From: a virus
Length of the DNA stretch: 64,000 nucleotides
Virus record (IMG/VR): IMGVR_UViG_3300049139_000233
Location: 28,596 to 92,595 of that record
Strand: one strand, 5' to 3'
How positions within the stretch are numbered: the stretch's first letter is position 1; each line of letters opens with the position of its first letter. Below are positions 1 to 64,000 of the stretch, one piece after another. The notes below the pieces were generated by a model, which made no database searches, was not told the origin of the DNA, and saw nothing but the letters and a program-made list of their open reading frames with translations. Made by a program: the position numbers and the translations under genes.

Positions 1-1833
1 GCCGCCGTCCTCGCGCCAGATCTTGTCGATCCGGCCCACGTTGACGGCGATGGTGCGGGGCTCGCCGCCGTGGCTGTCCTCCTTGTTCCAGCGCAGCGGC
101 AGCGGCAGGTCTGCCCACGTCAGGGCCTCGGGCTTGAACTCGCGGCCGTCGCCGGTCTCGATGCCCTCCACGGTGAGCGGGCCGCGCCACGGCGCGGTCT
201 CGCCGTCGGCGCCGATCTCCGCAGCCGGCCGCCCCTCCACCTCCAGAGCATCGGCCGCCGCACCGTGGGCCAGGGTCTCGGCCTGTCCGGCCGCCTTGGC
301 CTCACCCGTCTTGACGCATTCGCCGTCGGGGCCCGGTTCCATGCCGGGAGGGCACTGCGCCCCCTCGTCCTGGTTCTCCTTCAGCCGCTTGTCCGCCGGC
401 GTGCCGGGGTTCGGCTCGCCCTTGGCCAGGGCTTCGGTCGCTTCGGTCGTCATGACCTGCTCTCCTTCCGCCGCGTCCAGTGCGGCCGGTTCGGTGTCGG
501 CACTCGCCGTGGTCGCCGTGCTCCTGACCTCCTGCCAGACGGCGACGATGAAGCCCCGGCACGCGTTGCCGTAGCGGGCCCCGGTGCAGTCCCGGTAGCC
601 CATGACCGGGTACTCGGCCACGGCGGCGTCCAGGGTCGTGAATGTGCGGCCGTCGATCGCCTTGCAGGGGCCGCACGTCCGGCTGTCCAGGATCTCGGAG
701 GCGACGTAGCTGGACGCGGGCGGAGCGGCCGTCATCACCGCGTGCCGCCCCGCGTTCTGCGCGGCCGTCATCGCCTGGCCGACGGACGCGCGCACCGTGG
801 TGTCGTCCACCGTGGACAGCTCGCGGTCCACTTCGGCGGCCACCTGCTCCGACGGGGCGGACGTGCGCAGCAGCCCGGACAACTTCCGCTTGGCGGCCGT
901 CAGCAGCGCGCCGGACATCAGGTCGCTGGCCAGCTCGGCGACGGAGACCAGCAGGCGCCGGCCGGTGAGCGCCGCCGTGACCGCGTCCTCGTCGCCGTCG
1001 GGCAGCGACCAGTCCGGCACACGCACGCCCTGCGCCTCGGCCTCGCGCTGGCAGGCCCGGCCCGCCTTGACCGCGAACTCCTCCATCAGGCTGACCAAGG
1101 TGGCGGTCGCCGCCTGCCGGTCCAGGGACAGCTCCAGCAACGCGTCCAGGTCGTCGTCGGCCAGGTCCCGAGTGATCTGCTGCCGCAGGTCCAGGCGCCA
1201 CGCGGCCGTGACGGACCGCAGCGCGCGCAGGGCCCCGGCCGTCGCCGCCTCCCACTCCGCGTGCACCCCGGCGAAGTCGGCGCGGCTGGCCTCCTCCAGC
1301 TCGGTCGGCTCGCGGCGCAGCGGCCCGGCGGCGGCCGTGACCGGGTCGCCGGTCAGCGGGATGTCGTGGTCCTCGTCGCCGAAGGAGACGCGGATCCGGT
1401 CGAACGTCACCGGGCCCAGTCGCTGCTCCAGCTCGGGCAGGAACGCGGGGTCGTCGCTGTAGGCGGCGCAGACGTGGGCGACCCAGGGGGTGTGCTGCTC
1501 GGGGACGTTCGCGGCCGTGGCCCACACAGCTTCCTCGGCCATCTCGTGCGCGGCGCTCAGCGACACCCCGTCAGGGAGATTCCCGACGGACCACACCCAG
1601 GACGGCTCGTCGCCGTCACCGTTCCAATGCGCAGCGCCGAACACCTTGGCCGTGATGGGTGGCAGATCCCGGGACAGCATCCGCATCTCCTCCACCAGGG
1701 CCGTGCGCGCGTCGGCGTCGTGTGCGTCCGTTTTGCCCAAGTAGTAGAGCGTGCAGTGCAGTTCCTCGGCCGGCTCGCCGCCGGGTATCGCCAGACGCTC
1801 GGCGTCCTCGGGCGTCGGCATGAGGGCGATCAT
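1..1833 (-). CDS. MuF-like head morphogenesis + prohead (capsid maturation) protease fusion protein; C-terminus lies beyond the window edge
   Basis: Not in the ORF track because no stop occurs before position 1. My own translation from ATG 1833 gives MIALMPTPEDAERLAIPGG..., with 611 codons open. It has the MuF-type motif ILDSRTCGPCKAIDGRTF. An in-frame internal GGAGAG-N6-ATG at 453 is followed by a protease-like segment, PLTVEGIETGDGREFKPEALTWADLPLPLRWNKEDSHGG. The gene lies directly downstream of portal. Confidence 0.6.
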   Translation of the reverse strand, partial: MIALMPTPEDAERLAIPGGEPAEELHCTLYYLGKTDAHDADARTALVEEMRMLSRDLPPITAKVFGAAHWNGDGDEPSWVWSVGNLPDGVSLSAAHEMAEEAVWATAANVPEQHTPWVAHVCAAYSDDPAFLPELEQRLGPVTFDRIRVSFGDEDHDIPLTGDPVTAAAGPLRREPTELEEASRADFAGVHAEWEAATAGALRALRSVTAAWRLDLRQQITRDLADDDLDALLELSLDRQAATATLVSLMEEFAVKAGRACQREAEAQGVRVPDWSLPDGDEDAVTAALTGRRLLVSVAELASDLMSGALLTAAKRKLSGLLRTSAPSEQVAAEVDRELSTVDDTTVRASVGQAMTAAQNAGRHAVMTAAPPASSYVASEILDSRTCGPCKAIDGRTFTTLDAAVAEYPVMGYRDCTGARYGNACRGFIVAVWQEVRSTATTASADTEPAALDAAEGEQVMTTEATEALAKGEPNPGTPADKRLKENQDEGAQCPPGMEPGPDGECVKTGEAKAAGQAETLAHGAAADALEVEGRPAAEIGADGETAPWRGPLTVEGIETGDGREFKPEALTWADLPLPLRWNKEDSHGGEPRTIAVNVGRIDKIWREDGG

Positions 1834-1891
1834 GCAGCCCTGCGTGTGCGAGCCGTCGGCGGCGGCCGTCAGCGTCGGCGGGTGCGGGTGG

Positions 1892-3733
1892 TCACTGTGC
1901 GGGGGCACGGCCGGTCACCGCCCTCGGCCGCAGAGACGTGGAGATCATGGCGGTGGTGTCGGCGTAGGGGCTGCGGCCGTCGATGACCAGCCGGCCGAAG
2001 GCGTCCAGGTGGCACAGGTACGTGCCGCTGCTGCCCGGCCGGACCGACGGCGCCGCCGTGGCGACCGCGTGCGTGAACGGGCACGAGTACTCGTGCTCAC
2101 CGCAGATGCCCGGGTGGAGCAGGTCCCACCGGCCGGCCGCGCCGACGCGCAGCATGTGCTGCGTGCGGGCCTGCTGCACGAGACGCTGAGCCCGCTCGGC
2201 CGTCGCCTGCTGCGCCGGCGGGCCCGTCTCGTCCTGCGTCGGCGGCGGTTCGTCGCCCCGGGCCGGCCGCGCCGGTGCGGCCTCCTCGGACGACTGCTCG
2301 CCTCCGGGCGGCGGAGTGTTGCCCTGCTGCACGGCCTCGGCGGTGCCAGGGTCCTGCGGGGAGACGGGGACGATCTGCGGGACGTCCTCGCCGATGAGCT
2401 GTGCGAGGGCGGACGCGGCGCCCGACGGCAGGGTGTGGATGATGACCTTGAGAGCCTGCTCTTTCAGGTCGTCGTCCGTCGGCTTGTCCGCCTCGCTGAA
2501 CCCCAGCTCCCGGCGGTACGCCTCGCCGGATATCTCCAGCCGGTCGTACGCCAGCGTCGCGTTGCCGCTCCGGTCCGGCCGCAGGGCCAGCTCGGACATG
2601 TCGTACCAGACGACCCAGGCGGAGGGGTCCTCGCCGGACGCGTCCAGCCGGGGCTGGAGGTAGCCGCGTGTGAGGGCGTCGCAGATCAGCTCGACGGTGG
2701 GCGCGATGTGCGTCTTCAGCGCGCCCTCTTCCAACTGCCAGGCAGACCAGTGGTTGACGTCGCCCATGCCCAGCAGCACTTCGGCGGGCATGTCCAACTT
2801 GGTGGCCAGACGCTTGATCGCGCTGTCGCGCTTCTCGATGATCTTCTCATCGATCTTCAGGGTGAAGTCGACGTGCTTGACCTTGTCCAGCGCATCGGCC
2901 GGGCCGACCAGCGGAATCGGCACGACGGCGGACGCGGTGCCCGGGTTCTGGATCGCGGTGGCCGCCACCTCGATCCACTCCGCCATCAGCGGGTTGGGCT
3001 CGTCGGCGAACTCGTCGCGGACCGGGAACGACAGCTCATCGGGGAGCAGCACCAGGCCCGCCGACGCGAGCCGTGACAGGTACTCGGACGTGATCTTCCG
3101 GTTGACCAGCTCCAGCTCCCGCATGATCTCCCGGGCGCTGCGGGCCGGGGAGTCTGCCATGTGGTAGAAGCGGTCGTGCGGTCGCCAGATACGCACCACG
3201 TGGTGGTCGTCGGCCAGCTCCCGCCAGTCCTGGCCGGTGGTGACGCTGTCCTCGTCCATCACCTGGTACCGGCCGGACTGGACGCGGATCTCGTCCACGG
3301 AGCGAACCTGCCAGCGCTCCGTTTTCCCCACGGTCTCGCCGACCAGGTAGCCCTCACCGGGCAGGGAGAGCTGAACGGCGATGCGTTTCATGAGCTGCGC
3401 CTGGCCGGCGACGCCGCCGCCAAGGCGCATCATCAGCTCGGCGGCCGTTCCGGTCGACACGATCTCGGGCTCGTCAGAGTCCGGGGTGATGCGTCCGGCG
3501 CGCAGGCGCACCCGGCTGAGCATGTTGCTGAACCACCACACACCGTAGTTGAACTCGCCCAGGGTCTCGTGGAACTGCCAGACCTCGTCCTGCCACTTCT
3601 CGGTGCGCCGCAGGAACTTGGTTTCGGGGCCGCGCGGCTCAGATGCAGCAGCGGTCAGGGCCTCGGGCTCGACGGCGGGCAGGGGCGCGGGCGCGTGGAC
3701 ACCTCGCCCCCGGAAAACGTCGTACCACGGCAC
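1892..3733 (-). CDS. portal protein (613 aa) with a Cys/His-containing C-terminal extension
   Basis: GTG start at 3733 preceded by GGGGAGG-N6. Size and position (upstream of MuF/protease) fit portal, as do core segments FHETLGEFNYGVWWFSNMLSRVRLRAGR and DVNHWSAWQLEEGALKTHIAPTVELI. A Pro/Glu-rich linker leads to the tail ICGEHEYSCPFTH...YLCHLDAFGRLVIDG. Confidence 0.8.
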   Translation of the reverse strand: MPWYDVFRGRGVHAPAPLPAVEPEALTAAASEPRGPETKFLRRTEKWQDEVWQFHETLGEFNYGVWWFSNMLSRVRLRAGRITPDSDEPEIVSTGTAAELMMRLGGGVAGQAQLMKRIAVQLSLPGEGYLVGETVGKTERWQVRSVDEIRVQSGRYQVMDEDSVTTGQDWRELADDHHVVRIWRPHDRFYHMADSPARSAREIMRELELVNRKITSEYLSRLASAGLVLLPDELSFPVRDEFADEPNPLMAEWIEVAATAIQNPGTASAVVPIPLVGPADALDKVKHVDFTLKIDEKIIEKRDSAIKRLATKLDMPAEVLLGMGDVNHWSAWQLEEGALKTHIAPTVELICDALTRGYLQPRLDASGEDPSAWVVWYDMSELALRPDRSGNATLAYDRLEISGEAYRRELGFSEADKPTDDDLKEQALKVIIHTLPSGAASALAQLIGEDVPQIVPVSPQDPGTAEAVQQGNTPPPGGEQSSEEAAPARPARGDEPPPTQDETGPPAQQATAERAQRLVQQARTQHMLRVGAAGRWDLLHPGICGEHEYSCPFTHAVATAAPSVRPGSSGTYLCHLDAFGRLVIDGRSPYADTTAMISTSLRPRAVTGRAPAQ

Positions 3734-3793
3734 GGCATACCTCCCCGGGTCGGATCGTGGGGCATGGTAGCCGCGATCATCCGAATAGCCGTT

Positions 3794-4525
3794 TTACGGA
3801 CGCCCTGGGCGGTACTGCTTGCCCGGCCCCCGCCGGCGGTTGTCGCGCTGCTCCTGCAACTCTCCGAAGGTCGCCCTGCCTTGGAGCCGGCGCAGGTGGC
3901 GGATGTTGTTCGCCGGGATGCCGACCCTCGGCGGGCCGTAGACGGCCAACAGGTCGGACTCCTCCTGCGAGGCGTAACCGGCCGCAGCGATGGCGTCCTC
4001 ATCGGGGAAGACGTCTGCGTGCCGGTCCTGATCGCGGTCGATGAGGTGGTCCTGCGTGCCGCCCAGGGAGTAGCACCACCTGAAGTTCCCTGGCGGGTCC
4101 GGTTCCACGCGCTCACGGAACAGGGCCACTTCCTTGGTGTACGCGTAGAAGGCGGTCGCGGGGGTGGCGCGGATGATCCGCAGCCAGGCGTCCAGGTACT
4201 CCGGGCTCAGGAAGTCGCCGCTGTCGTGGATGCGGACGTGGCGGTCCCGGTAGCGCGGGTGGGTCAGCTCCTCCGCCATCCGCCGTTCCCAGCCGGGCAG
4301 GTCATCGAGGATCATCGCGAGGTTGCTTTCGTGCGCGGCGAGGACGTTCGGGAAGCGGTAGGTCCCTGACCTGGCGTAACAGAGTTTCGCGCAGGAGCCT
4401 GCCGACGGGCAGGTGTTGTACGTCCGGCCGTCGGGGAGCCGGCCGGCCCACGCCGGCAGACTCCAGTTGAAGATGCCTTCGCGGCGCAGCTCGCTGTTCT
4501 GGCGCAGCAACCAGTCCCGGGACAC
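3794..4525 (-). CDS. conserved phage protein with Cys cluster (GP88-like, function unknown)
   Basis: Track ORF is 3794..4624. I prefer the GTG start at 4525 (AGGAGG-N5). The motifs FNWSLPAW...TCPSAGSCAKLCYA...IHDSGDF resemble the phage 'gene product 88' family from memory; this is unverified. Confidence 0.5.
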   Translation of the reverse strand: MSRDWLLRQNSELRREGIFNWSLPAWAGRLPDGRTYNTCPSAGSCAKLCYARSGTYRFPNVLAAHESNLAMILDDLPGWERRMAEELTHPRYRDRHVRIHDSGDFLSPEYLDAWLRIIRATPATAFYAYTKEVALFRERVEPDPPGNFRWCYSLGGTQDHLIDRDQDRHADVFPDEDAIAAAGYASQEESDLLAVYGPPRVGIPANNIRHLRRLQGRATFGELQEQRDNRRRGPGKQYRPGRP

Positions 4526-4672
4526 GCTGCCTCCTGCTGCCGTTCGCACGGGAGTCCCGCCGACCACCACAGCGACGGGACTCCCGCACCCCTGTGCACC
4601 CAGACCCGAGGAAGTCGGGGTCAACGGGCGGCACCATACGCGTGACGGGCGATATCACCTACTCGCACAGGA

Positions 4673-4722
4673 AAGCCCCGGGACTGGATGTCCCGGGGCT
4701 CACGAGGCGCGGTGGTCAGGCG
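4673..4722. repeat. 50-bp direct repeat, copy 1 (terminator + gene end)
   Basis: AAGCCCCGGGACTGGATGTCCCGGGGCTCACGAGGCGCGGTGGTCAGGCG; 48/50 identical to 5051..5100. Confidence 0.8.
4674..4700 (-). terminator. hairpin terminator
   Basis: AGCCCCGGGA-ctggatg-TCCCGGGGCT, downstream of stop 4716. Identical to the hairpin at 5052..5078. Confidence 0.6.
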
Positions 4723-4952
4723 CGGGCGAGGGCGTCCATCGCTTCCTGCTCGTTGGTCCACAGCCCGTCCGCGTCGGCGGGGTTGGTGACCAGCGCGTTG
4801 CGGATGTCGCGTGCGACGAAGAAGCCCGGGGTCTTCATCGGGAGGACGGCGCCCTTGTATTCCGTGCCGGCGTAAACGGCCTTGGCGAACGGGGTGATGG
4901 AGACGCGGTAAGCGGGGGTGGTGTCCGTGGCGGTGACGAAGCGAGTGTTCAT
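4716..4952 (-). CDS. hypothetical protein (78 aa), single-gene cassette
   Basis: The internal ATG at 4952 follows a SAS-like leader (GACCAAGGAATGAGGAACCGACC-ATG). There is a P-box upstream and a hairpin terminator downstream. Composition is balanced. Confidence 0.6.
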   Translation of the reverse strand: MNTRFVTATDTTPAYRVSITPFAKAVYAGTEYKGAVLPMKTPGFFVARDIRNALVTNPADADGLWTNEQEAMDALARA

Positions 4953-4998
4953 GGTCGGTTCCTCATTCCTTGGTCTGTCGGTCCGGTAACCCCGCCCC

Positions 4999-5040
4999 GA
5001 TGACTTAATTAAACCATAGTTCTCGTACCTGGACAACCCC
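4999..5040 (-). promoter_or_regulatory. P-box promoter/operator
   Basis: Minus strand reads GGGGTTGTCC-N12-TATGGTTTAATTAAGTCATC, 47 nt upstream of ATG 4952. Confidence 0.6.
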
Positions 5041-5050
5041 GGACACAACG

Positions 5051-5100
5051 AAGCCCCGGGACTGGATGTCCCGGGGCTCACGCGGCGCGGCGGTCAGGCG
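5051..5100. repeat. 50-bp direct repeat, copy 2
   Basis: AAGCCCCGGGACTGGATGTCCCGGGGCTCACGCGGCGCGGCGGTCAGGCG. Confidence 0.8.
5052..5078 (-). terminator. hairpin terminator
   Basis: The same 27-nt hairpin, downstream of the ATP-grasp stop at 5094. Confidence 0.6.
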
Positions 5101-6101
5101 TCTGCACCCCCTCGCTGCCACGCAGCCCCGGATGATGCGCGGTGGCCACCACCAGGGACGTAGACGTGGGTCGCGAGAGCGGTCTGCACGAGGTGGTCGG
5201 AGATGGCCCGCGCGATGACCATGCCGGTGGCGGCCTCCACGAACCCCCACTGGCCGGCCGGGTTCGCCTCCAGGAACCACCACGTGCCGTCCCGGTCGAC
5301 CGCGAAGTCCAGGGCCGCGTACTCCAGGTGCAGCTCGCGCATCAACCGCATGACCTTGTGGGCCAGCGGCTGGCTGAGCCCCACGGCCTCGAACCTCAGA
5401 CCGTCCTCGGGCACGGCCCGCCAGTCGAGCGCGTTGCCCGCAGTGATCCGGCACGGGAACATCCGGTCGCCGACCACGGTCAGCCGGATGTCGTACGCCT
5501 TGTCCACCGGCTGCTGGAAGTAGCACATGGACTGGCGCACGCTGTCGGCGCCTTCCTTGATCTCCCCGGCGGTCACCATCCGCGCCTGGACGAACCGGTC
5601 GGGGTGGGCCGTGAGCGTCTTGCACACGACCCGTCCGCCCTGCTCGCGGGCGAACTCGGCGGCCTGGGCCGGGTCGTTGGTGTACAGCGCCGGCGGGGTG
5701 CGGAAGCCGAGCGATGCGGCCAGCCGCAACTGCCGGGGCCCCGGCCGGGCCTGGAGAGCCCGGACGGGGTGGTTGACCCAGAGCACGTTGTCGAGGCCGT
5801 ACAAGAAGTCGTCCAGGATGACCCGGGACTCCTGCTGCTCCCACGTGCCGGGCGGCTCCGGGTGCCACCAGAACACCGACACGACCGACTGGGAGAGCGT
5901 GGTGCGGTGCTCGTCCTCAACCCGGAACCGCAGCGGTTCCCCGTCCGAAAGGCCCGTCATCCGCAGGACCCCCGGACGTGCGAGGTCTGCGGGGTCGATG
6001 CGGTGCACGACGACCTCGCGCTCCTGGATCTGCCGTATCACCAGGTCGGCACCGAGGTCGTCGGGCGCGGTGACCACGAGCACAGTCGGCGGGAGTGGCA
6101 T
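5094..6101 (-). CDS. ATP-grasp RiPP maturase (microviridin MdnB/MdnC-type, graspetide synthetase)
   Basis: The N-terminal segment VLVVTAPDDLGADLVIRQIQEREVVVHRIDPADL...VSVFWWH fits a leader-binding pre-ATP-grasp domain. Also present are LWVNHP...RQLRLAASLGFRTPPALYTNDP...VVCKTL and LDFAVDRDGTWWFLEANPAGQWGF. The start overlaps the stop of the upstream small ORF as ATGA. Confidence 0.8.
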   Translation of the reverse strand: MPLPPTVLVVTAPDDLGADLVIRQIQEREVVVHRIDPADLARPGVLRMTGLSDGEPLRFRVEDEHRTTLSQSVVSVFWWHPEPPGTWEQQESRVILDDFLYGLDNVLWVNHPVRALQARPGPRQLRLAASLGFRTPPALYTNDPAQAAEFAREQGGRVVCKTLTAHPDRFVQARMVTAGEIKEGADSVRQSMCYFQQPVDKAYDIRLTVVGDRMFPCRITAGNALDWRAVPEDGLRFEAVGLSQPLAHKVMRLMRELHLEYAALDFAVDRDGTWWFLEANPAGQWGFVEAATGMVIARAISDHLVQTALATHVYVPGGGHRASSGAAWQRGGADA

Positions 6102-6358
6102 CAGTCGTCGTCCTTCTTCAGTCCGGTGGCGTTGTGGGTCATGGTCGGGCCGACCAGCATGTACGAGGTCGAGAAATCGTCGTCCTTGCGGAACCCCTGG
6201 TGGTTGTGCGTGTGCGTGGTGGCCCGGATGTCGGCGACGTCCACCACGGCGTCACCGGACGAGGTGACGTTGAGCTGGCGGAGCGGGTCGTAGGTGAACG
6301 CAGGCGTCCGGTCGGCGGGCGGCGCGGGGGTCTCGGCGAGAAGCGCGAAGGCAGTCAT
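6101..6358 (-). CDS. putative graspetide precursor peptide (85 aa)
   Basis: Internal ATG at 6358 in track ORF 6101..6442. Leader: MTAFALLAETPAPP...AFTYDPLRQLNV. The C-terminal core is rich in Thr/Ser/Lys and Asp: HQGFRKDDDFSTSYMLVGPTMTHNATGLKKDDD. It is translationally coupled (ATGA) to the ATP-grasp gene. Confidence 0.6.
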   Translation of the reverse strand: MTAFALLAETPAPPADRTPAFTYDPLRQLNVTSSGDAVVDVADIRATTHTHNHQGFRKDDDFSTSYMLVGPTMTHNATGLKKDDD

Positions 6359-6450
6359 GAAGTAACCCTTCGAGTGGGGCCGTTCGGGCACGGCCCGTTC
6401 CTGTGTTCCGTGTTCCGTGCGCGTCGCCGGGCGGGTCGACAATCCCGGCG

Positions 6451-6494
6451 ATCATGGATTAATTAAACCATGGTTGTGTGATGCACGCAACCCC
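6451..6494 (-). promoter_or_regulatory. P-box promoter/operator of the graspetide cassette
   Basis: Minus strand reads GGGGTTGCGT-N12-CATGGTTTAATTAATCCATGAT. Confidence 0.6.
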
Positions 6495-6506
6495 TGAACA
6501 CGCCAA

Positions 6507-6534
6507 AGCCCCGGTGCCTTTCCGGCCCGGGGCT
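6507..6534 (-). terminator. hairpin terminator
   Basis: AGCCCCGG-N12-CCGGGGCT, downstream of the XRE gene stop. Confidence 0.55.
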
Positions 6535-6554
6535 CAGGGTTGGGTGGCAGCCGG

Positions 6555-7835
6555 TCACAGCCGCGCGGCCACCTGCTCGCGCAGCTCGGCGGCGGCCGGC
6601 GAGTCGGGGACCGACGGCAGCCGTGCAGCCACCGTGGCCAGGCCGTCGGAGATCTTCGTGGACTGAACGCCGGCGGAGCACTCCAGGAAGTCGGACCACG
6701 TCGCCAGCGCCTCGCCCGTGTTCCCCCGCTTGAGCTGCACGTGACCGAGGTCCGCCAGCACGATGGCGCGGGTACGCCGGCGGTCCAGACCGTGGATGTC
6801 CAGGGAGAGGTGCAGGTGCTCCTCGGCGGCGGCCAGGTCGCCGAGCCGGGCGAGGATCATCCCCGATTCGTGAGCCCACCGGCCGTGGCTGTAGTGGCTC
6901 GCCCACGACTGCCCCGGCGCGGCCGGTGCGTGCTCCATGGCGCCCTGCGCGGCGGACAGCATCCGAGCCGCCGTGGCACGGTCGCCGTCGGCGGCCTTCG
7001 CGCGGGCGAGCGTGTTGCGGTAGTAGGCCAGGGCCTTCGGGTTGTCCAGTCGCCGCCCGCGCTCCTCGCACGCCTCCGCCAGACGCACGGCGGTGGGGAC
7101 GTGGCCGAGGTCGATGGCCTGGTCCGCGAGACCGCGCAGCGCCGTCGCTGCCAGCTCGTTCTCCCCGGCCTCGGTGGCCAACCGCACGCTGTGCACGAGG
7201 TAGCGCTGGCTCAGCCCCACACTGCCCTCGTCCCGGGCCATCCACCCGATGAGGTGCACCAGTTCCGCCGTCGCCGCGAACAACTCGCGGCCGACCTTCT
7301 CGGTGTACTTCCCGTCCAGCCAGCGGCGAACGTCCTCGGTCAGGTAGCGCACGGCGAGGTGCCGCGCGTGCCCGCCGCCCAGCTCCGACGCCGCGTCGCC
7401 CAGGGTGCCGGTCATCGTGCGCACGGCGGAGACCTCGCCCATGCCGACGGCCACCGGCCCCGGGCGCGCCACGCGCCGGGTGACCGCGTCGGTGTCCGGC
7501 AGGTCGAGCGCTGCGAGCCCGGCGGCGGCCGACGCGGTCAGGAAAGTGCGGCGGTCCACGTCGTCTCCCCCAAGGGTCATCACAGAGGTCACGGTGTCGT
7601 CCGGGGCCGGGCTGTCTCCGCCCCGTGAGAGGTCCAGGCCCAGGGCCTGCTCGATGTACGGCAGCCATTCCACCGGCACGCGCCGGCCGGTCTCCCACCG
7701 GTACACCTGCTGACGGTCGCAGAACCCCCGGCTGCCCCAACGCAGTTCCGATAACTGGTCCGCGAGGGCGGCCTGGCTGCACCGTGGCCGCCGGGCCTCT
7801 CGGGCGGCGCGGATGCGTTCGCCGATTGTCGACAT
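6555..7835 (-). CDS. XRE-family HTH transcriptional regulator with TPR-like C-terminal domain (candidate phage repressor)
   Basis: N-terminal HTH: IGERIRAAREARRPRCSQAALADQLSEL...VYRWETGRRVP. A long helical repeat region follows (LGDLAAAEEHLHLSLDI..., LKRGNTGEALATW). ATG at 7835 follows AGACCGAGGAAACGAC. Confidence 0.8.
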   Translation of the reverse strand: MSTIGERIRAAREARRPRCSQAALADQLSELRWGSRGFCDRQQVYRWETGRRVPVEWLPYIEQALGLDLSRGGDSPAPDDTVTSVMTLGGDDVDRRTFLTASAAAGLAALDLPDTDAVTRRVARPGPVAVGMGEVSAVRTMTGTLGDAASELGGGHARHLAVRYLTEDVRRWLDGKYTEKVGRELFAATAELVHLIGWMARDEGSVGLSQRYLVHSVRLATEAGENELAATALRGLADQAIDLGHVPTAVRLAEACEERGRRLDNPKALAYYRNTLARAKAADGDRATAARMLSAAQGAMEHAPAAPGQSWASHYSHGRWAHESGMILARLGDLAAAEEHLHLSLDIHGLDRRRTRAIVLADLGHVQLKRGNTGEALATWSDFLECSAGVQSTKISDGLATVAARLPSVPDSPAAAELREQVAARL

Positions 7836-7869
7836 GTCGTTTCCTCGGTCTCTGGTCTGTGGTCCACAT

Positions 7870-7889
7870 CTGGCCTACGCCTGGCCTAC
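7870..7889. repeat. direct repeat CTGGCCTAC x2 (11-bp period) in the XRE divergent promoter region
   Basis: Copies at 7870..7878 and 7881..7889; a partial third copy, CTGGCAGCTAC, follows. Confidence 0.6.
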
Positions 7890-7959
7890 AGTCTGGCAGC
7901 TACTCCCGGACCGGGGCAGGGCGTTGACTGGTCATCACACGACGACTACGGAGGACAGC

Positions 7960-8340
7960 ATGCCCGGCACCCTCGCCCTTCCCACCTTGACGAAGACCGC
8001 CCGCCGCGCGGCGGAGATCCACGGCGCCTGGGCGGCCGACCCTGCGATGCCGGACGTCGCCGGGTGCATGGCCGACGCCGTCCGGGTCCTCGCCATCCGG
8101 GCCGCCGTGCACGAGACGACCGGCGACGCCAGTGCGGCGGCCCTCCCGGCGCCGGCGGCCGTGGAGCTGTCCGGCCGGCTGCTGGAGCGCCAGTTCCCCG
8201 AGCTGTCCCAGGTCGCGGAGCGCAGCGGACACGCCCTCGTCCACGGGGCCGACGGCGGCCGGTGGGAGCCCGGCGACTTCCTGCACCGCGTCTACGCCGA
8301 GGCGTTCGGCCCGGTGACGGGGCGGCACTGGCCGGTGTGA
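7960..8340 (+). CDS. hypothetical protein (126 aa), divergent from the XRE regulator
   Basis: Internal ATG at 7960 preceded by GGAGGA. Composition is balanced after this start and junk-like before it. Confidence 0.55.
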   Translation: MPGTLALPTLTKTARRAAEIHGAWAADPAMPDVAGCMADAVRVLAIRAAVHETTGDASAAALPAPAAVELSGRLLERQFPELSQVAERSGHALVHGADGGRWEPGDFLHRVYAEAFGPVTGRHWPV

Positions 8341-8355
8341 CAGCGGCCGGACAAC

Positions 8356-8397
8356 GGCGAAGCCCCGGGACCTGTGGTGGAGTCCCGGGGCTTCGCC
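8356..8397. terminator. bidirectional hairpin terminator
   Basis: 15-bp arms GGCGAAGCCCCGGGA / TCCCGGGGCTTCGCC, between convergent genes. Confidence 0.65.
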
Positions 8398-8407
8398 GTG
8401 CCTGCGG

Positions 8408-8785
8408 TCAGGGGCGGGGGACTTCCTTCTCCACGCGGCCGACGGCGTCCAGGCCGGTCATCACCAGGTGGATGCTGTTGGCGATGTCCATGAGCAGGTC
8501 ACCGGCCCGGCCGCGCTCCTCACTCACCTCGCGAGTCTCGATGGTGCGGTGGTTGATGCGGCGGACACCGGCGAGGCGGGAGCCGGTGCGGCCAATGCGG
8601 GCGGCCAGGCCGGACAGCGGGTTGTTCTCGTCGTAGCGGTAGCCGTAGCCGTCGGCGGTGATGTAGTCGATGATGCCGGGGATGCCGTAGACCTTGTGCT
8701 CGGCCAGGGTGTCCGCGTAGTGGCTCAGGATGGCGCCGATGTAGAGCATGGCGGGGGCGGCGGCGCGGGTGGCGGTGGCGGTCAT
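8408..8785 (-). CDS. hypothetical protein (125 aa)
   Basis: ATG at 8785 follows a SAS-like leader, with a P-box at 8831..8873. Confidence 0.6.
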   Translation of the reverse strand: MTATATRAAAPAMLYIGAILSHYADTLAEHKVYGIPGIIDYITADGYGYRYDENNPLSGLAARIGRTGSRLAGVRRINHRTIETREVSEERGRAGDLLMDIANSIHLVMTGLDAVGRVEKEVPRP

Positions 8786-8830
8786 CTTCGGTTCCTCATT
8801 CCTTGGTCGGTCGGTGCGGTGTCCCCGTCC

Positions 8831-8873
8831 CGATGAATTAATTAAACCATGGGGTCTCGCAAAGAACAACCCG
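8831..8873 (-). promoter_or_regulatory. P-box promoter/operator
   Basis: Minus strand reads CCGGGTTGTTC-N12-CATGGTTTAATTAATTCATCG. Confidence 0.6.
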
Positions 8874-8953
8874 GAGGATGGCACGGAACCTGTCTGCCGC
8901 AGAATCGCTCCTGGCGAAGCGCAAAACGTGTGTTTTGAGCGCGCCCGGTTCTC

Positions 8954-8997
8954 GGGGTTGCGCGGCAGGGGTCGGCATGGTTTAATTAATCCATGGG
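8954..8997 (+). promoter_or_regulatory. P-box promoter/operator
   Basis: GGGGTTGCGC-N12-CATGGTTTAATTAATCCATGG. It is divergent from the 8831..8873 copy. Confidence 0.6.
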
Positions 8998-9023
8998 TTC
9001 ACCGACCAGGGAACGAGGACCGC

Positions 9024-9254
9024 ATGAGCGCTCAGACCACCACGTGCACGGAGAAGACGGCCAGCCGATGGCACTCGCCCGACCCGTTCGGGGTCTGGGG
9101 TGAGCGTGACCCGAACCCGGTGGACCCGGGCCCGTACCGCGACGGCGAGACCATCGAGTGCCGGACGTGCGGTGCCACCGTCGTCGTGACGCACCGGATC
9201 ACCAACAAGCGCGCGACCGGCACGCAGTACGTCGGCGACCTCGCCGCGCACTGA
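9024..9254 (+). CDS. hypothetical small protein (76 aa), CxxC-containing
   Basis: ATG at 9024 follows GACCAGGGAACGAGGACCGC. There is a P-box at 8954..8997 and a terminator at 9266..9300. Confidence 0.6.
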   Translation: MSAQTTTCTEKTASRWHSPDPFGVWGERDPNPVDPGPYRDGETIECRTCGATVVVTHRITNKRATGTQYVGDLAAH

Positions 9255-9265
9255 CCTCAGACGCG

Positions 9266-9300
9266 GAGAAGCCCCGCCGGACCGCCCGGCGGGGCTTCTC
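9266..9300 (+). terminator. hairpin terminator
   Basis: GAGAAGCCCCGCCGG / CCGGCGGGGCTTCTC. Confidence 0.65.
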
Positions 9301-9344
9301 CGCTTCCCAGGCAGCCCACAGGCTGGAAGGTAGGCTCATCGTAC

Positions 9345-10427
9345 GTGACCACCACGATCACGACCACCGGCGCCGGCAGTCCCCTCCTCGCCTCCGCGAT
9401 GCACGACCACCTCGCCTCCCTGCGCGAGCGGCTTGGCGTGGTCCGGCCGCGCGACCGCCGCACCCGCCGGCTCAGCCCGCCGGTGTACCGGCTGGACCTG
9501 CTGCACGAGCTGGTGGAGCGCGAGACGTTCGAGCACGTCGTCACCTGGCTGCGGTCGCGCCGCTCCGACGGCACCGCCCGGGAGTACGCGGATGACGTCC
9601 GGCACTGGGCCCTGGCCGGGCGGGAGTTGTGCGGCACCGAGCCGTGGTACCTCGGCTCCATCACCCCGGACGTCATTCCGGTGTGGCGCGGATGGGCGAC
9701 GGAGGATCTGGGGCTGCGCGGCCGGCGGGTCAACCGGCTCTGCTCCTCTCTCACCTCGCTGATCGAATGGGTGAAGTACCAGACCCGCCAGGAGCTGATC
9801 CACCCCATCACCCGGTACGACCGGTTCAAGGTCGACCCGGACGACGAGTCGTCCATGACCCCGATCCTGGAAGTCGCCGAGCTGCAAGCCGTGCTGAACG
9901 CGTGCGACACGGCCCGGCAGGCGTTCGCGGTCTCCCTGATCTACACCCTGGCAGGCCGCGTCTCGGAGTGCTGCGACGCCGGCGCGGATGACCTGTCCTC
10001 GGAGTCGGGGACGTGCGTGCTCACCTTGCGGCGCAAGGGCGGCAAGACGGTGCCGTTCCCGCTGCCGGCGGAGCTGTGCGAGCTGGGCGCGGCGGCCTGG
10101 CGGGGCAGCACGAGCACGGCGCTCCTGCTCGATGACGACGGCCGGCCGATGGACCGGCACGCGGTGGACCGGCTGCTCAACCGCCTCGGCCGGACGGCCG
10201 GTGTCCTGCCCGGCCGGGACCTCACCCCTCACGTCCTGCGCGCGAGCAAGCTGACCCACATGTACGACGAGGGCACGGCGCCGGACGACATCCGCCGGTT
10301 CGCCGACCACGCGAACGTCTCCACGACCATGCGGTACATCCGGCGCCGCACGAACGCGGGTCTGCGCGCGAAGCACACGCAAGCGGCCGTGAAGGTGTAC
10401 GAGGGCCTGGTGAACCGGTTCCTGTGA
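9345..10427 (+). CDS. int: tyrosine recombinase / integrase
   Basis: C-terminal catalytic region: ...LTPHVLRASKLTHMYDEGTAPDDIRRFADHANVSTTMRYIRRR (R...HxxR...Y pattern). The N-terminal SAM-like domain contains ...VIPVWRGW.... The GTG start at 9345 is uncertain; ATG 9399 is an alternative. Confidence 0.85.
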   Translation: MTTTITTTGAGSPLLASAMHDHLASLRERLGVVRPRDRRTRRLSPPVYRLDLLHELVERETFEHVVTWLRSRRSDGTAREYADDVRHWALAGRELCGTEPWYLGSITPDVIPVWRGWATEDLGLRGRRVNRLCSSLTSLIEWVKYQTRQELIHPITRYDRFKVDPDDESSMTPILEVAELQAVLNACDTARQAFAVSLIYTLAGRVSECCDAGADDLSSESGTCVLTLRRKGGKTVPFPLPAELCELGAAAWRGSTSTALLLDDDGRPMDRHAVDRLLNRLGRTAGVLPGRDLTPHVLRASKLTHMYDEGTAPDDIRRFADHANVSTTMRYIRRRTNAGLRAKHTQAAVKVYEGLVNRFL

Positions 10428-10435
10428 CACGACGA

Positions 10436-10463
10436 AGCCCCGGAGTCACGGGACTCCGGGGCT
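10436..10463. terminator. bidirectional hairpin terminator
   Basis: AGCCCCGGAGTC-acgg-GACTCCGGGGCT, between int and the convergent small gene. Confidence 0.65.
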
Positions 10464-10485
10464 GGTCTGCGGGCAGGGACCGTGG

Positions 10486-10767
10486 TCAGGCGCGGGAGAC
10501 GCGTACGTAGGTGCCGGTGACGGCGTCGCCGGCGACCCAGTTGCCCTCACGCTTCCAGCCGTTCGCGGTGAGGACGGAGTCCGCCTCGGCGTACGGGCCG
10601 TCGGGCTCCGCGCCCATGACGTAGTCCACGCTGTCGCCGGTCAGCCGGATCGTCTCCGACAGCACGGCGTCCTTGCCTTCCCGGCCGCCGTACATCGTGA
10701 CGCCCTCGAAGACCTCCACGCGGGCCGTGTCGTCGGATTCAGCGGTGAGGTACGCGCGAGTCTGCAT
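10486..10767 (-). CDS. hypothetical protein (93 aa), single-gene cassette
   Basis: Internal ATG at 10767. P-box at 10794..10834 and a shared hairpin at 10436..10463. Confidence 0.6.
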   Translation of the reverse strand: MQTRAYLTAESDDTARVEVFEGVTMYGGREGKDAVLSETIRLTGDSVDYVMGAEPDGPYAEADSVLTANGWKREGNWVAGDAVTGTYVRVSRA

Positions 10768-10793
10768 GGTCAGTTCCTCCGTGGTCCGTGTTC

Positions 10794-10834
10794 CTGATTT
10801 GATTAAATCATGCTTCGGCCGGGACGGCAACCCC
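10794..10834 (-). promoter_or_regulatory. P-box promoter/operator
   Basis: Minus strand reads GGGGTTGCCG-N12-CATGATTTAATCAAATCAG. It overlaps the 3' end of the exonuclease gene. Confidence 0.55.
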
Positions 10835-12079
10835 GGCCGCCATCTCCCGCAGCCGGTCCACGACCGCGCGGCAGTCCGACGCGGCCCGGTGGTCCCCGCC
10901 GTACAGCGGCTGCCAGCGGTAACCGCCGTGGTAGTCGGACCACTCCCCCACCCAGTCGGAGTAGGGCACCATCACGTCCTCGAACCGCAGCGTCTCCAGC
11001 CACGCGGCGGCCGAGGCGGCGGGGTCGTCGTGCCCGGCCTCGCGGTAGTGCAGCGTCAGCTCGTGCCGCAGCCGGCCGACGTCGAACCCCCGGTTGTAGA
11101 CCAGGCACCGCCGGTTGATCAGTGCGCCGGTGAGCTGCACCAGGACTTCTCCGAACCGGGGCTTCCCCCGCACGTCCGCGTCGGTGATGCCGTGGACGTC
11201 TGCCGCCTCGGCCGGAATCGGCTCGCCCGGGTCGAGCAGCGTGTCCACCAGGACCTCGCCGCCGACGGTCACCACGGCGATGTCCACGATGCGCGCCCCG
11301 TCGTGCAGCCCGGACGTCTCCGTGTCCAGGACGACCGTGCGCGGATCGGCGAGGGCGTCCCGCGCCCACGCCGACAGGTCCGCGACCTCACAGCGACGGG
11401 CTTCATCAACCCGGCGCGCGTTCTCCGCGTCCTCGCGGCGCCGGGTCTCCTGCCAGCGGCCGTACGCCTCGGCACACGGCGGGCACCGCCGTGGTTCCCG
11501 CCAGGTCCCGGCCGCCCGCGCAGCGTCGATCTCCTCGTCCGTCACCGTCTGCGCCGTGCACTCGTGGCCCGGGTATCCGGGGCAGGTACGGCGCCACGCG
11601 GCGGCCCGCTCGTCGGCGAGCTGCTTGCAGAGCGCATAGCGGATCCGGCACGGGTCGCACGACGGCCAGCCGTGCACGTCCCTCGGCAGCGCGGCCCCGG
11701 CCTCGCGCCGGCACCTCTCGCAGGTGCGTGCCCACCGGTCCTGCGCTTCCTGCTGCGCCCGTGTCTGGCAGTCGGTGCACCGGGTGTAGACGACGTACCC
11801 GCGCACCTCCTTGCACTCCGGGCAGGTGCGGCGGGACGTCATCGCGGTGCGCTGCTTCGCGGACAGCGGGCGCATCGCCGCTGCGCCGGCGGGGTCGTAC
11901 ATCGGGAACTCGCCCCAGCCGTGTCCGCGCCGGTACACCCGCAGCAGGGCCACCGGCTCCTGGCCGTCGGCCGGCTTGAGCCGGTCCGCCTTCAGCTCCG
12001 TCCGGGTGCGCAGATGCTGGTGGTGCTCGGGGATGTCCCGGCGCTCATAGACCGGGAGCGACGTGGTGGTGTCGGTCAT
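10808..12079 (-). CDS. DnaQ-like (DEDDh) 3'-5' exonuclease with Cys-rich N-terminal region
   Basis: Exonuclease motifs: VVLDTETSGL, HGITDADV, VYNRGFD, GGDHRAASDC. The N-terminal half has repeated CxxC pairs (CPECK, CTDCQ, CERCR, CDPCR, CPPCA). I prefer ATG 12079. Confidence 0.75.
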   Translation of the reverse strand: MTDTTTSLPVYERRDIPEHHQHLRTRTELKADRLKPADGQEPVALLRVYRRGHGWGEFPMYDPAGAAAMRPLSAKQRTAMTSRRTCPECKEVRGYVVYTRCTDCQTRAQQEAQDRWARTCERCRREAGAALPRDVHGWPSCDPCRIRYALCKQLADERAAAWRRTCPGYPGHECTAQTVTDEEIDAARAAGTWREPRRCPPCAEAYGRWQETRRREDAENARRVDEARRCEVADLSAWARDALADPRTVVLDTETSGLHDGARIVDIAVVTVGGEVLVDTLLDPGEPIPAEAADVHGITDADVRGKPRFGEVLVQLTGALINRRCLVYNRGFDVGRLRHELTLHYREAGHDDPAASAAAWLETLRFEDVMVPYSDWVGEWSDYHGGYRWQPLYGGDHRAASDCRAVVDRLREMAAGVAVPAEA

Positions 12080-12114
12080 ATCGGGAAGGTACCGCGAGGC
12101 ACTGACAACCGAGG

Positions 12115-12348
12115 TCAGTTCGGGGCGCGCAGTCGGTAGTCCGGGCACTTGCCGGGGTCACCCCACGGCGCCTTGTGAGGCTTGGTGCTTCCGCACCAGG
12201 GGCACGGGAGCACCGGGCGGGCCTGGCTTCCCTCGATCCCGCAGTACCCGGCGTCGCCGAACTCGGCGTTGCTGTAGACGACGATGGCCGGACGGCCGCA
12301 GGTGCACAGCTCGCCGGGTGCGGCGAGTCGCTCTGTCGAGTCGGTCAC
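12115..12348 (-). CDS. hypothetical Cys-rich small protein (77 aa)
   Basis: GTG start at 12348 overlaps the upstream stop (GTGA). Sequence includes CTCGRPA...CPWCGS. Confidence 0.55.
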   Translation of the reverse strand: MTDSTERLAAPGELCTCGRPAIVVYSNAEFGDAGYCGIEGSQARPVLPCPWCGSTKPHKAPWGDPGKCPDYRLRAPN

Positions 12349-12596
12349 CGCCCGGCCTCTCGAACGCCGGCGACGACCCCGTCCAGGAACGCGTACACGC
12401 TCGCTCGGTCCATTGGGCTCTGGCCACTGCCGCCCACGTGCACCGAGTACCTGTCGTCGTCCAGGTCGATGACGTGGATGCGCAACCCGGTCTCACAGGC
12501 CGCGACGCCAGCGGTCCACTGAACCTCCAGATGAGGGGGCCAGTTCGGGTCATACGGCGGGTTGTGGCTGCCATCGGGGTTCCGCGTCACGTCCAT
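12345..12596 (-). CDS. hypothetical protein (83 aa)
   Basis: Internal ATG at 12596. Composition is balanced from MDVTRNPDG onward. Confidence 0.5.
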   Translation of the reverse strand: MDVTRNPDGSHNPPYDPNWPPHLEVQWTAGVAACETGLRIHVIDLDDDRYSVHVGGSGQSPMDRASVYAFLDGVVAGVREAGR

Positions 12597-12627
12597 GGCC
12601 TGCAGACTACCGGCCGCCGACGGCCCG

Positions 12628-13059
12628 TCAGGCCCATTCCCGCGAGGCGAGCAGGGCCGCGCCGGCCCACACTGCGCCCCACACGAGGGCAGGGGCTGGG
12701 ACACCGACGGTGAGGGCGACGGCGGCGGTGACGGCGGCGGACAGCCAGCCGGACACGCACCACGGGCAGGTGATCAGCTCGGCCAGCCAGTACGGGGACC
12801 AACGGACCCGGCGCACGTACCGGTTCGTCTGGCCGTCGATGAGCGTCAGCGTGCCGAGCTGAGGGTGCCGGACGAACGGCTCGTCGTCCGTCGGACGGGC
12901 CGGGGCCCACTTCTCCTGCTCCGGTTCCGTCAGCGGGCGCCAGCCGCCGGCGAGGCGGTCGCGCAGCCAGAGCACCGGCGGGAAGGTGTCGCGGGCGGCG
13001 AGGCGGGAGGCGCGGTACGAGGCGAGGATCATGCAGGCGATGAGCAGCCAGGTGGGCAC
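12628..13059 (-). CDS. membrane protein, DUF1360-like
   Basis: TM helices plus ELITCPWCVSGWL, the signature I associate with DUF1360. GTG at 13059 follows GACCACGGAGCC. Confidence 0.6.
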   Translation of the reverse strand: MPTWLLIACMILASYRASRLAARDTFPPVLWLRDRLAGGWRPLTEPEQEKWAPARPTDDEPFVRHPQLGTLTLIDGQTNRYVRRVRWSPYWLAELITCPWCVSGWLSAAVTAAVALTVGVPAPALVWGAVWAGAALLASREWA

Positions 13060-13174
13060 TGTCGTGGCTCCGTGGTCCGTGGACGGGACGCCCTGTCGGG
13101 CGACGTGTTGGAGGTGGTCACCAGGCCGAGCGCCCCGCCGTAGGAGAGACGTTCCGCCTGGTGTGCCGGTTGCG

Positions 13175-13540
13175 TCAAGCGACGAGACGTCCGGGCGGGG
13201 AGACCTGTGCCGGCTGCGGCGCGGTGACGTTCGGCCGGGTGACGAACCACGCGACGATCAGCATCGCGGCGCCGACGACCTTCGCCTGCGTCTCGGAGTC
13301 CCACCCGAACCCGAAGTACGCAACGAGCGACACCCCGGCGACCACGAGGCCGTTCAGGGCGGCGATGATGCCGTCCCCCACCTGTACGGCGACGATGACG
13401 CCGAGAACGGCCGCGACGATGGCGGTGATGATGGACTGGAGCTGCGGGTCGAACCCGAGACCGAACGCGCTCAGGATCTGCCACACCGCGCCGACGGCCG
13501 CCATCCACACGGCCGGCTCCCGGCCGTAGACCTTGCCCAT
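13175..13540 (-). CDS. multi-pass membrane protein (holin candidate)
   Basis: 121 aa with 3-4 hydrophobic helices. It lies in a membrane-protein cluster downstream of terminase. Confidence 0.45.
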   Translation of the reverse strand: MGKVYGREPAVWMAAVGAVWQILSAFGLGFDPQLQSIITAIVAAVLGVIVAVQVGDGIIAALNGLVVAGVSLVAYFGFGWDSETQAKVVGAAMLIVAWFVTRPNVTAPQPAQVSPPGRLVA

Positions 13541-13555
13541 GATTCCTCCGTTGAC

Positions 13556-13837
13556 TCAGTGGTCGGGCCGGGCCAGGGCGCGGTCCAGCTTGTCCTCGAT
13601 GCGTTCCAGGTCCCGGGCGTCGGCCGCGAACAGCCAGTGCTTCGCACCCATCAGCAGGACCGCCTGGAAAACAAGCTGGAACCACTCGCTCTGCCAGTTC
13701 TCGAACGTCGCCGACCAGAATTCCGACCAGCCCTCTTGCCGGATCTTGGGCTGCATGGCGATGAGCTGGCCGGCCCACGACCCGGCGAACAGCAGGACGA
13801 GGATGTAGACCGCGCCCCAACGGCGGAAGTGACGCAC
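13556..13837 (-). CDS. membrane protein (93 aa)
   Basis: GTG at 13837 follows GGGAGGG-N4. One TM helix, then WSEFWSATFENWQSEWFQLVFQAVLLMG. Confidence 0.5.
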   Translation of the reverse strand: MRHFRRWGAVYILVLLFAGSWAGQLIAMQPKIRQEGWSEFWSATFENWQSEWFQLVFQAVLLMGAKHWLFAADARDLERIEDKLDRALARPDH

Positions 13838-13895
13838 CGACCCTCCCGAGGTAGACCCGGGCAGGGTAGGGCAGATCCGTCGATTCACCGACTCG

Positions 13896-14159
13896 TCACA
13901 GCAGCCCGCCGGTCGGCACGGTGACCGTGCTGGGCTTCCGCGCCGGCGGTGGGGCTGCGGCGGCCTTCGCGCACCAGGGGCACCGGTCCACCGGGGTGTG
14001 GTGGTGCTGCACGTGAACGGCCTGGCGGCAGATGCACCGGTCGCGGCCGAGGACGCGCACCGCCGCATCAGCGGCGGAGAGGACGGCCCGGGGGTCGGTG
14101 ATGCCGTGCTCGCGCAGGGCCTGGGCTATGGAGGTGAGCAGGGGGTCGTCGTTCACCAT
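13896..14159 (-). CDS. hypothetical protein (87 aa)
   Basis: ATG at 14159 overlaps the upstream stop (ATGA). Contains CICRQ...CPWC. Confidence 0.55.
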   Translation of the reverse strand: MVNDDPLLTSIAQALREHGITDPRAVLSAADAAVRVLGRDRCICRQAVHVQHHHTPVDRCPWCAKAAAAPPPARKPSTVTVPTGGLL

Positions 14160-14413
14160 CACGCTCGCTCCTTCCACTCCCGGAAGTACGTGTCGGCGGC
14201 GTCCTCTTCACCGCTGTCCCGGTCCGGGTCCAGTCCGAGAGCAAGGGCGAGGGCGCGGCGCAGGCCGCTGACTTCCCCGGCGATTGTCAGCTTGACGTGG
14301 AGGTCAGCCCCGGCAGCGGAGCCGAATACAGATGACCTTTCGTACCGGTCCTGAACCTCGGCGATGTGCCTGCACAAGGCGTCGATGTACTCCGGGGGTG
14401 CGGCGTACGTCAT
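14159..14413 (-). CDS. hypothetical protein (84 aa)
   Basis: Internal ATG at 14413 follows GACCAAGGAATGAGGAGACC. Confidence 0.6.
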   Translation of the reverse strand: MTYAAPPEYIDALCRHIAEVQDRYERSSVFGSAAGADLHVKLTIAGEVSGLRRALALALGLDPDRDSGEEDAADTYFREWKERA

Positions 14414-14435
14414 GGTCTCCTCATTCCTTGGTCCG

Positions 14436-14460
14436 AGTGATTTGGTTAAGCCGTACCCGG
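14436..14460 (-). promoter_or_regulatory. degenerate P-box
   Basis: Minus strand reads GTACGGCTTAACCAAATCACTCGG, between the terminase stop and ATG 14413. Confidence 0.3.
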
Positions 14461-14472
14461 TAAAACACTGTG

Positions 14473-15843
14473 TCACCCGATCGTCCGCGTAGCAGAGGCG
14501 AGGCCCCTGGACGACACCGTGCCGGTCACCGTCGGCTTCACGATCCGCTGGTGCCAGGCCGGCCAGACCATCGCGTCCAGCCGGTCCGGTGACCAGTCCA
14601 GCTCGTCGTACCAGGTGCAGAGCTGGTCTTCCAGTTCTTCGTACGTCCCGGCCATGTGCCAACGGCCCTGCTCGGTCAGGGCGCTCACCGGTTCCGCGCG
14701 GACCTTCTTGCCCCTGGTTGCGCGCACCACCTTGATGGGGATGTTGATGCCCATGGCGTCGGCGGCGGCCCGGATGGTGTTGACTGCCATGTCTCCGCCG
14801 AAGTTGACCTCCACGCAGATGTCGTCAGCCTCGTAGTCGATGGCCGCCTGCACCGCGCGCCGGCCCCAGCCGTCCGGCGACAGGCGGCAGGTGCGGTCGG
14901 CGAGCACGTAGCCGTGGGCGAGGTTCACCTTCCGGCCGTCGGTCCGGACGTGCTCCAGCATCGCTTTGCCGTCCACGATGATGCCCTGTTCGCCCCGGCC
15001 GCCCGAGGGGTCCACGCCCACGGACTTGCGCACCATGTGCGGCAGGTCGCTGGGGCGCACACGCGTGGTGTCGAGCATCGCGCGGGTCCACAGCGCGTTC
15101 TCGTCCTGGTCGATGACCTCCGCGTACAGCTCCTGACGGCCGATCTGCGTACCGCCGTACGCGTCCTCCAGCGCAGTCCGGATGTCCTCGGGCAGGTGGG
15201 GGTTGTCGTACGTCGTCGCCCGGGTGACGACCGTGTTCGGTATCTCACCGGCCGTCAGCCGCTTGATGAGGGCACGCGGCTTGGGGGTGGTGGAGGCGAC
15301 CCAGTGCGGGCGGGTCCCGGCGCGCAGACCGAAGCGCATCTGGTCCCACGTCTGGTCCAGGTACCTCCACGCCGCCAGCTCCTCGGCCCACACAACGCAC
15401 CGGTTACCGCCGGACCGCAGGCGTTCGACGTCCTCGGGTGAGTGCGACCCGAATACCTTCGCCTCGCTCCCGTTCGGCCAGCGGATGACTGTGCCGCCCT
15501 GCGCCGTGGTCATCCGCGCCTCGGGGCTGTGCACCCGAAGCCCGGAGGGCCCCGCGTAGCAGGACGTGACCGCGTCGCCGAGGGTCGGGGCGATGATGCC
15601 GACCCAGTGCGGGACGGGACCGGGCAGGCACGGCGGGCCCGTGACGTGCTCGTGGATGTACCGCGCGCAGGCGTCGGTCTTTCCGGCGCCGCGTCCGGCC
15701 ATCAGCAGCCAGCCGTACCAGTCACCGGGCGGCGGGACCTGGTGGGGCAGCGGGGTCCATCGCGGCTCGGTCAGGGTGCGCGCGTGCATGAGCAGCTTCT
15801 CCGCCGCGCGGGTCCTCAGCCTCGCATCCACCATGCCGGTCAT
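14473..15843 (-). CDS. terL: terminase large subunit
   Basis: Walker A LLMAGRGAGKTD and Walker B-like VVWAEELAAW. Nuclease half: VGVDPSGG, VEVNFGGD, SPDRLDAMVW. I prefer ATG 15843 (MTGMVDARL...). Confidence 0.9.
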   Translation of the reverse strand: MTGMVDARLRTRAAEKLLMHARTLTEPRWTPLPHQVPPPGDWYGWLLMAGRGAGKTDACARYIHEHVTGPPCLPGPVPHWVGIIAPTLGDAVTSCYAGPSGLRVHSPEARMTTAQGGTVIRWPNGSEAKVFGSHSPEDVERLRSGGNRCVVWAEELAAWRYLDQTWDQMRFGLRAGTRPHWVASTTPKPRALIKRLTAGEIPNTVVTRATTYDNPHLPEDIRTALEDAYGGTQIGRQELYAEVIDQDENALWTRAMLDTTRVRPSDLPHMVRKSVGVDPSGGRGEQGIIVDGKAMLEHVRTDGRKVNLAHGYVLADRTCRLSPDGWGRRAVQAAIDYEADDICVEVNFGGDMAVNTIRAAADAMGINIPIKVVRATRGKKVRAEPVSALTEQGRWHMAGTYEELEDQLCTWYDELDWSPDRLDAMVWPAWHQRIVKPTVTGTVSSRGLASATRTIG

Positions 15844-15961
15844 TGTCGGACGTCCCGGGCAGCGCGGTTTCCGGAGACGTGACGAGGCCCGCACAGGACG
15901 GGGGTGCCTGGCGGGCCTCGGTCTGCCGGTTGGAGTCAGCAGTGGTTCCGAGTGTACGCGG

Positions 15962-15998
15962 GAGAGCCCGTGCCGGGTCGTGGTCGGCACGGGCTCTC
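15962..15998 (-). terminator. hairpin terminator
   Basis: GAGAGCCCGTGCCG / CGGCACGGGCTCTC, downstream of the lysin. Confidence 0.6.
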
Positions 15999-16075
15999 TG
16001 CGGCGGGCTACGGGGTGAGGCGGCCCCCGCTCCGGTCCTTGGCGCCGGCCCGCGCGGCCGTCTGCGGCGCCCTGC

Positions 16076-17131
<1,056 letters not shown>

Positions 17132-17947
17132 TCAGACGGTGGCCGGCTCGGGCAGCAGGCCGTGCTCGCGCGCCTTGCGCAGGGCGGCGGGCAGGCGTGA
17201 GCCCTTCTCCATCCACGCCACATCCAGGCGCCGGTACGCCTCGGACAGCCGGGTGGAGCAGGTGCCCCGGGCGAGGCCGAGGCGCTGCGCCGTCTCGGCG
17301 AGGGTGGCTCCGGACTCCATCTCCAGCAGCACCCTGGCCTGCGTGTCCGACAGCCGGACCTCGCTCTGCGGGCTGCGGGGGCGCGGCGGCGGCTCGCTGC
17401 GCAGGAGGCCGCGCATCCGGGCCTCACGCAGGGCCACCTCGCGGCGGACCGCAGGCGGGAGCTGGGAGACACCGAGTGCGGCGTAGGCCTCGGCGGTGAG
17501 GGTCTTCACGGTCCGGTGGCTGACGTTCCACGCCTGGCACACCTGCGCCTGTGTGCGCCCCGCGTCGAACGCGCGCAAGAGGCGTACGTGCGGCTCCGTG
17601 AGCCGGACCGGGCGGCGGGTGGCGGCGTCGGCTTCCATGCGTTCTCGGTTGCCTCGCTTGCAGGCGGCGCACACGGGCTCGTCTCGTTTGATGTGGCGCC
17701 GGTAGGCGGCGAGGAGCCCGCAGTCCTCGTACGGGCCGATGTGCCCGGCCAGCAGGCCGTCCCGGACGGCCTGCGCGGCGGTGGTCACACCCATCACCTC
17801 ATAGATCCGGGCGCAGGTTTTCCGTATGACGCTGGGCGCCCGGTTCGTCTTGCGGGCGATGTCCGCACAGGTGTGCCCGGTGGACAGCAGCCACAGGATG
17901 CGTCGTTGACCTTCCGTCAGGATGACGACCGGTGACGCGGAGTCCAT
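17132..17947 (-). CDS. DNA-binding protein with three tandem LuxR/GerE-type HTH modules
   Basis: Three repeats: LTEGQRRILWLLSTGHTCADIARKTNRAPSVIRKTCARIYEVMGV; LTEPHVRLLRAFDAGRTQAQVCQAWNVSHRTVKTLTAEAYAALGV; LSDTQARVLLEMESGATLAETAQRLGLARGTCSTRLSEAYRRLDV. ATG at 17947 follows GGAAAGGGG. Confidence 0.7.
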   Translation of the reverse strand: MDSASPVVILTEGQRRILWLLSTGHTCADIARKTNRAPSVIRKTCARIYEVMGVTTAAQAVRDGLLAGHIGPYEDCGLLAAYRRHIKRDEPVCAACKRGNRERMEADAATRRPVRLTEPHVRLLRAFDAGRTQAQVCQAWNVSHRTVKTLTAEAYAALGVSQLPPAVRREVALREARMRGLLRSEPPPRPRSPQSEVRLSDTQARVLLEMESGATLAETAQRLGLARGTCSTRLSEAYRRLDVAWMEKGSRLPAALRKAREHGLLPEPATV

Positions 17948-18059
17948 GCGGACCACCCCTTTCCGTAGATTGGAGTGGACCCCGGGTCACGTCCACTGAC
18001 CCGGGGTCCTGTCGACCGGCACCGGCCCGGGGTCTCTCCTCCGGGTCCACCGGGACACT

Positions 18060-18100
18060 CATTTAGTTAAATCCCCGATCGGTGGTTTTGTTAAACCATC
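18060..18100 (-). promoter_or_regulatory. two degenerate P-box cores
   Basis: Minus strand reads GATGGTTTAACAAAACC-N10-GGGGATTTAACTAAATG, upstream of the triple-LuxR gene. Confidence 0.35.
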
Positions 18101-19181
18101 ACAGGCCCAGCCACAGCGGATGGTCCAGGGACCAGCGCACCGTGCGCTCCAGCGACTCCTCCAGCGGAACCGGAGGCTTCCAGCCGAGGGCGGCGAGCCG
18201 CGAGCCGTCCAGGGCGTAGCGCAGGTCGTGGCCGGGCCGCGAGGAGTGGAAGGACACCGGCTCGATGAGGTCGTCCACGATGGCCGGGTCCAGGCCCATC
18301 ACGCGGCCGACCAGGTGCACCAGCTCCACGTTGTCGACTTCGCGCTCACCGACGATGTGGTACCGCTCGGGCCGGGTGAACGCCCCGTCGCTGTACCGCG
18401 CCGGGCCGGCGGCAATGCGGTACGTCTCCCCGCTCAGCGTCTGCACGTCGGGCGACCCCTCGGTGTACCGGCGCGTCAGGTGCAGCCAGGCGTCGGCGAG
18501 GTTGCGCGCGTGCAGGTAGAACCGGGAGCCCGGGGTGCCGTCGGGAGCGGTGTGCACCGTGACCGGCCGGCGATCGCGCAGCCGGCTGACGATCATGGGG
18601 AGGAACTTCTCCCGGTCCTGCATCTCCCCGATGATGTTCATGGTGTTGGTGATGACGACCGGCACGTCGTAGGTCCGCCAGTAGCTGACCGCGATGGCCT
18701 CTTGGGCGGCCTTGGACGCGCTGTACGGGTTGGACGGCACGACCGGCTCCCACTCCGTGTGCCGGTGGTCGCCGTAGGCCGGGCCGTACACCTCGTCGGT
18801 GGACATCTGGAGGAACACCCTCGGCCGGACGGACCGCGCGACCTCCAGGATGTTGAGCATCAGGGCGACGTTGTTCTGAACGAACGCTGCCGGGTCGGAT
18901 ATCGACCGGTCGACGTGCGACTCGGAGGCGACGTTCATGATGACGTCGCAGCCCTCGAACTGGTGCAGGGTCAGCGGGTCGGCCGGCGCCCGCATGTCCC
19001 AGTGGACGACGTGCACGCGTTCGGACCAGTCGGTGTCGCACACCGCCGACGCGATGCGCGCGGGGAGCCCCTTGTGCCGGAAGGACACCGGGCAGGTGAT
19101 CTCCCAGTCCGTGTTCGCCAGCAGGTGGCGCAGGACGTGGCTACCGACGAAACCCGACGCGCCCGTGAGCAGGACGTGCAT
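18099..19181 (-). CDS. NDP-sugar 4,6-dehydratase (RmlB-like extended SDR)
   Basis: Motifs: MHVLLTGASGFVGSH (GxxGxxG), MSTDEVYG, PYSASKAAQE (YxxxK). Internal ATG at 19181 follows GACCACGGAACGAGGAG. Confidence 0.8.
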   Translation of the reverse strand: MHVLLTGASGFVGSHVLRHLLANTDWEITCPVSFRHKGLPARIASAVCDTDWSERVHVVHWDMRAPADPLTLHQFEGCDVIMNVASESHVDRSISDPAAFVQNNVALMLNILEVARSVRPRVFLQMSTDEVYGPAYGDHRHTEWEPVVPSNPYSASKAAQEAIAVSYWRTYDVPVVITNTMNIIGEMQDREKFLPMIVSRLRDRRPVTVHTAPDGTPGSRFYLHARNLADAWLHLTRRYTEGSPDVQTLSGETYRIAAGPARYSDGAFTRPERYHIVGEREVDNVELVHLVGRVMGLDPAIVDDLIEPVSFHSSRPGHDLRYALDGSRLAALGWKPPVPLEESLERTVRWSLDHPLWLGL

Positions 19182-19252
19182 GGCCACTCCTCGTTCCGTG
19201 GTCTGTGAGCGTGGCCGGATGGTAGCCAGGGACTCCGAAATCACCGAACGTG

Positions 19253-19287
19253 CAGAACCCGCCCGGTGCGGCGCCGGGCGGGTTCTG
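19253..19287 (-). terminator. hairpin terminator
   Basis: CAGAACCCGCCCGG / CCGGGCGGGTTCTG, at the end of the Dpd/Que operon. Confidence 0.6.
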
Positions 19288-19378
19288 AAGCGAGGCCGTG
19301 CGCACGGGACAGATGAGCCGCGCGCCGCAGCGTCTGCCGCGTTGGTACCCGGTGCGGCGTCCGGCTACTCCCCGGCCG

Positions 19379-19855
19379 TCACCACGGGTGGATACACAGC
19401 TTGAACTGCGCGTAAAGGATCTTGCGGGGCACCTTGTCGTTGTGGCGGACCATCACCCCGAGCGGCACCCCGCGCTTGACGCCGATCTCGTGGTGCTTGG
19501 TGAACCACTGGTAGCCGCCGGTCGGGTACCGGTCGTCCCGCGCGGTGTCGTTGCGCGGGTCGGCAGTCAGCCCGAGCGGGTCCCGGATGAAGTGGTCCCT
19601 GATCTCGTTGTAGGTCCCGGCCTCCCACTGGAACTCCGCCGTCAGGTGCCCCCAGCCGTCGCACGACGGCCAGATGAGCCCGGACCGATCGTCGCCGCTG
19701 GCGGCCGTGATCCCGTCCGGCTGGAGGGGTTCGTGCATCCCGTACGGGTCGAACTGGTCCTCATCGAACGGGAACCTCAGCAGCGTGTCGGTGAGCGGCG
19801 GTATCTCCTGATCCGGCGATGCGGACAGCGAGCACACTTGCACGGTCACGGTCAC
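19379..19855 (-). CDS. hypothetical protein (158 aa)
   Basis: Only the last 158 codons of track ORF 19379..20332 look coding. GTG at 19855 follows GGGAGGA-N6. Confidence 0.55.
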   Translation of the reverse strand: MTVTVQVCSLSASPDQEIPPLTDTLLRFPFDEDQFDPYGMHEPLQPDGITAASGDDRSGLIWPSCDGWGHLTAEFQWEAGTYNEIRDHFIRDPLGLTADPRNDTARDDRYPTGGYQWFTKHHEIGVKRGVPLGVMVRHNDKVPRKILYAQFKLCIHPW

Positions 19856-19857
19856 GG

Positions 19858-20502
19858 TCAGTCCTCCCGGGGTTCGTCGTCGGTCGTCTCGGACACCACT
19901 TCGCCCTCCAGCGTCCGCAGGTGCGCGCCGGCGGCCTCCAGCATCCGCTGCCGCTGCGCGGGCTCCAGCTCGACGGCGTTCGCACCGGCCAGGATCGCCT
20001 CCACCACCACGGTGGTCTCCTCGTCCACCCGGCGGTCGAGCGCGATGGTCAGCCGCTCCGAGGAATCGGTGCCGTCGATCTTGGCCTGGCGTTCCTCGAT
20101 GCGCAGCAGCCGGTCCACGGCCGCCAGCACCGGCGCGTCGTCCCGCAGGGGGTTGCCGTCGTCGTCGCGCACGATCTGGCCCGCGTGCAGCACGTAGTGC
20201 GGCCGGGCGAGGACCGCGTGGACCTGGCGGCGCAGGCCGTCCAGCCGCATCCGCGCCGCCTCGCGGTACTCCTCCAGCCCCATGGCCAGCTCGCGGTTCG
20301 CCTGCTTCAGCGCGCGAGAGACGTCCACGCACGCAGCGGCGGCCGACGGGTTGCCGTCGGAGTCCAGATAGTGCGGCGCCATCTGCTCGGCGACCTGCTG
20401 CCAGGACAGGCCCCGGTTCTTCAGCTCGATGGCACGCGCCCGGCGCTGCGCCACCATCGCCCGGTGGCTCGGCTGGTGGCTGGGCGGATCACCCTTCGCC
20501 AT
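19858..20502 (-). CDS. HTH DNA-binding protein (possible small terminase subunit; uncertain)
   Basis: N-terminal segment QRRARAIELKNRGLSWQQVAEQM, then a coiled-coil-like middle and an acidic tail. GGGAGG RBS. It is the last-but-one gene of the Que/Dpd operon. Confidence 0.4.
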   Translation of the reverse strand: MAKGDPPSHQPSHRAMVAQRRARAIELKNRGLSWQQVAEQMAPHYLDSDGNPSAAAACVDVSRALKQANRELAMGLEEYREAARMRLDGLRRQVHAVLARPHYVLHAGQIVRDDDGNPLRDDAPVLAAVDRLLRIEERQAKIDGTDSSERLTIALDRRVDEETTVVVEAILAGANAVELEPAQRQRMLEAAGAHLRTLEGEVVSETTDDEPRED

Positions 20503-20533
20503 AGTCCTTAGCCTCCCTAACAGTTAACGATGC

Positions 20534-21136
20534 TCACCAGCCCCGCCGGGCGCCGCGCGACGGAGTGCCGATGAGATCGAACAGGTCCGCGCGCTGCTGC
20601 GGGTCGTCCAGGAACACCCCGGTGTACGAAGCGGTGACCATCACCGCCCCCGGCTTCCGCGCACCCCGGTGGGCCAGGCACCCGTGCTCCGAGCGGATCA
20701 CGCAGGCGGAGCCGAGGGTGTCCAGATGCTTGTCGAGTGCGTCGGTGACCTGCTTGGTGAGCTGTTCCTGCGTCTGGAGGCGCCGGGCGTAGACGTCCAG
20801 GACCCGGGGCAGCTTGGACAGACCTGCCACCCGCGCGCCCGGGGTGGGCAGGTAGGCGATGTCCGCCGTGCCCGTGAACGGCAGCAGGTGGTGCTCACAG
20901 ACGGACGTGAACTCCACCCCGGTCACCGCGATGGGCTGCCCGCCGCGCTCCACGTCGAAAGTGCGCTCCAGCAGCTCGCCGGCGTCCAGGGCGTAGCCGG
21001 CCGTGAACTCCTCCAGTGCCCGGAGCATACGGGCCGGCGTTCCGGCCAGGGCCTCGGAGTCGGGGTCCAGGCCCCGCCCGGCGAACCAGGTCCGCAGGCC
21101 GCTGACGAACAGGTTGTGCGCGGTCGTCTCGCTCAT
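20534..21136 (-). CDS. folE: GTP cyclohydrolase I
   Basis: Motifs: FTSVCEHHLLPF, IAYLP, LSKLPRV, QERLT-like QEQLT, CLAHRG. Confidence 0.9.
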   Translation of the reverse strand: MSETTAHNLFVSGLRTWFAGRGLDPDSEALAGTPARMLRALEEFTAGYALDAGELLERTFDVERGGQPIAVTGVEFTSVCEHHLLPFTGTADIAYLPTPGARVAGLSKLPRVLDVYARRLQTQEQLTKQVTDALDKHLDTLGSACVIRSEHGCLAHRGARKPGAVMVTASYTGVFLDDPQQRADLFDLIGTPSRGARRGW

Positions 21137-21849
21137 CGGCCTCTCTCATCTCCCCACGCGTGGACGTGCAGGCGCGTGGTCACGTTGAATCCGGCTCGGA
21201 TCGCGGGCTCCGCGATCTCGGACAGGTGGCGGGACAAGGTGGCGGAGTCCGTGCCCTCGGGCATGACCCACACCCGGCGGGCGGGGATCCCGTGTGCGGC
21301 CGTCAGCTCCACCGTTCCGGCGACGTCGCCGGCGTCGCGGCACACGACCTTGAACGCCGCCTTCCCCGTGGCGGCCAGGGCCTTGAGCGCCGTGCCGTTG
21401 ACGCGCCGGTCCCCGGCGACCCCGGAGTGCGCCAGCTTGGGCGAGACGACGAACCGGGTCAGCAGCCGAGCCGTCTCCTCGCTCGGTTCCACCGTGCCGT
21501 TCGTCTCCGCCTCCACCCGGATCCCGGCGCCGGTCAGGCCGCGCAGAACAGCTCCCCAGCCCGGGTAGCCCTGCTGGAGCAGGGGTTCGCCCCCGGAGAC
21601 GATGACGAACCGGACTCCGGTGGCCAGCAGCCGGTCCACGATCATGTCCGCGTCCATGCGCCGCAGCTCAGCGCGCAGGTCGTGCCGCGAGGCGTCCCAC
21701 GTCCACGGGGTGTCACACCACGAGCAAGTGAGGTTGCAGCCGCCGAGCCGCAGGAACGCACACCGCTGGCCCAGCGTCGGGCCCTCGCCGGACACCGTCG
21801 GCCCGAAGATCTCCGAGACGACCAGGGACGGCCGCGCCGGCGCGGTCAC
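21133..21849 (-). CDS. queE: 7-carboxy-7-deazaguanine synthase (radical SAM)
   Basis: Motifs: IFGPTVSGEGPTLGQRCAFLRLGGCNLTCSWCDTPWTW. Coupled to the neighbouring genes by 4-nt overlaps. Confidence 0.9.
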   Translation of the reverse strand: MTAPARPSLVVSEIFGPTVSGEGPTLGQRCAFLRLGGCNLTCSWCDTPWTWDASRHDLRAELRRMDADMIVDRLLATGVRFVIVSGGEPLLQQGYPGWGAVLRGLTGAGIRVEAETNGTVEPSEETARLLTRFVVSPKLAHSGVAGDRRVNGTALKALAATGKAAFKVVCRDAGDVAGTVELTAAHGIPARRVWVMPEGTDSATLSRHLSEIAEPAIRAGFNVTTRLHVHAWGDERGR

Positions 21850-22283
21850 GGTGACTCACCCGTCCAAGACGCCTCGTTGACGGCCGTCTCCCGCACGTCT
21901 ACGTTCACCACGCGGGCGCCGTTGGCGTGGTCCACTGTGGCGAGGATCCCCGAGGCGACGGACGCCAGCAGCTCTGCTGTCGCCTCCACCGTCGGCCACG
22001 AGTCCTCGAACTCGAACACCTTGGAGCCCATCGAGCACAGCACGGGCAGCAGCGGGTCGGCAGTACCGAGCATCGCGCCGTGGTCCAGGTGGTGATCGAT
22101 CCACTCGCGAACGGCGCGCTTGAACGCGCCGAACTCCACGACGATGCCGTCCGCGTTCAGGGCCGGGGCCGCCACGGTGATCTCCACCCACCAGGAGTGG
22201 CCGTGCAGGTTGAAGCACTTGCCGCCCAGCTCGGGCAGCCGGTGGGCGGTCTCGAAGTTGTGCCGGACCGTGACGCTGTTCAT
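21846..22283 (-). CDS. queD: 6-carboxy-5,6,7,8-tetrahydropterin synthase
   Basis: Internal ATG at 22283 (ATGA overlap with queC). Sequence: NFETAHRLPELGGKCFNLHGHSWWVEI. Confidence 0.9.
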   Translation of the reverse strand: MNSVTVRHNFETAHRLPELGGKCFNLHGHSWWVEITVAAPALNADGIVVEFGAFKRAVREWIDHHLDHGAMLGTADPLLPVLCSMGSKVFEFEDSWPTVEATAELLASVASGILATVDHANGARVVNVDVRETAVNEASWTGESP

Positions 22284-22954
22284 GCCGCGTACTCCGTGGG
22301 GTCGGTGAGCCCGGCGTCGGCAAACGCCTCCTTGCGCTCGGTGCACGTCCCGCAGGTGCCGCAGTGCACGGCGCCACCCTTGTAGCAGGACCAGGACATG
22401 CCCACCGGGGCGCCGATGCGCTCCGCGTAGGCGGCTATCTCCGTCTTCGTCATGCCGACGAACGGAGTGACGATCTGTGGGACGTGCAGACCCTTGAGCG
22501 CGACAGCCGCCAGCTCCCGCAGCGCGTCCACGAACTCGGGGCGGCAGTCCGGGTACACGGCGCGGTCGCCGGCGTGAATACCGAGGCCGATCAGCTCCGC
22601 GCCCCGGGCCGAGGCGACCCCCAGCGCGATGGACGCCATGATGGCGTTGCGGTTGGGCACTACGGTGGACTTCATCGACTCGTCCTCGTAGTGACCGTCC
22701 GGGACGTCCACGGTCTCGTCGGTGAGGGAAGAGCCGGGCAGCAGCGGGGCGAGGGAGGACAGGTCCACCGTGCAATGCTCCGCGCCGAGGTAGCCGGCGA
22801 TCCCGGCCGCCGCCTCCAGCTCCCGGGCTCGGTGCCGCTGGCCGTAGTTGAAGGACAGCAGCAGCAGGTCGTACTCCTTGCGCACGTAGTGTGCCGCCAG
22901 AGTCGTTGAGTCCATGCCCCCGGAGAACGAGAGCACGGCGAGCGGTTTGGTCAC
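22280..22954 (-). CDS. queC: 7-cyano-7-deazaguanine (preQ0) synthase
   Basis: PP-loop LSFSGGMDSTTL and C-terminal Zn cluster CYKGGAVHCGTCGTCTERKEAF. Confidence 0.9.
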   Translation of the reverse strand: MTKPLAVLSFSGGMDSTTLAAHYVRKEYDLLLLSFNYGQRHRARELEAAAGIAGYLGAEHCTVDLSSLAPLLPGSSLTDETVDVPDGHYEDESMKSTVVPNRNAIMASIALGVASARGAELIGLGIHAGDRAVYPDCRPEFVDALRELAAVALKGLHVPQIVTPFVGMTKTEIAAYAERIGAPVGMSWSCYKGGAVHCGTCGTCTERKEAFADAGLTDPTEYAA

Positions 22955-23859
22955 GGAGTTTCCTTCCGTAGGTCAGCGGCGATGGCCTGGGCCGCCGGGG
23001 TGAAGTTGCTGATGGTCGTGTCGGCGAGGAACAGACAGGTGCCGCGCGAGGTCCAGCCGGGCGGCGGTGCGACGTCGTGGCGTTGCTGAAGCCATCGCCC
23101 GAGCCGGTGGTACGCGACGGCCGGGGTGCCGCGCATCATCCGGTCCTCGCGGCGGAACTGTTCAGGTGCCTTACCGGTCTTGAGGCCGAAACCGGGACGG
23201 CCGACAACAGCAGGGTCGGCGCCGTGCGCGCGGATAAGCCGTGCCTGCCGGCGCACCCTCTCCGGATTGCCTGCCGACACCTGAACGATGCGCCCCGCAC
23301 GGCCGTCAAAGAGCTTGAACAGGCCGAACTTGGCTCCATGACTCCAGGTGGACGAGTCCACGCTGTAGAACGGCAGCGAGGACATGACCGTGATGTTGGT
23401 CTGGCCGAAGCCGTGGAAGACGGTTCCGTGCGCGGCTCCGATGCGGAAGCAACGCACCAGCCAGCGCATGACCTCGCCGTACATCCGCGTGTACGGCACC
23501 ATGCCGCCCAGAGCGACGTACCGGTACTGCGCACACAGCTTCTCCAGCCGCTCCCACGGAGACCCGACGTGGAAGACGGGGAGTACCTTCAGGCCCATGT
23601 CCTCCAGCGCGAGGGTGTTGCGCTGAGTCGCGTCCGGGTCGCCGATGACGTCCAGGGTCGCCGCCGTGGTGACGAGGTGCTGCCAGTCCTTCAGCCAGGC
23701 CGCGTAGTCGGCAAGGCGAATGGTCGAGCCGAGCGTGGCGGCAGAGAAGGCTCCCGAATCGGCGAACACCTCCACGGGGGCTCCGCCGGCGGCGTCCGCG
23801 ATGGCCTGGAGATCCTTGCCCCGGCCGTAGTGGAACGACATCAGGAAGCGGAACGTCAC
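22951..23859 (-). CDS. dpdA: DpdA-like DNA/tRNA-guanine transglycosylase paralog 1
   Basis: GTG at 23859 overlaps the upstream stop (GTGA). TGT-like motifs VFADSGAFS (compare TGT DSGGF) and YVALGGMVPY. It aligns along its length with the neighbouring paralog. Confidence 0.75.
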   Translation of the reverse strand: MTFRFLMSFHYGRGKDLQAIADAAGGAPVEVFADSGAFSAATLGSTIRLADYAAWLKDWQHLVTTAATLDVIGDPDATQRNTLALEDMGLKVLPVFHVGSPWERLEKLCAQYRYVALGGMVPYTRMYGEVMRWLVRCFRIGAAHGTVFHGFGQTNITVMSSLPFYSVDSSTWSHGAKFGLFKLFDGRAGRIVQVSAGNPERVRRQARLIRAHGADPAVVGRPGFGLKTGKAPEQFRREDRMMRGTPAVAYHRLGRWLQQRHDVAPPPGWTSRGTCLFLADTTISNFTPAAQAIAADLRKETP

Positions 23860-24785
23860 ACCACACCCCCTGGGGCGTTGTCCCGCTCGATCCTCAACGC
23901 ACGTGCAGCCTGCTTGAACCGGGCCGGGTTGGCGTCCGCGAGGAAGAGGACCGTCCCCGGGTGCTCCCAGCCGAGGGGCGCGGGTACCTGGTGGCGTTTC
24001 GCCAGCCACTGCCCAAGACGGTAGAAGGCCACGGCCGGAGCCCCGCGCATCATCTGCGTCTCGACTGCGTGCTGCTTTGGAGTCCTGTGGGGGGACTGGG
24101 CGAAGCCCGGCCGGCCGACCAGAGCCGGGTCCGCCCCGTGAGAGCGCATCAGCGTCGCGTACCTGCGCGCCTGCGCCGGGTGGGAGACCTGCACCTGCAC
24201 GATCCGGGCCTTGCGCTCGTCCCACAAAGGGAGCTGGCCGAAGCGTGAGCCCGCGCCCCAGGCGGAGGAGTCGACACTGTAGAACGGCAACGCGGCGAGG
24301 GTGGCAACCTTGGTTTGTCCGAACCCGTGGAACACGGTCCCTTGCTCCGCTCCGATGCGGAAGCACCGGATGAGCCACCGCAACACCTCATCGGAGTACT
24401 TGGCGTACGGCACCATGCCGCCAAGCGCGAGATACGGGTACGCCTTGCACAGCCTCTCCAGCTCGGACCAGGGCGAACCGACGTGGAAGGTGGGCAGGAC
24501 GGTAAGGCCGGCCGACAGTAGAGCCTCAGTGTTGCGGTGCGTGGCGTCTGGGTCGCCGATGACGTCCAGGGTCGCCGCCGTGGTGATGACCTGGGACCAC
24601 TCCTCCAGCCAGGCCGCGTAGTCCTTCAGGTGCACAGTGGCGCCGACGTTGGCGACGGAGAAGGCGCCCGAGTCGGCGAAGACCTCCACCGGTCCGCCGT
24701 AGAGCGCACGCAGCTCCATCACCAGCTCCGCCAGATCGACGTTGCGGAAGAAGGCGTAGGAGAGCAGGCAGCGCAGCGGGGTCAC
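23856..24785 (-). CDS. dpdA: DpdA-like DNA/tRNA-guanine transglycosylase paralog 2
   Basis: GTG at 24785 overlaps the ParB-like stop (GTGA). Motifs: VFADSGAFS, YLALGGMVPY, FHGFGQT, PFYSVDSS. Confidence 0.75.
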   Translation of the reverse strand: MTPLRCLLSYAFFRNVDLAELVMELRALYGGPVEVFADSGAFSVANVGATVHLKDYAAWLEEWSQVITTAATLDVIGDPDATHRNTEALLSAGLTVLPTFHVGSPWSELERLCKAYPYLALGGMVPYAKYSDEVLRWLIRCFRIGAEQGTVFHGFGQTKVATLAALPFYSVDSSAWGAGSRFGQLPLWDERKARIVQVQVSHPAQARRYATLMRSHGADPALVGRPGFAQSPHRTPKQHAVETQMMRGAPAVAFYRLGQWLAKRHQVPAPLGWEHPGTVLFLADANPARFKQAARALRIERDNAPGGVV

Positions 24786-25468
24786 TCGGCCGCCTTCACC
24801 CGCTGCACCAGGAACATGAAGCGCACCGAGTCGTCGGACGGGTCCTCGCAGTCCTTCGTCAGCTCCATGAAGTCGTCCCGGACGGCCGGCGGAACGCGCA
24901 CCCGGATGACGGGCCACAGGTCGGTCTCCTGGGGCTCGCCGTACTCCTCGGCGAGGTCGTCCAAAGACGGAGGGGGTTCGACGGCCGGAGGCAGTGAGGT
25001 GAACAGGTCCGCGTCGGACGGCTCGTACCCGGTGCCCACCAGGTCGTCCTCCAGCGAGGCGAGCAGGGCCGCCAGGGACGCGTCGTCGTAGGTGCCGTCG
25101 TCGGCGGCCTTGTTGTCCACCAGGTTGATGCGCGTGGCGGTCGCGTCGTCGCACTCGATGAGGTGCGCGAGCGCCGTCGGGTCGTCGGCGTCCACGTCCA
25201 CGCAGAGCTGGCACGGCCGGTCGTTGGACAGCTCCCAGTCCTGGCACGCCTCGCGGCCGGACTCCTCGTGCCGCAGCAGCGCGAGGTACGTGTGGTTCCC
25301 GGCGAGGATGCTCAGGGTCTCGCCGTGCCGGCGCACCGTGAGCGGCTTGTACTGGCCGTTCGCGCGCAGGGAGTCGAGGATCACGTCCACGTTGCCCCGG
25401 CGTGCGTTGCCCTCGAACGGCGTGAGGTCTTCCAGGGGGACCCGCTCGGTCCCGATGGTCGTGGTCAT
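24782..25468 (-). CDS. ParB/Srx-like N-terminal-domain protein (possible DpdB-like accessory factor)
   Basis: ATG at 25468 follows GGAGGA-N7. ParB box: LEDLTPFEGNARRGNVDVILDSLRANGQYKPLTVRRHGETLSILAGNHTYLAL. Confidence 0.7.
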   Translation of the reverse strand: MTTTIGTERVPLEDLTPFEGNARRGNVDVILDSLRANGQYKPLTVRRHGETLSILAGNHTYLALLRHEESGREACQDWELSNDRPCQLCVDVDADDPTALAHLIECDDATATRINLVDNKAADDGTYDDASLAALLASLEDDLVGTGYEPSDADLFTSLPPAVEPPPSLDDLAEEYGEPQETDLWPVIRVRVPPAVRDDFMELTKDCEDPSDDSVRFMFLVQRVKAAE

Positions 25469-25543
25469 CGTTGCGTCCTCCACCTGGTCGACGGACGCGG
25501 CGATGTTAAGACCGCACAGGGTCATGATCGTTCCGGAGCACGG

Positions 25544-25577
25544 CGAAGCCCCGGGCCGCGAGGGCTCCGGGGCTTCG
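25544..25577 (-). terminator. hairpin terminator
   Basis: CGAAGCCCCGG / CCGGGGCTTCG. Confidence 0.6.
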
Positions 25578-25592
25578 TGGTCTGCCGGACAG

Positions 25593-25784
25593 TCAGTCCG
25601 GCGGGGCTTCCGTCACAGTGACGCAGGGCGAGTCGTCGCGGTCGTAGAACGCGTCCTCAATCCAGCCGGCCGCGACGCGGGGCAGCTCGCGGTCTTCGTA
25701 GTAGTACTCCTCGCGCGCCATCCGTCCGGAGTCCGGACCGTTCCAGACGATGTCCACGACCAGCCGCGTACGCCGCTCAGCCAT
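25593..25784 (-). CDS. hypothetical protein (63 aa)
   Basis: Balanced acidic composition; terminator at 25544..25577 immediately downstream. Confidence 0.55.
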   Translation of the reverse strand: MAERRTRLVVDIVWNGPDSGRMAREEYYYEDRELPRVAAGWIEDAFYDRDDSPCVTVTEAPPD

Positions 25785-26163
25785 CGATCCTCAGCTCCTT
25801 CATGCGCTCACGGGAGGTCAGTTCCTTGCAGCCGCACGGCCCGACCCCGGGGACGTGGTCCGGGCACGGATCGCTGTGCCGCAGGTGGCCGCAACCAGGG
25901 CACACCTGTTCCCCCGCTGACTGAACCGTACGGCCCGGGATGGCCACGCCGCGCATGAACGCGAACAGGTCCCCCTTGCAGCCGGGACACAGCTCCCGGT
26001 CCCGCAGCTCACCGTCCTCGGTCGGCAGGCGGGGCCGGGTCCAGCCGTCCGGCAGCTCGGGCCGCGCCGTCGGGATACCGGGGCCGGTGAGTCCGGCGAA
26101 CAGCATCACGCTGCCGGTCTGCTCCTGGAATCCGCAGCGGTCGCACTCCAAGTGGACGCTCAC
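25777..26163 (-). CDS. hypothetical Zn-ribbon protein (128 aa)
   Basis: GTG at 26163 follows GAGGTGG-N6. Contains CDRCG...CPGCK...CPGCGH...CGC. Confidence 0.55.
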   Translation of the reverse strand: MSVHLECDRCGFQEQTGSVMLFAGLTGPGIPTARPELPDGWTRPRLPTEDGELRDRELCPGCKGDLFAFMRGVAIPGRTVQSAGEQVCPGCGHLRHSDPCPDHVPGVGPCGCKELTSRERMKELRIDG

Positions 26164-26164
26164 T

Positions 26165-26464
26165 TCAGACCACCTCGCCGTTGACCGTGGGTTCCGGAGC
26201 GTGGTCTCCCTCGCACCGGGTGCCGCACTTCTGGCACTCGGCGGCCACTTCCTCACAGGCCGCGACGATGACGTGCGCCGGGACAGCAGTGTCGAACTTA
26301 AGGGTGTAGGCCTCTCCCGGGGCCGTAACCCGAGAGTCGGTCATCGTGACGGACCACCGCGCGCCGTTCTTGTGCCAGGCCAGATAGTCGCCGTCCGGAG
26401 TCCAGCCGTGGAACTCCTCCAGCTCCTCCGACACGTCCTCACGGGCACTCCAGTCACCGCTCAC
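26165..26464 (-). CDS. hypothetical protein (99 aa)
   Basis: GTG at 26464 overlaps the upstream stop (GTGA). Acidic, balanced composition. Confidence 0.6.
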   Translation of the reverse strand: MSGDWSAREDVSEELEEFHGWTPDGDYLAWHKNGARWSVTMTDSRVTAPGEAYTLKFDTAVPAHVIVAACEEVAAECQKCGTRCEGDHAPEPTVNGEVV

Positions 26465-27075
26465 GCTTCAGCCCTCGTTTCCTTGATCCTCCGGCCGGCC
26501 GCGTGGTCGGCGTCGCGCCGGGCGTGCTCCGAGCCGTCGTAGTCGACGCGCAGGCCGTCGTCGCCGACCGTGGTCCGGCTGCCGAGGCACAGGGCGACGT
26601 CGTCCGGCGTCAGCCGGGTGCGGGTGACGGACGTGATCTCCAGCGCCTTGGCCACCTCGTCGCCATACAGCACGACGAACTTACCGCCACGATTCATCGC
26701 CTTGTCGTAGTACGCGGCCGGCTTGCGCCCCAGCGCCCTCTCCAGCCGCTCGCGCGCCCGGTGCGAGTTGACCGCCAGGACGGTGCCTTTCGGCTCCACC
26801 ATGAGGACATGCGCCCGCTCGGGGATCTCCTGCGTCTCCACGCGACCGTCGTGGCCCCGACAGGTGATGACGTCGCCGTCCCGGGCCGTCACGGTCCACG
26901 CGGTGCCGCCGGGCGGCTCGCACCCCATGAGGGGCCGCACCTGGCCGTCCCGGCCCACGGTGTACGCCGTGAACGCCCCGAGGCCCGACACGAACACGTC
27001 CCCGACGGCCAAGTCCCGGGCGGGCCGGTCGCGCAGGTCGCTCCAGTCGTAGCCGTGTCCCCCGGTCTCGCTCAT
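26461..27075 (-). CDS. hypothetical protein (204 aa)
   Basis: Internal ATG at 27075 follows GACCAAGGAAGCGAGGAACGAGGA; ATGA overlap with the upstream gene. Confidence 0.6.
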   Translation of the reverse strand: MSETGGHGYDWSDLRDRPARDLAVGDVFVSGLGAFTAYTVGRDGQVRPLMGCEPPGGTAWTVTARDGDVITCRGHDGRVETQEIPERAHVLMVEPKGTVLAVNSHRARERLERALGRKPAAYYDKAMNRGGKFVVLYGDEVAKALEITSVTRTRLTPDDVALCLGSRTTVGDDGLRVDYDGSEHARRDADHAAGRRIKETRAEA

Positions 27076-27305
27076 TCCTCGTTCCTCGCTTCCTTGGTCG
27101 TGGCGCAGGGGCACAGGCCCCAGCGCGTCTCGCGCACCGTCCACCGCTTGTCCCCGCACCGCCAGCAGGCGGGCAGTCCGCGCACCGTGCGGCACGGACC
27201 GCAGAACGCCCGTGCCTGGTCCAGGGCCGCACAAGATACGCAGGTGGTCGGTAGGGGTGCGATGCGTGTGTGCGCCAGTCGTCGCCCGCCGATGATTGCG
27301 CTCAC
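27072..27305 (-). CDS. hypothetical Cys-rich protein (77 aa)
   Basis: GTG at 27305 (GTGA overlap) follows GATCAAGGAAGCGAGGG. Contains CVSC...CGPC...CWRC. Confidence 0.5.
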   Translation of the reverse strand: MSAIIGGRRLAHTRIAPLPTTCVSCAALDQARAFCGPCRTVRGLPACWRCGDKRWTVRETRWGLCPCATTKEARNEE

Positions 27306-27667
27306 GCCCCGGCCCTCGCTTCCTTGATCGGCAGTTGCAGGGGCGGCCGGGTGCAGTGCTCCCACCGCGCCGGTGCGCACCTGGCCTTCCCACGGTCCAG
27401 GGGCCAGGGCTTCGCCTCCCGGCCGCACCGGCCGCAGACGTACAGCCACGTCCCGTCCTCGTTCAGGTGCGCGTGGCGGCCGGCGTCCCGGTTGGCGCGC
27501 AGCCGCCGGGCGACCTCGAACCGGGCGCCCGAGGCGCGGCACTCCAGGCGCCGCGCGCTGGCAAGGGCCGTCTGGTTGCCCTTGTGCCGGTACAGCTTGC
27601 CCGTGGTGGTGAAGGAGACGGGATTGCCGCACAGGGGGCACGTCCCGCCGTGGCTGGCGTATCCCAT
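27302..27667 (-). CDS. hypothetical Zn-ribbon protein (121 aa)
   Basis: Contains CPLCG...CGRCG; composition is balanced. Confidence 0.55.
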   Translation of the reverse strand: MGYASHGGTCPLCGNPVSFTTTGKLYRHKGNQTALASARRLECRASGARFEVARRLRANRDAGRHAHLNEDGTWLYVCGRCGREAKPWPLDRGKARCAPARWEHCTRPPLQLPIKEARAGA

Positions 27668-27670
27668 CGC

Positions 27671-28330
27671 TCAGCCCTCCACCGGGTTGGCCGCGATGAC
27701 GGCGCGGATCGCCTTGAGCGACGGGGTGTCGTGCGGGGACCGGCGGTCCGGCGTGACGGACAGGCCGAACGAGGTCCGACGGGCGACGCCCGGGGCGACG
27801 AAGTACGACAGGTCGTACTGCCAGCGGCGTCCCTCGTCGGCCGCCCGGCTCACCCGGACGTTCAGGACGAACCCGTCCTCACGCGGCACCCACGCCTGCT
27901 GCGCGGTCCAGCCGTTGGCCTCGGCGAGCGTGAACAGTTCCGCGACCGGCTTCGGCAGGGCGTATCCGTCCGGAGCCGTGTTCACGACGCCGGCCTTCAG
28001 CCGTCGCAGCGTGACGTCCTGGACGTGCTGCTCGGCCGGGGTCAGGGCGTTGTCGCGCTCCAGCGCGGCGGCCAGGGTGACGGTCCGGTCCGTGTAGCGG
28101 CAGGTCCACCCGGTGCCGAAGGCGTCCTGGATCACTGGGTGCCTCTTGCCGTCCAGGCCCCAGGTCGACTTCGGCTCGTGCGTGCCGAGGCGGCCGTCCC
28201 GGACCGGAGCCGTACTGCCGCACGGGCACAGGGCCTCCACGCGACGGATCAGGTCGTACCACGTGTTCGGGACCAGGATCTCCGGGTCGTATGTCTCCCC
28301 GGCTGACAGGGTCTCCAGCAACGTCGTCAT
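27671..28330 (-). CDS. hypothetical protein (219 aa)
   Basis: Internal ATG at 28330 follows GACCAAGGAACTGAGGAAGGCATC. Confidence 0.6.
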   Translation of the reverse strand: MTTLLETLSAGETYDPEILVPNTWYDLIRRVEALCPCGSTAPVRDGRLGTHEPKSTWGLDGKRHPVIQDAFGTGWTCRYTDRTVTLAAALERDNALTPAEQHVQDVTLRRLKAGVVNTAPDGYALPKPVAELFTLAEANGWTAQQAWVPREDGFVLNVRVSRAADEGRRWQYDLSYFVAPGVARRTSFGLSVTPDRRSPHDTPSLKAIRAVIAANPVEG

Positions 28331-28551
28331 GATGCCTTCCTCAGTTCCTTGGTCTCGATGGCCTGGAGTATCGCCGCGTAGTCGTCGGCGCGCTGCTGCA
28401 CGTCGCGTATCTGCCGGCCCAGTGCGAGGAACCGGGGACTGGTGGCCACGCACCCGCGCTGGGCCGCGCGCAGCGTCTCGGCCTTGTCGGTGAGCTGTGC
28501 GTGCTTCAGCCGCAGCTCGCTCAACGTCTTGGGGCTCAGGGTCTTCACCAT
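28327..28551 (-). CDS. hypothetical coiled-coil protein (74 aa)
   Basis: Internal ATG at 28551 overlaps the upstream stop (ATGA). Confidence 0.55.
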   Translation of the reverse strand: MVKTLSPKTLSELRLKHAQLTDKAETLRAAQRGCVATSPRFLALGRQIRDVQQRADDYAAILQAIETKELRKAS

Positions 28552-29075
28552 CAGCCGGCCTCGCTCTCCGGGATCGGTTTGACGTGGGTGAGGGCGATGC
28601 ACGCACCGTGCCCGGTGACCCAGACGACTGCGGTGTGTCCGCCGAGGACGGACGCCGCGCTGCGGGTGCGTCCCTTCTGCCCGGCGCCCTCACGCACCCC
28701 GGTCCAGTAGCGCACCGCCCGGCCCTCCGGATACGTCAGGTTCCACGCGGCGACGTGTTCCGCCGGCGTCGGGCCGTCGTTGGCGACGCGGGTACCGTTG
28801 CGCAGGGCCGCGTCCAGGGACGCAAACTCTTTGCGGTACAGGTGGTGTCCGTCGTGGGTGTAGCCGTTCACCTGGTAGCGGGCGCCGTCGTCGCTGTAGT
28901 CGAGTACGGCCTGGCCGTACGTTCCGACGACCTTCGGATGTGCGTCCCCCGCCCCACCGGGCCGCCAGTCGTGGCCAGCCTTGTCGGTGTACTGCCGGCG
29001 GTCGATGGTCTTCCGGGCCCGCTCGATGCGGTCGATGCCGTTGGCGAGGGCGCCCAGATCGTAGGTGTCCTGCAT
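28551..29075 (-). CDS. hypothetical protein (174 aa), first gene of a nine-gene operon
   Basis: Internal ATG at 29075 follows GACCAAGGAAGGCAGGACC; P-box at 29122..29160. Confidence 0.6.
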   Translation of the reverse strand: MQDTYDLGALANGIDRIERARKTIDRRQYTDKAGHDWRPGGAGDAHPKVVGTYGQAVLDYSDDGARYQVNGYTHDGHHLYRKEFASLDAALRNGTRVANDGPTPAEHVAAWNLTYPEGRAVRYWTGVREGAGQKGRTRSAASVLGGHTAVVWVTGHGACIALTHVKPIPESEAG

Positions 29076-29121
29076 GGTCCTGCCTTCCTTGGTCGTGGCC
29101 GGTCCGCAGACCCAGGCCATT

Positions 29122-29160
29122 CGATTTAATTAAACCATGGCAGGGGTGCGGGGACAACCC
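29122..29160 (-). promoter_or_regulatory. P-box promoter/operator
   Basis: Minus strand reads GGGTTGTCC-N12-CATGGTTTAATTAAATCG, at the head of the 29075-25593 operon. Confidence 0.6.
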
Positions 29161-29186
29161 TCTTACGGAGTCGCCCCCGCACCAAC

Positions 29187-29393
29187 TCACGGGTGGGCGG
29201 CCAGGCGCAGCCGTTCCCCGCCCTCCGCCCGCAGGACGGCTATGGCCAGGGCCTCATCGACGGCCAGGCCGGACGCCTCACACAACCGCCACCCGCCCGG
29301 ACCGTGCCCCGGGACGTACCCCCGGAGCGAGTCGGCCGTCCGGCGCGTGTCCACCAGGTCCCCGCACAGCGGGCACTCGATCGCGTCGTTCAT
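29187..29393 (-). CDS. hypothetical Zn-ribbon protein (68 aa)
   Basis: Tail of track ORF 29187..29768. ATG at 29393. Begins MNDAIECPLCGD. Confidence 0.5.
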   Translation of the reverse strand: MNDAIECPLCGDLVDTRRTADSLRGYVPGHGPGGWRLCEASGLAVDEALAIAVLRAEGGERLRLAAHP

Positions 29394-29398
29394 GGCCG

Positions 29399-32300
29399 TC
29401 AGTCCTTCGCGTAGCAGTCGGCCCACGACCGGGCGGCCTTGGAGGCGCCGGCGGTGATGGGAACGCCTTTGAATTCGAACGTGAACGCCTCCAGCACGGC
29501 CTCCCGGACGCCGTCGACCAGGTGCTCGGGGACGCACAGCACGACCTCGTCGTGCACGACGCAGCGCAGCCACTCCAGGGCCTCGGGCAGCATGTCCGTC
29601 AGCCTCAACAGGCCTTCGCACATGATGTCGCGGGCGCCGCCCTGGCCCATGAGCGCCGGGGCCTGCGTCCAGGCGCGGTCCGGGTTGGCACGCATGAGAC
29701 GGCCGAAGCCGTTGTCCAGCAGCTCGCCGGCCGCTGCCCGGTCGCGCACCTCCTGGCGCCAGGCGCACAGCCCGGGGTACTGCGCGTTCATCTGGTCATC
29801 GAACTTCTGCGCCAGCTCCAGCTCCACGCCCGAGTTGGCGATGCCCTTGACGGACATGCCGTAGTTCCAGCCGTGGCCGATGCGCTTGGTGTAGTCGCGC
29901 CACTCGCAGGTGTGCTTCGGCCCGATGCACTCACACCGGGAGCGGCCGAACACAGCGTCGGTGACCATGCTGTGCGCGTCGACCCCGGGCGCGAAGTTCT
30001 GCATGTACGCCGGGTCCTGGCAGTGGCCGGCGATGGCGCGCATGTCGACCTGGTCCATGTCGAAGCAGATCAACAGGTGGCCGTCGTCGGCGATGAGCGG
30101 GCGCCGCTGGTGCACCTTCCCGCCGCGCTTGCCGATGTTGGTCACCGACGGGCGTACGTAGGCCCACCGGCCGGACCCCTGAAGGTCGCCGACCTGCGGG
30201 TGGACCCGGTCGCCGATCAGGTGGTCCATGATCTCCTGATACTTCTGCACCGAGGACGTCACGGTGACGATGTGGCCGCACATCTCGCGCAGCGCGTCCA
30301 CGTCGGCGCCACGCTCGGCGAACACCCTCAGCACGTTCGGGTTGAGCATGGCGGGTACCTGCCGGGCGCCGGCGCCCTTGCCGAGCATGTAGGACGCCTC
30401 GCCCAGCGCGTCCTTGTTCAGCGCGATGTCCCCGGACGGCGTCTTGGGGTAGTGCTGCACACCGCGCTCGGCGAGGGCCCTGATGACCGCCTCCTTGCCC
30501 ACGGTGGTGGACAGCGGAGACTTGACGGGCACCTCGGTGAACACCCGGTTCTTGCCCCGGCCCTTGCCCTCGGTCTTGGTCAGCGGGATGCCGCAGTTGT
30601 CGTGCAGCCACTCCAGCGACGCCTGCCGCTTAGCGGCCTCCTCCTCGACCATCTCGCGCAGCACGGGGACGTCGACCTTCCAGCCGGTCAGGGTCGGCCG
30701 GTGCTGGATGTGGGCCACGCGCATCTCGCGCCGCACGTAGTCCGACGGCTCGCCCAGGGCGCGCCGCACGCCCCGGGTGGCCTGGAGGTCGCCGCTGAAG
30801 TAGGTGCTCAGCTCGTTGACCGGGATGCGCCCGTATCCGAGGTCGGTGCGCTCCTCCTTGGTCAGCGACTTGCCGCCAGCCTCGGCCGGGCCGTACTTGA
30901 AGGCGAGCGCGGCCAGGTCGTCCGTCTTGCCGTTGACCCCGTACCGCAGAGCCGTCTTGTCCAGGCCGTAATAGCCCTTCTCGGCCCACGGCTTCTCGTG
31001 CGCGGCGCCGGGCGGGTTGATGGTCTGCTCCCAGCGCAGGGTGTCCACCGCCTTGGCAGCCAGCTTGTCGTAGTCGGCGCCGTGGTGGATGGCGAGGGCC
31101 ATCAGGTCGAACCCGAGCAGGTTGTGACCGTACAGCTCGTCGGCGTCCTCCAGTCGCTTGATCAGCTCGTCCACGGAGTTGACGACGACCTCGGTGCCGT
31201 CCTCGGTGACGTAGCCGGCCAGCCGGACGTACGGGTCGCCGCCGAGATCCTTGTGCGTGAACAAGTGCTTGGCGGAGTGGGTCTCCAGGTCGAACCCGAC
31301 GCAGCCCCCGGCGCGCGGGACGGCCTCGGCCTCGGGCGGCGGGGACGGGGCGGGGACGGTGGCCACGGGCGCGCTCACGGGTTCCGCTTCCGCGAACGGA
31401 TCACCGTTGAACGGGTCCGCATCGGGGGCGGCCCCGGACCGTGTACCGCCTGTACCGTCTCCTCCGTATGACCCTATAGGAGAGCCATTTTCTGTGTTAT
31501 ACCCCGAAGGCGGTACAGGGGGTACACCGTTGTCGCCACCCTCGTTGACCTCGTCGTTTTCGTACGGGTCCTGGAAGCGCACACCCAGCCAGGCGTAGTA
31601 GTTGACGCCCGTCGTGCTGCCCGGGGACAGCGTTGACCGCCCGTCCCGCGCCCGGATCTTCTTCCGCGTGACGCCGTTCCGCGAGCACTCGTCGTGGCTT
31701 CCGAATCGGCTGACGAACGTGCGGTCCGTCCACTCCCGGTGGCCCTTGTCCTCCAGGTACTTGTTGAAGACCTCGTGCAGCTCCTTGGCGAGGATGTGGC
31801 TGTTCCAGTCGAACGTCAGGACGTCTCCGATGAACGACAGCACCAGGTCCGACTCGCGGCGCCAGTCCAGCGTGTCGTCCTCCACCCGCTTCGGCGGCGG
31901 CGGCATGATCTGCCCGGCCGCGTACCACCGGCGCGCCCCGGCCACGGCCCACGCCAGGACGGCCTCGGGCACCCTCTCGTCCGTTGCGAGGCGCTGCCGC
32001 AGCGTCCCGTCACCCGGCTTGTCGTTCGGGCCCGTGCACGGCTCTCCCGGCTTCCTGAACGTGTACGGGAAGGACAGCAGGGCGAGGCGCCGCCACGTGC
32101 CGTGGTCGGTCTCGTCCACCAGCGGCCGGTGGTTGGTGTTGATGACCAGCGTGTGCGACGTCGTGAACGTCACCGGGTCCTGCCGCATCCGGCGCGCCTT
32201 GATGGCCTTCGTGCCGGCGAGCTGTTTGGCGCGGTTGACGTCCAGCCGCTTGGCCTCCGGGGTCTCCTCCAGCACCGCGAGGCGGGCCCCCATGAAGTCC

Positions 32301-33772
32301 ATCATCTCGGTCGGGTGGTTGTCGGACGCGTTGCCGAGCAGGGCCCGGTGCGAGACGACGGTGTGATAGCCGCCCTTCTCGCCGAACGCGCGGGCGATCG
32401 CGTCCATGACCGTCGACTTGCCGTTGGAGCCGCCGCCCTGGAGCAGCATGATGATGTCGTCCGGCGGGATGTGGCCGGTGGCCGCCTGGCCGATGCGGAG
32501 CTGGAACCAGTCCATCACGTCCTCGGGGACGGCCTCCAGTGCCTTCTCCCAGTCGGGGTGGCGGGCGCCGGGGACGTAGTCCGCCGCCGTGATCTTCGTC
32601 ATCAGCCGGTCGGGGTCGTGCGGGGTGAGCACGCCGGTCTTGAGGTCCAGGATGCCGTTCTGGCAGTTGAGGGCGTCGGGGTCGTAGTCGAAATCCGAGG
32701 CCGCCGACTCCAGGATGCCCCGGCTCAGCTTGAGCAGGTTGCCCAGCTTGGATGCGGCGAGCGCACCGCGCCAGCCGTCCATCTGGCTGCGCAGGTCCTT
32801 GTTCGGCTCGTTGCGCTGCTGGTCGAGCACCCGCTGGAAGCCGGCGAGTGCCCACTGCCGGATGTCCTCCATGACGGCGGCGTCCGTGCACTCGGTCCAC
32901 ACCTTGCCGTCCCAGCGCATCCACCCGAGCCCGGCGGCCCAGCGGTAGCGGCCCTCCAGCGCTTCGGAGCACACCGTGTCGGCGAGAACGGCGTCGCTGA
33001 ATGCGGCGTCGCGGGTGTTGTCGCTCGGCATCTCGGCGGTGGCCGCGTCGCGCAGGCCCTCCAGCGTGCCGCCGGCGTGGAAGTAGTCGTCCACGCCCTT
33101 GACCTGCGCCCCGTTCACTTCCTCGGGGACGATCAGGTAGCGGATGTCGGTGGCGCCCTTGGACTCCAGCCACATGCCGAGCCGGCGCATGGCCATGAGC
33201 ACCATGCGGTTGTGCCGGGCGTCGGAGTCGAAACAGATGACGACGGTGCGGCCCTTGAGAGGGATGTCCTCCCAGTCCCCGAGGGTGCCCAGGCGGGAAC
33301 GCCAGTTGAAGACGCCGGACAGGCTCACGACCGGCAGTCCCTTGGAGGCGAGGGAGTCCGCCTTCTTCACGCCCTCGGTGATCCACAACGGGGCCGACGC
33401 CATGCGCACGGCGTTCGCCATGAGCGGCGGGACGTCCAGGCGCGGCTTCGTGCCGACGGGGGACGCGTATTTCATCATCTTGTCGCCGCTGCCGCTGCTG
33501 TGCGGCTGCGGCTGGCCGGGCTTGAACTGAGCGCCGATGCGCTCACCGGTCACCCGGTACAGCGGGATGAGCAGGCCGGGGAACGCGGTGTCCTCGCGCC
33601 AGGCCCACACCGGGATGGACTCCTCGCGCAGCCGCGCGCGGTCCTCGTCGCTGCCGTACAGGGTTTCGTAGCCGCGTGCGTCGCGGTGCTCCGGGGCGAT
33701 CTCGCTGGCGTCCAGCTCCGCCAGGTGGTGGTCCGACAACTGCCCCGCGTTCGTGTCCACGTACGTGGTCAT
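29399..33772 (-). CDS. replicase polyprotein-like fusion: Toprim/DUF3854-like + D5/P4-type primase-helicase (SF3) + family A DNA polymerase
   Basis: ATG at 33772 follows two tandem GACCAAGGAA motifs. Toprim-like: PLWITEGVKKADSL...VVICFDSDARHN. D5_N/P4: NCQNGILDLKTGVLTPHDPDRLMTKITAADYVP and Walker A LLQGGGSNGKST. PolA: exo GFDLETHS, motif A DMDQVDMRAIAGH, motif B RDYTKRIGHGWNYGMS, motif C VVHDEVVL. Confidence 0.85.
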   Translation of the reverse strand: MTTYVDTNAGQLSDHHLAELDASEIAPEHRDARGYETLYGSDEDRARLREESIPVWAWREDTAFPGLLIPLYRVTGERIGAQFKPGQPQPHSSGSGDKMMKYASPVGTKPRLDVPPLMANAVRMASAPLWITEGVKKADSLASKGLPVVSLSGVFNWRSRLGTLGDWEDIPLKGRTVVICFDSDARHNRMVLMAMRRLGMWLESKGATDIRYLIVPEEVNGAQVKGVDDYFHAGGTLEGLRDAATAEMPSDNTRDAAFSDAVLADTVCSEALEGRYRWAAGLGWMRWDGKVWTECTDAAVMEDIRQWALAGFQRVLDQQRNEPNKDLRSQMDGWRGALAASKLGNLLKLSRGILESAASDFDYDPDALNCQNGILDLKTGVLTPHDPDRLMTKITAADYVPGARHPDWEKALEAVPEDVMDWFQLRIGQAATGHIPPDDIIMLLQGGGSNGKSTVMDAIARAFGEKGGYHTVVSHRALLGNASDNHPTEMMDFMGARLAVLEETPEAKRLDVNRAKQLAGTKAIKARRMRQDPVTFTTSHTLVINTNHRPLVDETDHGTWRRLALLSFPYTFRKPGEPCTGPNDKPGDGTLRQRLATDERVPEAVLAWAVAGARRWYAAGQIMPPPPKRVEDDTLDWRRESDLVLSFIGDVLTFDWNSHILAKELHEVFNKYLEDKGHREWTDRTFVSRFGSHDECSRNGVTRKKIRARDGRSTLSPGSTTGVNYYAWLGVRFQDPYENDEVNEGGDNGVPPVPPSGYNTENGSPIGSYGGDGTGGTRSGAAPDADPFNGDPFAEAEPVSAPVATVPAPSPPPEAEAVPRAGGCVGFDLETHSAKHLFTHKDLGGDPYVRLAGYVTEDGTEVVVNSVDELIKRLEDADELYGHNLLGFDLMALAIHHGADYDKLAAKAVDTLRWEQTINPPGAAHEKPWAEKGYYGLDKTALRYGVNGKTDDLAALAFKYGPAEAGGKSLTKEERTDLGYGRIPVNELSTYFSGDLQATRGVRRALGEPSDYVRREMRVAHIQHRPTLTGWKVDVPVLREMVEEEAAKRQASLEWLHDNCGIPLTKTEGKGRGKNRVFTEVPVKSPLSTTVGKEAVIRALAERGVQHYPKTPSGDIALNKDALGEASYMLGKGAGARQVPAMLNPNVLRVFAERGADVDALREMCGHIVTVTSSVQKYQEIMDHLIGDRVHPQVGDLQGSGRWAYVRPSVTNIGKRGGKVHQRRPLIADDGHLLICFDMDQVDMRAIAGHCQDPAYMQNFAPGVDAHSMVTDAVFGRSRCECIGPKHTCEWRDYTKRIGHGWNYGMSVKGIANSGVELELAQKFDDQMNAQYPGLCAWRQEVRDRAAAGELLDNGFGRLMRANPDRAWTQAPALMGQGGARDIMCEGLLRLTDMLPEALEWLRCVVHDEVVLCVPEHLVDGVREAVLEAFTFEFKGVPITAGASKAARSWADCYAKD

Positions 33773-33828
33773 CGGTGTTTCCTCGATTCCTTGGTCCGTG
33801 CTTCCTTGGTCTGCTGGGGCGTGGGCAC

Positions 33829-34311
33829 TTACGTTCTCCTCCCCTTCCGGCCGGCCGGGCGCCGACTGTCGAACCGGGCCGCTGAAGCGGCGTCCCACGC
33901 CGGCCGGAACTCGGGGCCGGTCCACATGCGGTGGACGTCGGCGACCATGCCGCTCGGGTGCCAGACGCGGACGGTGTGATCCCGCCCGCAGACGTCACCC
34001 TGGCGGTGCAGGCCGCGCACCGTGAACAGCATCAGACCGGTCTTGGTGACGAGACCCTTCCAGCGTGGGTCGTCAAAGGTATCCGCGAGCGGCTTTATCT
34101 CCATCCACGCCTGGTCAGCGCCCTGATGGGGCCTGATGCGGAAGTCCGGCAGGTACCCGCGCGAGCCGACGCGGTACGCCTGCGGCTCGTACTCCCACGG
34201 GATGCCCGCGTGCTCGAAGAACACGATCCACCGGGCCTCCAGCCGGGAGCGTGTGACGACCCCGTGCACGGCGGTGGGTATCGGCCGGACGACCTGGTAC
34301 AGGCTGTTCAT
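33829..34311 (-). CDS. PD-(D/E)xK nuclease-like protein
   Basis: Internal ATG at 34311 (ATGA overlap). SRLEARWIVFFEHAGIPWEYEPQAY...GYLPDFRI...EIKP fits a restriction-endonuclease-like core. Confidence 0.5.
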   Translation of the reverse strand: MNSLYQVVRPIPTAVHGVVTRSRLEARWIVFFEHAGIPWEYEPQAYRVGSRGYLPDFRIRPHQGADQAWMEIKPLADTFDDPRWKGLVTKTGLMLFTVRGLHRQGDVCGRDHTVRVWHPSGMVADVHRMWTGPEFRPAWDAASAARFDSRRPAGRKGRRT

Positions 34312-34538
34312 GACGGTGAGCCCGTGGGCGCCTGTGAGGTCGTCGGGGCGGGCACGGCCACGGGTGTGTTGCGGGCGATCCGCCACGCCTCGGACTCCTC
34401 CTCGGAGATCCACACCCGGCCGTTGCCGCTCTTGTGCTTGGTCAGCGGGATGTCCGGGTCGTCCAGCCAGCGGTACACCGACCCGGTGTGCACGCCGTGC
34501 CGGTCTGCCACCTGCGCGACGGTCAGAAAGCCTTCCAC
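34308..34538 (-). CDS. excisionase/MerR-like HTH DNA-binding protein
   Basis: GTG at 34538 follows AAGGAGGAA. FLTVAQVADRHGVHTGSVYRWL is the typical Xis-family HTH. It is the first gene of the minus-strand arm. Confidence 0.7.
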   Translation of the reverse strand: MEGFLTVAQVADRHGVHTGSVYRWLDDPDIPLTKHKSGNGRVWISEEESEAWRIARNTPVAVPAPTTSQAPTGSPS

Positions 34539-34555
34539 TGTTCCTCCTTGACGAT

Positions 34556-34602
34556 GTGTAAGTGCGCGTCACGATGATACCCGCGTTTACACACGCTTAC
34601 AC
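34556..34602. repeat. GTGTAAG / TTACAC repeats in the central divergent control region
   Basis: GTGTAAG at 34556..34562; TTACAC at 34587..34592 and 34597..34602 (10-bp spacing). Confidence 0.55.
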
Positions 34603-34766
34603 GAGGGGTACCATATCGGACGTGGGGCCCGACGGAGCCCCGCCGACCACTGACCAAGGAATCCCGGGACGCCGGGCACAGATGAGGTGCCGCCACCGGC
34701 GCCCGCGCATCCCCTGTGAGGTGCGGGTTCGGTGATTGTGCACCCCGCTGGGAGGATCACGGACCC

Positions 34767-35090
34767 ATGACCAAGGAACAGGCCGCCTACGCGGCGGCGC
34801 TCAACGCGATCGGCTCGGACATCCTGGACTCTGAGGGCGAGGACGCGTACCTGGCGGACCACCTCGGTGAGATGCGCCGGCGGGCCGCCCACTCCACCGG
34901 CCCGCACGCCGACTGCCCGCGCTGCTGGTGGACCGTCCCCTGCGGCGGACCGGCGGACGGCGAGCACTTCGCCGACCTGTGGGAGCACCTGATCGTCCGT
35001 CACGGCGCCGACCCCCGTTACGCCGACGAGCCCGCGCGCACGGCCTGGCGCCACGCGGAGGCGGAGTACAGGGCAACGGTGACCGCATGA
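34767..35090 (+). CDS. hypothetical protein (107 aa), first gene of the plus-strand arm
   Basis: Internal ATG at 34767 follows GGGAGGA. Confidence 0.55.
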   Translation: MTKEQAAYAAALNAIGSDILDSEGEDAYLADHLGEMRRRAAHSTGPHADCPRCWWTVPCGGPADGEHFADLWEHLIVRHGADPRYADEPARTAWRHAEAEYRATVTA

Positions 35091-35185
35091 GCGACGAGAC
35101 GATGTACCGGGGCTTCCGGATCCCCGACGCGCAGGCCCGGGAGCTGCTGGAGGCGGTACGGAAGGACGAGGAGGAGAACCGGTGA
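35087..35185 (+). CDS. very small ORF (32 aa) coupled on both sides
   Basis: ATGA overlap at 35087-35090 and GTGA overlap at 35182-35185. Sequence: MSDETMYRGFRIPDAQARELLEAVRKDEEENR. Confidence 0.4.
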   Translation: MSDETMYRGFRIPDAQARELLEAVRKDEEENR

Positions 35186-36840
35186 GTCCCGCGAGCGAGA
35201 CCCTGCAACTCCGCCCGTATCAGCGCGAGTGCATCGACGCGATCCGGGCCGCGTGGGCCGACGGGATGCAGCGGCCGGCCGTCGTGCTGGCCACCGGCAT
35301 GGGCAAGACGGTCATCTTCTCCCGCATGGCGGCCGAGCACGTCGCGGCCGAGGGGACGCGGGTCGTCATCCTCGTGCACCGCGACGAGCTGGCCGACCAG
35401 ACCCTGTCCAAGCTGAAGCAGACCGAGCCGGGCCTGTTCACCGGCAAGGTGAAGGCCGAGGCCGACAACGTCGCGGCCGACGTCATGGTTTGCTCGGTGC
35501 AGACCCTCGCCCGGGAGGCCCGGTTCAACCGGCTGGTGGATTCGCAGGAGAAGTGCGGACGGATCGGCCTGGTCATCGTGGACGAGTGCCACCACGCGGC
35601 GGCCGTCAGCTACCGCAACATCCTCGCCGGGCTCGGCTGCTACAGCGGGATGCCCGGCACCCGGGCGGTCGGCTTCACCGCGACGCTGGCGCGGGGCGAC
35701 GGCCAGGGCCTCGGCGGGGTGTGGGAGGACGCGGTCTTCACCCGCTCCCCGTTGTGGGCCATGTCCCGGGGCTACCTGACCGACGTCCGGTCCAAGTTGA
35801 TTGACGTGGACACGTTGCACCTTGGGGACGTGAAGAAGTCCCGGGGCGACTACACCGCCAGCTCCCTCGGCGACGCGATGATGGAGGCCGGCGGCCCGCA
35901 GATCATCGCCAAGGTTCTGGAGGAGCACGCGGCCGACCGCCGGTCCCCGATCGTCTTCACCCCGACGGTGGAGGTCGCGCGGGCGACGGCCGAGGCCCTG
36001 CCGAGCGCGGCGTACGTGCACGGCGGGACCCCGCGCGAGGAGCGGCTGAACATCTACCGCAAGTTCCGCACCGGCGAGGTCCGCACGCTGGTCAACTGCA
36101 TGGTGCTCACCGAGGGCGCCGACTTTCCGTTCGCCGACTGCGCTGTCGTTGCCCGGCCGACGAAGTCCGAGCCGCTGTTCATCCAGATGGTCGGCCGTGT
36201 GCTGCGGCCGTCGCCGGCGACCGGCAAGACGGACGCGCTGGTGCTCATCCTCGCCGGTGAGGGTGGATCGCTGTGCACGCTGGTCGACCTGGAGCCGGGC
36301 GCGCAGATACGGGAGGTCGCCGACGGCGAGACGCTGGCCGAGGCGTACGAGCGTGAGGAGGCACGCAAGGAGTCCAAGGTCCCGGCCGGCTCGCTGCGGT
36401 TCGAGCTGAAGCACCGGGACGTCGACCTGTTCAAGGCGTCGACCGCCTACGCGTGGCTGCGCACGGCGGGCGGTGTCCAGTTCATTCCGCTCGGCGGCAA
36501 CGGCGAGATCCTGCTGTGGCCGTCGCGGGACGGGGATGAGAAGTGGGATGTCGCCTACGCCCCGCCGCGCGGGACGTGGGAGCGGCTGCACGAGGGCCTG
36601 GACCTCGGCATGGCGATGGCCTGGGCGGAGACGGAGGCCACCGACCGTTCCAACCTGAACATGACCAAGAGCGCGTCGTGGCGGAAGAAGCCGGCGTCGG
36701 AGAAGCAGCTCCGGGTGGCCGCGTACCTGGGGTTCCAGATTCCCGAGGGTGCTCGCGCGGGCCTGGTGTCGGAGCTGATCGACCGCGCGGTTGCCTCGCG
36801 CAAGTTGGACCGTTTCCTCCCGAGCACCGAACGGGTATGA
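35182..36840 (+). CDS. SF2 DEAD/DEAH-box DNA helicase
   Basis: Motifs: LRPYQRECI, motif I LATGMGKTV, motif II VIVDECHH, FTATLARGD, CMVLTEGADFP, QMVGRVLR. Confidence 0.85.
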   Translation: MSPASETLQLRPYQRECIDAIRAAWADGMQRPAVVLATGMGKTVIFSRMAAEHVAAEGTRVVILVHRDELADQTLSKLKQTEPGLFTGKVKAEADNVAADVMVCSVQTLAREARFNRLVDSQEKCGRIGLVIVDECHHAAAVSYRNILAGLGCYSGMPGTRAVGFTATLARGDGQGLGGVWEDAVFTRSPLWAMSRGYLTDVRSKLIDVDTLHLGDVKKSRGDYTASSLGDAMMEAGGPQIIAKVLEEHAADRRSPIVFTPTVEVARATAEALPSAAYVHGGTPREERLNIYRKFRTGEVRTLVNCMVLTEGADFPFADCAVVARPTKSEPLFIQMVGRVLRPSPATGKTDALVLILAGEGGSLCTLVDLEPGAQIREVADGETLAEAYEREEARKESKVPAGSLRFELKHRDVDLFKASTAYAWLRTAGGVQFIPLGGNGEILLWPSRDGDEKWDVAYAPPRGTWERLHEGLDLGMAMAWAETEATDRSNLNMTKSASWRKKPASEKQLRVAAYLGFQIPEGARAGLVSELIDRAVASRKLDRFLPSTERV

Positions 36841-36855
36841 TTTAGTTAAACCGAC
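36836..36855 (+). promoter_or_regulatory. P-box core only
   Basis: TATGATTTAGTTAAACCGAC overlaps the helicase stop codon. There is no GGGTTG block. Confidence 0.4.
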
Positions 36856-36873
36856 AGGAGTGAGGAACACGGA

Positions 36874-37152
36874 ATGGACGAGACGGAGATCCCTCTCCGC
36901 AGCAAGGACGCAGACCCCGACGATCGCGTGGATGCCGTCCGCGAGGAACTGAGCGAATTCCACACGGACATCGTCATGCAGCGCGAGGACACGGCGCTCC
37001 GAGCGGGGCGCATCGTCGCCTCGGTGGAGCTGTCCACCTACCGCGAGGTGGCGGACCACCTGCGCAGCCAGGGCCTGGTGGACCTTGCCGACCACTACGC
37101 GGCCAAGGCCGACCGGGCCGAGGTGCAGTGCTCGCTGAAGGGACACGAATGA
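36874..37152 (+). CDS. hypothetical protein (92 aa)
   Basis: ATG follows AGGAGTGAGGAACACGGA; a P-box-like element overlaps the helicase stop. Confidence 0.6.
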   Translation: MDETEIPLRSKDADPDDRVDAVREELSEFHTDIVMQREDTALRAGRIVASVELSTYREVADHLRSQGLVDLADHYAAKADRAEVQCSLKGHE

Positions 37153-37535
37153 TGGACGGGACACGGCTGCGGGCGATCGTCCGTGAGGAGATCCACCTGG
37201 CGGTGAAGACGCTGGCCGACCAGATGGATTCCAGCGACCGGGACAGCGAAGGCTACAGCTTCGAGCAGGCCGCGTCCTGGTTCGACAGCTTCGCGTACGC
37301 GGGTGCCTGCGAGGCAGCCGACGAGGCTCGGACCCGGGAGACCAACCCGTTCGAGGAAACGGCGCCTGGCGAAGCCGTGGAAGAGGCCACCAAGACGTTC
37401 GTCCACAACGAGGTTCAGAACGTCCTACGTGAACTGCGTGACGCGTTCTACATGTCCGGCCTGTCCGAGGACTACCGCATCGCCGAGCGACTGGACGGCC
37501 TCATCACGGCCCGGGAGCAGAACGCCGACGAGTGA
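37149..37535 (+). CDS. hypothetical acidic protein (128 aa)
   Basis: ATG at 37149 overlaps the upstream stop (ATGA). Confidence 0.6.
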   Translation: MMDGTRLRAIVREEIHLAVKTLADQMDSSDRDSEGYSFEQAASWFDSFAYAGACEAADEARTRETNPFEETAPGEAVEEATKTFVHNEVQNVLRELRDAFYMSGLSEDYRIAERLDGLITAREQNADE

Positions 37536-37540
37536 CACCC

Positions 37541-37565
37541 GGGCGGGGCTGCGGCGGCCCCGTCC
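37541..37565 (+). terminator. hairpin terminator
   Basis: GGGCGGGGC-tgcggcg-GCCCCGTCC. Confidence 0.5.
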
Positions 37566-37612
37566 TGACCAGGCCGTTAGGCCATTGACCAAGGAAGCAG
37601 GAAGGTACCGCA

Positions 37613-40600
37613 ATGCAGTCGACCCATGAGCGCAAGCCGTGCGGGACGTGCGGCAAGGAGTGCAGCGTCAACGCGGACGGAACGGTCCGTCACCACCTCA
37701 CCGACAACCCCGAGTTCCGGGCCGGGCCCGACAGCCGCAAGTGCAAGGGGGCCGGGCAGCCGCCCGCGACGGCCGCCGGCGTCGCCCTCGCCGAGGACAT
37801 GGAGGACGAGCAGCCCCAGTGCCGCCTGTGCAAGCACCCGGTGCAGCTCACCAGCAACGGCCGCGTGCGCAGCCACCTCACCCCGGAGGCGACGCCCCGG
37901 CCCTGCCCCGGCGGCAGCGACTTCCCGCTCGGGACGTACCCGGACATGGTCGGCACGACGGACGGCCTCGTCGCCTCCCTCGCGTTCGACTGCGAGCACC
38001 GGGAGATCGGCGCCTGCCACGACTGCCACGCGGCACGGAGCGGGGCCCCGGACGACATCAGCCAGGGGCGGCCGGCCGACGCGGACCACGACCACGTGCC
38101 CGGCACGGACGACTACGGGGCGACCGCGTGCATCGTCTGCGGGCTCGTCCTCGCGGAACGGCCTACCGCGCCGTGGGGTGTGGACCCGGGCGCCGCGCAG
38201 CAGCCGACGATGGCCGACCAGTTCAAGGCGTCCCCGCTCGCGGCGGTGCTGGAGCGGGAGACCGCCGGCGCCGGGACCGTGCTGGACGCGATGGACGGCG
38301 ACACCCGCAGCGAAGCCGAGCGGTTCGCGGGCGCGGCCGTCCCAACGCAGCCGACTGCGCAAGCGACGTGCACGCACGACCGATACGAGAACTTCGGCCC
38401 CAAGGCGGGAGTGCGCTGCGTCTCCTGCAACGCCAAGCACCCCGACCCGCACGCCTACGAGGCCGCCGTGGCCATCGCCACCGTGGAAGCGGAGAAGGCG
38501 CAGCGGCAGGCCGCCGCACTGCCTGTCGGCGAGACCGAGGACGGCCGCCCGTGCGACCACTCCGACGGCCTGTTCGGCATGGAGGACGGGAAGACCGTGT
38601 GCGTCGCCTGCGGGACGCCGTGCACCCACCCGGACGGGTTCACCGAGAACGACCCGGCGGAGGACGACGGGGAGGGGCTGATCTACACCTGCGCCATCTG
38701 CGGCAGCGTGGAGCCGTCTGGCCCGGACCCCGAACTGCCCAACTGCCCGCACCCGGAGACGCACCGCGCGGGCTGCGGCTGCCCGGACGACGACGACAGC
38801 GCCGGGCAGTTCGGCCCCGACGAGGATCCGCAGGTGCGTCTCGGCGAGCTGGACGAGGGCGACTACTTCCTTCGGCAGGGCACGCTCATGCGCCTGGCCG
38901 AGCGGGAGTCGAGCAGTTCGGTGCTGGCCGAGGTGATGGACGGCCCGCACAAGGGCCGCACTGGCGAACTGAAAAACCTCAACGAGGTGGTGCAGCGGGC
39001 GCCCGCTCCCGAGGACGGCGGGAAGCACGCCGTGGCCGACGACAGTGATGACCCGGAACACGCGGACGACTGCCCCGGGTGCCCGAACGACACCGGCCCG
39101 GTGCTGCTCGGGGACCTGGAGGTCGGCGAGCACTTCGTCCGGCGCGGCACGGTCATGCGCGTCACCGACACACTCAGCGGCGACGTCCACGCCGTCGTCG
39201 TGGAAGGGCCGCACAAAGGCCGCGAAGGCGTGCTGCCCAACAACCACGAGACGGTGGAGCGCACGCACTGCCGCCACCGCTTCACCTGGGCCGACGACGG
39301 CCATTGGGGCCACAGCGGAACGTTCTGCGACTACTGCGGCAAGGAACAGGAGACCAAGGAATGCACGGACGACAGGAAGCCGCAGCAGCGGCCCGCTTCC
39401 TCGGCGGAATCGACGCCGGCAACGACCAGCCCGACCACGGCCCCTGGTTCCCCGCAGCGTACGAAGGGGAGTGCTCCGGCTGTTTCGCCGAAATCGCAAT
39501 CGGTGACACCATCCGCGCCGACGGCGAGGGCGGCTGGGAACGGCGGGAGTGCTGCGGTGACGAATGACCAGCAGGCGGCAGCGGCAGCGGCGTTCCTCGG
39601 CAGCGGCCAGCCGGCGGCCCCGGTGGCAGCGGGCCCGGCGGACCAGGCGAGCGCGGCGGCGCAGTTCCTCGCCGGTGCCGGCGGGACCCGGGGCGAGGAC
39701 GAGACCAAGCGCGACCGGTACGGCCGCTACCTCATCCCGCACCCGGACACCGGCAAGGAGCAGGCGTGGACCCGGGCGACGACGTTCGCCAAGTCGATCA
39801 GCGACACGTACGCCCTGTCGCAGTGGGGTCTGCGTATGGCGCTGCTCGGGGCGACGCAGCGGCCGGACATCGTGCGGCGGGCGCACGGCAAGCACGTCAA
39901 GGCGGACAAGAAGCTGCTGGACGAGCTGACTGCGGAACTGAAGGACGCGGCTGGCGCCAAGGTCGCGGCCAATGACGGCACGGCGATGCACTCCTTCACG
40001 GAGCTGGCCGACCGCGCCTGGCACTCGCCGGGCGGACCCCGCAGCGTGCTCGGCCAGGTCCCGGAGGACTGCCGGGAGATGGTGGAGACGTACATCCGCC
40101 TGCTGGAGGAGACGGGCCTGGAGCCCGTGTCGGGACTCATCGAGTTCACGACGGTCGTCAAGCAGTACGGCGTGGCCGGGACGTCGGACAACTGCTACCG
40201 GGTGACGAGGCCGCTGAAGCTGAAGATCGGCCGGGCCGAGGTGCACCTGTCTCCCGGTGAGTACGTGATCGGCGACAAGAAGACCGGCAAGGATCTCGAT
40301 TACGGGTGGCAGGAGATCGTCATTCAGCTCGCCACCTACGCGCAGGGCCTCAACACGGCCGGGGTGTGGGACCGCAGGAACGAGGTGTGGATTCCGGACC
40401 CGTTGAACGGCGGGAAGGTCCGGCTGGATGCCGGGGTCGTCGTGCACCTGCCGGTGGACAAGGAGTCGGAGAAGACGCCGACGGTGTACGGCATCGACCT
40501 GGAGTCCGGCTGGAACGCGGCGGTGCTGTGCGAGCGCGTGAGGGCCTGGCGCAAGGTGCGCACCCTCGCCTCCCCGGTGATGGTCTCCGAGGCGGAGACG

Positions 40601-40858
40601 TTCGCCCCGTCCCGGCCGGCGGCCGTGGTCAAGGCGGCCCCGATGGCCGGTGACTACGACCCGGACACCGGCGTCACCTCGCGGACGACGGTCCGGCCGC
40701 CGACCCTTGCGGACCGGGCTCAGGCGGTCACGTCCAAGACCGAGGCGTCGGCGGTGTGGACGGACGCACGGGCCGCCGGACTGCCGGACGCGGAGGTGGA
40801 CCGGCTGGTCGCCGTCATGCAGAGCCGGCTGAAGAAACTGGCCGAACCCGGGGGCTGA
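37613..40858 (+). CDS. 1081-aa ORF as read: Cys-rich Zn-ribbon repeat protein (about 37613-39364) joined to a PD-(D/E)xK RecB/Cas4-like exonuclease (about 39557-40858); probably an artefactual or recent fusion
   Basis: The N-terminal part has many CxxC pairs and repeats of ...G.VR.HLT. The C-terminal part has GTSDNCY...VIGDKKTGK...QLATYA (D...DxK...QxxxY). The connecting 64 codons are Ser/Pro/Thr/Ala junk, while a different frame looks coding there. See findings. Confidence 0.55.
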   Translation: MQSTHERKPCGTCGKECSVNADGTVRHHLTDNPEFRAGPDSRKCKGAGQPPATAAGVALAEDMEDEQPQCRLCKHPVQLTSNGRVRSHLTPEATPRPCPGGSDFPLGTYPDMVGTTDGLVASLAFDCEHREIGACHDCHAARSGAPDDISQGRPADADHDHVPGTDDYGATACIVCGLVLAERPTAPWGVDPGAAQQPTMADQFKASPLAAVLERETAGAGTVLDAMDGDTRSEAERFAGAAVPTQPTAQATCTHDRYENFGPKAGVRCVSCNAKHPDPHAYEAAVAIATVEAEKAQRQAAALPVGETEDGRPCDHSDGLFGMEDGKTVCVACGTPCTHPDGFTENDPAEDDGEGLIYTCAICGSVEPSGPDPELPNCPHPETHRAGCGCPDDDDSAGQFGPDEDPQVRLGELDEGDYFLRQGTLMRLAERESSSSVLAEVMDGPHKGRTGELKNLNEVVQRAPAPEDGGKHAVADDSDDPEHADDCPGCPNDTGPVLLGDLEVGEHFVRRGTVMRVTDTLSGDVHAVVVEGPHKGREGVLPNNHETVERTHCRHRFTWADDGHWGHSGTFCDYCGKEQETKECTDDRKPQQRPASSAESTPATTSPTTAPGSPQRTKGSAPAVSPKSQSVTPSAPTARAAGNGGSAAVTNDQQAAAAAAFLGSGQPAAPVAAGPADQASAAAQFLAGAGGTRGEDETKRDRYGRYLIPHPDTGKEQAWTRATTFAKSISDTYALSQWGLRMALLGATQRPDIVRRAHGKHVKADKKLLDELTAELKDAAGAKVAANDGTAMHSFTELADRAWHSPGGPRSVLGQVPEDCREMVETYIRLLEETGLEPVSGLIEFTTVVKQYGVAGTSDNCYRVTRPLKLKIGRAEVHLSPGEYVIGDKKTGKDLDYGWQEIVIQLATYAQGLNTAGVWDRRNEVWIPDPLNGGKVRLDAGVVVHLPVDKESEKTPTVYGIDLESGWNAAVLCERVRAWRKVRTLASPVMVSEAETFAPSRPAAVVKAAPMAGDYDPDTGVTSRTTVRPPTLADRAQAVTSKTEASAVWTDARAAGLPDAEVDRLVAVMQSRLKKLAEPGG
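39361..39567 (+). CDS. embedded small gene (68 aa) in the -1 frame of the 1081-aa ORF
   Basis: ATG follows CAAGGAACAGGAGACCAAGGA. Sequence: MHGRQEAAAAARFLGGIDAGNDQPDHGPWFPAAYEGECSGCFAEIAIGDTIRADGEGGWERRECCGDE. The AAAAxFLGG peptide motif recurs twice in the downstream exonuclease frame. Confidence 0.45.
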   Translation: MHGRQEAAAAARFLGGIDAGNDQPDHGPWFPAAYEGECSGCFAEIAIGDTIRADGEGGWERRECCGDE

Positions 40859-40861
40859 AGA

Positions 40862-40877
40862 GGGTTTAACTAAATCC
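40862..40877 (+). promoter_or_regulatory. P-box core only
   Basis: GGGTTTAACTAAATCC, 4 nt after the exonuclease stop, at the head of the 418-bp non-coding region. Confidence 0.4.
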
Positions 40878-41246
40878 TCCGAGCGGGTATCATAAAAGCA
40901 CACGGAACAGCCCAACTCCGGGTGATCCAAGCATTAGTGACATTCCGTCACAGACTCACCCGAAGCCAACTCCACAGAGACCGCCCCGGCCGGATCACCG
41001 ATCTCACGCCAGCCGGCCGGGGCCCACGGAAGACCCGACGACGCACCAGCCGTGCGGCAAGTAGCCCGAGGGCGAAACACCTACAGCGGCGGTCGGCTCG
41101 GGGTCTGGCGGCGGCCGTAAAACGCTGGCAGCGCGGGACGTCAGGGAAGAGGGCCAAGGCCCTCGCTATACCGGGGTGCAAGTCCCCGGCCGCGCACCGG
41201 AGCCACGCACCACCGGCTCCCCTCCCCGCCGTCGGCGACGGAGGAC
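40878..41246 (+). ncRNA. candidate structured RNA / long 5' leader upstream of the SSB-like gene
   Basis: There is no credible ORF. GC is visibly lower in 40880-40980. Hairpins: 40937..40951 (GTGAC-attcc-GTCAC), 40984..41022 (10-bp stem CCCCGGCCGG/CCGGCCGGGG) and 41172..41188 (CGGGG-TGCAAGT-CCCCG, T-arm-like). Confidence 0.3.
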
Positions 41247-41275
41247 ACAGGATCACAGGCAGACAGGATCACAGG
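41247..41275 (+). repeat. two direct copies of ACAGGATCACAGG abutting the start codon at 41277
   Basis: Copies at 41247..41259 and 41263..41275. Confidence 0.8.
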
Positions 41276-41276
41276 A

Positions 41277-41858
41277 ATGACCACTGCAACGCAGACCGAC
41301 CCGTTCGCCCCCGGACAGGCGTTCACCCCGGGCCGGGCCAAGACGGCCACCGACTTCCTGATGGGCGGCGGGACCCTGTCCTGCCAGTTCCCGACGAAGG
41401 GCACGGAGTACGCCGGCACCATCACGGAGATGTCCGTGGAGGTCCAGCGCGACTACGACGACCCGTCCAAGGTGCTCACCTGGAACGACGGCACCGCCCG
41501 TCAGCAGCTCCGGGTCGTCCTGGAGGGCACCGGCTACACGAAGAAGTACGACGGTGACACCGAGGAGTGGGTGGACACCGACGACACCGACGACGGCTCG
41601 CGCGCCCTGTACGTCAAGGGCCAGATGGCCAAGGCGTTCCGCGACGCCGTCCGCAAGTCGGGCGCCAAGGAGCCCGAGGTCGGCGGGTACCTGAAGGTCA
41701 CGTACGTCACCAACGGCCAGCGCAAGGAGGGCAGCCGGGGCAAGCCGCCGAAGAACTACGCGGTCGAGTACCTGCCCCCGTCCAAGAACCCGAAGGCGGC
41801 CGGCGACTTCCTCGCCGGCGGGGAGGGTGGTGGCGCGCCGAACCCGTTCGGCGACTGA
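41277..41858 (+). CDS. putative ssDNA-binding protein (SSB-like); function uncertain
   Basis: 193 aa. Position between recombination nuclease and resolvase. Gly-rich C-terminus ending in NPFGD (SSB-like tail). Confidence 0.4.
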   Translation: MTTATQTDPFAPGQAFTPGRAKTATDFLMGGGTLSCQFPTKGTEYAGTITEMSVEVQRDYDDPSKVLTWNDGTARQQLRVVLEGTGYTKKYDGDTEEWVDTDDTDDGSRALYVKGQMAKAFRDAVRKSGAKEPEVGGYLKVTYVTNGQRKEGSRGKPPKNYAVEYLPPSKNPKAAGDFLAGGEGGGAPNPFGD

Positions 41859-41883
41859 CCCGATCCACGGCACAATGCACAGA

Positions 41884-41918
41884 GGAAACCCCCGGGCAGG
41901 GCGCGCCCGGGGGTTTCC
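41884..41918. terminator. bidirectional hairpin terminator
   Basis: GGAAACCCCCGGG / CCCGGGGGTTTCC, between the SSB-like gene and ruvC. Confidence 0.65.
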
Positions 41919-41935
41919 CCTTGCCCGGCATCATG

Positions 41936-42502
41936 TCAGGCCGCCACGCGCCGGCGCCGCTTGGGCCGCGCCGGGAGCGGAGCGAGGACGGCGGCGGAGT
42001 CCGCGACGCGCGGCCAGGCGACCTTCCGCAGGGCCTCGGTGTGCGCCTTCGGCAGCTCCACCACCGGCGCTCCGTATGCGGCGTGACCTGCGGCCCGGAG
42101 CCAGGCCGCGTCGCATTCGTTGTCGTCGGTGAACTCCCGGCCCATCCGCTTGAGCGCGGCCACGACCATGGCCGTCTTGTCGGCGGTGTGCCGGCCGGTG
42201 GCGAAAGTCTTCAGCGTCGAGGCGTTCACCAGGGCGTACGGAACGCCGGCGTGCATGAGGGTGAGGCGGACGACGGCGTGCACCATCGGGATGGCCTTGG
42301 CGGCGGCGCCCCGGAACATCCCCGGGTCGTCCTCCACGACGGCGAGGTCAGGGCGGCCCGCGCGCAGGGCCGCGCCGATGCGTTCCTCGATGCTCAGCAG
42401 CCGGGCGTCGCCTTCGCCCCGGGGTTTGATGACGGCGGTCGAGCCGTCGGGGAAGGCCACTCCGGTGGCCGTCATCGACAGGTCCAGTCCCATGATCCGC
42501 AT
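41936..42502 (-). CDS. ruvC: RuvC-like Holliday junction resolvase
   Basis: MRIMGLDLSMTATG (first catalytic Asp), AVVEDD, DDNECDAAWLR. Confidence 0.8.
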   Translation of the reverse strand: MRIMGLDLSMTATGVAFPDGSTAVIKPRGEGDARLLSIEERIGAALRAGRPDLAVVEDDPGMFRGAAAKAIPMVHAVVRLTLMHAGVPYALVNASTLKTFATGRHTADKTAMVVAALKRMGREFTDDNECDAAWLRAAGHAAYGAPVVELPKAHTEALRKVAWPRVADSAAVLAPLPARPKRRRRVAA

Positions 42503-42523
42503 TCCTTGGTCCTCCGTCCGCAG

Positions 42524-42548
42524 GTCATTTCACTAAATCAGACATACC
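42524..42548 (-). promoter_or_regulatory. P-box variant
   Basis: Minus strand reads GGTATGTCTGATTTAGTGAAATGAC, upstream of ruvC. Confidence 0.4.
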
Positions 42549-42668
42549 CGATACGCTGTGCCGTCACGCCCGCCCGGACCTGCGCCGAAGACGGCCAAAC
42601 CCTGGCGGTGGCCAAAGCATCCCGACGGGTACGCTCGGGACAGGACCACGGACTGAGGAGACGAGACC

Positions 42669-43139
42669 ATGACGAGCCCTGCACCCCTGCCCGGACTGGA
42701 GTCCGTCGGCAAGAGCGGCACCTGGACGATCGCGGACCAGCACGGAAAGAAGATCACCATCACCGGGGAGCTGCTGGGGCTCGGGTCCAGCCAGCGGCCC
42801 CGGCACCAGAACCACCCCGACACCGACTACGCGCCGCGCCGCGTCCACTGCTCCACCTGCCGCTGGACCGAGATCCGCATCTTCGCCGTGGACTCCCAGG
42901 AGGACAACCCGTCGCCGCTGCCGTACCTGGTGGTCAAGCGCGGTGCGTCCGCCGTCCCCGGGGAGAAGGACTTCATCGAGTGGGAGGGCCTGATCACAGG
43001 CGACGAGGTGCTGGAGCTGCTGACCACGCGCCGGGGCACCGACGCGTTCCTGACCGCGCCGGCGTCCCGCGCCTGCTCGCAGGCCGCCGCGTTCGACCCG
43101 GGCATGCGCGACGCCTGGCAGAACCGTGCGGTGAAGTGA
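42669..43139 (+). CDS. hypothetical protein (156 aa)
   Basis: Balanced composition; GAGGAGACGAGACC precedes the ATG. Confidence 0.6.
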   Translation: MTSPAPLPGLESVGKSGTWTIADQHGKKITITGELLGLGSSQRPRHQNHPDTDYAPRRVHCSTCRWTEIRIFAVDSQEDNPSPLPYLVVKRGASAVPGEKDFIEWEGLITGDEVLELLTTRRGTDAFLTAPASRACSQAAAFDPGMRDAWQNRAVK

Positions 43140-43218
43140 CGCCCGTCCCGTTCGGTGCCGGCGCGGGTCGCTGGTACCGTCCCCGGCCGCAATGCAGCCG
43201 GACGAAGGGGCGGGTGAG

Positions 43219-43506
43219 ATGGGCAAGCACAGCGCGCAGCGCATCCCGGTCAGGGACCTGCGCCGGGCGTACGTGAGTCTGCGCGAGGCGTACGAACGAC
43301 TGCTGCGGGACCACCTGGAACTGAAGAACGGCACTCCCGGCCTGCTGGACTCCACGTCCGGCGGGCCGTTGTCGTCCGGGGCGGAGGTGGTCCTGTGGCA
43401 GCCGCCGCAGCATCTGGCCGTGGACCGGGAGCCGATGGACGTGGACGCGGCGTGCGACCTGGTGCGGTCCTGCGGCCTGCTGACGTCGCCGGGGGTTGAG
43501 GCATGA
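43219..43506 (+). CDS. hypothetical protein (95 aa)
   Basis: Internal ATG at 43219 follows GAAGGGG. Confidence 0.5.
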   Translation: MGKHSAQRIPVRDLRRAYVSLREAYERLLRDHLELKNGTPGLLDSTSGGPLSSGAEVVLWQPPQHLAVDREPMDVDAACDLVRSCGLLTSPGVEA

Positions 43507-43519
43507 CAGCAGCGGGAAT

Positions 43520-43539
43520 ATCGATTAAGGTAAATCATC
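43520..43539 (+). promoter_or_regulatory. P-box variant
   Basis: ATCGATTAAGGTAAATCATC, upstream of the wHTH gene. Confidence 0.4.
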
Positions 43540-43569
43540 AGACCCTGTGCGAACACCGAGGAAGGAATC

Positions 43570-43836
43570 ATGACCGTGACCGCGCCGCAGCGTCCCCAGC
43601 GAGGGCGCCCGAGGCCCGCCGAGACCATCGAACGCGACCGGAAGATCCTGTCCCTGCTCCGGGACAACCCCGATGGCCTGGCCCGCAACGACATCGCCGA
43701 GATGATGGGCCTGAACAAGTCCGTCACCTACCTGTCACTGGACCGCCTGCGCCGGGACGGCCTGGCGAAGAAGGTCAGCCCCGAGGGGTCGCAGGCCGAC
43801 AAGGACACCCTGTGGGTGGCCACCCGGGAGGGCTGA
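43570..43836 (+). CDS. winged-helix (MarR/ArsR-like) DNA-binding protein
   Basis: ERDRKILSLLRDNPDGLARNDIAEMMGLNKSVTYLSLDRLRRDGLAKKV. Confidence 0.65.
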   Translation: MTVTAPQRPQRGRPRPAETIERDRKILSLLRDNPDGLARNDIAEMMGLNKSVTYLSLDRLRRDGLAKKVSPEGSQADKDTLWVATREG

Positions 43837-44183
43837 TGCCATCGGAGCGCACGGCCTGTGACCAGGAGCCCGCACACGGCGCAGACGCCGAAGGTGCGGG
43901 CTCCGTGGTTGTCGGGGCCGACCCTTCCGCCCCGGGCGGCCCCGCCGTTCACCCGGTGGACGCCGAGGCGGCAATGCTTCAGGCCCGGGAAGTCGGCGAG
44001 GCGTTCCAGATCTTCCGCCAGAACCTGGAGCGGGTGATCCCGGCCCTCCACGAGTCGCTGCGCGACTTCGCCGAGACGGTGGGGCGGGTGGCCGGTGAGC
44101 CGCTGTCCGAGTACGACACCGGGGACGCCATGCACTGGAGCCCGCCGGCCGACGGAGAGGAGACCCACCCATGCCCCGCCTGA
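43836..44183 (+). CDS. hypothetical protein (115 aa)
   Basis: ATG overlaps the upstream stop (TGATG). Confidence 0.5.
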   Translation: MPSERTACDQEPAHGADAEGAGSVVVGADPSAPGGPAVHPVDAEAAMLQAREVGEAFQIFRQNLERVIPALHESLRDFAETVGRVAGEPLSEYDTGDAMHWSPPADGEETHPCPA

Positions 44184-44815
44184 CCGTAGCCGTCGTCATA
44201 CCGACCATCCCCGGCCGCGAGGAGTCGCTGGAGCGCGCACTGGAGTCCGTCCGTGCGCAGCGGCGCCGGCCGGACCAGGTCGTCGTGGAGCGCGACTCCC
44301 TGCGCACCGGGGCCGACCAGGCCCGCAACCGCGCGCTGGAGCGGGTCACCACGGACGTCGTGGCCTGGCTCGATGACGACGACGAGCTGAAGCCGAACCA
44401 CCTCATGGCCTGCATGCGCGTGATGGAACAGTCCCGTGAGGCGCCGGATCTCGTCTACCCGGCCCCGCAGATGCGCGGCGGCCAGGACAGGACGGCGGTG
44501 TCCGTGCAAGGCCAGTGGGTGTCCCCGTGGGGCGTCCGGTTCGGCCCTGAGCAGGCTGCGCACCTGCGCCGGTTCGGCTCGTTCATCCCCATCACGCACG
44601 TCGTGCGGACGGAGCTGGTCCGGTCCATCGGCGGGTTCCGCCCTGGCCAGGAAGTGACGACAGAGGGTGTCGGTCGCCGCTACCGTGGCGAAGACGAGGA
44701 TTACCTGGTGCGCCTGCTGGACGCAGGCGCCCGGTTCGAGCACCTGGACGCGCGCACGTGGGTCTGGAACCTCCACGGGGGCAGCACGGCCGGCCGGGGG
44801 CTCGCACACATCTGA
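44171..44815 (+). CDS. family 2 (GT-A) glycosyltransferase
   Basis: VAVVIPTIPGREESLERALESV...ARNRALE...VAWLDDDDEL (DxD). Confidence 0.75.
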   Translation: MPRLTVAVVIPTIPGREESLERALESVRAQRRRPDQVVVERDSLRTGADQARNRALERVTTDVVAWLDDDDELKPNHLMACMRVMEQSREAPDLVYPAPQMRGGQDRTAVSVQGQWVSPWGVRFGPEQAAHLRRFGSFIPITHVVRTELVRSIGGFRPGQEVTTEGVGRRYRGEDEDYLVRLLDAGARFEHLDARTWVWNLHGGSTAGRGLAHI

Positions 44816-44834
44816 ACACGGAAACGGAGGAGTC

Positions 44835-45095
44835 GTGCCGACCACCACAGTCACGACCGGACCACCCCCCAACCTCGCGGACGCGGTACGAGGACGCGTC
44901 CGCGAACTGACATCCCGTGGCGTACGGACGTTCACCGCCTCGGACTTCACCGGCGTCGCCCGCAGCGCCGGCCGGCCGGACACCTGGCTGGCGGACCATC
45001 TGCTCGTGCTGGAGGGCATCGGGGTCCTGCGGCCGGTGCCCGGCCGGGGACCGCGCACCTGGTCCCTCAACGCCGCGTCGGAGTACCTGCGGTGA
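44835..45095 (+). CDS. hypothetical protein (86 aa), winged-helix-like
   Basis: GTG at 44835 follows GGAGGAG-N2. Confidence 0.5.
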   Translation: MPTTTVTTGPPPNLADAVRGRVRELTSRGVRTFTASDFTGVARSAGRPDTWLADHLLVLEGIGVLRPVPGRGPRTWSLNAASEYLR

Positions 45096-45421
45096 CGGGG
45101 CGCATGAGGTACGGCTACGTCTACGGAGGGACAGCCGTCATCCGGGGTGAGGCCCGGATCGTGGACGGGACGGCTTGGTCCCTCGGTCCGTGCGACGAGG
45201 TGCGGCTGCGCGCGGCAGCCGTACGGGACTTGTCCCGGAGCGAGGGTGTCCCGCTCGCCGCGATAGCGATCAACGACTTCTGGTTCAGCGAGATCGTCAC
45301 GGAGGACGGCGCCGTCGGGGACATGGACGCGGCGGCCGGGCCGGACCCGTTCCGCACGCACCCGGCGGCCGGGCCGGACCCGTTCCGTCCCTGTGATGTC
45401 CCGGACGGCGGGGACACCTGA
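45092..45421 (+). CDS. hypothetical protein (109 aa) with AAGPDPFR tandem repeat
   Basis: GTG at 45092 overlaps the upstream stop (GTGA). Confidence 0.5.
   Translation: MTGRMRYGYVYGGTAVIRGEARIVDGTAWSLGPCDEVRLRAAAVRDLSRSEGVPLAAIAINDFWFSEIVTEDGAVGDMDAAAGPDPFRTHPAAGPDPFRPCDVPDGGDT
45331..45387 (+). repeat. 33-bp-period tandem repeat (two copies of GGCGGCCGGGCCGGACCCGTTCCG)
   Basis: Copies at 45331..45354 and 45364..45387; they encode AAGPDPFR twice. Confidence 0.8.
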
Positions 45422-45626
45422 CGGAGCGGGACACCGGGACAACGAGCCCCTGCGGGACAACCCCGTGGGGGCTTCGTCATGTCCCGGGGACACGGCCGTG
45501 TCCCCCGCTGCCGGGACACCGGGACATGTCCCCCTGGGGGACACCGGGACATCCGGCTTGTCCCGGGGACACGGTACGGGGACATGTCCCGGACAAAGGT
45601 TTGCCGGGACAGGGGACACGGGGACA
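45396..45626. repeat. dense array of GGGACA / TGTCCC hexamers (about 19 copies, both orientations) including 12-bp palindromes GGGACATGTCCC
   Basis: Copies read directly, for example at 45428, 45436, 45454, 45480(rev), 45487, 45499(rev), 45513, 45521, 45527(rev), 45538, 45546, 45559(rev), 45566, 45579, 45585(rev), 45606, 45613, 45621. Confidence 0.85.
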
Positions 45627-45658
45627 GATAGCGTGTACGATGATTTAGGAAAATCAGC
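45621..45658 (+). promoter_or_regulatory. P-box variant whose -35 position is a GGGACA repeat
   Basis: GGGACA-N12-GATGATTTAGGAAAATCAGC, with the same 12-bp spacing as the consensus copies. Confidence 0.45.
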
Positions 45659-45698
45659 ACCGACCAAGGAATCAGGACCAAGGAAGAGAGGACAGACG

Positions 45699-46937
45699 AT
45701 GTCCCGCATGTCCCGTCAGACGGCCGCCACCGCCGGGCTGCTTGTCCCGGCAGCCCTGGCCATGGCCATGTCCGCCGACACCTCGTACCGCTTCCTGGAG
45801 ACGGCCCTCCAGATCACACACCCTGCGGAGCGGGCCGTCCTGTGCGGGGTCGCCGAGGCGGCCATCGTGGCGCTCACGGTGTACGCGTGGGCCACCCGCA
45901 CCAAGGGGCCCGCGTACCTGGCCTACGCGGCCGTTCTCGTACAGGCCATCCCCGCCTTCGAGGTGTCCGGCGGGGTCGGGGGCCCGGTCCGCGTCATCCT
46001 CGGCCCCGTCCTGCTGGCCGTGCTCCTGCACCTGCTGCTCGGGCTCGAACTGCGCATGTCCGGCGGGAAGCCGGACAGCCTGGTCAGGGCCGCCCTGCGG
46101 GAGCTGCGGGAGCGCCTGACGGCCTTCCTGGGCATCGGCCGGCGCGGTGCGGACTCCGCCGCCATCGCACGCAGCCGCGCCGCCGACCGCGCCGTAGACC
46201 TCGCGGACCGCGTGGAGGCCGCCCGGGACGGCAGCCGCAGGCACTCCCGGCTCAAGGCGAAGCTCGCCGCGCAGATCGACGCCGCACGGCACGGCCTGAC
46301 CCCGGCCGAGGCCGTGAAGGCCGAGGCCGACATCGTCGCCCGTGTGGTCCGCCGCAAGTCGGTCACGTCGCTCGCCGGCATCCAGGCCCGCCACGACTGG
46401 GCCGTGTCCCTCGTGTCCCCCGCCAAGGCTGTCCCCGGGGACAACGGGACAGAGCCTGTCCCCGCCGCCGCGTCCCCCGCTCCGGGACATGTCCCCGGGG
46501 ACAAGGGACAGGACGGTGTCCCGGGGGACATGTCCCCCGCCGTGTCCCGGGACACGGAGACGGAGCCTGTCCCCGCTCCCGTGTCCCCCGCGCCGGCTGT
46601 CCCCCAGCCTGTCCCCGAGGTCGTGTCCCGCACCCGCGCCTCTGTCCCGGCCCTGTCCCCCGCGCGCCCCACCGTCCACGTCGCGGTGGACAAGACGCCC
46701 GAAGAGATCCCGGCCGAGCGGGACACGGTGTCCCCCGCGCGGGACAGCGAGGTCGATGTCCCCGAGGAGCTGATGGACAACCTGTCCGCCGTCGTCCGCT
46801 ATCTGATGGAGACGGCCCACAGCCGGGACGAGATCCGGCGGATCGTCCCCACCCTGCCGGGACACGAGGACGTCAAGTCGGACAGCCTGAAGAAGGCGAT
46901 CCAGCGGGCCGCGAAGGCACTTGCGGACGCGAGCTGA
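45699..46937 (+). CDS. membrane protein (DUF2637/SpdB-like N-terminus) with Pro/Val/Ser/Asp low-complexity region encoded by TGTCCC/GGGACA repeats
   Basis: Internal ATG at 45699 follows GACCAAGGAATCAGGACCAAGGAAGAGAGG. About 4 TM helices in the first 120 aa. Positioned like the Spd proteins of Streptomyces conjugative elements, upstream of a TraB-like gene. Confidence 0.6.
   Translation: MSRMSRQTAATAGLLVPAALAMAMSADTSYRFLETALQITHPAERAVLCGVAEAAIVALTVYAWATRTKGPAYLAYAAVLVQAIPAFEVSGGVGGPVRVILGPVLLAVLLHLLLGLELRMSGGKPDSLVRAALRELRERLTAFLGIGRRGADSAAIARSRAADRAVDLADRVEAARDGSRRHSRLKAKLAAQIDAARHGLTPAEAVKAEADIVARVVRRKSVTSLAGIQARHDWAVSLVSPAKAVPGDNGTEPVPAAASPAPGHVPGDKGQDGVPGDMSPAVSRDTETEPVPAPVSPAPAVPQPVPEVVSRTRASVPALSPARPTVHVAVDKTPEEIPAERDTVSPARDSEVDVPEELMDNLSAVVRYLMETAHSRDEIRRIVPTLPGHEDVKSDSLKKAIQRAAKALADAS
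46405..46770. repeat. second GGGACA / TGTCCC array (about 26 copies by eye) embedded in the coding sequence of 45699..46937
   Basis: Examples: GTGTCCCTCGTGTCCCCCGCC...CTGTCCCCGGGGACAACGGGACAGAGCCTGTCCCC...GGGACATGTCCCCGGGGACAAGGGACAGG... Confidence 0.85.
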
Positions 46938-46947
46938 CAAGCGCACT

Positions 46948-46966
46948 CTTGATTTAGGTAAAGCCC
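46948..46966 (+). promoter_or_regulatory. P-box variant
   Basis: CTTGATTTAGGTAAAGCCC, overlapping the left arm of the hairpin at 46960..46993. Confidence 0.3.
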
Positions 46967-46993
46967 TGCCGGGGACAACCCTGGTAGGGCTTT
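46960..46993 (+). terminator. hairpin terminator
   Basis: AAAGCCCT...AGGGCTTT, with an inner stem around GGGGACAACCC. Confidence 0.5.
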
Positions 46994-47038
46994 CGCCTTT
47001 CGGACTCAGGAACCAGGAACCAGGAAGAGGTACGCGGC

Positions 47039-47614
47039 ATGAGCCGTATCGGTCAGAACCACCCGGACAACCCCTTCAGCGCGCGGGGCCGCGTCAACGG
47101 ACAGTCGGACGAACAGCTCCGCAGCCGGGGTCTGGACTCCCAGGGGCACCCGGCGCCGGCGGAGGACAAGGTGGGCAAGAGCAGCAGGTCAAACGGGTTT
47201 TCCCGGCCCGGCGGCACGCGCGGCCAGAACATCGCCCAGCTCGCGCAGTCGATCGGCTCCATGGAGCTGGGCAACCAGGACGACCTGCACGCCTTCTGTG
47301 AGGCATACCGGGCGATCCTCAACTACCTCGCCGTGTCCGCCAAGATGGCGGAAGGCCAGCTCAAGGCCTCCGCGAGGGCCAACGCGAGGCAGGCCAAGGA
47401 CGGCTGGATGGGCCCCATGCAGGCCGCCAAACTGGCGAGCACGCTGCGCCAGGTCGGCAAGGACCTCGACCACATCGCCAACTCCTGCGTCGGCGGGGCC
47501 GCGAGCGCCGTCAAGGCGTGGCGGCGGTTCGAAGCACTGCTGGACGAGCTGGAGAACGACAACGGGCGGCCGAACCGCCCCGGGGGCCGCCGTGGCGGCT
47601 TCTCCGTGGTGTAA
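47039..47614 (+). CDS. hypothetical protein (191 aa)
   Basis: ATG follows AGGAACCAGGAACCAGGAAGAGG. Confidence 0.6.
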   Translation: MSRIGQNHPDNPFSARGRVNGQSDEQLRSRGLDSQGHPAPAEDKVGKSSRSNGFSRPGGTRGQNIAQLAQSIGSMELGNQDDLHAFCEAYRAILNYLAVSAKMAEGQLKASARANARQAKDGWMGPMQAAKLASTLRQVGKDLDHIANSCVGGAASAVKAWRRFEALLDELENDNGRPNRPGGRRGGFSVV

Positions 47615-47628
47615 GGGCGGTGGACGGC

Positions 47629-49605
47629 ATGAGCAAGCACACCGCGCCCCGCGTGAGGGGATACGCCCTGTTCAACGTGCCTGAGCGGGTCGTCTCGTAC
47701 GTCCTGCCGTGGGCCGTCACCGTGGCCGTCTGGCCGCTCGCCCTGGTGCTGCACCTCGTCATCGGCGACAGCCCGCTGTGGATGGCGTTCCTCGCCGTCG
47801 GGTTCACGTACCTCGCGTACGTCACATGGACGACCTGGGCGGTGCGCCGCCAGGAGACCCGGGTCATGGTCTCCGTGTTCGTCACGGCTGTCCTGACCTG
47901 GGCAGTCTTCGCCGTCGCGGTCCGGCCGTGGCAGGCGGACATCGTCAAGGCGTGGGCACTCGGCGGCCTCGTGCTGAGCGTCGCCTGGTGCGTGCGCCAC
48001 GCCGCCCTGTCCGGCGTCCGGGACACCGACAAGTCGCAGGTGGAGGGCGGTAACGACGGCCTGCTGGCCAAGGTCCGGGCGTTCAGGGACGCCCGGGTCG
48101 GCAAGACCACCGAGTCCGCCGACGAGCTGCGCGCCCGGGTCCACCTGGACGCCCCGACCACGGCGAAGGAGGCGCAGGACGCCCGGGACCAGATCGCGGC
48201 CGTCGCCGGCGTCGGCGCCGACCAGGTCAAGGTGCTCAAAGTCCCTGGTCACGAAGGTCAGGTCGACGTGGTGTTCAACCGCGCCGCCGACGTCTCCGAA
48301 CCGGTCATCTGGAAGGGCCCGATGCACCTCGGCAAGTCCATCGCGGACGCGCCGATCTGGCTCGGCCGGCGCACCGACGGATCCGACATCAACTGGTGGA
48401 TCGTCGGCGACCCGAACCCGAAAAACCCCAGGCCACTGGCCCACACCAAGTGCACCGGCGTCACCGGCGCGGGCAAGACGGAGACGATCTGCTCGGCGAT
48501 CCTCGCCATGCGGGAGCGCATCGACGTCGTCCCCGTCGTCGGCGACCCGGCCAAGTTCCAGCAGTCGTTCGGCGACATTGAGGACGTGCTGGGCCTGGCC
48601 GCCAAGACGCAGGAGGAAGTCGAGCGGCTGGTCGAGAACCTGAAGCCGCTGGTGGAGTACCGCAGCGGCCTGTTCGGCTCGCTGACCAGGGCAGACGGCG
48701 GCGTCGGCTACAAGCAGTGGGTGCCCGAGCTGTACACCCTGCACGGCATTCCGGCGGTGTTCATCGACATCGAGGAAGCGGCCGACATCGCCGCCCAGGT
48801 GGAGGACGAACTGGACGAGGCCGTGCGCAAGCTGCGGTCCCTGGGCGTCCACCTGTGCCTGTCGATGCAGACGATGCCGCACGACAACATCAGCCGGAAG
48901 ACTCGCGGCCAGTTCGCGCAGTCCCTGGCCCACGGCCAGATGGAGATGCAGGACGCCAAGTACGCCTTGCACGCCGACACGCTGGAGGCCGGGGCCGACC
49001 CGACGAAGTGGCGCAACGACGCCCCCGGCAGCCTGTATGCCGAGGTCGTGGGCACGGACCGCTCGCACTGGCCGATCGACGGCCGGGCGGTCTACCTGCC
49101 CGAAGAGGACAAGCAGCGCAGCAAGGACGCCTCCCGCCAGTACTGGGCGGAGCTGGACGAGGGTACGTACCGGATCCTCGCCCGGGGCATCGCGGACGTG
49201 GCCGCGCCGACGGCCGTGGAGCAGCCTCTGGAGGGCACCGTGGACGACGACTTCACCGAGGTCAGCCTGGACGTGACCAGCGGAGACATCGACGCCGGCG
49301 AGCCGCTGGCTCCGCCGCGCGGCGGGGTGGGCGTCACCCTGTGCGAGCCGGCAGGGGTGCGGATGTCCGAGGACGCCGCGCGGGCGGAGCTGCTGAACAG
49401 GCTGGAGATCCTGCGCCAGTCCGGCCAGCGGCGAGTCGGTGCCGAGGACATGGCCGACCTGCCCGACCTGACCGGCCGTCCGCGCGGCTGGGTGTACGCG
49501 GAGTTCGAGAACCTGGCCGACGAGGGGCTGCTGAAGCGGGTCACTCCGCCCAACATGGCGGCCGTGTACGAGATCGATCTGGGTGATCTCGCGGCCGTCG
49601 GCTGA
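47629..49605 (+). CDS. FtsK/SpoIIIE/TraB-like membrane-anchored DNA translocase
   Basis: Internal ATG at 47629. N-terminal TM helices, Walker A CTGVTGAGKTE, Walker B AVFIDIEEA. C-terminal winged helix: GRPRGWVYAEFENLADEGLLKRV. Confidence 0.85.
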   Translation: MSKHTAPRVRGYALFNVPERVVSYVLPWAVTVAVWPLALVLHLVIGDSPLWMAFLAVGFTYLAYVTWTTWAVRRQETRVMVSVFVTAVLTWAVFAVAVRPWQADIVKAWALGGLVLSVAWCVRHAALSGVRDTDKSQVEGGNDGLLAKVRAFRDARVGKTTESADELRARVHLDAPTTAKEAQDARDQIAAVAGVGADQVKVLKVPGHEGQVDVVFNRAADVSEPVIWKGPMHLGKSIADAPIWLGRRTDGSDINWWIVGDPNPKNPRPLAHTKCTGVTGAGKTETICSAILAMRERIDVVPVVGDPAKFQQSFGDIEDVLGLAAKTQEEVERLVENLKPLVEYRSGLFGSLTRADGGVGYKQWVPELYTLHGIPAVFIDIEEAADIAAQVEDELDEAVRKLRSLGVHLCLSMQTMPHDNISRKTRGQFAQSLAHGQMEMQDAKYALHADTLEAGADPTKWRNDAPGSLYAEVVGTDRSHWPIDGRAVYLPEEDKQRSKDASRQYWAELDEGTYRILARGIADVAAPTAVEQPLEGTVDDDFTEVSLDVTSGDIDAGEPLAPPRGGVGVTLCEPAGVRMSEDAARAELLNRLEILRQSGQRRVGAEDMADLPDLTGRPRGWVYAEFENLADEGLLKRVTPPNMAAVYEIDLGDLAAVG

Positions 49606-49621
49606 GCCGGTTGACGTTCTC

Positions 49622-49659
49622 TCAGGGCGGGCACCCCTATGTCAGGGGGCCCGCCCTGA
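49622..49659 (+). terminator. hairpin terminator
   Basis: TCAGGGCGGGC / GCCCGCCCTGA, downstream of the translocase gene. Confidence 0.55.
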
Positions 49660-49762
49660 CGCATTGCTGACGGGCCTCTGTGACGCCTCTGACACGTCAG
49701 CGGACACGCCCCGACTGTCCGGTGACCCGGGTGCTTACGCGGGCCTGACAGGGGCACTGACG
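49640..49762. repeat. CTGAC(A/G) repeat cluster with 12-bp palindrome CTGACACGTCAG (49689..49700)
   Basis: Copies at 49640(rev), 49656, 49667, 49680 (GTGACG), 49689, 49695(rev), 49745 and 49757, plus 49842. Confidence 0.7.
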
Positions 49763-49848
49763 AGGCCCGCAGCGGCGCGGCCTTGAGTTCTCTCCCGTTC
49801 GGCCCGGCCGGCGCGGACAACCGCTCATGACACGAGGAAGACTGACAG

Positions 49849-50241
49849 ATGACCACGGAACAGAACTGCACCAACTGCGGCGTCCCCGCAGCCTTCGCGA
49901 AGACCCTGCCGCTGTGCGCGCGGTGCGGCCTGGCGGTCGCCGAGGAGGCGCTGGGCTTCGTCTTCGGCGGACTGCGCGGCGAAGCCGGGGTGATCGAACT
50001 GCCCGCCGCCCCGGCGCCCCGGATGAGCCCGAAGGTCGCCGACGACGTGGCCCACCAGCGGCTGGCGGCCCTGCGGCGAAAGGGGGTGAAGCGGGTGACC
50101 TACGCGGATCTCAAGGACCTGACCGAGATCACCGGCCGGTCCCGGCCGTGGGTGTACCAGTGGCTGGAAGCCCGGGTGAAGGACGGCGACCTGATCAAGG
50201 ACACGTCGCAGGAGACGGTGGGGTACGTCTTCGCGTACTGA
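49849..50241 (+). CDS. Zn-ribbon + winged-helix DNA-binding protein
   Basis: CTNCG...CARCG, then TGRSRPWVYQWLEARVKDGDLIKD, which resembles the C-terminal wHTH of the translocase. Confidence 0.6.
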   Translation: MTTEQNCTNCGVPAAFAKTLPLCARCGLAVAEEALGFVFGGLRGEAGVIELPAAPAPRMSPKVADDVAHQRLAALRRKGVKRVTYADLKDLTEITGRSRPWVYQWLEARVKDGDLIKDTSQETVGYVFAY

Positions 50242-50251
50242 CCGCCGGGCT

Positions 50252-50293
50252 GGGTTGTGCGGTCGTCCCAGCTATGATTTAATTAAGTCATCG
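50252..50293 (+). promoter_or_regulatory. P-box promoter/operator
   Basis: GGGTTGTGC-N12-TATGATTTAATTAAGTCATCG. Confidence 0.65.
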
Positions 50294-50330
50294 GGCAGGA
50301 AGCTCGATAGGTAACTCCCTGGAGGAAAAG

Positions 50331-50525
50331 ATGGACGCTCGCATCGGCCACGTGACGGACGCCCGTGACACCCGCCCCGCATTCGGGATCACGTACCGCC
50401 GGTACCAGGACACCCGGAGCAGCCACGTACGGATCCAGGCGGACAACGTCGACCACGCGGTACAGGAGCTGACGAAGCACATCGGGAACACGCAGTACGC
50501 AGTGACGTCGATCCGCCCCGAGTGA
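50331..50525 (+). CDS. hypothetical protein (64 aa)
   Basis: P-box at 50252..50293; GGAGGAAAAG precedes the ATG. Confidence 0.6.
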   Translation: MDARIGHVTDARDTRPAFGITYRRYQDTRSSHVRIQADNVDHAVQELTKHIGNTQYAVTSIRPE

Positions 50526-50543
50526 CCAAGGAAGGGGCCGAAT

Positions 50544-50744
50544 ATGACCGCTCAGACCCTCCGCGCGAGCGAACTCCTCCCCGGCGATGTGGCCCGTCTC
50601 GCCATGAACCCCGAAACCGTGGAACGCATCACCAAGTCCGACGACGGCGACTGGCTCTACGTCTACACCGAAGAAGTCGGTGACGAAGCCGCTCACGTCG
50701 TCCGCCCGCACCACCTCGTGGAAGTGGAGTCCCGCGAAGGATGA
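50544..50744 (+). CDS. hypothetical protein (66 aa)
   Basis: GACCAAGGAAGGGGCC leader. Confidence 0.6.
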   Translation: MTAQTLRASELLPGDVARLAMNPETVERITKSDDGDWLYVYTEEVGDEAAHVVRPHHLVEVESREG

Positions 50745-50761
50745 CCCCGCCCGACCCCGAC

Positions 50762-50790
50762 AGCCCCGGCGCCGACCACGGCCCGGGGCT
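50762..50790 (+). terminator. hairpin terminator (GCCCCGGCGCC family)
   Basis: AGCCCCGG-cgccgaccacggc-CCGGGGCT. Confidence 0.6.
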
Positions 50791-50818
50791 TCGTCGTTCA
50801 CATACTGACCCGGCGGGC

Positions 50819-50861
50819 GGGGTTGTGCAGCCGACCGGACTATGATTTAGTTAAATCAGTC
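50819..50861 (+). promoter_or_regulatory. P-box promoter/operator
   Basis: GGGGTTGTGC-N12-TATGATTTAGTTAAATCAGTC. Confidence 0.6.
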
Positions 50862-50883
50862 GAACCGGCCGTTGGAGGAACTG

Positions 50884-51075
50884 ATGCAGTGGACTGTTGA
50901 GTCAAATCGTGCGGGGGTCAAACTGGAGGTCGCGTCCGACGACCTCGGAGAGATGGGTGCCCCGGGTACGTGGCACCGGGTCCGTCAGGGTGACTGTGTC
51001 TCGAACCCCACCCGTAACCGGGGCGACGCGCTCCGCCTCTTCCAGCGCAAGGCGTTCCGGGCCTCCGGAGCCTGA
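50884..51075 (+). CDS. hypothetical protein (63 aa)
   Basis: ATG at 50884 follows GGAGGAA; P-box at 50819..50861. Confidence 0.55.
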   Translation: MQWTVESNRAGVKLEVASDDLGEMGAPGTWHRVRQGDCVSNPTRNRGDALRLFQRKAFRASGA

Positions 51076-51090
51076 CTCCTCTCCAACCCC

Positions 51091-51123
51091 GAAGCCCCGG
51101 CGCCGACTACGGCCCGGGGCTTC
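51091..51123 (+). terminator. hairpin terminator (GCCCCGGCGCC family)
   Basis: GAAGCCCCGG-cgccgactacggc-CCGGGGCTTC. Confidence 0.65.
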
Positions 51124-51221
51124 GTCGTTCCCGCAGGTGGTTGGTCCCGCCGCCGAGGTGGTACAACTAATTCGGGGCCGCCGTCGCGGTCCCGTCGACC
51201 AAGGAACCGAGGAAGCTGACC

Positions 51222-51629
51222 ATGGAGATAGAACGGAGGCACGCCCCCGTCCCCGGCGAGCTGCTGGAGTACCTGAAGGCCAATCCGACGGCAGCGGCGC
51301 AGGCGGCCGACGGCGGGGTCCACGTCCACGTGCACCACCACTACGCACCCCCGGCCCCCGCGCCGGCCGGTCCGGTCCACCAGGGTCCGGGGCCGACGAC
51401 TGCGGAGAAGGTCATCCCGTGGCTGTGGACGGCGCTGCTCGCCTGCATCGTCCTGACCCTGTGCGCGCTGGTCTTCGCCATGGTGGTTGTCGTCGTGGTG
51501 GCCGTCCTGGCGGCCCTGGTGCTGCTCGGCCTGGTGGCCGCGCACGTCATCAACTCCCACGCCGGCGCCGTCGAGGCCAAGGCGAAGGCCGAGGCGATGC
51601 GGGACAAGGGCAAGCACAAGAGGCGGTGA
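51222..51629 (+). CDS. membrane protein (135 aa)
   Basis: GACCAAGGAACCGAGGAAGC leader, a His-rich patch, a long hydrophobic segment and a basic tail. Confidence 0.6.
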   Translation: MEIERRHAPVPGELLEYLKANPTAAAQAADGGVHVHVHHHYAPPAPAPAGPVHQGPGPTTAEKVIPWLWTALLACIVLTLCALVFAMVVVVVVAVLAALVLLGLVAAHVINSHAGAVEAKAKAEAMRDKGKHKRR

Positions 51630-51653
51630 GCACCATGGCGCCGCCGCACCTGA

Positions 51654-51684
51654 GAACCCCGGAGACGACAGGTCTCCGGGGTTC
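51654..51684 (+). terminator. hairpin terminator
   Basis: GAACCCCGGAGAC / GTCTCCGGGGTTC. Confidence 0.65.
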
Positions 51685-51698
51685 TTCGCGTTGAGGCC

Positions 51699-51738
51699 TT
51701 GCGCGGACACCCCGCCCATGGTTTAGTTAATTCATCGG
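51699..51738 (+). promoter_or_regulatory. P-box promoter/operator
   Basis: TTGCGC-N12-CATGGTTTAGTTAATTCATCGG. Confidence 0.55.
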
Positions 51739-51766
51739 AACCGACTGACCACGGAACGAGGAAGCG

Positions 51767-52372
51767 ATGACCAGCGTGGAGCTGAGCCTGCGGGCCCCTG
51801 CCGCGACTTGGCGCGAGAACAGCGACGGCGTCTGGACGTGGTACCCGCAGCCGGACGGCGTGCGGTGCGCCACCGATCCGCTGAGCCCCGGCATGTTCCG
51901 CCCGTTCGGGGCCTTCCACGAAGCCGGCCACGCGGTGATCGCCTTGGCCCAGGGAATCGGCGTGGACGGCGTGCACCTGCTCCCGGCCGAGGACAATGTG
52001 TTCCACACCGTCGTCAGCGGCAAGATTCTTCAGGACGACGGGTACCTGACGATGCTTGCGGCCGGCGAGCGCGCGTCCGACCGATGGCTCCGAGAGACCG
52101 GGGTATGGACACCCGAGCGGGGCTGGACCGCAGAGCGCTGCGCCGAAGGCGACCGCGAGGAGGCCGCTGGCTTCGCCGCCCGGCGTGGCTTGCCGTTCGA
52201 CCTCACCGCACACCCGTGGGACGGCTGGACTCAAGTGTGCAGTTGGGCCGACGGGAGTCTGAACCACCACTGGGACCGCGTCGTCGCCGTCGCCAGGGCC
52301 CTGTTGGAGGGCACGTCGCTGGACGCGGTCGACGTCGCACGTATCGCCGGACTGCCCAACCCCTCCGCCTGA
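51767..52372 (+). CDS. HExxH zinc metallopeptidase-like protein (FtsH/M41-like active-site motif), paralog 1
   Basis: GAFHEAGHAVIAL. Shares GERASDRWLRETGVWT and HWDRVVAVARALL...AGLPN with the next gene. Confidence 0.7.
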   Translation: MTSVELSLRAPAATWRENSDGVWTWYPQPDGVRCATDPLSPGMFRPFGAFHEAGHAVIALAQGIGVDGVHLLPAEDNVFHTVVSGKILQDDGYLTMLAAGERASDRWLRETGVWTPERGWTAERCAEGDREEAAGFAARRGLPFDLTAHPWDGWTQVCSWADGSLNHHWDRVVAVARALLEGTSLDAVDVARIAGLPNPSA

Positions 52373-52402
52373 TCGCACCACCGACCAAGGAATGAGGAAG
52401 CG

Positions 52403-53077
52403 ATGACCAGCACCATCGACCTGAGCGCCGTCACCTGGACGCCTCCGGCCGAGATCACCTGGCACGACGACGTCCTGGTCAACGGGGAGCCGTACCCCAC
52501 GCGGAACTACGCGCCCGACTACGGCTCGAACAGCGACGCGTACCTGGGCACCCTGACCTACGAACAGCAGGACGTGCTGCGGGCCGTCCACGAAGCCGCC
52601 CACGCGGTTGCCGTCCTGGCTGGCGGCGGGCATGTCCACGATGCGTGGATCAAGACCACCGCCGAACTCCGCACCCTTGAGCCCTCCGACACGGGGATCA
52701 AGAGTGGGGCGGTCAAGGCATGCAACCTGATCGACCCTACGGCCGTCGCGGTCTTCCTCGGGGCAGGCGAACGCGCGGAGGACCGGTGGCTGCGCGAGAA
52801 CGAGCTGTGGACGTCCGCGCTCGCGGCCGGGATTGAGCTGGGTGCCTGCGGCGACCGGAAGGTCCTCTTGCAGAGCAACCCGCACGTGGGCTTCGGCACC
52901 GGGCAGGACTACGTCATCGTCCACGACCTCGCCGACCACCTCCTGAGCGAGCACTGGGACCGCGTCCTCACCGTCGCCGGTTCACTGGCGTTCCGGCTCC
53001 ACCTGGACGGTGACGAGGTGGCCGTACTCGCCGGGCTGCCGAACGGCACGCACGCCGACACCTGCGACTTCACCTGA
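52403..53077 (+). CDS. HExxH zinc metallopeptidase-like protein, paralog 2
   Basis: RAVHEAAHAVAVL, GERAEDRWLRENELWT, HWDRVLTVAGSL...AGLPN. Confidence 0.7.
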   Translation: MTSTIDLSAVTWTPPAEITWHDDVLVNGEPYPTRNYAPDYGSNSDAYLGTLTYEQQDVLRAVHEAAHAVAVLAGGGHVHDAWIKTTAELRTLEPSDTGIKSGAVKACNLIDPTAVAVFLGAGERAEDRWLRENELWTSALAAGIELGACGDRKVLLQSNPHVGFGTGQDYVIVHDLADHLLSEHWDRVLTVAGSLAFRLHLDGDEVAVLAGLPNGTHADTCDFT

Positions 53078-53113
53078 CAGACACCGCACCACCGACCAAG
53101 GAACGAGGAACAC

Positions 53114-53509
53114 ATGACCGCAGCGAACCCTGTCCCCGTCCGCGTCGTCTCCTTCGGCTACGGCCACGGCGACGCCCCGGAAGCCCACATCACACTGGAT
53201 CTCCAGAAGCACTTCAAGGACCCTCACGTCCGCCCGGAGCTGCGGAAGCTGACCGGCGCCGACCGCCGGGTCCGCCGGACCGTCCTCGGCACGCCGGGCA
53301 TCAAGGCCCTGCTGACCGCCACGGTCCGCGTCGTCCAGGCGTACAACGCCGGCCCGCGCGCTCAGGCCACCGTCGTGGCGGTCGGCTGTGTCGGCGGCCG
53401 GCACCGTTCCGTCGTCGCGGCCCACGTCCTCGCGCGCCGGCTGCGCCGCCGGGGCCACGTGGTCACCGTCGAGCACCGCGACCTGCACCGCCCCGTCATC
53501 GCCCGCTGA
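53114..53509 (+). CDS. stand-alone homolog of the RapZ (YhbJ/YvcJ) C-terminal domain
   Basis: VRVVSFGYGHGDAPEAHITLDLQKHFKDPH and VVAVGCVGGRHRSVVAAHVLARRL...VEHRDL. Compare E. coli RapZ ...AIGCTGGKHRSV...RHRTL (from memory). No P-loop domain is present. Confidence 0.65.
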   Translation: MTAANPVPVRVVSFGYGHGDAPEAHITLDLQKHFKDPHVRPELRKLTGADRRVRRTVLGTPGIKALLTATVRVVQAYNAGPRAQATVVAVGCVGGRHRSVVAAHVLARRLRRRGHVVTVEHRDLHRPVIAR

Positions 53510-53522
53510 CCGTACGGCCGCT

Positions 53523-53553
53523 GAAGCCCCGCACCGTGGCGGTGCGGGGCTTC
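53523..53553 (+). terminator. hairpin terminator
   Basis: GAAGCCCCGCACC / GGTGCGGGGCTTC. Confidence 0.65.
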
Positions 53554-53580
53554 GCCCATTCCGAGACGAGGAGCCAGCCC

Positions 53581-54054
53581 ATGACCGACCCCGCAACCTT
53601 CGCCGCCGTCTTCGCCGCGCTGTTCGTCGCGCACTCCGTCGGGGACCACTGGGTCCAGACGTCGTGGCAGGCCGACCGCAAGGGCGACCGCAGCCGTACC
53701 GGGCACGTCGCCTGTGGGCGGCACGTCCTCGGCCTGACCCTCACCAAGGCTCTGCTGCTGTTCGTCGCCGTGGCCGTGCTCGGCCTGGAGGTGAGCGTGC
53801 CCGGCGTGGTCCTCGGCCTCGGCGTGGACGCGGCGACGCACTACTGGGCCGACCGGCGGCACACGCTCACCGGCCTCGCCCGGGTCTGCCGGAAGACGGA
53901 GTTCCACACGCTCGGTACCCCGGCCCACGAGCACCACCCGGTGGACGCCGGAGGCAACTACGCGCCGACGCTCGGCACCGGTGCCTACGCGCTCGACCAG
54001 TCGTTCCACCACCTGTGGCTGTTCGTCGCGGCGCTCATCATCGCGGCCGTCTGA
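53581..54054 (+). CDS. membrane protein, DUF3307-like
   Basis: Internal ATG at 53581 follows GAGGAG. Contains HSVGDHWVQT and DAATHYWAD. Confidence 0.55.
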   Translation: MTDPATFAAVFAALFVAHSVGDHWVQTSWQADRKGDRSRTGHVACGRHVLGLTLTKALLLFVAVAVLGLEVSVPGVVLGLGVDAATHYWADRRHTLTGLARVCRKTEFHTLGTPAHEHHPVDAGGNYAPTLGTGAYALDQSFHHLWLFVAALIIAAV

Positions 54055-54065
54055 GCCGGTTGGAG

Positions 54066-54101
54066 CGAAGGCCCCGGAGCCGTATGGTTCCGGGGCCTTC
54101 G
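54066..54101 (+). terminator. hairpin terminator
   Basis: CGAAGGCCCCGGA / TCCGGGGCCTTCG. Confidence 0.65.
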
Positions 54102-54109
54102 TCGTGTCC

Positions 54110-54152
54110 GGGGTTGTCTCGCCGGCCACCGTGTGATTTAATTAAGTCATCG
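54110..54152 (+). promoter_or_regulatory. P-box promoter/operator
   Basis: GGGGTTGTCT-N12-TGTGATTTAATTAAGTCATCG. Confidence 0.65.
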
Positions 54153-54177
54153 CACCGATCAAGGAATCGAGGAACAC

Positions 54178-54903
54178 ATGGACCGCAGCAACGTCGCCGG
54201 CCACGACGGCACCGTCCACCAGGCCCTGCTCAACTCCCGCACCGCCAAGTTCATCGACGTCGCGTGTGACGCCGGCCGCTACGCCGTCGTCCGGCCCTAC
54301 GAAAAGCTGGACCAGGCCCGCCTCACCAACGACGCGCTGACCTGCCCCGGCTGCACGGCCGCCGTCGCCGGCGACGTGGACCACCCGGCGGACGTCGCCC
54401 GCCGGTGCGCGGACGCGGTGCTCGCCGACGCCGACCGGCGCGGCTACCCCGCCTCCCCGGACGACGAGGCGCTGCGCCAGGCGTTCGTACGACTCGCCCC
54501 GACCGGCGAGGAGCTGCGCCCGGTGTTCGAGCGTCTCGCCCGGGGCGTGTACGACCCGGAGAACGACTTCCGCACCGAGCCGCTGTACGCGCTGATCCGG
54601 GAACACCTCGCCGACGCACTCACCGCGCGGGCGCTGGACGTGGCGGATCCGATCCCCGGAGCAACGGCCCGGTACACCGCCTTCACCGGCGGAGACGTCG
54701 TCGCACCGCTCGCCGTCGGCGACCGGGTGATGCGCACCGCCTACGCCTCCGGACTGTGGTGGTTCGGAACCATCACCGGGACCGACGGCGGGACCGTCCT
54801 CGTCTGCGAGAGCGGGCACGCGACTCCGTTCCGGTACCAGGTGAGCGAGATGAACGGACTGTTCGCCAAGCTGGACCGCGCGCCGGTCCCGGCCGCCGTC
54901 TGA
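54178..54903 (+). CDS. hypothetical protein (241 aa)
   Basis: P-box at 54110..54152; GATCAAGGAATCGAGGAACAC leader. Confidence 0.6.
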   Translation: MDRSNVAGHDGTVHQALLNSRTAKFIDVACDAGRYAVVRPYEKLDQARLTNDALTCPGCTAAVAGDVDHPADVARRCADAVLADADRRGYPASPDDEALRQAFVRLAPTGEELRPVFERLARGVYDPENDFRTEPLYALIREHLADALTARALDVADPIPGATARYTAFTGGDVVAPLAVGDRVMRTAYASGLWWFGTITGTDGGTVLVCESGHATPFRYQVSEMNGLFAKLDRAPVPAAV

Positions 54904-54914
54904 CGATCCGCCAC

Positions 54915-54948
54915 CGAAGCCCCGGCGCCCTCGTGGCCCGGGGCTTCG
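54915..54948 (+). terminator. hairpin terminator (GCCCCGGCGCC family)
   Basis: CGAAGCCCCGG-cgccctcgtggc-CCGGGGCTTCG. Confidence 0.65.
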
Positions 54949-54988
54949 TCATGCGGTGATTCGGCGGATCGCCGCTACCTTCCCGCGC

Positions 54989-55711
54989 ATGACGCAGACC
55001 ACCCCGCCCCTGGCGGTCCTCGTCCCCACACGCGGCCGGCCGCACAACGCCGTCCGGCTCCAGCAGGCGTTCGCCGACACCGAGTCGCTGAACGCGGAGC
55101 TGGTCTTCGTGGCCGACGCCGACGACCCGGAACTGCCCGCCTACTGGACAGCCGCCGGGGACCGGCTGATCCGGCATCTCACGGTCCACGACGGCGAGAC
55201 CGGCACCGGCATGGCCGCCGCGCTGAACCACGCGGCCGGCCGGTTCGCCGGCGAGTACGCCGCGCTGGGGTTCATGGGCGACGATCACCTGCCGCGCACG
55301 CCCCGGTGGGACGCGCACGTCCTCGGAGCACTGAACACCGCCGAGCCGGCCGTCGTCTACGGCAACGACCTGTTCCAGGGGGCGGCGCTGCCGACGGCAG
55401 TGTTCATGCCGTCCCGGCTCGTGCAGGCCCTCGGCTTCATGGCGCCCCCGGTACTGCGGCACCTGTACGCGGATGACTTCTGGCTGGAGCTGGGGTGGCA
55501 TCTCGGGACGCTGCGGTATCTGCCGGACGTCGTCATCGAGCACCTGCACCCGGCAGCGGGCAAGACCGCCATGGACGACCGGTACGCGGCCGTCAACGCT
55601 CCCGGGGCCGATGCGGCGGACCGGCGCGCCTGGCAGACGTTCCGGGACGGCGGCGGCTTCACCGCCGCGCTGAGCCGCGTGCTGGACGCCTACGGGGAGG
55701 CGGCGGCATGA
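54989..55711 (+). CDS. putative GT-A fold glycosyltransferase
   Basis: LAVLVPTRGRPHNAVRL...FVADADDPEL...FMGDDHLP. ATG 54989 has no SD or P-box; a TACCTT lies 7 nt upstream, so the mRNA may be leaderless. Confidence 0.5.
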   Translation: MTQTTPPLAVLVPTRGRPHNAVRLQQAFADTESLNAELVFVADADDPELPAYWTAAGDRLIRHLTVHDGETGTGMAAALNHAAGRFAGEYAALGFMGDDHLPRTPRWDAHVLGALNTAEPAVVYGNDLFQGAALPTAVFMPSRLVQALGFMAPPVLRHLYADDFWLELGWHLGTLRYLPDVVIEHLHPAAGKTAMDDRYAAVNAPGADAADRRAWQTFRDGGGFTAALSRVLDAYGEAAA

Positions 55712-56646
55712 CCCGGCCCCGGGCTCTGGTGACCGGCGACCGGGGGTTCCTCGGCCGGCACTTCACGGCGGAGCTGAAGCGGCGGGGCTACGACGTCGTG
55801 GGCTGCGACGTGAAGGTGACCCGCAGTCAGGACTGCCGCCGGCTGTTCGCCGAGGACGTCCGGCTGCGGACGATGCCGCACTGGGACCTCGTCGTGCACT
55901 GCGCGGCGGTGGTCGGCGGCCGGGAGACCATCGACGGCGACCCGCTCGCCACGGCGGAGTCGCTGAGCATCGACGCGGAGATGTTCCGGTGGGCGGCCGT
56001 CGCGCGGCCCGGCCGCGTGCTGTACTTCTCCAGCTCGGCCGCGTACCCGGTCAACCTTCAGCACGGCACCCCGCCGTACCGGCTGCATGAGGACGACGTC
56101 TGGGACACCGCCCGGGATGACGACGGTCCGGTACCCGGCACGTTCTGGGACGTGTCCGAGCCGGACCAGGTGTACGGCTGGTCCAAGGTGACCGGCGAAC
56201 TCCTCGCGGCCCGGCTGCGCGAGACCGGCGTCCCGGTGACTGTGGTGCGGCCGTTCTCCGGGTACGGCGAGGACCAGGACGTCACGTACCCGTTCCGCGC
56301 GATCCTGGAGCGCGTCCGGCGCCGCGAGGACCCGCTGGAGGTCTGGGGGTCCGGCGAGCAGGTGCGCGACTGGATCCATGTGGACGACGTCGTGGCCGGG
56401 GCGCTGGCCGTCGCCGACGCGGGCACGACCGAACCGGTGAACCTGTGCACCGGCCTGGCGACGTCGTTCCTGGACCTGGCGCGGATGATGGCGGCGGTTG
56501 CGGAGTACCGGCCCAAGGTGCGGCCCCTGCCCGGCCGTCCGGCCGGCGTGGCGTACCGCGTCGGGGACCCGGCCCGGATGCACCGCTACTACCGGCCCCG
56601 GGTGCGGCTGGAAGACGGGATCCGGCGCGCACTGGAAGCGGTCTGA
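55708..56646 (+). CDS. NAD-dependent NDP-sugar epimerase/reductase (extended SDR)
   Basis: ATG at 55708 overlaps the upstream stop (ATGA). Motifs: ALVTGDRGFLGRH and YGWSKVTGE (YxxxK). Confidence 0.8.
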   Translation: MTRPRALVTGDRGFLGRHFTAELKRRGYDVVGCDVKVTRSQDCRRLFAEDVRLRTMPHWDLVVHCAAVVGGRETIDGDPLATAESLSIDAEMFRWAAVARPGRVLYFSSSAAYPVNLQHGTPPYRLHEDDVWDTARDDDGPVPGTFWDVSEPDQVYGWSKVTGELLAARLRETGVPVTVVRPFSGYGEDQDVTYPFRAILERVRRREDPLEVWGSGEQVRDWIHVDDVVAGALAVADAGTTEPVNLCTGLATSFLDLARMMAAVAEYRPKVRPLPGRPAGVAYRVGDPARMHRYYRPRVRLEDGIRRALEAV

Positions 56647-56651
56647 CATCC

Positions 56652-56694
56652 GGGGTTGCCCCGTCGGCTGACCTATGATTTAATTAAGTCATCG
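56652..56694 (+). promoter_or_regulatory. P-box promoter/operator
   Basis: GGGGTTGCCC-N12-TATGATTTAATTAAGTCATCG. Confidence 0.65.
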
Positions 56695-56724
56695 AGAGGG
56701 ACCGACCAAGGAAAGCAGGACGAC

Positions 56725-57150
56725 ATGAGCGAGCAGGTCTACGAGCGGACCGAGAACGGCACCGTCACCCACGTCTCCACCCGCGAGGGCCTGGCCGAGA
56801 TCAACCACGCGATGATGGACGGAAAGCGCGAGGTCGAGACCATGTCGTCCATCTCCCGCACGGACTACGCGATCGAGTACAAGGACGGCCGCAAGGTCCG
56901 TCTGGTCCGCGTGGACGCCCCGGCAGCCGAGGACCCCAAGGAGTGGACCGGTACGGCCTCCAACTTCAGCCACCTGCACCGGTTCGACGCCGAGCTGAAG
57001 GCCCTGTGCAACCGGCGTATCCGCTCCCGGGGTGCCGCCCGTCGCGCCGGCGTCCTGATCGGGCACGACGAGCTGCGGTCCCGGAGTGAGGTCGAGTCCT
57101 CCGAGTACGCGCACCTCTACACCTTCTGCCCCCGATGCGAGGCCAAGTAG
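56725..57150 (+). CDS. hypothetical protein (141 aa)
   Basis: P-box at 56652..56694; GACCAAGGAAAGCAGGACGAC leader. Confidence 0.6.
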   Translation: MSEQVYERTENGTVTHVSTREGLAEINHAMMDGKREVETMSSISRTDYAIEYKDGRKVRLVRVDAPAAEDPKEWTGTASNFSHLHRFDAELKALCNRRIRSRGAARRAGVLIGHDELRSRSEVESSEYAHLYTFCPRCEAK

Positions 57151-57212
57151 GACCCGCCGGCCCGGGAGCCCCACCGGCTCCCGGGCTCCGACCAAGGAAC
57201 GAGGAGCACCGA

Positions 57213-57425
57213 ATGGCAGTCAGGAACGAGACTCGGTTCGTCAGCCCCATCGGCCAGCGCGTGAAGGCGTGGACCGGACCGAGGGCCGGACGCACCGGGG
57301 AGATCAAGCGCGTGGACGGACTGCACTACGTGTACGTCCTGTTCGACGGCGACACCACCGAGGTGCACTACCCGTGCAAGGACGTCAGCCGGCTGGACCT
57401 GCTCAAGCAGTGGGGCCGGGCATGA
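57213..57425 (+). CDS. hypothetical protein (70 aa)
   Basis: GACCAAGGAACGAGGAGCACCGA leader. Confidence 0.6.
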   Translation: MAVRNETRFVSPIGQRVKAWTGPRAGRTGEIKRVDGLHYVYVLFDGDTTEVHYPCKDVSRLDLLKQWGRA

Positions 57426-57619
57426 GCGGCTTCAGGTGCATCGCCACCACATCGCGCGGCTACGGCTGCATCAACAAGGCACAGCCCGGCCAGCTCATGT
57501 GCCCGGCGCACGACCCCTCCCGCCAGTGCGGCGCCCCCACACGGGCCGGAGGGCAGTGCAGGCGGATGAAGATGCAGGGGCATCCCCGCTGCTCGAAGCA
57601 CCTCCCGAAAGATGCCTGA
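57422..57619 (+). CDS. hypothetical Cys/His-rich protein (65 aa) with an internal duplicated C..C..C..H motif
   Basis: ATGA overlap. RCIATTSRGYGCINKAQPGQLMCPAH and QCGAPTRAGGQCRRMKMQGHPRCSKH. Confidence 0.55.
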   Translation: MSGFRCIATTSRGYGCINKAQPGQLMCPAHDPSRQCGAPTRAGGQCRRMKMQGHPRCSKHLPKDA

Positions 57620-57626
57620 CAGTTGG

Positions 57627-57666
57627 ACAGAAAGCCTCGGAGCCGTACGGTTCCGAGGCTTTCTGT
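57627..57666 (+). terminator. hairpin terminator
   Basis: ACAGAAAGCCTCGGA / TCCGAGGCTTTCTGT. Confidence 0.7.
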
Positions 57667-57668
57667 AT

Positions 57669-57712
57669 GGGGGTTGTCCAGCCTCCGGAGTGATGGTTTA
57701 ATTAAGTCATTG
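57669..57712 (+). promoter_or_regulatory. P-box promoter/operator
   Basis: GGGGGTTGTCC-N12-GATGGTTTAATTAAGTCATTG. Confidence 0.65.
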
Positions 57713-57804
57713 CACGGCCGACCAAGGAACCCGGCTGAGCCACGGACCCCGGCCCCGGAGGCACTGCGCCTCCGGGGCCTCCCCGATCAAGGAAACGAGG
57801 AATC

Positions 57805-58137
57805 ATGGCGACGCAGTTCGACCCTCCGCGCTACACCTGGCACGCGCAGACGGTACGTGAGGCGCTGACCGTCTTGGGCGCCGTCCAAGACCTGGTCGAC
57901 GCTCACCTGAAGTCCCTTGAGCCCGGCGACGGGGTCAGTCGCTCGGACGTCTCCAGGGCGACGCCGATCTCCCTGACCGTCGCCCTGGACCTGTCCGGCC
58001 TCGTCCAGGCCGTCAACGACAAGACGGAGGTGGAGCACCTGGAGACCGTGCTGGAGCTGCCCGCCGACATCTGCTGGTGTGGCCGGGAGAAGCAGCCCGG
58101 CGAGAACCACTCGATGTGCTACCCCGGGATGGAGTGA
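57805..58137 (+). CDS. hypothetical protein (110 aa)
   Basis: GATCAAGGAAACGAGGAATC leader. Confidence 0.6.
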   Translation: MATQFDPPRYTWHAQTVREALTVLGAVQDLVDAHLKSLEPGDGVSRSDVSRATPISLTVALDLSGLVQAVNDKTEVEHLETVLELPADICWCGREKQPGENHSMCYPGME

Positions 58138-58143
58138 GACGCC

Positions 58144-58347
58144 GTGAAGCGGCCCGCCTTCGCCTGGGACCCCGAGGTGGATCCGTTCGGTCCGTGGGAG
58201 TACGTGGAGGTTGACGACCGGTGCCGGGGCCACGGGGACGCGTGCATGTTCAATCGTTGCACCGGCCGGGAGTCCACCTGTCGGTGCTGCTGTCCGGTCT
58301 GCCTCGGCGAGACGCCGGAGGACTACGGTTTCGACCCGTACGACTGA
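58144..58347 (+). CDS. hypothetical Cys-rich protein (67 aa)
   Basis: GTG start. Contains CRGHGDAC...CTGRESTCRCCCPVC. Confidence 0.55.
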   Translation: MKRPAFAWDPEVDPFGPWEYVEVDDRCRGHGDACMFNRCTGRESTCRCCCPVCLGETPEDYGFDPYD

Positions 58348-58369
58348 CCAAGGAAACGAGGAACGCGCG

Positions 58370-58600
58370 ATGGCGTACATCCTGACCCGCACGCTGCCTG
58401 ACGGCACCGAGAAGACGAACCCGACCGAGCTGAAGACGCTGCGCGAAGTGGAGTTCGCCGTCGCGTACTGCTTGATGGACAACTCCCGCGTGCCGCGCGG
58501 CGAGGCCCGCCGGTTCGCCGCCGGCTTCATCGGCCGGCCGATCGGCGAGACGCTGAAGCACGAGACGTCCGGCTACGCCTTCCGCGTCGACCGCGTGTAG
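58370..58600 (+). CDS. hypothetical protein (76 aa)
   Basis: GACCAAGGAAACGAGGAACGCGCG leader. Confidence 0.6.
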   Translation: MAYILTRTLPDGTEKTNPTELKTLREVEFAVAYCLMDNSRVPRGEARRFAAGFIGRPIGETLKHETSGYAFRVDRV

Positions 58601-58617
58601 AAAATTTTCGACACAGG

Positions 58618-58645
58618 AGCCCCGGCGCCCTCGCGGCCCGGGGCT
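58618..58645 (+). terminator. hairpin terminator (GCCCCGGCGCC family)
   Basis: AGCCCCGG-cgccctcgcggc-CCGGGGCT. Confidence 0.6.
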
Positions 58646-58656
58646 TCATCGCGTCC

Positions 58657-58700
58657 GGGGGTTGTCCCGTCGGCTGACCTATGATTTAATTAAGTCATCG
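58657..58700 (+). promoter_or_regulatory. P-box promoter/operator
   Basis: GGGGGTTGTCC-N12-TATGATTTAATTAAGTCATCG. Confidence 0.65.
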
Positions 58701-58731
58701 GAACAAGGAACCCCGACAGAAGGAGCCGACC

Positions 58732-58893
58732 GTGGCCGCCAAGAAGACCGCCCCCTCCACCCGCTACCAGGTCCGCAAGGGCGCGGGCGGCTCGTACGTC
58801 GTGGACACCCGTACCGGCGGGACCGTCATGACGGGGATGGTCGCCGCCGGCGCCCGCCAGGTGGCGGACCACCTGAACCGCCGGGCGTTCTGA
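58732..58893 (+). CDS. small basic protein (53 aa), absent from the ORF track
   Basis: GTG at 58732 follows AGAAGGAG-N6. P-box at 58657..58700 and terminator at 58902..58932. Sequence: VAAKKTAPSTRYQVRKGAGGSYVVDTRTGGTVMTGMVAAGARQVADHLNRRAF. Confidence 0.5.
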   Translation: MAAKKTAPSTRYQVRKGAGGSYVVDTRTGGTVMTGMVAAGARQVADHLNRRAF

Positions 58894-58901
58894 CAGCCCG
58901 T

Positions 58902-58932
58902 GGCCCCGGAACCGGTTGGTGATTCCGGGGCC
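58902..58932 (+). terminator. hairpin terminator
   Basis: GGCCCCGGAA / TTCCGGGGCC. Confidence 0.6.
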
Positions 58933-58972
58933 TTGCACCACCCTGACCGAGGAACTGAGGAAGCGAGGAGCC

Positions 58973-59572
58973 GTGGACCGGATATGGCGGGACTCCCGCA
59001 GCATCGATGAGCTGGGCGCGGCGATGGCCGGCTGGCTGGAGGGCCGCATCGGCTCCCGGCCCGGATACGTCCCGCACTGCGGACCGGACGAGGAGACCAC
59101 ACACCTGGTGCCGGTCCTTGCCCGGCTGAACCGGCGCGGCTGGCTCACCACCGACTCCCAGCCCGGCACGGAAGGGCCCGCGTTCGACGGCCGGCCGTGG
59201 GATCAGCGCGCCGCCGTGCAGGGCTGGATCTCCCGCCGGAACCCCTTGCTGGAGACGGTCGTCCGCCGGGCGAGGGCCGCCGGGCTCATCGTCACGGCCT
59301 ACGGCTCCGGACGCGCTGTGGGTCCCGCTCGCGGCCTGCTGGCGACCCGCTGGGGCGGTGAGCCGCACACCGGCTTCGGGGGCCGTACACGGCGCCTCCA
59401 GGCCCGCGCAGACCTGTCCGGCGCCGGACGCCACGCTCGACGCGAACTGACCCGCGACGGCGTCCTGCTCGCCGTCATCGACCCCGTCTGGGGCCGGGAC
59501 ACCGCACTCTGGGCCGCCCTGGACCGAGCAATCGGCTTCACGTACGACGACCAAGGAGCGAGGACCGCATGA
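58973..59572 (+). CDS. hypothetical protein (199 aa)
   Basis: GTG at 58973 follows GAGGAACTGAGGAAGCGAGGAGCC. Confidence 0.6.
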   Translation: MDRIWRDSRSIDELGAAMAGWLEGRIGSRPGYVPHCGPDEETTHLVPVLARLNRRGWLTTDSQPGTEGPAFDGRPWDQRAAVQGWISRRNPLLETVVRRARAAGLIVTAYGSGRAVGPARGLLATRWGGEPHTGFGGRTRRLQARADLSGAGRHARRELTRDGVLLAVIDPVWGRDTALWAALDRAIGFTYDDQGARTA

Positions 59573-59991
59573 CCGAGACCGTGATCGACACACAGCAGCT
59601 TCCTGTCTCTGCCGTTCCGGCGGCGCTGGACCGGGGCCACCTCTACAGCCCCACCCTGGACTTGACCCGGTACGCCCTGGACCCCGGGGTGGCCTACGAC
59701 TACCGCCCCGGCGACCTGTTCGAACCGATGCCCGAGGCGCCGCGCGGGGACGGCGAGGCGTTCGCCCTGTGGTGGAGGGGCACGGCGCTGGTCGAGTCGC
59801 CCGACTTCCTCGGCCTGCGCGCCGGCGACACGATCACCCTGCACAGTCTCCAAGGGGATCACTTCCCGGCGGAGGTAACGGCCACGTACCGGCACCATGC
59901 CTCCGTCCGCTACCCGTCCCCGAAGTGGACCGAGGAGCCGTACGTGCAGACGTACGTGACCCGCCGCAACTCCGACGGTCACTGGTACTGA
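59569..59991 (+). CDS. hypothetical protein (140 aa)
   Basis: ATGA overlap; GACCAAGGAGCGAGGACCGC leader lies inside the upstream gene. Confidence 0.6.
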   Translation: MTETVIDTQQLPVSAVPAALDRGHLYSPTLDLTRYALDPGVAYDYRPGDLFEPMPEAPRGDGEAFALWWRGTALVESPDFLGLRAGDTITLHSLQGDHFPAEVTATYRHHASVRYPSPKWTEEPYVQTYVTRRNSDGHWY

Positions 59992-60015
59992 GCCGGCCTA
60001 CCTGCCGGCTCACGG

Positions 60016-60042
60016 AGCCCCGACCCCTGCCGGGTCGGGGCT
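60016..60042 (+). terminator. hairpin terminator
   Basis: AGCCCCGACCC / GGGTCGGGGCT. Confidence 0.6.
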
Positions 60043-60053
60043 TCTTCGCGTCC

Positions 60054-60097
60054 GGGGTTGTCCCCTCGCAGAGCCTATGATTTAATTAAGTCATCGG
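60054..60097 (+). promoter_or_regulatory. P-box promoter/operator
   Basis: GGGGTTGTCC-N12-TATGATTTAATTAAGTCATCGG. Confidence 0.65.
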
Positions 60098-60145
60098 AAC
60101 GGCCGGCCGGCCGGAACGACGGACCAAGGAATCGAGGAACCGACC

Positions 60146-60562
60146 ATGACGAAGACCTCCCGCCTCCGCCGCCGGATCGTCCGCGAGCGCGCCGCCGCCA
60201 CCCGGTTCACCGCGTCGCTGAAGCGGGGCCGCTCGCTGGCGACGCACGCGGTCGCCGCCGGCGTGGACGCCGAGACGGCCGCCGGTGTCGCGAACGGCCT
60301 GCGCTCGGTCGCCAAGCGGATCGGCATGGAGCCCGTCAAAGTCGCCCGCACGCACCGCACGACGGAGGGCAAGGCGAGCCGGCTGCGCAAGGTGCACCAC
60401 TACAGCGCGGCCCAGGTCGCCGAGCTGCTGCGCAACTACAAGCCCCGCAAGGCGGAGTTCAAGGCGGCCGTCGTGCTGATGGTCCTGGCGCACGGCGCCC
60501 CGGTGACCGTCCGCCAGACCGTCCGCGTCCCGGCGAAGTCCCGCGAACTGGTCAACGCCTGA
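60146..60562 (+). CDS. hypothetical basic protein (138 aa)
   Basis: P-box at 60054..60097; GACCAAGGAATCGAGGAACCGACC leader. Confidence 0.6.
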   Translation: MTKTSRLRRRIVRERAAATRFTASLKRGRSLATHAVAAGVDAETAAGVANGLRSVAKRIGMEPVKVARTHRTTEGKASRLRKVHHYSAAQVAELLRNYKPRKAEFKAAVVLMVLAHGAPVTVRQTVRVPAKSRELVNA

Positions 60563-60576
60563 CCTACCGTCCCACC

Positions 60577-60600
60577 CGGGGCCGTCGACCGGCGGCCCCG
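60577..60600 (+). terminator. hairpin (weak terminator candidate)
   Basis: CGGGGCCG-tcgaccgg-CGGCCCCG. Confidence 0.35.
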
Positions 60601-60625
60601 GCCCGAACAGAGAGGAACCGACACG

Positions 60626-60865
60626 ATGGCGACCGGACCCGAGCACTACACCGAGGCCGAACGGCTGCTGAAGGGGTGCAAGAACAGCCACGGCGCCCTG
60701 GTGATCGAGGACGGGACGGCCGAAGTCCTCGCCGCTGCCACGGTCCACGCGCTGCTCGCCAACGCAGCGGCCACGGCGCTGAGCGACACGCACCCGAACG
60801 GCGAGGGCATGCCGGAACGCGACTTCAAGGAGTGGAAGAAAGCGGCGGGCACTCCCGAGTCCTGA
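60626..60865 (+). CDS. hypothetical protein (79 aa)
   Basis: AGAGAGGAACCGACACG precedes the ATG. Confidence 0.6.
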   Translation: MATGPEHYTEAERLLKGCKNSHGALVIEDGTAEVLAAATVHALLANAAATALSDTHPNGEGMPERDFKEWKKAAGTPES

Positions 60866-60950
60866 GCCCCACGTGGACGTCATCGGCTCGCAGGCCGGTG
60901 GCGCCCCCGAGGCGGCTCAGCCTCAACGACCAAGGAATGAGGAACCGATC

Positions 60951-61103
60951 ATGGCAGTGGTGTTCACAGCCCCGGCCGGCGGACCGCGCGGGTCCTGGCC
61001 TGCCGACGAGAAGGCGGCCGAGATCCGGGCTGCTGGCGGCGAAGCCGAGGTGAAGATGGACATGTCCACCGACAGCTTCCGGGTGCACGTCCCGCAGCGC
61101 TGA
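60951..61103 (+). CDS. hypothetical small protein (50 aa)
   Basis: Internal ATG at 60951 follows GACCAAGGAATGAGGAACCGATC. Confidence 0.5.
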   Translation: MAVVFTAPAGGPRGSWPADEKAAEIRAAGGEAEVKMDMSTDSFRVHVPQR

Positions 61104-61123
61104 CACGCGGACAGCAACGCATC

Positions 61124-61156
61124 TGTGCCCCGGGGTTGTCCGAGCCCTGGGGCACA
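61124..61156 (+). terminator. hairpin terminator enclosing a -35 block
   Basis: TGTGCCCC...GGGGCACA. Confidence 0.45.
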
Positions 61157-61178
61157 GGTATGATTTAGCTAAATCGAC
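61132..61178 (+). promoter_or_regulatory. P-box variant with 17-bp gap
   Basis: GGGGTTGTCC-N17-TATGATTTAGCTAAATCGAC. The -35 block sits in the loop of the hairpin at 61124..61156. Confidence 0.5.
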
Positions 61179-61222
61179 TGGCCGTTAGGCCAGAGACCAA
61201 GGAACCAGGAAAGTAGGGCCCC

Positions 61223-61687
61223 ATGACCAGCTACTCCGTGGAGAGGCCGGTACGCCGGCCCGCCGCACGGCCGTCCCGCGTCCGTCCCGGACTGGTCCAC
61301 CTGCGCCCCGGCCAGGTGACCCCGGGCACGCCGGTGACGATCCGCACTCTGGACACCGACGGCAACGAGGTGGAGTTCCCGGCCGTCTACGTCCGCCGGG
61401 ACAGCAACGGCACACACCTGCGCTGCGCCGCCGTGGACGAGAACGAAGCCCGGCGCTACCGGCCGAGCCAGGTCTTCCCGCGCCGGGAGATCTACCGCCG
61501 GTGGACCGTGACGCTCAGGCACAAGGCGATGACCCCCGACGGCGACGGCGACGAGCTGCTGCCGGTGTTCGTCTCCGCCCGCACCGAGCTGGAGGCGCGG
61601 TACGAAGCGCTGAAGCAGGTGCGCGCCCGGTTCGGCGAGCGGGCGAACCTGCGGTTCCTGCTCCACTCCGTCAAGCGGGAGGGCTGA
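61223..61687 (+). CDS. hypothetical protein (154 aa)
   Basis: P-box at 61132..61178; GACCAAGGAACCAGGAAAG leader. Confidence 0.6.
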   Translation: MTSYSVERPVRRPAARPSRVRPGLVHLRPGQVTPGTPVTIRTLDTDGNEVEFPAVYVRRDSNGTHLRCAAVDENEARRYRPSQVFPRREIYRRWTVTLRHKAMTPDGDGDELLPVFVSARTELEARYEALKQVRARFGERANLRFLLHSVKREG

Positions 61688-61689
61688 TC

Positions 61690-62196
61690 ATGGCCGTCGA
61701 CACGCTGTCACGCCGGGCGCTGCTGGAGGCGAAGAAGAACGCCGGTTACGCGCCCCGCACCAAGGTCTGGCCGCCGGACGGCTACGTCGCACCGACGGCC
61801 GAGGAGTTCGCCGGGCTGCTGCGCGTGGCCCGCAGCCACAGCAGCGGCGCGACGTACCGGAGCACCTGGGAGCGGATGGACGACGCCACGGTGCTGCGCC
61901 GGATGCAGCTCGCCGAACTGGCCCGGTTCCACGGCCGGGAGAAGACGTGGGTCTACGACTACACCCACGCGCTGCGCCAGGAGGCGAGCCGGCGCGGCCT
62001 GGTCCACCGGTCCATCGCCATCCTGCGGTGCGAGTCGTGCCACCACGCCACGGAGCGGCTGTTCGAGGCGACGCAGGAGACACACTCCGGACTGTCGAAC
62101 CGCTCGGACAACCCGGTGGACTCCGCCTGGTTCTGCGCGCGCTGCTGGAGCGGCGACGACGTGGCCGGCGAGGACGAGACGGAGGACGAGGGATGA
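61690..62196 (+). CDS. hypothetical protein (168 aa)
   Basis: Internal ATG at 61690, 2 nt after the upstream stop. Contains CESCHH...CARCW. Confidence 0.6.
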   Translation: MAVDTLSRRALLEAKKNAGYAPRTKVWPPDGYVAPTAEEFAGLLRVARSHSSGATYRSTWERMDDATVLRRMQLAELARFHGREKTWVYDYTHALRQEASRRGLVHRSIAILRCESCHHATERLFEATQETHSGLSNRSDNPVDSAWFCARCWSGDDVAGEDETEDEG

Positions 62197-63191
62197 ACAG
62201 TGCCGCCCAGGTCACCGAGATCTTCGCCGGTATCGGCTTCAGCGAGGTGCTGCGCACCCTGGGTCTGCGGAGCTGTGGCCTGGAGATGGACGCGGCCACG
62301 TGCGCGACCAGGCGGGCCGCGAAGCACCTGACGACCGAGTGCGACGTCACGCAGCACCCTACGGCTCCGTTCGCCGGAACGGAGGGGCTGATCGGCGGGC
62401 CCCCGTGCCCGCCCTTCGGCAAGTCCGGGCGGAAGCTGGGGCTCACCGACCTGCCGCTGGTCCACGAGGCGGTGGACGACCTCGCGCGGGGTGTCGACTC
62501 CCGGGCACGGCTCGGCGCCGGGTGCCTGGACCCCCGGTCCATCCTGACCGCCGAACCGGTGCGGTGGCTGTACGGCCTGCGCCCGCAGTGGGTGGTCCTG
62601 GAGCAGGTCGACAGCGTGCTGCCGGTGTGGGGGCACGTTGCGGAGATCCTGGAGCGCTGGGGCTACAGCACGGCGGCCGGCGTGCTGCACGCCGAACGGT
62701 ACGGCGCCGGGCAGTCGCGGCCACGGGCGATCCTGCTGGCGTCCCGGGTCCGCGAAGTAGCCTTGCCCGCGCCGACGCACGGCGGCCCCGGACAGCCGCC
62801 GCTGGTCGCCATGGCGGACGTCATCGGGTGGGGGTACACCCGGCGTCCCTCCCCGGCGGTGACCGGCGGCGGGGTCTACACCGGCGGAGCCGAGCCGTTC
62901 GGCAACGGCTCCCGGCAGGCCATGCGGAAGGTCATCGGCACGGACGCCTGGCAGGACCGCAGGCCGCTGTGCGGCCGGGAGCACGGCGAGCCGGACGAGC
63001 CGTGCGGGCACCTGCGGCCGTCGCTTGCGGAGTGCGCGGCTCTCCAGGGGTTCCGGCCGGACCTGGTCTTCCACGGCAAGTCCGGGCAGCAACACCTCCA
63101 GGTCGGAAACGCGGTCCCCCGCGCCCTGGCTCGCGCGGCGGTTCTCGCAGCGTCCGGGGCCGGGGAGCGGGTGCTGGAGGCGGCGGCGTGA
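62193..63191 (+). CDS. dcm: DNA (cytosine-5) methyltransferase
   Basis: ATGA overlap. Motif I EIFAGIGF, motif IV GGPPCPPFG, motif VI VLEQV, motif VIII QSRPRAILLA, motif X VGNAVP. Confidence 0.85.
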   Translation: MNSAAQVTEIFAGIGFSEVLRTLGLRSCGLEMDAATCATRRAAKHLTTECDVTQHPTAPFAGTEGLIGGPPCPPFGKSGRKLGLTDLPLVHEAVDDLARGVDSRARLGAGCLDPRSILTAEPVRWLYGLRPQWVVLEQVDSVLPVWGHVAEILERWGYSTAAGVLHAERYGAGQSRPRAILLASRVREVALPAPTHGGPGQPPLVAMADVIGWGYTRRPSPAVTGGGVYTGGAEPFGNGSRQAMRKVIGTDAWQDRRPLCGREHGEPDEPCGHLRPSLAECAALQGFRPDLVFHGKSGQQHLQVGNAVPRALARAAVLAASGAGERVLEAAA

Positions 63192-63370
63192 GCGCCGTCA
63201 CCTACCCGGCCGTCCGGTGCGACGGGCGGCCGGGCTGTTCCGCAGAGACGAACCATCCGATGGCGGCCACTGTCTCCGAGGTACGCCGGTACCGCCGGGA
63301 CGAGGGCTGGCACACTCGACCCGGCGGCCGGGACATCTGCCCCGACTGCTGGGCGGCCGGCCGCCGCTGA
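63188..63370 (+). CDS. hypothetical small Cys-containing protein (60 aa)
   Basis: GTGA overlap with the methyltransferase stop. Confidence 0.5.
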   Translation: MSAVTYPAVRCDGRPGCSAETNHPMAATVSEVRRYRRDEGWHTRPGGRDICPDCWAAGRR

Positions 63371-63395
63371 CGACGAACACGGAAGTGAGGAACCG

Positions 63396-63731
63396 ATGCC
63401 GCATCACCACCAGACGACCGAGAACTTCGACCCGGGTTGTCCACACTGCCGCGAGGAGACGGCGCGGTACTGGGCCGACGTGGAGTCCTGGAAGCTGCGC
63501 ACGGCCGCCGAGATGGCCACCGACGGCACCGGACGCATCTCCCCGTCGGCGTTGATGCGCCGGCTGAGCCAGGACCACGGCGTCCGGGTCACGTTCGAGG
63601 AGTCGCAGACCCTGCTCGGAAAGCTGGAGACCGCTGGCGTGGTCGGCCCTGTCGACCCGCGTAAGCACGCGCACCTGGTTCTGATGGATCGGGTGCAGGC
63701 TCTGTCCGCGCTGGGCCTGCCGGTCGTCTGA
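63396..63731 (+). CDS. FtsK-gamma-like winged-helix DNA-binding protein
   Basis: CPHC near the N-terminus. ISPSALMRRLSQDHGVRVTFEESQTLLGKLETAGVVGPVD resembles the FtsK gamma domain. Confidence 0.5.
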   Translation: MPHHHQTTENFDPGCPHCREETARYWADVESWKLRTAAEMATDGTGRISPSALMRRLSQDHGVRVTFEESQTLLGKLETAGVVGPVDPRKHAHLVLMDRVQALSALGLPVV

Positions 63732-63747
63732 GCGACTGAACAGCACG

Positions 63748-63789
63748 ACGACGAAGCCCCGGCGCCTGCGCGGCCCGGGGCTTCGTCGT
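63748..63789 (+). terminator. hairpin terminator (GCCCCGGCGCC family)
   Basis: ACGACGAAGCCCCGG-cgcctgcgcggc-CCGGGGCTTCGTCGT. Confidence 0.7.
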
Positions 63790-63793
63790 GCCC

Positions 63794-63840
63794 GGGGTCT
63801 TGCGCTGCACCGCCGTGAAGTGCTTTAGTTAAATCACTGC
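63794..63840 (+). promoter_or_regulatory. P-box promoter/operator
   Basis: GGGGTCTTGCGC-N12-AAGTGCTTTAGTTAAATCACTGC. Confidence 0.55.
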
Positions 63841-63866
63841 ACGACAGACCAAGGAAGCGAGGAACC

Positions 63867-64000
63867 ATGGACGCGACGACGAACCTGCCGGCCGACTTCT
63901 CCCCGGTGGCCGAGGCGGAGCGCATCACCCGGCTGCACGCGGCGGCCCGCCTGCTGGAGGACCCCCGGTGGAGCCGGCAGCGCGCAGCGCTGCTCCGGGC
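63867..64000 (+). CDS. hypothetical protein, 5' part only (runs off window)
   Basis: P-box at 63794..63840; GACCAAGGAAGCGAGGAACC-ATG. Confidence 0.5.
   Translation, partial: MDATTNLPADFSPVAEAERITRLHAAARLLEDPRWSRQRAALLR

Follow-up and report, generated by a model that had tools for sequence, protein, structure and literature searches.

A repeated signal in the intergenic regions of a phage-plasmid

The DNA analyzed here, a 64,000-nucleotide stretch referred to as the window, is part of a ~92-kb conjugative (TraB-like) Streptomyces phage-plasmid in which a 43-bp signal is repeated before ~16 small gene cassettes. The AT-rich −10 of this signal lies inside a palindrome, a putative protein-binding site. 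We located 16 full copies of GGGGTTGYSC-N12(13/17)-YATGRTTTAATTAANTCAT in the window, together with 9 weaker variants that keep only the palindrome (at 14438, 18059, 18083, 36838, 40862, 42525, 43522, 45641, and 46950). This total of 25 bears out an earlier sequence-only reading, which had counted at least 24 copies, 14 of them with an invariant 12-bp gap. TTG stands exactly 12 bp before YATGR in 14 window copies (5001−, 6455−, 8834−, 8978+, 10795−, 29122−, 50275+, 50843+, 51719+, 54134+, 56676+, 57694+, 58682+, and 60078+), and the exceptions have gaps of 13 bp (63821+) and 17 bp (61161+). Allowing ≤3 mismatches, the 21-mer TATGATTTAATTAAGTCATCG matches the window 8 times and 100 shuffles not once; TTTAATTAA matches 12 times, at 11 loci, where none is expected; and the 16-mer core is found at 21 loci at ≤4 mismatches. 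With a 54-nt position weight matrix (PWM), the 16 window sites score 22 to 72 bits, against a shuffle maximum of 5.7 bits.

Full copies are concentrated at 5 to 11 kb and 50 to 64 kb of the window. The copy at 4998..5040 (−) (TTGTCC-N12-TATGGTTTAATTAAGTCATCG; PWM, 64 bits) faces 4716-4952 and then the 3794-4525/portal genes, and a terminator hairpin with a 12-bp stem ends 14 nt upstream of it. Immediately downstream of the gene for an XRE-TPR regulator lies the copy at 6452..6494 (−) (TTGCGT-N12-CATGGTTTAATTAATCCATG; 48 bits), directed toward 6101-6391 and 5094-6083. Two copies form a divergent pair: 8831..8873 (−) reads toward 8408-8785 (53 bits), and 8954..8996 (+) reads toward 9024-9254 and the integrase gene 9345-10427 (46 bits). 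The core of the latter, at 8976-8996, is CATGGTTTAATTAATCCATGG, exactly the palindrome given as an example in the sequence-only reading. The copy at 10792..10834 (−) (core, TGATTTAATCAAATCA; 50 bits) precedes a small gene ending at 10486; pS1D4-14.2, a relative whose sequence is complete, has the orthologous copy at 48261. The stretch from 11 to 50 kb has a single full copy, at 29119..29161 (−) (47 bits), downstream of the primase-polymerase gene. It faces 28551-29120 and, beyond that gene, a long operon; orthologues are present at 31332 in pS1D4-14.2 and in relative L114.

The exact 21-mer is found in the copies at 50251..50293 (+) (63 bits), 56652..56694 (+) (66 bits), 58658..58700 (+) (72 bits), and 60054..60096 (+) (69 bits), the last of which follows a hairpin with a 13-bp stem. 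Hairpins also precede the copies at 51695..51737 (+) (upstream block, GGCCTTGCGC; core, TGGTTTAGTTAATTCA; 55 bits), with a 15-bp stem ending 12 nt upstream; at 54110..54152 (+) (63 bits), with a 17-bp stem; and at 57670..57712 (+) (56 bits), with an 18-bp stem ending 7 nt upstream. The 54110 copy faces the glycosyltransferase/epimerase operon 54178-56646, and the 57670 copy has a 95-nt leader. In all, terminator-like hairpins lie directly upstream of ~9 of the 16 window copies, five computed with stems of ≥12 bp and four more read by eye. The copy at 50819..50861 (+) has the core TGATTTAGTTAAATCA (58 bits), and that at 63796..63839 (+) has the core TGCTTTAGTTAAATCA (22 bits), its 13-bp gap corresponding to an 18-bp spacer. 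At 61132..61179 (+) a shifted allele shows the canonical arrangement TTGTCC-17-TATGAT with its palindrome decayed to TGATTTAGCTAAATCG; L005, L008, and L037 share this allele, whereas in other relatives the orthologous site retains the 12-bp gap.

The palindrome-only variants are found at different kinds of sites. One (14438..14453 [−], CGGCTTAACCAAATCA after GGGTA) lies directly downstream of the terminase gene, and two in tandem (18059..18098 [−], GGATTTAACTAAATGA and TGGTTTAACAAAACCA) lie upstream of a gene for a triple-HTH protein, a pair kept in L026 and at 39538/39562 in pS1D4-14.2. Others overlap GGGTATGAT (36838..36853 [+]), consist of GGGTTTAACTAAATCC followed by GGGTATCATAAAAGCACACGGAAC (40862..40877, unoriented; conserved at positions 17432 of pS1D4-14.2 and 3069 of L229), or follow GGGTATGTC and face 41936-42502 (42525..42540 [−]). 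The variant at 43522..43537 (+) (CGATTAAGGTAAATCA) is 32 nt 5′ of a gene for an AT-hook winged-helix protein, an arrangement that L229 and pS1D4-14.2 (at 14754) share. The variant at 45641..45656 (+) (TGATTTAGGAAAATCA) is immediately 3′ of TACGAT, a TAnnnT hexamer, and faces 45699-46937; the half-degenerate palindrome at 46950..46965 (unoriented) adjoins the terminator hairpin of that same gene.

The copies are intergenic: all 21 sites tested fall in the non-coding 14% of the window and are oriented toward the downstream gene; likewise, 16/16 full copies and the oriented variants checked face the downstream gene. The sequence-only reading had also proposed that the copies divide the genome and could control essentially all cassettes. 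This does not hold: the full copies are clustered, the replication and transfer modules have only palindrome-only variants, and pS1D4-14.2, which has ~15 full and 9 weak copies, has none across its 36-kb integrase-to-tail block, leaving its virion genes without the element. The copies are confined to accessory and early cassettes and do not extend to the rest of the genome.

Spacing and symmetry of the signal

TTG is at exactly idx −20 in 111/159 core sites (88 unique) from the window and relatives, and the sequence of the spacer is free. Among unique copies that keep GGTTG, the offsets are −20 (82 copies), −21 (3 copies), −25 (5 copies), and −26 (2 copies), so that the spacer from TTG to TGnTTTAAT is 17 bp in 82 copies and 18 bp in 3. 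In the five copies where TTG has moved by exactly +5 bp, the 17-bp distance is restored to TATGAT/GATGAT, and TTTAAT has decayed to TTTAGC/TTTAAG. The TGn of the extended −10, one base 5′ of the hexamer, is also conserved (T in 86/88, G in 88/88). These data support a bipartite promoter geometry as it had been read from the letters alone. The further claim of a strong sigma70/HrdB-type promoter is unproven: position −11 of TTTAAT is T instead of the expected, nearly universal A, and a sigma-70 scan of the copies accepted the shifted 61161 copy as its sole site. Leaders are 25 to 95 nt long and end in a shared ribosome-binding region, GACCAAGGAAnGAGGAAC.

The palindrome spans 18 bp (ATGRnTTAA|TTAAnYCAT) and embeds TGnTTTAAT. 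When copies were retrieved by the left half alone, the right half T-A-A-n-T-C-A-T was still 78 to 100% conserved, which upholds the earlier observation that conservation continues past what RNA polymerase needs. The right half mirrors the left except at one position, where idx 3 is T in 88/88 and idx 12 is A in 18, G in 41, and T in 29. This sole strong asymmetry is what a symmetric operator would show if a −10 hexamer were superimposed on it, and the symmetry supports an operator reading of the palindrome. The invariance of C14 and A15 could partly reflect a start-site preference rather than the operator.

The left part of the signal recurs in unrelated Streptomycetaceae chromosomal islands (fam2), where 91/93 copies, retrieved by the −10 region only, show the TTG-17-TGGTTTAAT geometry. 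Their TTG box is mostly TTGCCC/TTGACC, in 59 different upstream contexts. Right-half symmetry is absent from these copies; therefore, the palindrome is specific to the phage-plasmid family. A distant relative (L228) has GATTTA..TAAAYC palindromes beside ordinary −10s, e.g., TAGATT, and no full copies in 17 kb. Between copies, the window and pS1D4-14.2 often have different cassettes, with the flanking modules retained. Since spacers and hairpin stems differ in sequence between copies, the copies are maintained by function and not by recent copying. These data show how the signal is built and spaced, its symmetry, its position between genes, and its conservation across the family. A literature search on this repeat family found no publication.

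Proposed mechanism and alternatives

We consider it moderately probable that the copies are transcription-control modules, each combining a promoter for host RNA polymerase with a palindrome bound by a dimeric protein that the element encodes. Each module would often begin with a GC-rich, tail-poor terminator hairpin closing the preceding cassette, followed by the putative −35 element GGGGTTGYSC, the free 17-bp spacer, the extended −10 within the palindrome, with a start predicted at the invariant CA ~7 nt past the hexamer, and the leader. The TTG/TGnTTTAAT part would be read by host RNA polymerase; the same geometry is found in the unrelated islands with no shared protein in the sampled flanks. 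The palindrome (~−16 to +2) would be bound by a protein from the conserved backbone, which would occlude the −10 and so repress ~16 cassettes simultaneously, and the weaker palindromes beside ordinary TAnnnT promoters may bring genes for replication, transfer, and regulators under this control as well. The cassettes would be repressed in an established plasmid or prophage and derepressed upon entry into a naive cell or induction. In this account, we infer where transcription starts, which form of polymerase acts, that the palindrome represses instead of activating, and which protein binds it.

The T at −11 lends itself to a different, improbable reading in which the −10 is YATGRT (idx −2..3), GGGGTTGYSC is not a −35 but a box for an activator that takes over the contacts of sigma region 4, and TTTAATTAA is the melted and start region. 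T4 MotA/AsiA middle promoters and actinobacterial PafBC "sigma adaptation" are precedents. No nAnnnT hexamer other than YATGRT, just 12 bp after TTGNNN, is conserved in both the phage-plasmid family (fam1) and fam2, and the fixed 12-bp gap is as in MotA-box promoters. However, the putative A(−11), at idx −1, is conserved in only 72/88 copies, equal to its palindromic mirror (T at idx 16, 69/88), so that idx −1 behaves like an outer operator position and not like −11. The box is often a consensus −35 (TTGACC/TTGCCC), the other offsets are only +1 and +5/+6, fitting a 17/18-bp rule for two hexamers and not a 12-bp rule, and the sampled flanks of the two families hold no common candidate activator.

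It is less probable still that the block is a promoter for a sigma factor or polymerase encoded by the element, with incidental palindromy. The 21 contiguous conserved bases do have a phage-like uniformity, and among the matches of the triple-HTH protein are sigma-70 region 4 models and a PHROG annotated as "sigma factor." That protein, however, has region-4-like repeats only and nothing resembling region 2, the proteins scanned include no RNA polymerase, and the islands use the same left part with no homologous protein in their sampled flanks, TTG-17-TGGTTTAAT being common to both families and the right half differing. We give least credence, and very little, to repeats acting mainly at the DNA level with promoter activity secondary, either to delimit recombination when cassettes are exchanged or to serve a ParB-like protein as centromere-like or packaging sites. 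The exchange of cassettes between persisting modules is in keeping with such roles, as are the conserved ParB-like gene (24782-25525) and a 16-bp palindrome that resembles parS-type sites in its length and outer bases (TGnTTnAn). Against them stand the strict co-orientation with genes, the fixed distance classes to TTG and start codons, and the divergent spacers and stems; moreover, the ParB-like protein matches Spo0J only weakly, and its aligned stretch is without the GERR arginine patch.

Candidate binders of the palindrome

For the preferred reading, host promoter plus operator, our first choice of binder is the 88-aa AT-hook winged-helix protein encoded at 43570..43836 (+), a tentative choice that is more probably wrong than right. 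It matches Pfam HTH_24 (2.7e-7), its model shows a winged helix with a disordered N-terminal arm, and the RGRPRP of that arm (an AT-hook core) is invariant in 20/20 homologues. The gene is a core gene, present across the phage-plasmid family, and its own promoter bears a variant palindrome. Counting against it, phage L226 has a homologue with no such palindromes within ±10 kb. Other conserved small-protein candidates are a 76-aa HTH protein (34308-34538), the ParB-like protein, and 28551-29120.

The two regulators favored by the sequence-only reading fared less well. The XRE-TPR protein (6555..7835 [−]; NsdA family, NF053720, 7.5e-89) is disfavored: it lies in a variable cassette and has no homologue in pS1D4-14.2, which bears the same motif. 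The 88-aa protein would be a better, if unproven, candidate. One generic NsdA-family match was the only protein shared between the window and the sampled 8-kb flanks of the islands. The triple LuxR/sigma-region-4-like HTH protein (17132..17956 [−]) is conserved and heads the lysis/terminase block behind two variant palindromes, a position that makes it probably a target or a late regulator.

Comparison with known systems

In phage phiC31 (AJ006589, read directly), CCGGGTTGCCGACTYCCTTAC is found in at least 8 intergenic regions and CCTACTCACGTGAGTAGG in several. We take these blocks to be the early promoters and the conserved inverted repeat (CIR) sites of the repressor, reportedly mapped by Ingham et al. 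(1993/1995) and Smith et al. (1999). Both are temperate Streptomyces elements whose non-structural genes lie in small units, each with an identical promoter and often following a GC-rich hairpin without a U-tail, and in both a palindromic operator is repeated between genes. The start of the phiC31 block, GGGTTGCC, resembles the −35 block here, but the sequences 3′ of it are unrelated, and in phiC31 promoter and palindrome are separate, whereas here the palindrome contains the −10. No homologue of the phiC31 repressor or early proteins is encoded in the window, where matches are limited to primase and polymerase (22 to 26% identity).

Extended −10 sigma-70-type promoters likewise share the TG one base 5′ of the hexamer, the TTG −35, and the 17-bp spacer, but TTTAAT departs from them at −11. 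Stoperators of mycobacteriophage L5/cluster A and of R4-like Streptomyces phages are 13-mers without symmetry at which elongation is blocked, and most of them are not promoters. They resemble our element in having ~20 to 30 copies of one repressor site in short intergenic regions aligned with transcription; the site here is, in contrast, symmetric and fused to a promoter at fixed geometry. As a separate observation, GACCAAGGAA lies immediately upstream of start codons (42 matches versus 1.9 expected). Start-associated sequences of cluster K mycobacteriophages, ~10- to 13-nt promoter-independent motifs immediately upstream of many start codons, are similar in placement but differ in sequence and host.

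In the IncP plasmid RK2, a small dimeric repressor binds an AT-rich palindrome over many −10s and coordinates replication, transfer, and maintenance; the KorA operator over the −10 is the 12-bp GTTTAGCTAAAC, and there are also KorB operators. The layout of a short AT-rich palindrome over the −10 of many dispersed promoters is similar here, and the 61161 variant ATTTAGCTAAAT has the KorA-operator core TTTAGCTAAA, but the host phylum is different and the operator is 18 bp, not 12. A comparable design is already known from phiC31 and RK2, and the present arrangement is a new variation on it. With a shared signal before ~16 cassettes, a single regulator could switch all of them together.

A probable conjugative phage-plasmid with clustered copies of one module

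The window has a G+C content of about 70%, and its genes run leftward from ~34.5 kb and rightward beyond. It encodes phage functions (a large terminase, a portal, and a Mu F-like protein) as well as a primase-family A polymerase fusion, a helicase, a tyrosine integrase, a ParB-like protein, and a Streptomyces TraB-like DNA translocase. The translocase, a member of the FtsK family (47620-49605), matched NCBIfam plasmid_TraB at 1.9e-92, under the equivalog cut-off; it sits within the phage genome, and most of the promoter-operator copies lie just downstream of its gene. What kind of element is this? The sole near relative in annotated records is pS1D4-14.2, a 98.8-kb extrachromosomal element of a soil Streptomyces. 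PLSDB contains a single related plasmid, a 92,595-bp JGI contig encodes a small protein identical to one in the window, and the motif also occurs on whole contigs of 92 to 96 kb from other Streptomyces genomes and from IMG/VR. On the basis of the phage and TraB-like genes, the kinship with pS1D4-14.2, and these motif-bearing contigs, we take the window to be two thirds of a conjugative phage-plasmid. The pZL12-type phage-plasmids are distant kin only (terminase 37 to 40% identical over ~40% of its length), and a megablast search of a phage collection with 48-64 kb of the window returned no match. Genes that are adjacent within 57213-58600 map to opposite ends of the pS1D4-14.2 record (401-610 and 98316-98534), which was deposited as linear; the element is thus circular or circularly permuted.

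Several features of the gene content were observed alongside. The large terminase gene is uninterrupted in the window (14473-15843) and split by an HNH endonuclease gene in pS1D4-14.2 (42355-44559). Two neighboring paralogues (22951-24785) match phage "queuine tRNA-ribosyltransferase" families (PHROG 887, 1e-50 and 2.6e-41); they adjoin the ParB-like gene, are absent from pS1D4-14.2, and may be part of a 7-deazaguanine DNA modification module. A 1081-aa protein without a solved relative resembles exonucleases in its C-terminal part according to PHROG, and its gene is followed immediately by GGGTTTAACTAAATCC-N8-GGGTATCATAAAAGCACACGGAAC (40862-40910), an arrangement kept in pS1D4-14.2 (17432) and in the relative locus L229 (3069). 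PHROG scans of the cassette genes assigned nearly no functions, and no phage RNA polymerase was found among the proteins scanned.

Exact and near-exact strings of the motif far exceed chance. The sequence-only reading had proposed at least 24 copies, and its count is borne out by 16 full copies (GGGGTTGYSC, a gap, and the palindromic core) and nine variants with the palindrome only. The gap is 12 bp in 14 of the 16 full copies, as had been described, and 13 bp (63821) and 17 bp (61161) in the others. All 21 of the sites tested for intergenic versus genic placement fell in non-coding DNA, which makes up 14% of the window, and faced the downstream gene; the ~24 sites of pS1D4-14.2 are likewise non-coding and point at the downstream gene. 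The proposal that the copies divide the genome as a whole was not confirmed, as the copies are clustered instead: ten full copies lie at 50-64 kb, directly downstream of the traB-like gene, five at 5-11 kb, in the region of the integrase and a variable regulator cassette, and one between these main clusters, at 29 kb. The regulon consists of accessory, early, integration, and regulator genes, and in pS1D4-14.2 the 36-kb stretch that starts at the integrase and closes with the tail genes is free of copies. The finding is a genuine, family-wide regulon signal.

Anatomy of the module

Wide alignment revealed a longer module. It often opens with a GC-rich hairpin, continues with GGGGTTGYSC, 12 bases without conservation, and YATGRTTTAATTAANTCAT, and closes with a leader, GACCAAGGAAnGAGGAAC, and the start codon. 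The stem of the upstream hairpin is 12 to 18 bp long in five window copies, and the hairpin ends 7 to 14 nt before TTG; in some relatives the hairpin is relocated onto the spacer with TTG in its loop, at the same distance. Between the 16-mer core and the start codon, the leader spans 25 to 95 nt. RNA folding z-scores of upstream regions, spacers, and leaders were uninformative at 70% GC, and hairpins were instead called with a strict finder. Scans for Rfam families and tRNAs gave no match in the window or in the leaders of a second family of elements (see below). Because spacers and stems vary in sequence among copies, the copies are kept by functional selection rather than by recent duplication.

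A further string, GACCAAGGAA, occurs at 42 places in the window at ≤1 mismatch, versus 1.9 expected (for example, 4966-4975, 27090-27099, 33787-33796, 37587-37596, 52383-52392, 53094-53103, and 60122-60131). It is on the coding strand of its own arm in 40 of the 42 and, with starts taken from a rough gene finder, within 40 nt (mostly 10 to 20) upstream of a start codon in 27. It also precedes many genes that lack the promoter element, and it resembles either a start-associated sequence or a double Shine-Dalgarno element.

Promoter geometry

We numbered the core from the T of TGRTTT (index 0), so that TTTAAT occupies indices 3 to 8. Of 159 core sites in the window and its relatives, 111 (88 unique) carry TTG precisely at index -20, which places 17 bp between TTGNNN and TTTAAT. 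These 88 copies were chosen for TTG at that index, so that TTG itself is ascertained; around it, G is found in 82 to 87 of the 88 at indices -23 to -21, and Y/S/C follow, as in a TTGACA-like -35. A neutral tally of GGTTG offsets gave -20 in 82 unique copies (a 17-bp spacer), -21 in three (18 bp), -25 in five, and -26 in two. The five -25 copies are window copy 61161, its orthologues in three relatives, and one unrelated site. In these, the hexamer found 17 bp from TTG is TATGAT or GATGAT, and TTTAAT is degraded to TTTAGC or TTTAAG; other relatives retain the 12-bp form at the orthologous place. Since the shifted copies regain 17 bp to an alternative hexamer, TTG behaves as a -35 that would need 17 to 18 bp to whichever hexamer is the -10.

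The TG of an extended -10 (-15/-14) is present as T in 86 and G in 88 of the 88 copies. The hexamer itself, TTTAAT or TTTAGT, departs from TAnnnT: it has T at -7, but -11 is T in 88/88. A sigma-70 consensus scan accepted the shifted copy (61136-61164) alone and rejected all others. Of the sigma70/HrdB-type promoter proposed in the sequence-only reading, the copies match the -35, the 17- to 18-bp spacer, and the TGn; their -10 is unorthodox. The invariant C14 A15 fits a -1/+1 start pair.

A second family shares the promoter core

A genome-wide pattern search identified a second family on large chromosomal contigs of ~45 Streptomyces, Kitasatospora, and Streptacidiphilus genomes (loci L064, L071, L085, L105, L166, L171, L173, L190, L206, and L208 and ~55 others). 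Its element consists of GGTTG(A/C)CC-N8-AAGAACATGGTTTAATTAATGGTGTCGGAAGGGGGAGGGCAACCCCCCGACCGACACC, a second hairpin, and a ribosome site. The islands contain several copies each, up to four or more per genome, and the copies precede ParB-like, DUF3560, and DUF6409 genes and possibly ArdC-like genes. From this family we collected 93 unique copies by CATGGTTTAATTAATGRTG alone, without the use of TTG; TTG was found at the same offset in 91 of them, across 59 different upstream contexts, the most frequent hexamers being TTGCCC (42 copies) and TTGACC (25 copies). TGG is invariant at the extended -10. Sampled 8-kb flanks of the second family had no protein in common with the window except for one generic NsdA-family match, and its leader matched no Rfam family. 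A mapped transcription start was sought for a copy in a model strain, and there was no model strain among the matches. As TTG-17-TGGTTTAAT is found in unrelated elements, the core is presumably read by something common to them, and the simplest candidate is the host RNA polymerase.

Could the -10 be a different hexamer? Activator-dependent promoters carry a box ~12 bp (MotA) or 8 bp (PafBC) before a good TAnnnT -10, with no -35. A design of this kind would make YATGRT the -10 and GGGGTTGYSC an activator box, and it would account for the T that TTTAAT carries at -11; YATGRT is, moreover, the sole nAnnnT hexamer common to both families, 12 bp past TTGNNN. However, the supposed A(-11) is kept in just 72 of the 88 phage-plasmid copies (82%), equal to its palindromic mirror T (69/88), the box resembles a consensus -35, and the offsets seen obey the 17/18-bp rule. 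For these reasons we place the activator-dependent promoter second. The composite promoter/operator, with TTTAAT as an unorthodox -10, is the best explanation, and we favor it with moderate confidence.

A proposed palindromic operator over the -10

The core reads TGRTTTAA followed by TTAANTCA, with conserved mirror pairs at indices (-1,16), (0,15), (1,14), (4,11), (5,10), (6,9), and (7,8). The exception is index 3, which is T in 88/88, versus A18/G41/T29 at index 12; indices 2 and 13 are symmetric in part only. A -10 hexamer (indices 3 to 8) overlaid on a symmetric site would produce such a pattern. Ascertainment bias was removed with a search by TTG-N17-TGnTTTAnT only, and in the 89 unique hits the right half was T82 A89 A89 N T83 C89 A86 T69. 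Symmetry beyond the needs of RNA polymerase, as originally claimed, is thus retained when only the left half is selected. The second family has TAATGGTG at the right-half position, without symmetry, so that completion of the palindrome is a trait of the phage-plasmid family alone. The palindrome-only variants retain the outer GATTTA...TAAATC with a relaxed center and directly adjoin ordinary TAnnnT hexamers (e.g., TACGAT, TAGGGT, and TAGGAT). A distant relative keeps such sites (e.g., TAGATT-GGATTTAGGTAAACCG) and contains no full copy over 17 kb, which shows that the palindrome can be separated from the unusual -10. A dimer bound to the palindrome, centered at about -7.5, would repress.

Candidate binders

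Which protein might bind the palindrome? The XRE-TPR protein (6555-7835, minus strand), one of two regulators initially proposed, is an NsdA-family regulator in the variable cassette. It has no homologue in pS1D4-14.2, where the motif is the same but the place of its gene is taken by an unrelated XRE gene, and it is an unlikely binder. The cassette (5094-7835) also encodes a 96-aa protein that matches Strep_pep weakly, below the Pfam threshold, and a protein whose weak PHROG match is annotated "ribosomal protein S6 glutaminyl transferase"; its pS1D4-14.2 equivalent pairs the XRE gene with a gene annotated as a PH-domain protein.

The other regulator proposed was the triple-LuxR protein. This triple-HTH protein (17132-17956, minus strand) is conserved and co-occurs with the operator, as does the AT-hook winged-helix protein described below, but its genomic position reads as that of a target. 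It has LuxR/region-4-like repeats only, and its gene, first in the lysin-terminase block, lies behind two variant palindromes and an extended, structured leader; we read it as a target, perhaps a late regulator. Palindromes and leader together span 17957-18098; the palindromes are in tandem, and the leader of ~100 nt has strong hairpins, one of them terminator-like. The whole arrangement is kept in two relatives, and this conservation suggests special control of the triple-HTH gene.

The best candidate binder, on suggestive evidence, is an 88-aa winged-helix protein (43570-43836, plus strand), encoded by a core gene of the phage-plasmid family whose own promoter holds a variant palindrome. In 20 of 20 homologues, some as little as 42% identical, its unstructured N-terminal RGRPRP is unchanged; this sequence forms the core of an AT-hook, a motif that binds the minor groove of AT-rich DNA. 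A homologue is also present in a phage without such palindromes nearby. In distant relatives, including the one noted for its ordinary -10s (winged-helix protein 49% identical), the half-sites are unchanged, so that a search for covariation between the winged-helix protein and the palindrome was uninformative. Other small conserved proteins are possible binders; the ParB-like protein, one of those considered, matches Spo0J only weakly and reads GNHT instead of GERR.

Comparison with known systems

The closest known parallel in organization is phiC31. Read directly, its genome (AJ006589) contains at least eight intergenic copies of CCGGGTTGCCGACTYCCTTAC and several of the palindrome CCTACTCACGTGAGTAGG, with GC-rich hairpins ahead of many of them. 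We take CCGGGTTGCCGACTYCCTTAC to be the early promoters, CCTACTCACGTGAGTAGG the repressor-binding CIRs, and the hairpins the tail-less terminators that the Smith laboratory described. The repeated CCGGGTTGCCGACTYCCTTAC (intergenic, 21.5-36.3 kb) starts with the same GGGTTGCC as the window -35 block, a match that reaches GGGTTGCCGAC in some relatives. However, promoter and palindrome are apart in phiC31, the remaining sequence is unlike, the CIR CCTACTCACGTGAGTAGG is unrelated in sequence to the window palindrome, and no regulatory protein is in common; tblastn of the phiC31 repressor against the window and pS1D4-14.2 gave no match. The L5 stoperators, also invoked originally, are asymmetric 13-bp sites within transcribed regions and are not promoters, whereas the window site is symmetric and at a fixed distance from TTG. 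The closest functional analogue is RK2 KorA, whose operator overlies the -10 of many plasmid promoters. A literature search on the motif, phiC31 early promoters, and Streptomyces phage-plasmids yielded no usable account.

Implications

The promoter/operator module is a variation on known designs; of the loose ends, the promoter core common to both families is the most interesting. A broader joint reading can be drawn from it, which we regard as unlikely in its entirety. Here, TTGNNN-17-TGGTTTAAT(TAA), with T in place of A(-11), would define a promoter class of its own among mobile elements of Streptomycetaceae, used in many copies by at least two unrelated families, the ~92- to 99-kb phage-plasmids and the ParB-like/DUF3560/DUF6409 chromosomal islands. 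It would be read by a host sigma factor devoted to this class, or else by the housekeeping holoenzyme working in an unusual way, and it may be akin to the phiC31 early promoters via the common GGGTTGCC block. The phage-plasmid would add a site for the AT-hook winged-helix repressor, with the result that anti-defense and establishment genes would be expressed in a burst when the element enters a new cell. The presence of TTG-17-TGGTTTAAT in unrelated elements raises the question of which form of actinobacterial polymerase reads a -10 without A(-11).

For Streptomyces engineering, the module offers a ready insulated part that combines a terminator, a promoter, an operator, and a ribosome site in ~120 bp. 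Should the model hold, ~25 transcription units are under the control of a single short DNA module together with one small protein, and the pair provides a direct handle on how a family of conjugative soil Streptomyces phage-plasmids chooses among plasmid maintenance, transfer, and lysis.

Follow-up and report, generated by a model that had tools for sequence, protein, structure and literature searches.

Two adjacent genes of a temperate phage of Streptomyces, about 93 kb in size, very probably constitute a minimal graspetide (omega-ester/omega-amide RiPP) cassette that the phage carries as accessory cargo. The carrier looks like a linear plasmid-prophage. The analysis covered 64,000 nucleotides of viral DNA (positions 28,596 to 92,595 of IMG/VR record IMGVR_UViG_3300049139_000233), henceforth called the window. 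An earlier note on this DNA had already interpreted the pair as a graspetide cassette, and this interpretation is supported by the enzyme's sequence and predicted fold, by the leader of the small peptide and by the conservation of the pair in related phages. Graspetides form a large class of RiPPs, and their characterised members are protease inhibitors.

The locus and its setting

The features of interest are listed here with their coordinates in the window and their strand.

1892..3733, minus: portal gene
3794..4624, minus: GP88 gene
5051..5079, minus: terminator-like hairpin, 15 nt past the stop codon; GC-rich stem of 12 pairs with a 5-nt loop, followed by UUCGUUGUGU
5094..6101, minus: ATP-grasp macrocyclase gene, 335 aa (ORF and TIGR04187 match)
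6101..6358, minus: precursor peptide gene, 85 aa from ATG (ORF and TIGR04186/PF14404 matches)
6104..6145, minus: core repeat 2, C-terminal, T72-M-T74-H-N-A-T-G79-L-K81-K82-D83-D84-D85
6176..6217, minus: core repeat 1, T48-H-T50-H-N-H-Q-G55-F-R-K58-D59-D60-D61
6230..6358, minus: leader region, about aa 1-43 (motif conservation and hhalign)
6359..6453, minus: inferred 5' untranslated leader, about 95 nt
6454..6494, minus: putative promoter module (palindrome repeat analysis and aligned flanks)
6555..7835, minus: XRE-TPR regulator gene
9345..10427, plus: tyrosine integrase gene

The small ORF precedes the ATP-grasp ORF on the minus strand. Both exist as the earlier note described them, and the 335-aa ORF contains every sequence string quoted from it. 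They are well past chance expectation and have a GC3 of 0.89-0.92. If started at an upstream TTG (6442), the small ORF would encode 113 aa. The overlap of the two genes was misread as the four nucleotides ATGA. The junction is GAC TGA TG C, with the stop TGA at 6103..6101 and the start ATG at 6101..6099, which makes a TGATG overlap of a single nucleotide.

The phage setting beside an XRE regulator and an integrase is real. Apart from the portal and the integrase, the window codes for a terminase and a primase-polymerase. The regulator has an XRE HTH at its N-terminus and TPRs at its C-terminus; a Tat-like/hydrophobic segment spans aa 93-110. The cassette lacks protease, exporter and immunity genes, and its peptide lacks a signal peptide. 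For PIMT-type O-methyltransferases, tblastn with the methyltransferase of locus L047 yielded a best E value of 0.49 in the window, and none was found in the twelve related loci L001-L012. In a megablast search of GenBank phages the region had zero matches.

The ATP-grasp enzyme

Sequence and structural model alike place the enzyme among the RiPP macrocyclases of the ATP-grasp ligases, more precisely in the actinobacterial TIGR04187 branch. TIGR04187 is its best NCBIfam match (E 1.2e-76), and the alignment is full-length (protein residues 6-304, model positions 1-311 of 312), with a score of 257.9 bits that stays under the curated cutoff of 350 bits. Other models recognise the protein far below their own cutoffs: MvdC with E 3e-40 and 138 bits (cutoff 425), MvdD with 90 bits (cutoff 475), RimK with E 1.6e-11 and 44 bits (cutoff 143) and LysX with 29 bits (cutoff 276). 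In the PDB, six proteins are matched by sequence and all of them are graspetide synthetases: PruB, MdnB, AMdnB, MdnC, CdnC and PsnB, the best being PruB with 3e-35.

The predicted fold tells the same. With the AF2 model (pLDDT 91) as query, the Foldseek ranks 1 to 32 are occupied by graspetide synthetases only, with target-normalised TM values of 0.77-0.88 over about 306-332 aligned columns that include the N-terminal domain. Leader-bound structures of MdnC, CdnC and PsnB are among these 32 best matches. The enzyme thus groups with graspetide synthetases by sequence and by fold, and not with RimK, GshB or Ddl. The N-terminal pre-domain that had been proposed is present in the structural model, and only there; the HMM of Pfam PF21068 (MvdD-like pre-ATP-grasp domain) detects it nowhere in the enzyme's clade. 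Among 97 enzyme homologs the ATP/Mg residues K161, D265 and N280 are invariant and E278 is nearly so. In the tree of Makarova the clade is a divergent, long-branched sister lineage within the actinobacterial ATP-grasp part. PGAP and NCBI call the members of the family "hypothetical protein".

The precursor peptide

The 85-aa peptide reads MTAFALL...FTYDPLRQLNV...RKDDDFSTSYMLVGPTMTHNATGLKKDDD. Its sole matches are TIGR04186 (E 3.8e-4, 20.5 bits) and Pfam PF14404, Strep_pep (E 6.9e-4, 20.1 bits), and it falls just short of the cutoff of 25 bits on both. Within its family, 11 of 19 members match TIGR04186 at E<=0.01, the best at 5e-6. A more sensitive comparison by hhalign aligned the family with canonical TIGR04186-type leaders (probability 96%, E 3.7e-9), in columns 3-43 only; the core stayed unaligned. 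The peptide is accordingly seen, from its sequence, as a precursor with a leader homologous to those of the TIGR04186 type. The motifs are (P/A)FALL (aa 3-7) and FTYDxxRQLNVT..G (aa 21-35), with A5, L6, L7, D24, Q28, N30 and G35 invariant in the family. The earlier note had named FAL and YD..Q as leader motifs. Canonical precursors do carry (P)FAL and YD..Q, and they align with the phage family. The equivalent motif in ThfA, RPFG, is its proposed recognition sequence (PMC13003496).

The core is a tandem duplication of the 14-residue unit T-x-T-H-N-x-x-G-x-K-K-D-D-D. Its richness in potential donors and acceptors, which had been noticed at first reading, is borne out by conservation. In repeat 1, T50, H51, N52, G55, D59, D60 and D61 are invariant, and T48 and K58 are kept in at least 90% of the sequences; in repeat 2 it is T74, H75, N76, K81, K82, D83, D84 and D85 that never change. 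Besides H-N and G, what never varies in the core is just the set of possible donors and acceptors (T, K, D). Some relatives have one repeat, and it is exactly the repeat 2 unit that they keep. The family has one-repeat and two-repeat members, as do other multi-core graspetides. AF2 modelling of the precursor alone gave a leader with a small hairpin (pLDDT 74-79) and a disordered core without any hint of rings. The pair is under purifying selection, with a dN/dS of the precursor that is only moderately low (0.25-0.8). A profile search also brought up three long repeat proteins (P0145, P0149, P0150), which were set aside; P0150, the one inspected, is repeat-rich and unrelated to the precursors.

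Promoter module and hairpin

Ahead of the pair lies a putative promoter made up of GGGG with a -35-like TTGCGT (6490..6485), a 17-nt spacer and a TG-extended -10-like TTTAAT (6467..6462). The TTTAAT is embedded in an 18-bp palindrome, ATGGTTTAATTAATCCAT (6471..6454), of which the window contains 19 sites versus 0 expected. Beside almost all of these copies the -35-like element is found at constant spacing, and their aligned flanks reveal a conserved GGGGTTG(T/C)-N-ATGRTTTAATTAA architecture. A strict scan for sigma-70 sites (TTGACA/TATAAT) gave 0 sites. We infer that the module acts as a promoter. The pair had been credited with a P-box promoter of its own; the module is indeed present, but as one of 19 phage-wide copies it is not exclusive to the pair, and a role in lysogenic conversion is therefore not implied. 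As a reader of the module, a phage sigma factor was considered and dismissed: the candidate ORF (17132..17956) has HTH/region-4-like matches only and no region 2.

The ribosome binding site GAAGGG (6371..6366) precedes the ATG of the precursor by 7 nt. A GAAGGA-type site 7-8 nt before the ATG is kept in the window and in L001, L002, L003, L005 and L006. The 5' untranslated region has no significant RNA structure (z -0.5), and no Rfam family was found in the window.

At the other end, the 66-nt stretch 5035..5100 with the hairpin folds with -40.3 kcal/mol (z -3.54), and none of 200 shuffled sequences was equally stable. Of the hairpin terminator claimed earlier, the hairpin is thus confirmed, but it fails a strict scan for intrinsic terminators with a T-run, which found 0 sites. 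The next promoter module (5000..5040) comes directly after it, and many other promoter copies are likewise preceded by similar hairpins.

Relatives and accessory status

The searches yielded 29 homologs of the enzyme at 61-100% identity and 18 of the peptide at 64-89%, the latter on contigs that also carry the enzyme. The two genes are adjacent in 12 of 12 loci read (L001-L012), and in most other relatives they share a contig. Every copy has the two ORFs intact. The clade is discrete: below 61% identity there is a gap down to 46%, and the nearest non-phage relatives, at 35-46%, are chromosomal and plasmid clusters of Streptomyces. All six contexts examined within the clade are phages or integrated elements, on at least three genome backbones. 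The homes of the cassette are syntenic phages of about 93 kb, a second phage type, where its neighbours are an integrase on one side and the lysis and tail genes on the other, and prophage edges. IMG/VR has six close copies, on viral contigs that measure 63-96 kb. S. africanus and Streptomyces sp. NRRL S-455 are carriers of the element, there about 93-96 kb long.

In the related and syntenic linear plasmid-prophage pS1D4-14.2 the cassette is missing, and its place between the regulator and GP88-portal is taken by a PH-domain gene; the cassette is therefore accessory cargo. It has what characterises a phage accessory ("moron"-like) cassette: a flanking promoter module and hairpin, a variable slot, and absence from a close relative. 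The gene upstream varies. It is the same XRE-TPR regulator, 89% identical, in L007/L012, a GntR gene in L002/L008, a gene for a 247-aa protein of unknown function in L003 and an HTH_31/DUF5753 gene in L001, L005 and L006. This variation led us to discard the idea that the cassette and the XRE-TPR regulator are fixed partners.

Comparison with known graspetides

The phage pair lies in the same branch as the TIGR04186/TIGR04187 (tgmA/tgmB) graspetides. PruB of S. coelicolor (PDB 9BOU) is the closest solved enzyme, with 32% identity and a target-normalised TM of 0.87. Shared features are the PFAL and YD..Q.N motifs of the leaders, the acidic C-terminus ending in DD(D) and, with the chromosomal locus L048 (Strep_pep type), the arrangement of two genes, precursor then ligase. 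The phage pair differs in that it scores below the family cutoffs, has no PF21068 HMM match, is phage-borne, lies in the window behind a phage promoter module, and has the duplicated core TxTHNxxGxKKDDD x2 instead of, e.g., TTTSTAGSKTHFDD.

The graspimiditides (fuscimiditide, amycolimiditide, albusimiditide; Ramesh group 13) are also similar. They share Streptomyces as a source, a related leader, an ATP-grasp enzyme of 35-39% identity and an order of Thr-rich donors followed by Asp-rich acceptors, for which stem-loops are predicted. In contrast to them, the window and the close relatives contain no PIMT-type O-methyltransferase, and the phage repeats are much shorter than the one long stem-loop. 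As the methyltransferase is missing, the product would not be aspartimidylated and hence not be a graspimiditide. The L047 methyltransferase query was, by the way, found in 20 other viral loci, and canonical three-gene graspimiditide clusters adjoin portal genes in IMG/VR actinophage contigs.

Plesiocin (PsnA2/PsnB) and thuringinin likewise depend on a minimal set of precursor and single ATP-grasp enzyme, and PsnB is a fold match. Their precursors have tandem core motifs, each of which is expected to form a small hairpin-like bicyclic unit. The phage enzyme, however, is only 19-20% identical to PsnB, and leader and core motifs are unlike. The plesiocin and thuringinin systems are chromosomal, in Myxococcota and Bacillus.

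The enzyme had been called a microviridin-type maturase. This holds in so far as it is an ATP-grasp graspetide macrocyclase with a pre-domain, to which MdnB and MdnC are strong structural matches, and the logic of leader-guided side-chain macrocyclisation is predicted to be common to both systems. In the strict sense, microviridins (MdnA/MdnB/MdnC) are defined by two ligases, a PFFARFL leader and a TxKxPSDx(E/D)(D/E) core, and the phage cassette is not of this kind: it has one ligase, no such core, no GNAT and no ABC transporter.

RiPP clusters on mobile elements are not without precedent. Prophage-borne bacteriocin clusters are RiPP cargo near the integration module (Dragos et al., 10.1101/2020.10.01.322628), and graspetide clusters were seen on ICEs of Porphyromonas gingivalis (10.64898/2026.08.04.741601). 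The position as accessory cargo near an integration module is shared with the phage cassette, yet the former belong to other RiPP classes, and the latter are of the grasp-with-SPASM type with exporters, whereas here a minimal actinophage ATP-grasp cassette is seen.

Proposed mechanism

Transcription would start at the phage-type promoter, some 100 nt upstream, and yield a bicistronic mRNA ending at the GC hairpin; the TGATG junction would couple the translation of precursor and enzyme. The N-terminal 43 residues or so likely serve as the leader that docks the precursor on the ATP-grasp enzyme, as in the precedents ThfA and MdnA. The enzyme would then activate side-chain carboxylates of Asp as acyl phosphates, and Thr hydroxyls would attack these to form esters. 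Lys amines could possibly form amides, but the core lysines directly abut the Asp triad, a geometry unusual for a lactam. Each repeat would thereby become a small hairpin-like macrocyclic unit, in the simplest case, by analogy, with T(i) and T(i+2) linked to D1 and D3 of the DDD. As the cassette brings no exporter or protease, the product may be trimmed by host proteases, or act in the cell or after lysis.

An anti-protease function, as suggested in the earlier note, would be pure analogy to the known graspetides. Our best guess, by the same analogy, is a protease inhibitor acting in phage-host or phage-phage conflict.

Alternative explanations

The enzyme might be a RimK/LysX-like alpha-carboxylate ligase that tails or loads the acidic KKDDD C-terminus of the small protein, or has an amino-group-carrier role, and makes no macrocycles. 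KKDDD always stands at the end of the small protein and recalls the acidic C-termini on which RimK (S6) and LysX/ArgX (LysW) act. There are weak matches to RimK, to LysX and to the PHROG "ribosomal protein S6 glutaminyl transferase". The RimK/LysX folds, however, begin only at rank 33, with TM ~0.74, E 1e-14 versus 1e-28 and 16% versus 32% identity, and the 44 and 29 bits compare with 258 for TIGR04187. The core motif has a second, internal copy (aa 48-61, with F62 after it), in which no alpha-carboxylate is free, the leader is homologous to those of graspetide precursors, and lysine- or arginine-biosynthesis partners are absent nearby. The best similarity is thus not to this type of ligase, and the idea is extremely improbable. 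A peptide, modified or not, could alternatively be an RRNPP/arbitrium-like signal that is sensed by the HTH-TPR regulator and steers the lysis-lysogeny decision. The regulator gene lies immediately upstream and its product has a domain arrangement like that of peptide-sensing receptors of the RRNPP type, the small peptide gene is its neighbour beside the integrase, and the regulator recurs ahead of the cassette in L007/L012. Yet other relatives have GntR, the 247-aa protein or HTH_31/DUF5753 in its place, in the related plasmid-prophage an XRE regulator occurs with no peptide cassette, and signal peptide and exporter are absent; nor do we know of any graspetide that works as a signal. This makes a signalling role very improbable.

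A host-derived passenger, i.e., a working graspetide system without a phage-specific role or a decaying one, has a somewhat better, if still low, probability. It would fit that the closest non-phage relatives are ordinary Streptomyces clusters, that a close relative of the phage does without the cassette, and that the dN/dS of the precursor is not very low. The clade is discrete, however, with six of six contexts in phages or integrated elements; the ORFs are intact in all copies, catalytic and core residues are invariant, and in the window the promoter module ahead of the cassette is the phage's own.

Prior knowledge and implications

A graspetide census of 2022 listed one homologous pair, without comment: that of NRRL S-455 in the supplement of Makarova 2022, with precursor cluster6377 and the enzyme in the actinobacterial ATP-grasp branch. 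Our literature search found no text describing phage-borne graspetides, and the supplements of Carter et al. 2026 were searched by accession without a match. The remark that no phage-encoded graspetide had been characterised agrees with this search, although a homologous pair had already been catalogued by genome mining. The chemistry is of a known kind; its place in phage genomes was not previously described.

The natural role of the abundant actinobacterial graspetide branch is unknown (10.1101/2023.06.21.545981). A discrete clade of this branch resides in prophages and temperate phages of Streptomyces, and its copy in the window is connected to a phage promoter module; phage-host or phage-phage conflict therefore offers a concrete setting in which to seek that role. 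It is a tentative and rather unlikely proposition that graspetide cassettes are a recurrent, unrecognised weapon or tool of phages, i.e., a macrocyclic peptide made in the course of infection or lysogeny and directed against a protease or another factor, be it from the host or from competing phages. If true, it would give the large actinobacterial graspetide/graspimiditide family its first biological rationale. Should the product be ordinary, unexported and without phenotype, the finding amounts to one more predicted graspetide cluster.

Graspetides also join the short list of RiPP classes known as phage cargo, and the duplicated 14-residue core with its minimal enzyme is a compact candidate scaffold for peptide engineering. 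Leptospira phage LE1 and an unverified gut "Bacteriophage sp." record were also seen to contain unannotated multi-core cassettes.

The predicted graspetide cassette

Both partners are homologous to those of graspetide systems, the two genes are strictly adjacent, catalytic and donor/acceptor residues are conserved and the transcription unit is bounded; the cassette is a very probable graspetide system. Its coding part comprises:

6101..6358, minus strand: precursor ORF of 85 aa, starting with ATG
5094..6101, minus strand: ATP-grasp ORF of 335 aa, directly downstream of the 85-aa ORF
GAAGGG, minus strand, 7 nt upstream of the ATG at 6358: ribosome-binding site

The two ORFs show codon usage typical of real genes (GC3 of 0.89 and 0.92, respectively, in a window of 70.7% GC). 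Their junction reads GAC-TGA-TG, with the stop (6103..6101) and the start (6101..6099) overlapping by one base; the ATGA overlap described in the earlier note is in fact TGATG. The amino-acid strings quoted there were all found in the ORFs. In the other five loci read upstream of the homologous ORF, a GAAGGA element lies at equal distance from the start, which favours the ATG of the 85-aa ORF over an upstream TTG. No protease or exporter gene adjoins the cassette in the annotated neighbourhood within the window.

The ATP-grasp enzyme

The enzyme matches TIGR04187, the NCBIfam model of ATP-grasp ribosomal peptide maturases, along its full length (residues 6-304 versus model positions 1-311 of 312, E 1.2e-76), as had been supposed from the sequence alone, though its 258 bits stay below the curated cutoff of 350. 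Weaker NCBIfam matches are MvdC (3e-40), MvdD (2e-25) and RimK (just 1.6e-11). A Pfam search detected no PF21068 pre-domain. The only PDB sequence matches are graspetide synthetases, i.e., PruB, MdnB, AMdnB, MdnC, CdnC and PsnB, with PruB of S. coelicolor (9BOU) at 3e-35.

The AlphaFold model, based on 97 homologs, has a pLDDT of 91. When it is compared with the PDB by Foldseek, ranks 1-32 are taken by the same six kinds of enzyme, with target-normalised TM scores of 0.77-0.88 and alignments of about 306-332 columns that include the N-terminal domain. RimK, LysX and ArgX folds start at rank 33, with 13-19% identity. The enzyme thus does not group with RimK, GshB or Ddl. K161, D265, E278 and N280, typical nucleotide- and Mg-site residues of ATP-grasp enzymes, are invariant or near-invariant among the 97 homologs.

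The predicted precursor peptide

The only family matches of the peptide are TIGR04186 (E 3.8e-4) and Pfam Strep_pep (E 6.9e-4). TIGR04186, proposed beforehand as its family, is indeed the sole NCBIfam family matched, but both scores fall slightly under their cutoffs; 11 of the 19 members of the peptide family match it, the best at 5e-6. When 1.84 billion representative proteins were searched exhaustively with a profile, just 13 matched at E<=1e-3; the precursor family is therefore small.

The alignment of 19 homologs reveals a conserved N-terminal half with (P/A)FALL, DRTP and (F/Y)xYDxxRQLNVT..G. In the C-terminal half, T-x-T-H-N-x-x-G-x-K-K-D-D-D occurs twice, at residues 48-61 and at 72-85, the second time at the very C-terminus. 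Invariant in the core are Thr and Lys, the possible nucleophiles, Asp, the acyl donors, and also H-N and Gly. A single copy is present in Streptomyces sp. Tu6071 (...FGDSMTINSSGSKKDDD), in the 46%-identity clade (...GPTMTDSSGNGGTGPKKDDD) and in several metagenomic proteins.

In a profile-profile comparison with precursors of canonical Streptomyces clusters (96% probability, E 3.7e-9), the leaders alone align (columns 3-43). The leader is, by sequence, homologous to canonical leaders, and the core appears to be replaced; the leader recognised earlier is thereby borne out. The PF(A/G) motif corresponds to RPFG, the proposed key recognition sequence in ThfA (PMC13003496). In the AF2 model of the peptide alone the leader is moderately confident, with a small hairpin at TYD/LNV, and the core, from residue 43 onwards, is disordered. 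Pairwise dN/dS of the peptide is 0.25-0.8.

Which kind of predicted graspetide, and what for?

The label "microviridin-type" given in the earlier note does not fit in the strict sense: there is a single ligase, no microviridin core, no GNAT and no transporter, and a microviridin system is rejected. Nor is the cassette a graspimiditide system. With the methyltransferase of the canonical three-gene cluster (L047) as query, the best match in the window has an E of 0.49, and none is seen in any close relative, though the same query readily finds PIMT-type homologs in 20 other viral loci.

By analogy with the enzymology of MdnC, PsnB and ThfB, the leader would dock on the enzyme and ATP would phosphorylate Asp carboxylates. 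These would be attacked by Thr hydroxyls to form esters, perhaps also by Lys amines to form amides, and one small macrocyclic unit per repeat would result. The simplest ring pattern would pair T(i) and T(i+2) with Asp 1 and Asp 3 of DDD, a guess that follows the equal-spacing rule of fuscimiditide and amycolimiditide (10.1101/2023.06.21.545981). Protease inhibition is the default function of the putative product, again by analogy.

A classical, independently expressed lysogenic-conversion gene is disfavoured, because the promoter type of the cassette is common to 18 other phage transcription units. In integrated relatives, however, the cassette lies at the prophage end behind different upstream sequence.

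Transcriptional organisation

The 13-mer ATGGTTTAATTAA occurs 27 times with up to 2 mismatches on both strands of the window versus 0 expected. The matches collapse to 19 sites of an 18-bp palindrome, ATGRNTTAATTAANYCAT:

Intergenic starts of the 18-bp site: 5000, 6454, 8833, 8977, 10794, 14437, 18082, 29121, 36837, 40861
Remaining intergenic starts: 50274, 50842, 51718, 54133, 56675, 57693, 58681, 60077, 63820

Flank alignment shows a module made of GGGGTTG(T/C), which contains a -35-like TTGNNN, a 17-nt spacer and the extended -10-like TG-N-TTTAAT, the latter within the palindrome. Many copies, not every one, have a GC hairpin immediately 5', and a conserved ribosome-binding region, GACCAAGGAA..AGGAA, follows 3'. 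A scanner for strict TTGACA/TATAAT found zero sites, since the -10 hexamer has T at its second position; we infer promoter function from recurrence and placement. The module may serve as a phage-wide promoter, as a repressor operator, which its palindromic nature would allow, or as both. As an operator it would compare with the conserved inverted repeats of phiC31. Around the cassette we find:

TTGCGT at 6490..6485, 17 nt, TTTAAT at 6467..6462, minus strand: the cassette's module copy (repeat alignment)
5051..5079, minus strand: terminator-like hairpin of 12 pairs, 15 nt past the ATP-grasp stop
5000..5040, minus strand: next promoter-like copy, directly after the hairpin, with a small ORF, GP88 and the portal gene downstream

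The hairpin claimed before as a terminator is thus present; the 66-nt stretch that holds it has a dG of -40 kcal/mol and a z of -3.5. The copy at 5000..5040 would drive the small ORF, GP88 and the portal gene. Lying between module and hairpin, with the next copy following, the cassette is by its sequence a bounded transcription unit on the general promoter type of the phage. The "P-box" motif of the earlier note is accordingly real and repeated, but it is no private promoter of the pair.

Relatives and phage setting

There are 29 enzyme relatives at 61-100% identity. After a gap comes one at 46%, whose neighbours are a serine recombinase and a small terminase, and below it the canonical family at 33-42%. 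Most of the 18 peptide homologs sit on contigs matching the enzyme contigs in length, and precursor and ligase genes are adjacent in all loci read.

The S. africanus locus shares synteny with the window, from terminase through RNase T-like exonuclease, integrase, regulator, precursor and ligase to GP88 and portal, and six IMG/VR viral contigs of 63-96 kb hold copies at 78-80% identity. In Streptomyces sp. GDS52 the pair sits in another phage backbone, flanked by integrase and holin/amidase/tail genes. The GDS52 'plasmid' (JBQQCR010000003.1, 126,646 bp; L003 and L004) contains cassette and flanks twice, about 81 kb apart, which suggests that an ~81-kb phage was assembled as a concatemer or with terminal redundancy and that the contig is no true plasmid of 127 kb.

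Chromosomal copies are found at the margins of integrated elements carrying Lsr2 and DUF3987 genes. Two of them have tRNA-like sequence ~70-100 nt upstream of the precursor gene (L005, about 9560..9660; L006, 7568..7661). ARAGORN predicts a tRNA-Val of 94 nt in L006 and none in L005, despite visible acceptor and T-arm sequences in the latter. The attachment-site junction probably lies here, and the cassette would then be the outermost part of the prophage.

The window encodes portal, large terminase, tyrosine integrase, primase-polymerase, helicase and exonucleases. No close relative was found among GenBank phages. The window's portal shares 72% identity with its counterpart on pS1D4-14.2, a linear plasmid of 98.8 kb from a complete Streptomyces genome. 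The plasmid is syntenic (NZ_CP041606.1, 45665-65476) in integrase, XRE regulator, GP88, portal and major capsid protein. There, a PH-domain gene holds the slot of the cassette. Also, the regulator upstream of the cassette differs between relatives (XRE-TPR, GntR, others). The cassette is therefore accessory cargo in a variable slot between lysogeny/regulation and structural genes.

Prior record

The class of molecule is known, and the family has been predicted in bulk. Makarova et al. 2022 (PMC8939145) list in their supplements the homologous pair of Streptomyces sp. NRRL S-455, the enzyme in the 'Actinobacterial branch', on a long branch (0.89) and flagged as overlapping the set of Lee et al. 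2020, the peptide as singleton precursor 'cluster6377'; their main text does not mention phages. The contig concerned (JOCT01000029.1, 95,726 bp) is itself an IMG/VR viral genome. Full-text searches (graspetide and phage, ATP-grasp RiPP and prophage) turned up no account of a phage-encoded graspetide, in line with the earlier note. In a 2026 preprint (10.64898/2026.08.04.741601), graspetide clusters are reported from ICEs of P. gingivalis, and their carriage by mobile elements is called previously unrecognised. New here are the residence in a phage, the presumed wiring to a phage promoter and the phage association of the whole clade.

Occurrence in other viral records

Another 34 IMG/VR viral contigs (L013-L046) hold more distant graspetide-type ATP-grasp relatives, many with recognisable precursors; 20 have a PIMT-type methyltransferase directly downstream and are canonical graspimiditide clusters. 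In L028 (3001..6923) an SPP1-type portal gene lies ~1 kb beyond the three-gene cluster. Several other clusters, at contig ends, could be host flank of predicted proviruses.

In Leptospira phage vB_LalZ_80412-LE1 (KF114876.1; L049, 2158..3439) a 106-aa ORF, of which the deposited annotation covers just the last 37 aa, ends 8 nt inside the start of a 'RimK-like ATP-grasp' gene. With its TYD...GLNF leader and three TKT...DD(D/E) repeats (TKTFTQRESDDEE, TKTDTIREVDDD, TKTEENKEQDE), it resembles a graspetide precursor of the multi-core kind, here within a deposited phage genome. The unverified Bacteriophage sp. MT835913.1 from human faeces (L050, 604..2133) has an ATP-grasp gene 29% identical to that of the window, preceded by an ORF with a leader-like RYDPEVQLWV and five T-x-T...QEG-DD(E/D) repeats; this unannotated pair is graspetide-like, the viral status of the record being unverified. 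Together with the IMG/VR contigs, these cassettes raise the rather doubtful possibility that phage carriage is general.

Other genes of the phage

24782..25525, minus strand: ParB-like protein
47518..49605, plus strand: FtsK/SpoIIIE-like protein
21133..21849, minus strand: QueC homolog
22280..22954, minus strand: radical-SAM (QueE-like) gene
18099..19244, minus strand: nucleotide-sugar epimerase/dehydratase
29399..33925, minus strand: 1508-aa ORF, primase/helicase-like and DNA-polymerase-like (PHROG matches, residues 310-793 and 872-1508)

The phage lineage resembles a linear plasmid-prophage, one that retains a tyrosine integrase as well. Relatives of the phage make up entire contigs (92-96 kb) in assemblies of Streptomyces isolates. 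The QueC and QueE-like genes suggest 7-deazaguanine modification of phage DNA. The 426-aa regulator beside the cassette (6555..7835, minus strand) combines an XRE HTH, a Tat-signal-like/hydrophobic segment (aa 93-110) and TPR repeats, and may act as a one-component sensor anchored in the membrane. Two relatives (L007 and L012) have it at 89% conservation, others have different regulators in its place, and many Streptomyces plasmids carry homologs.
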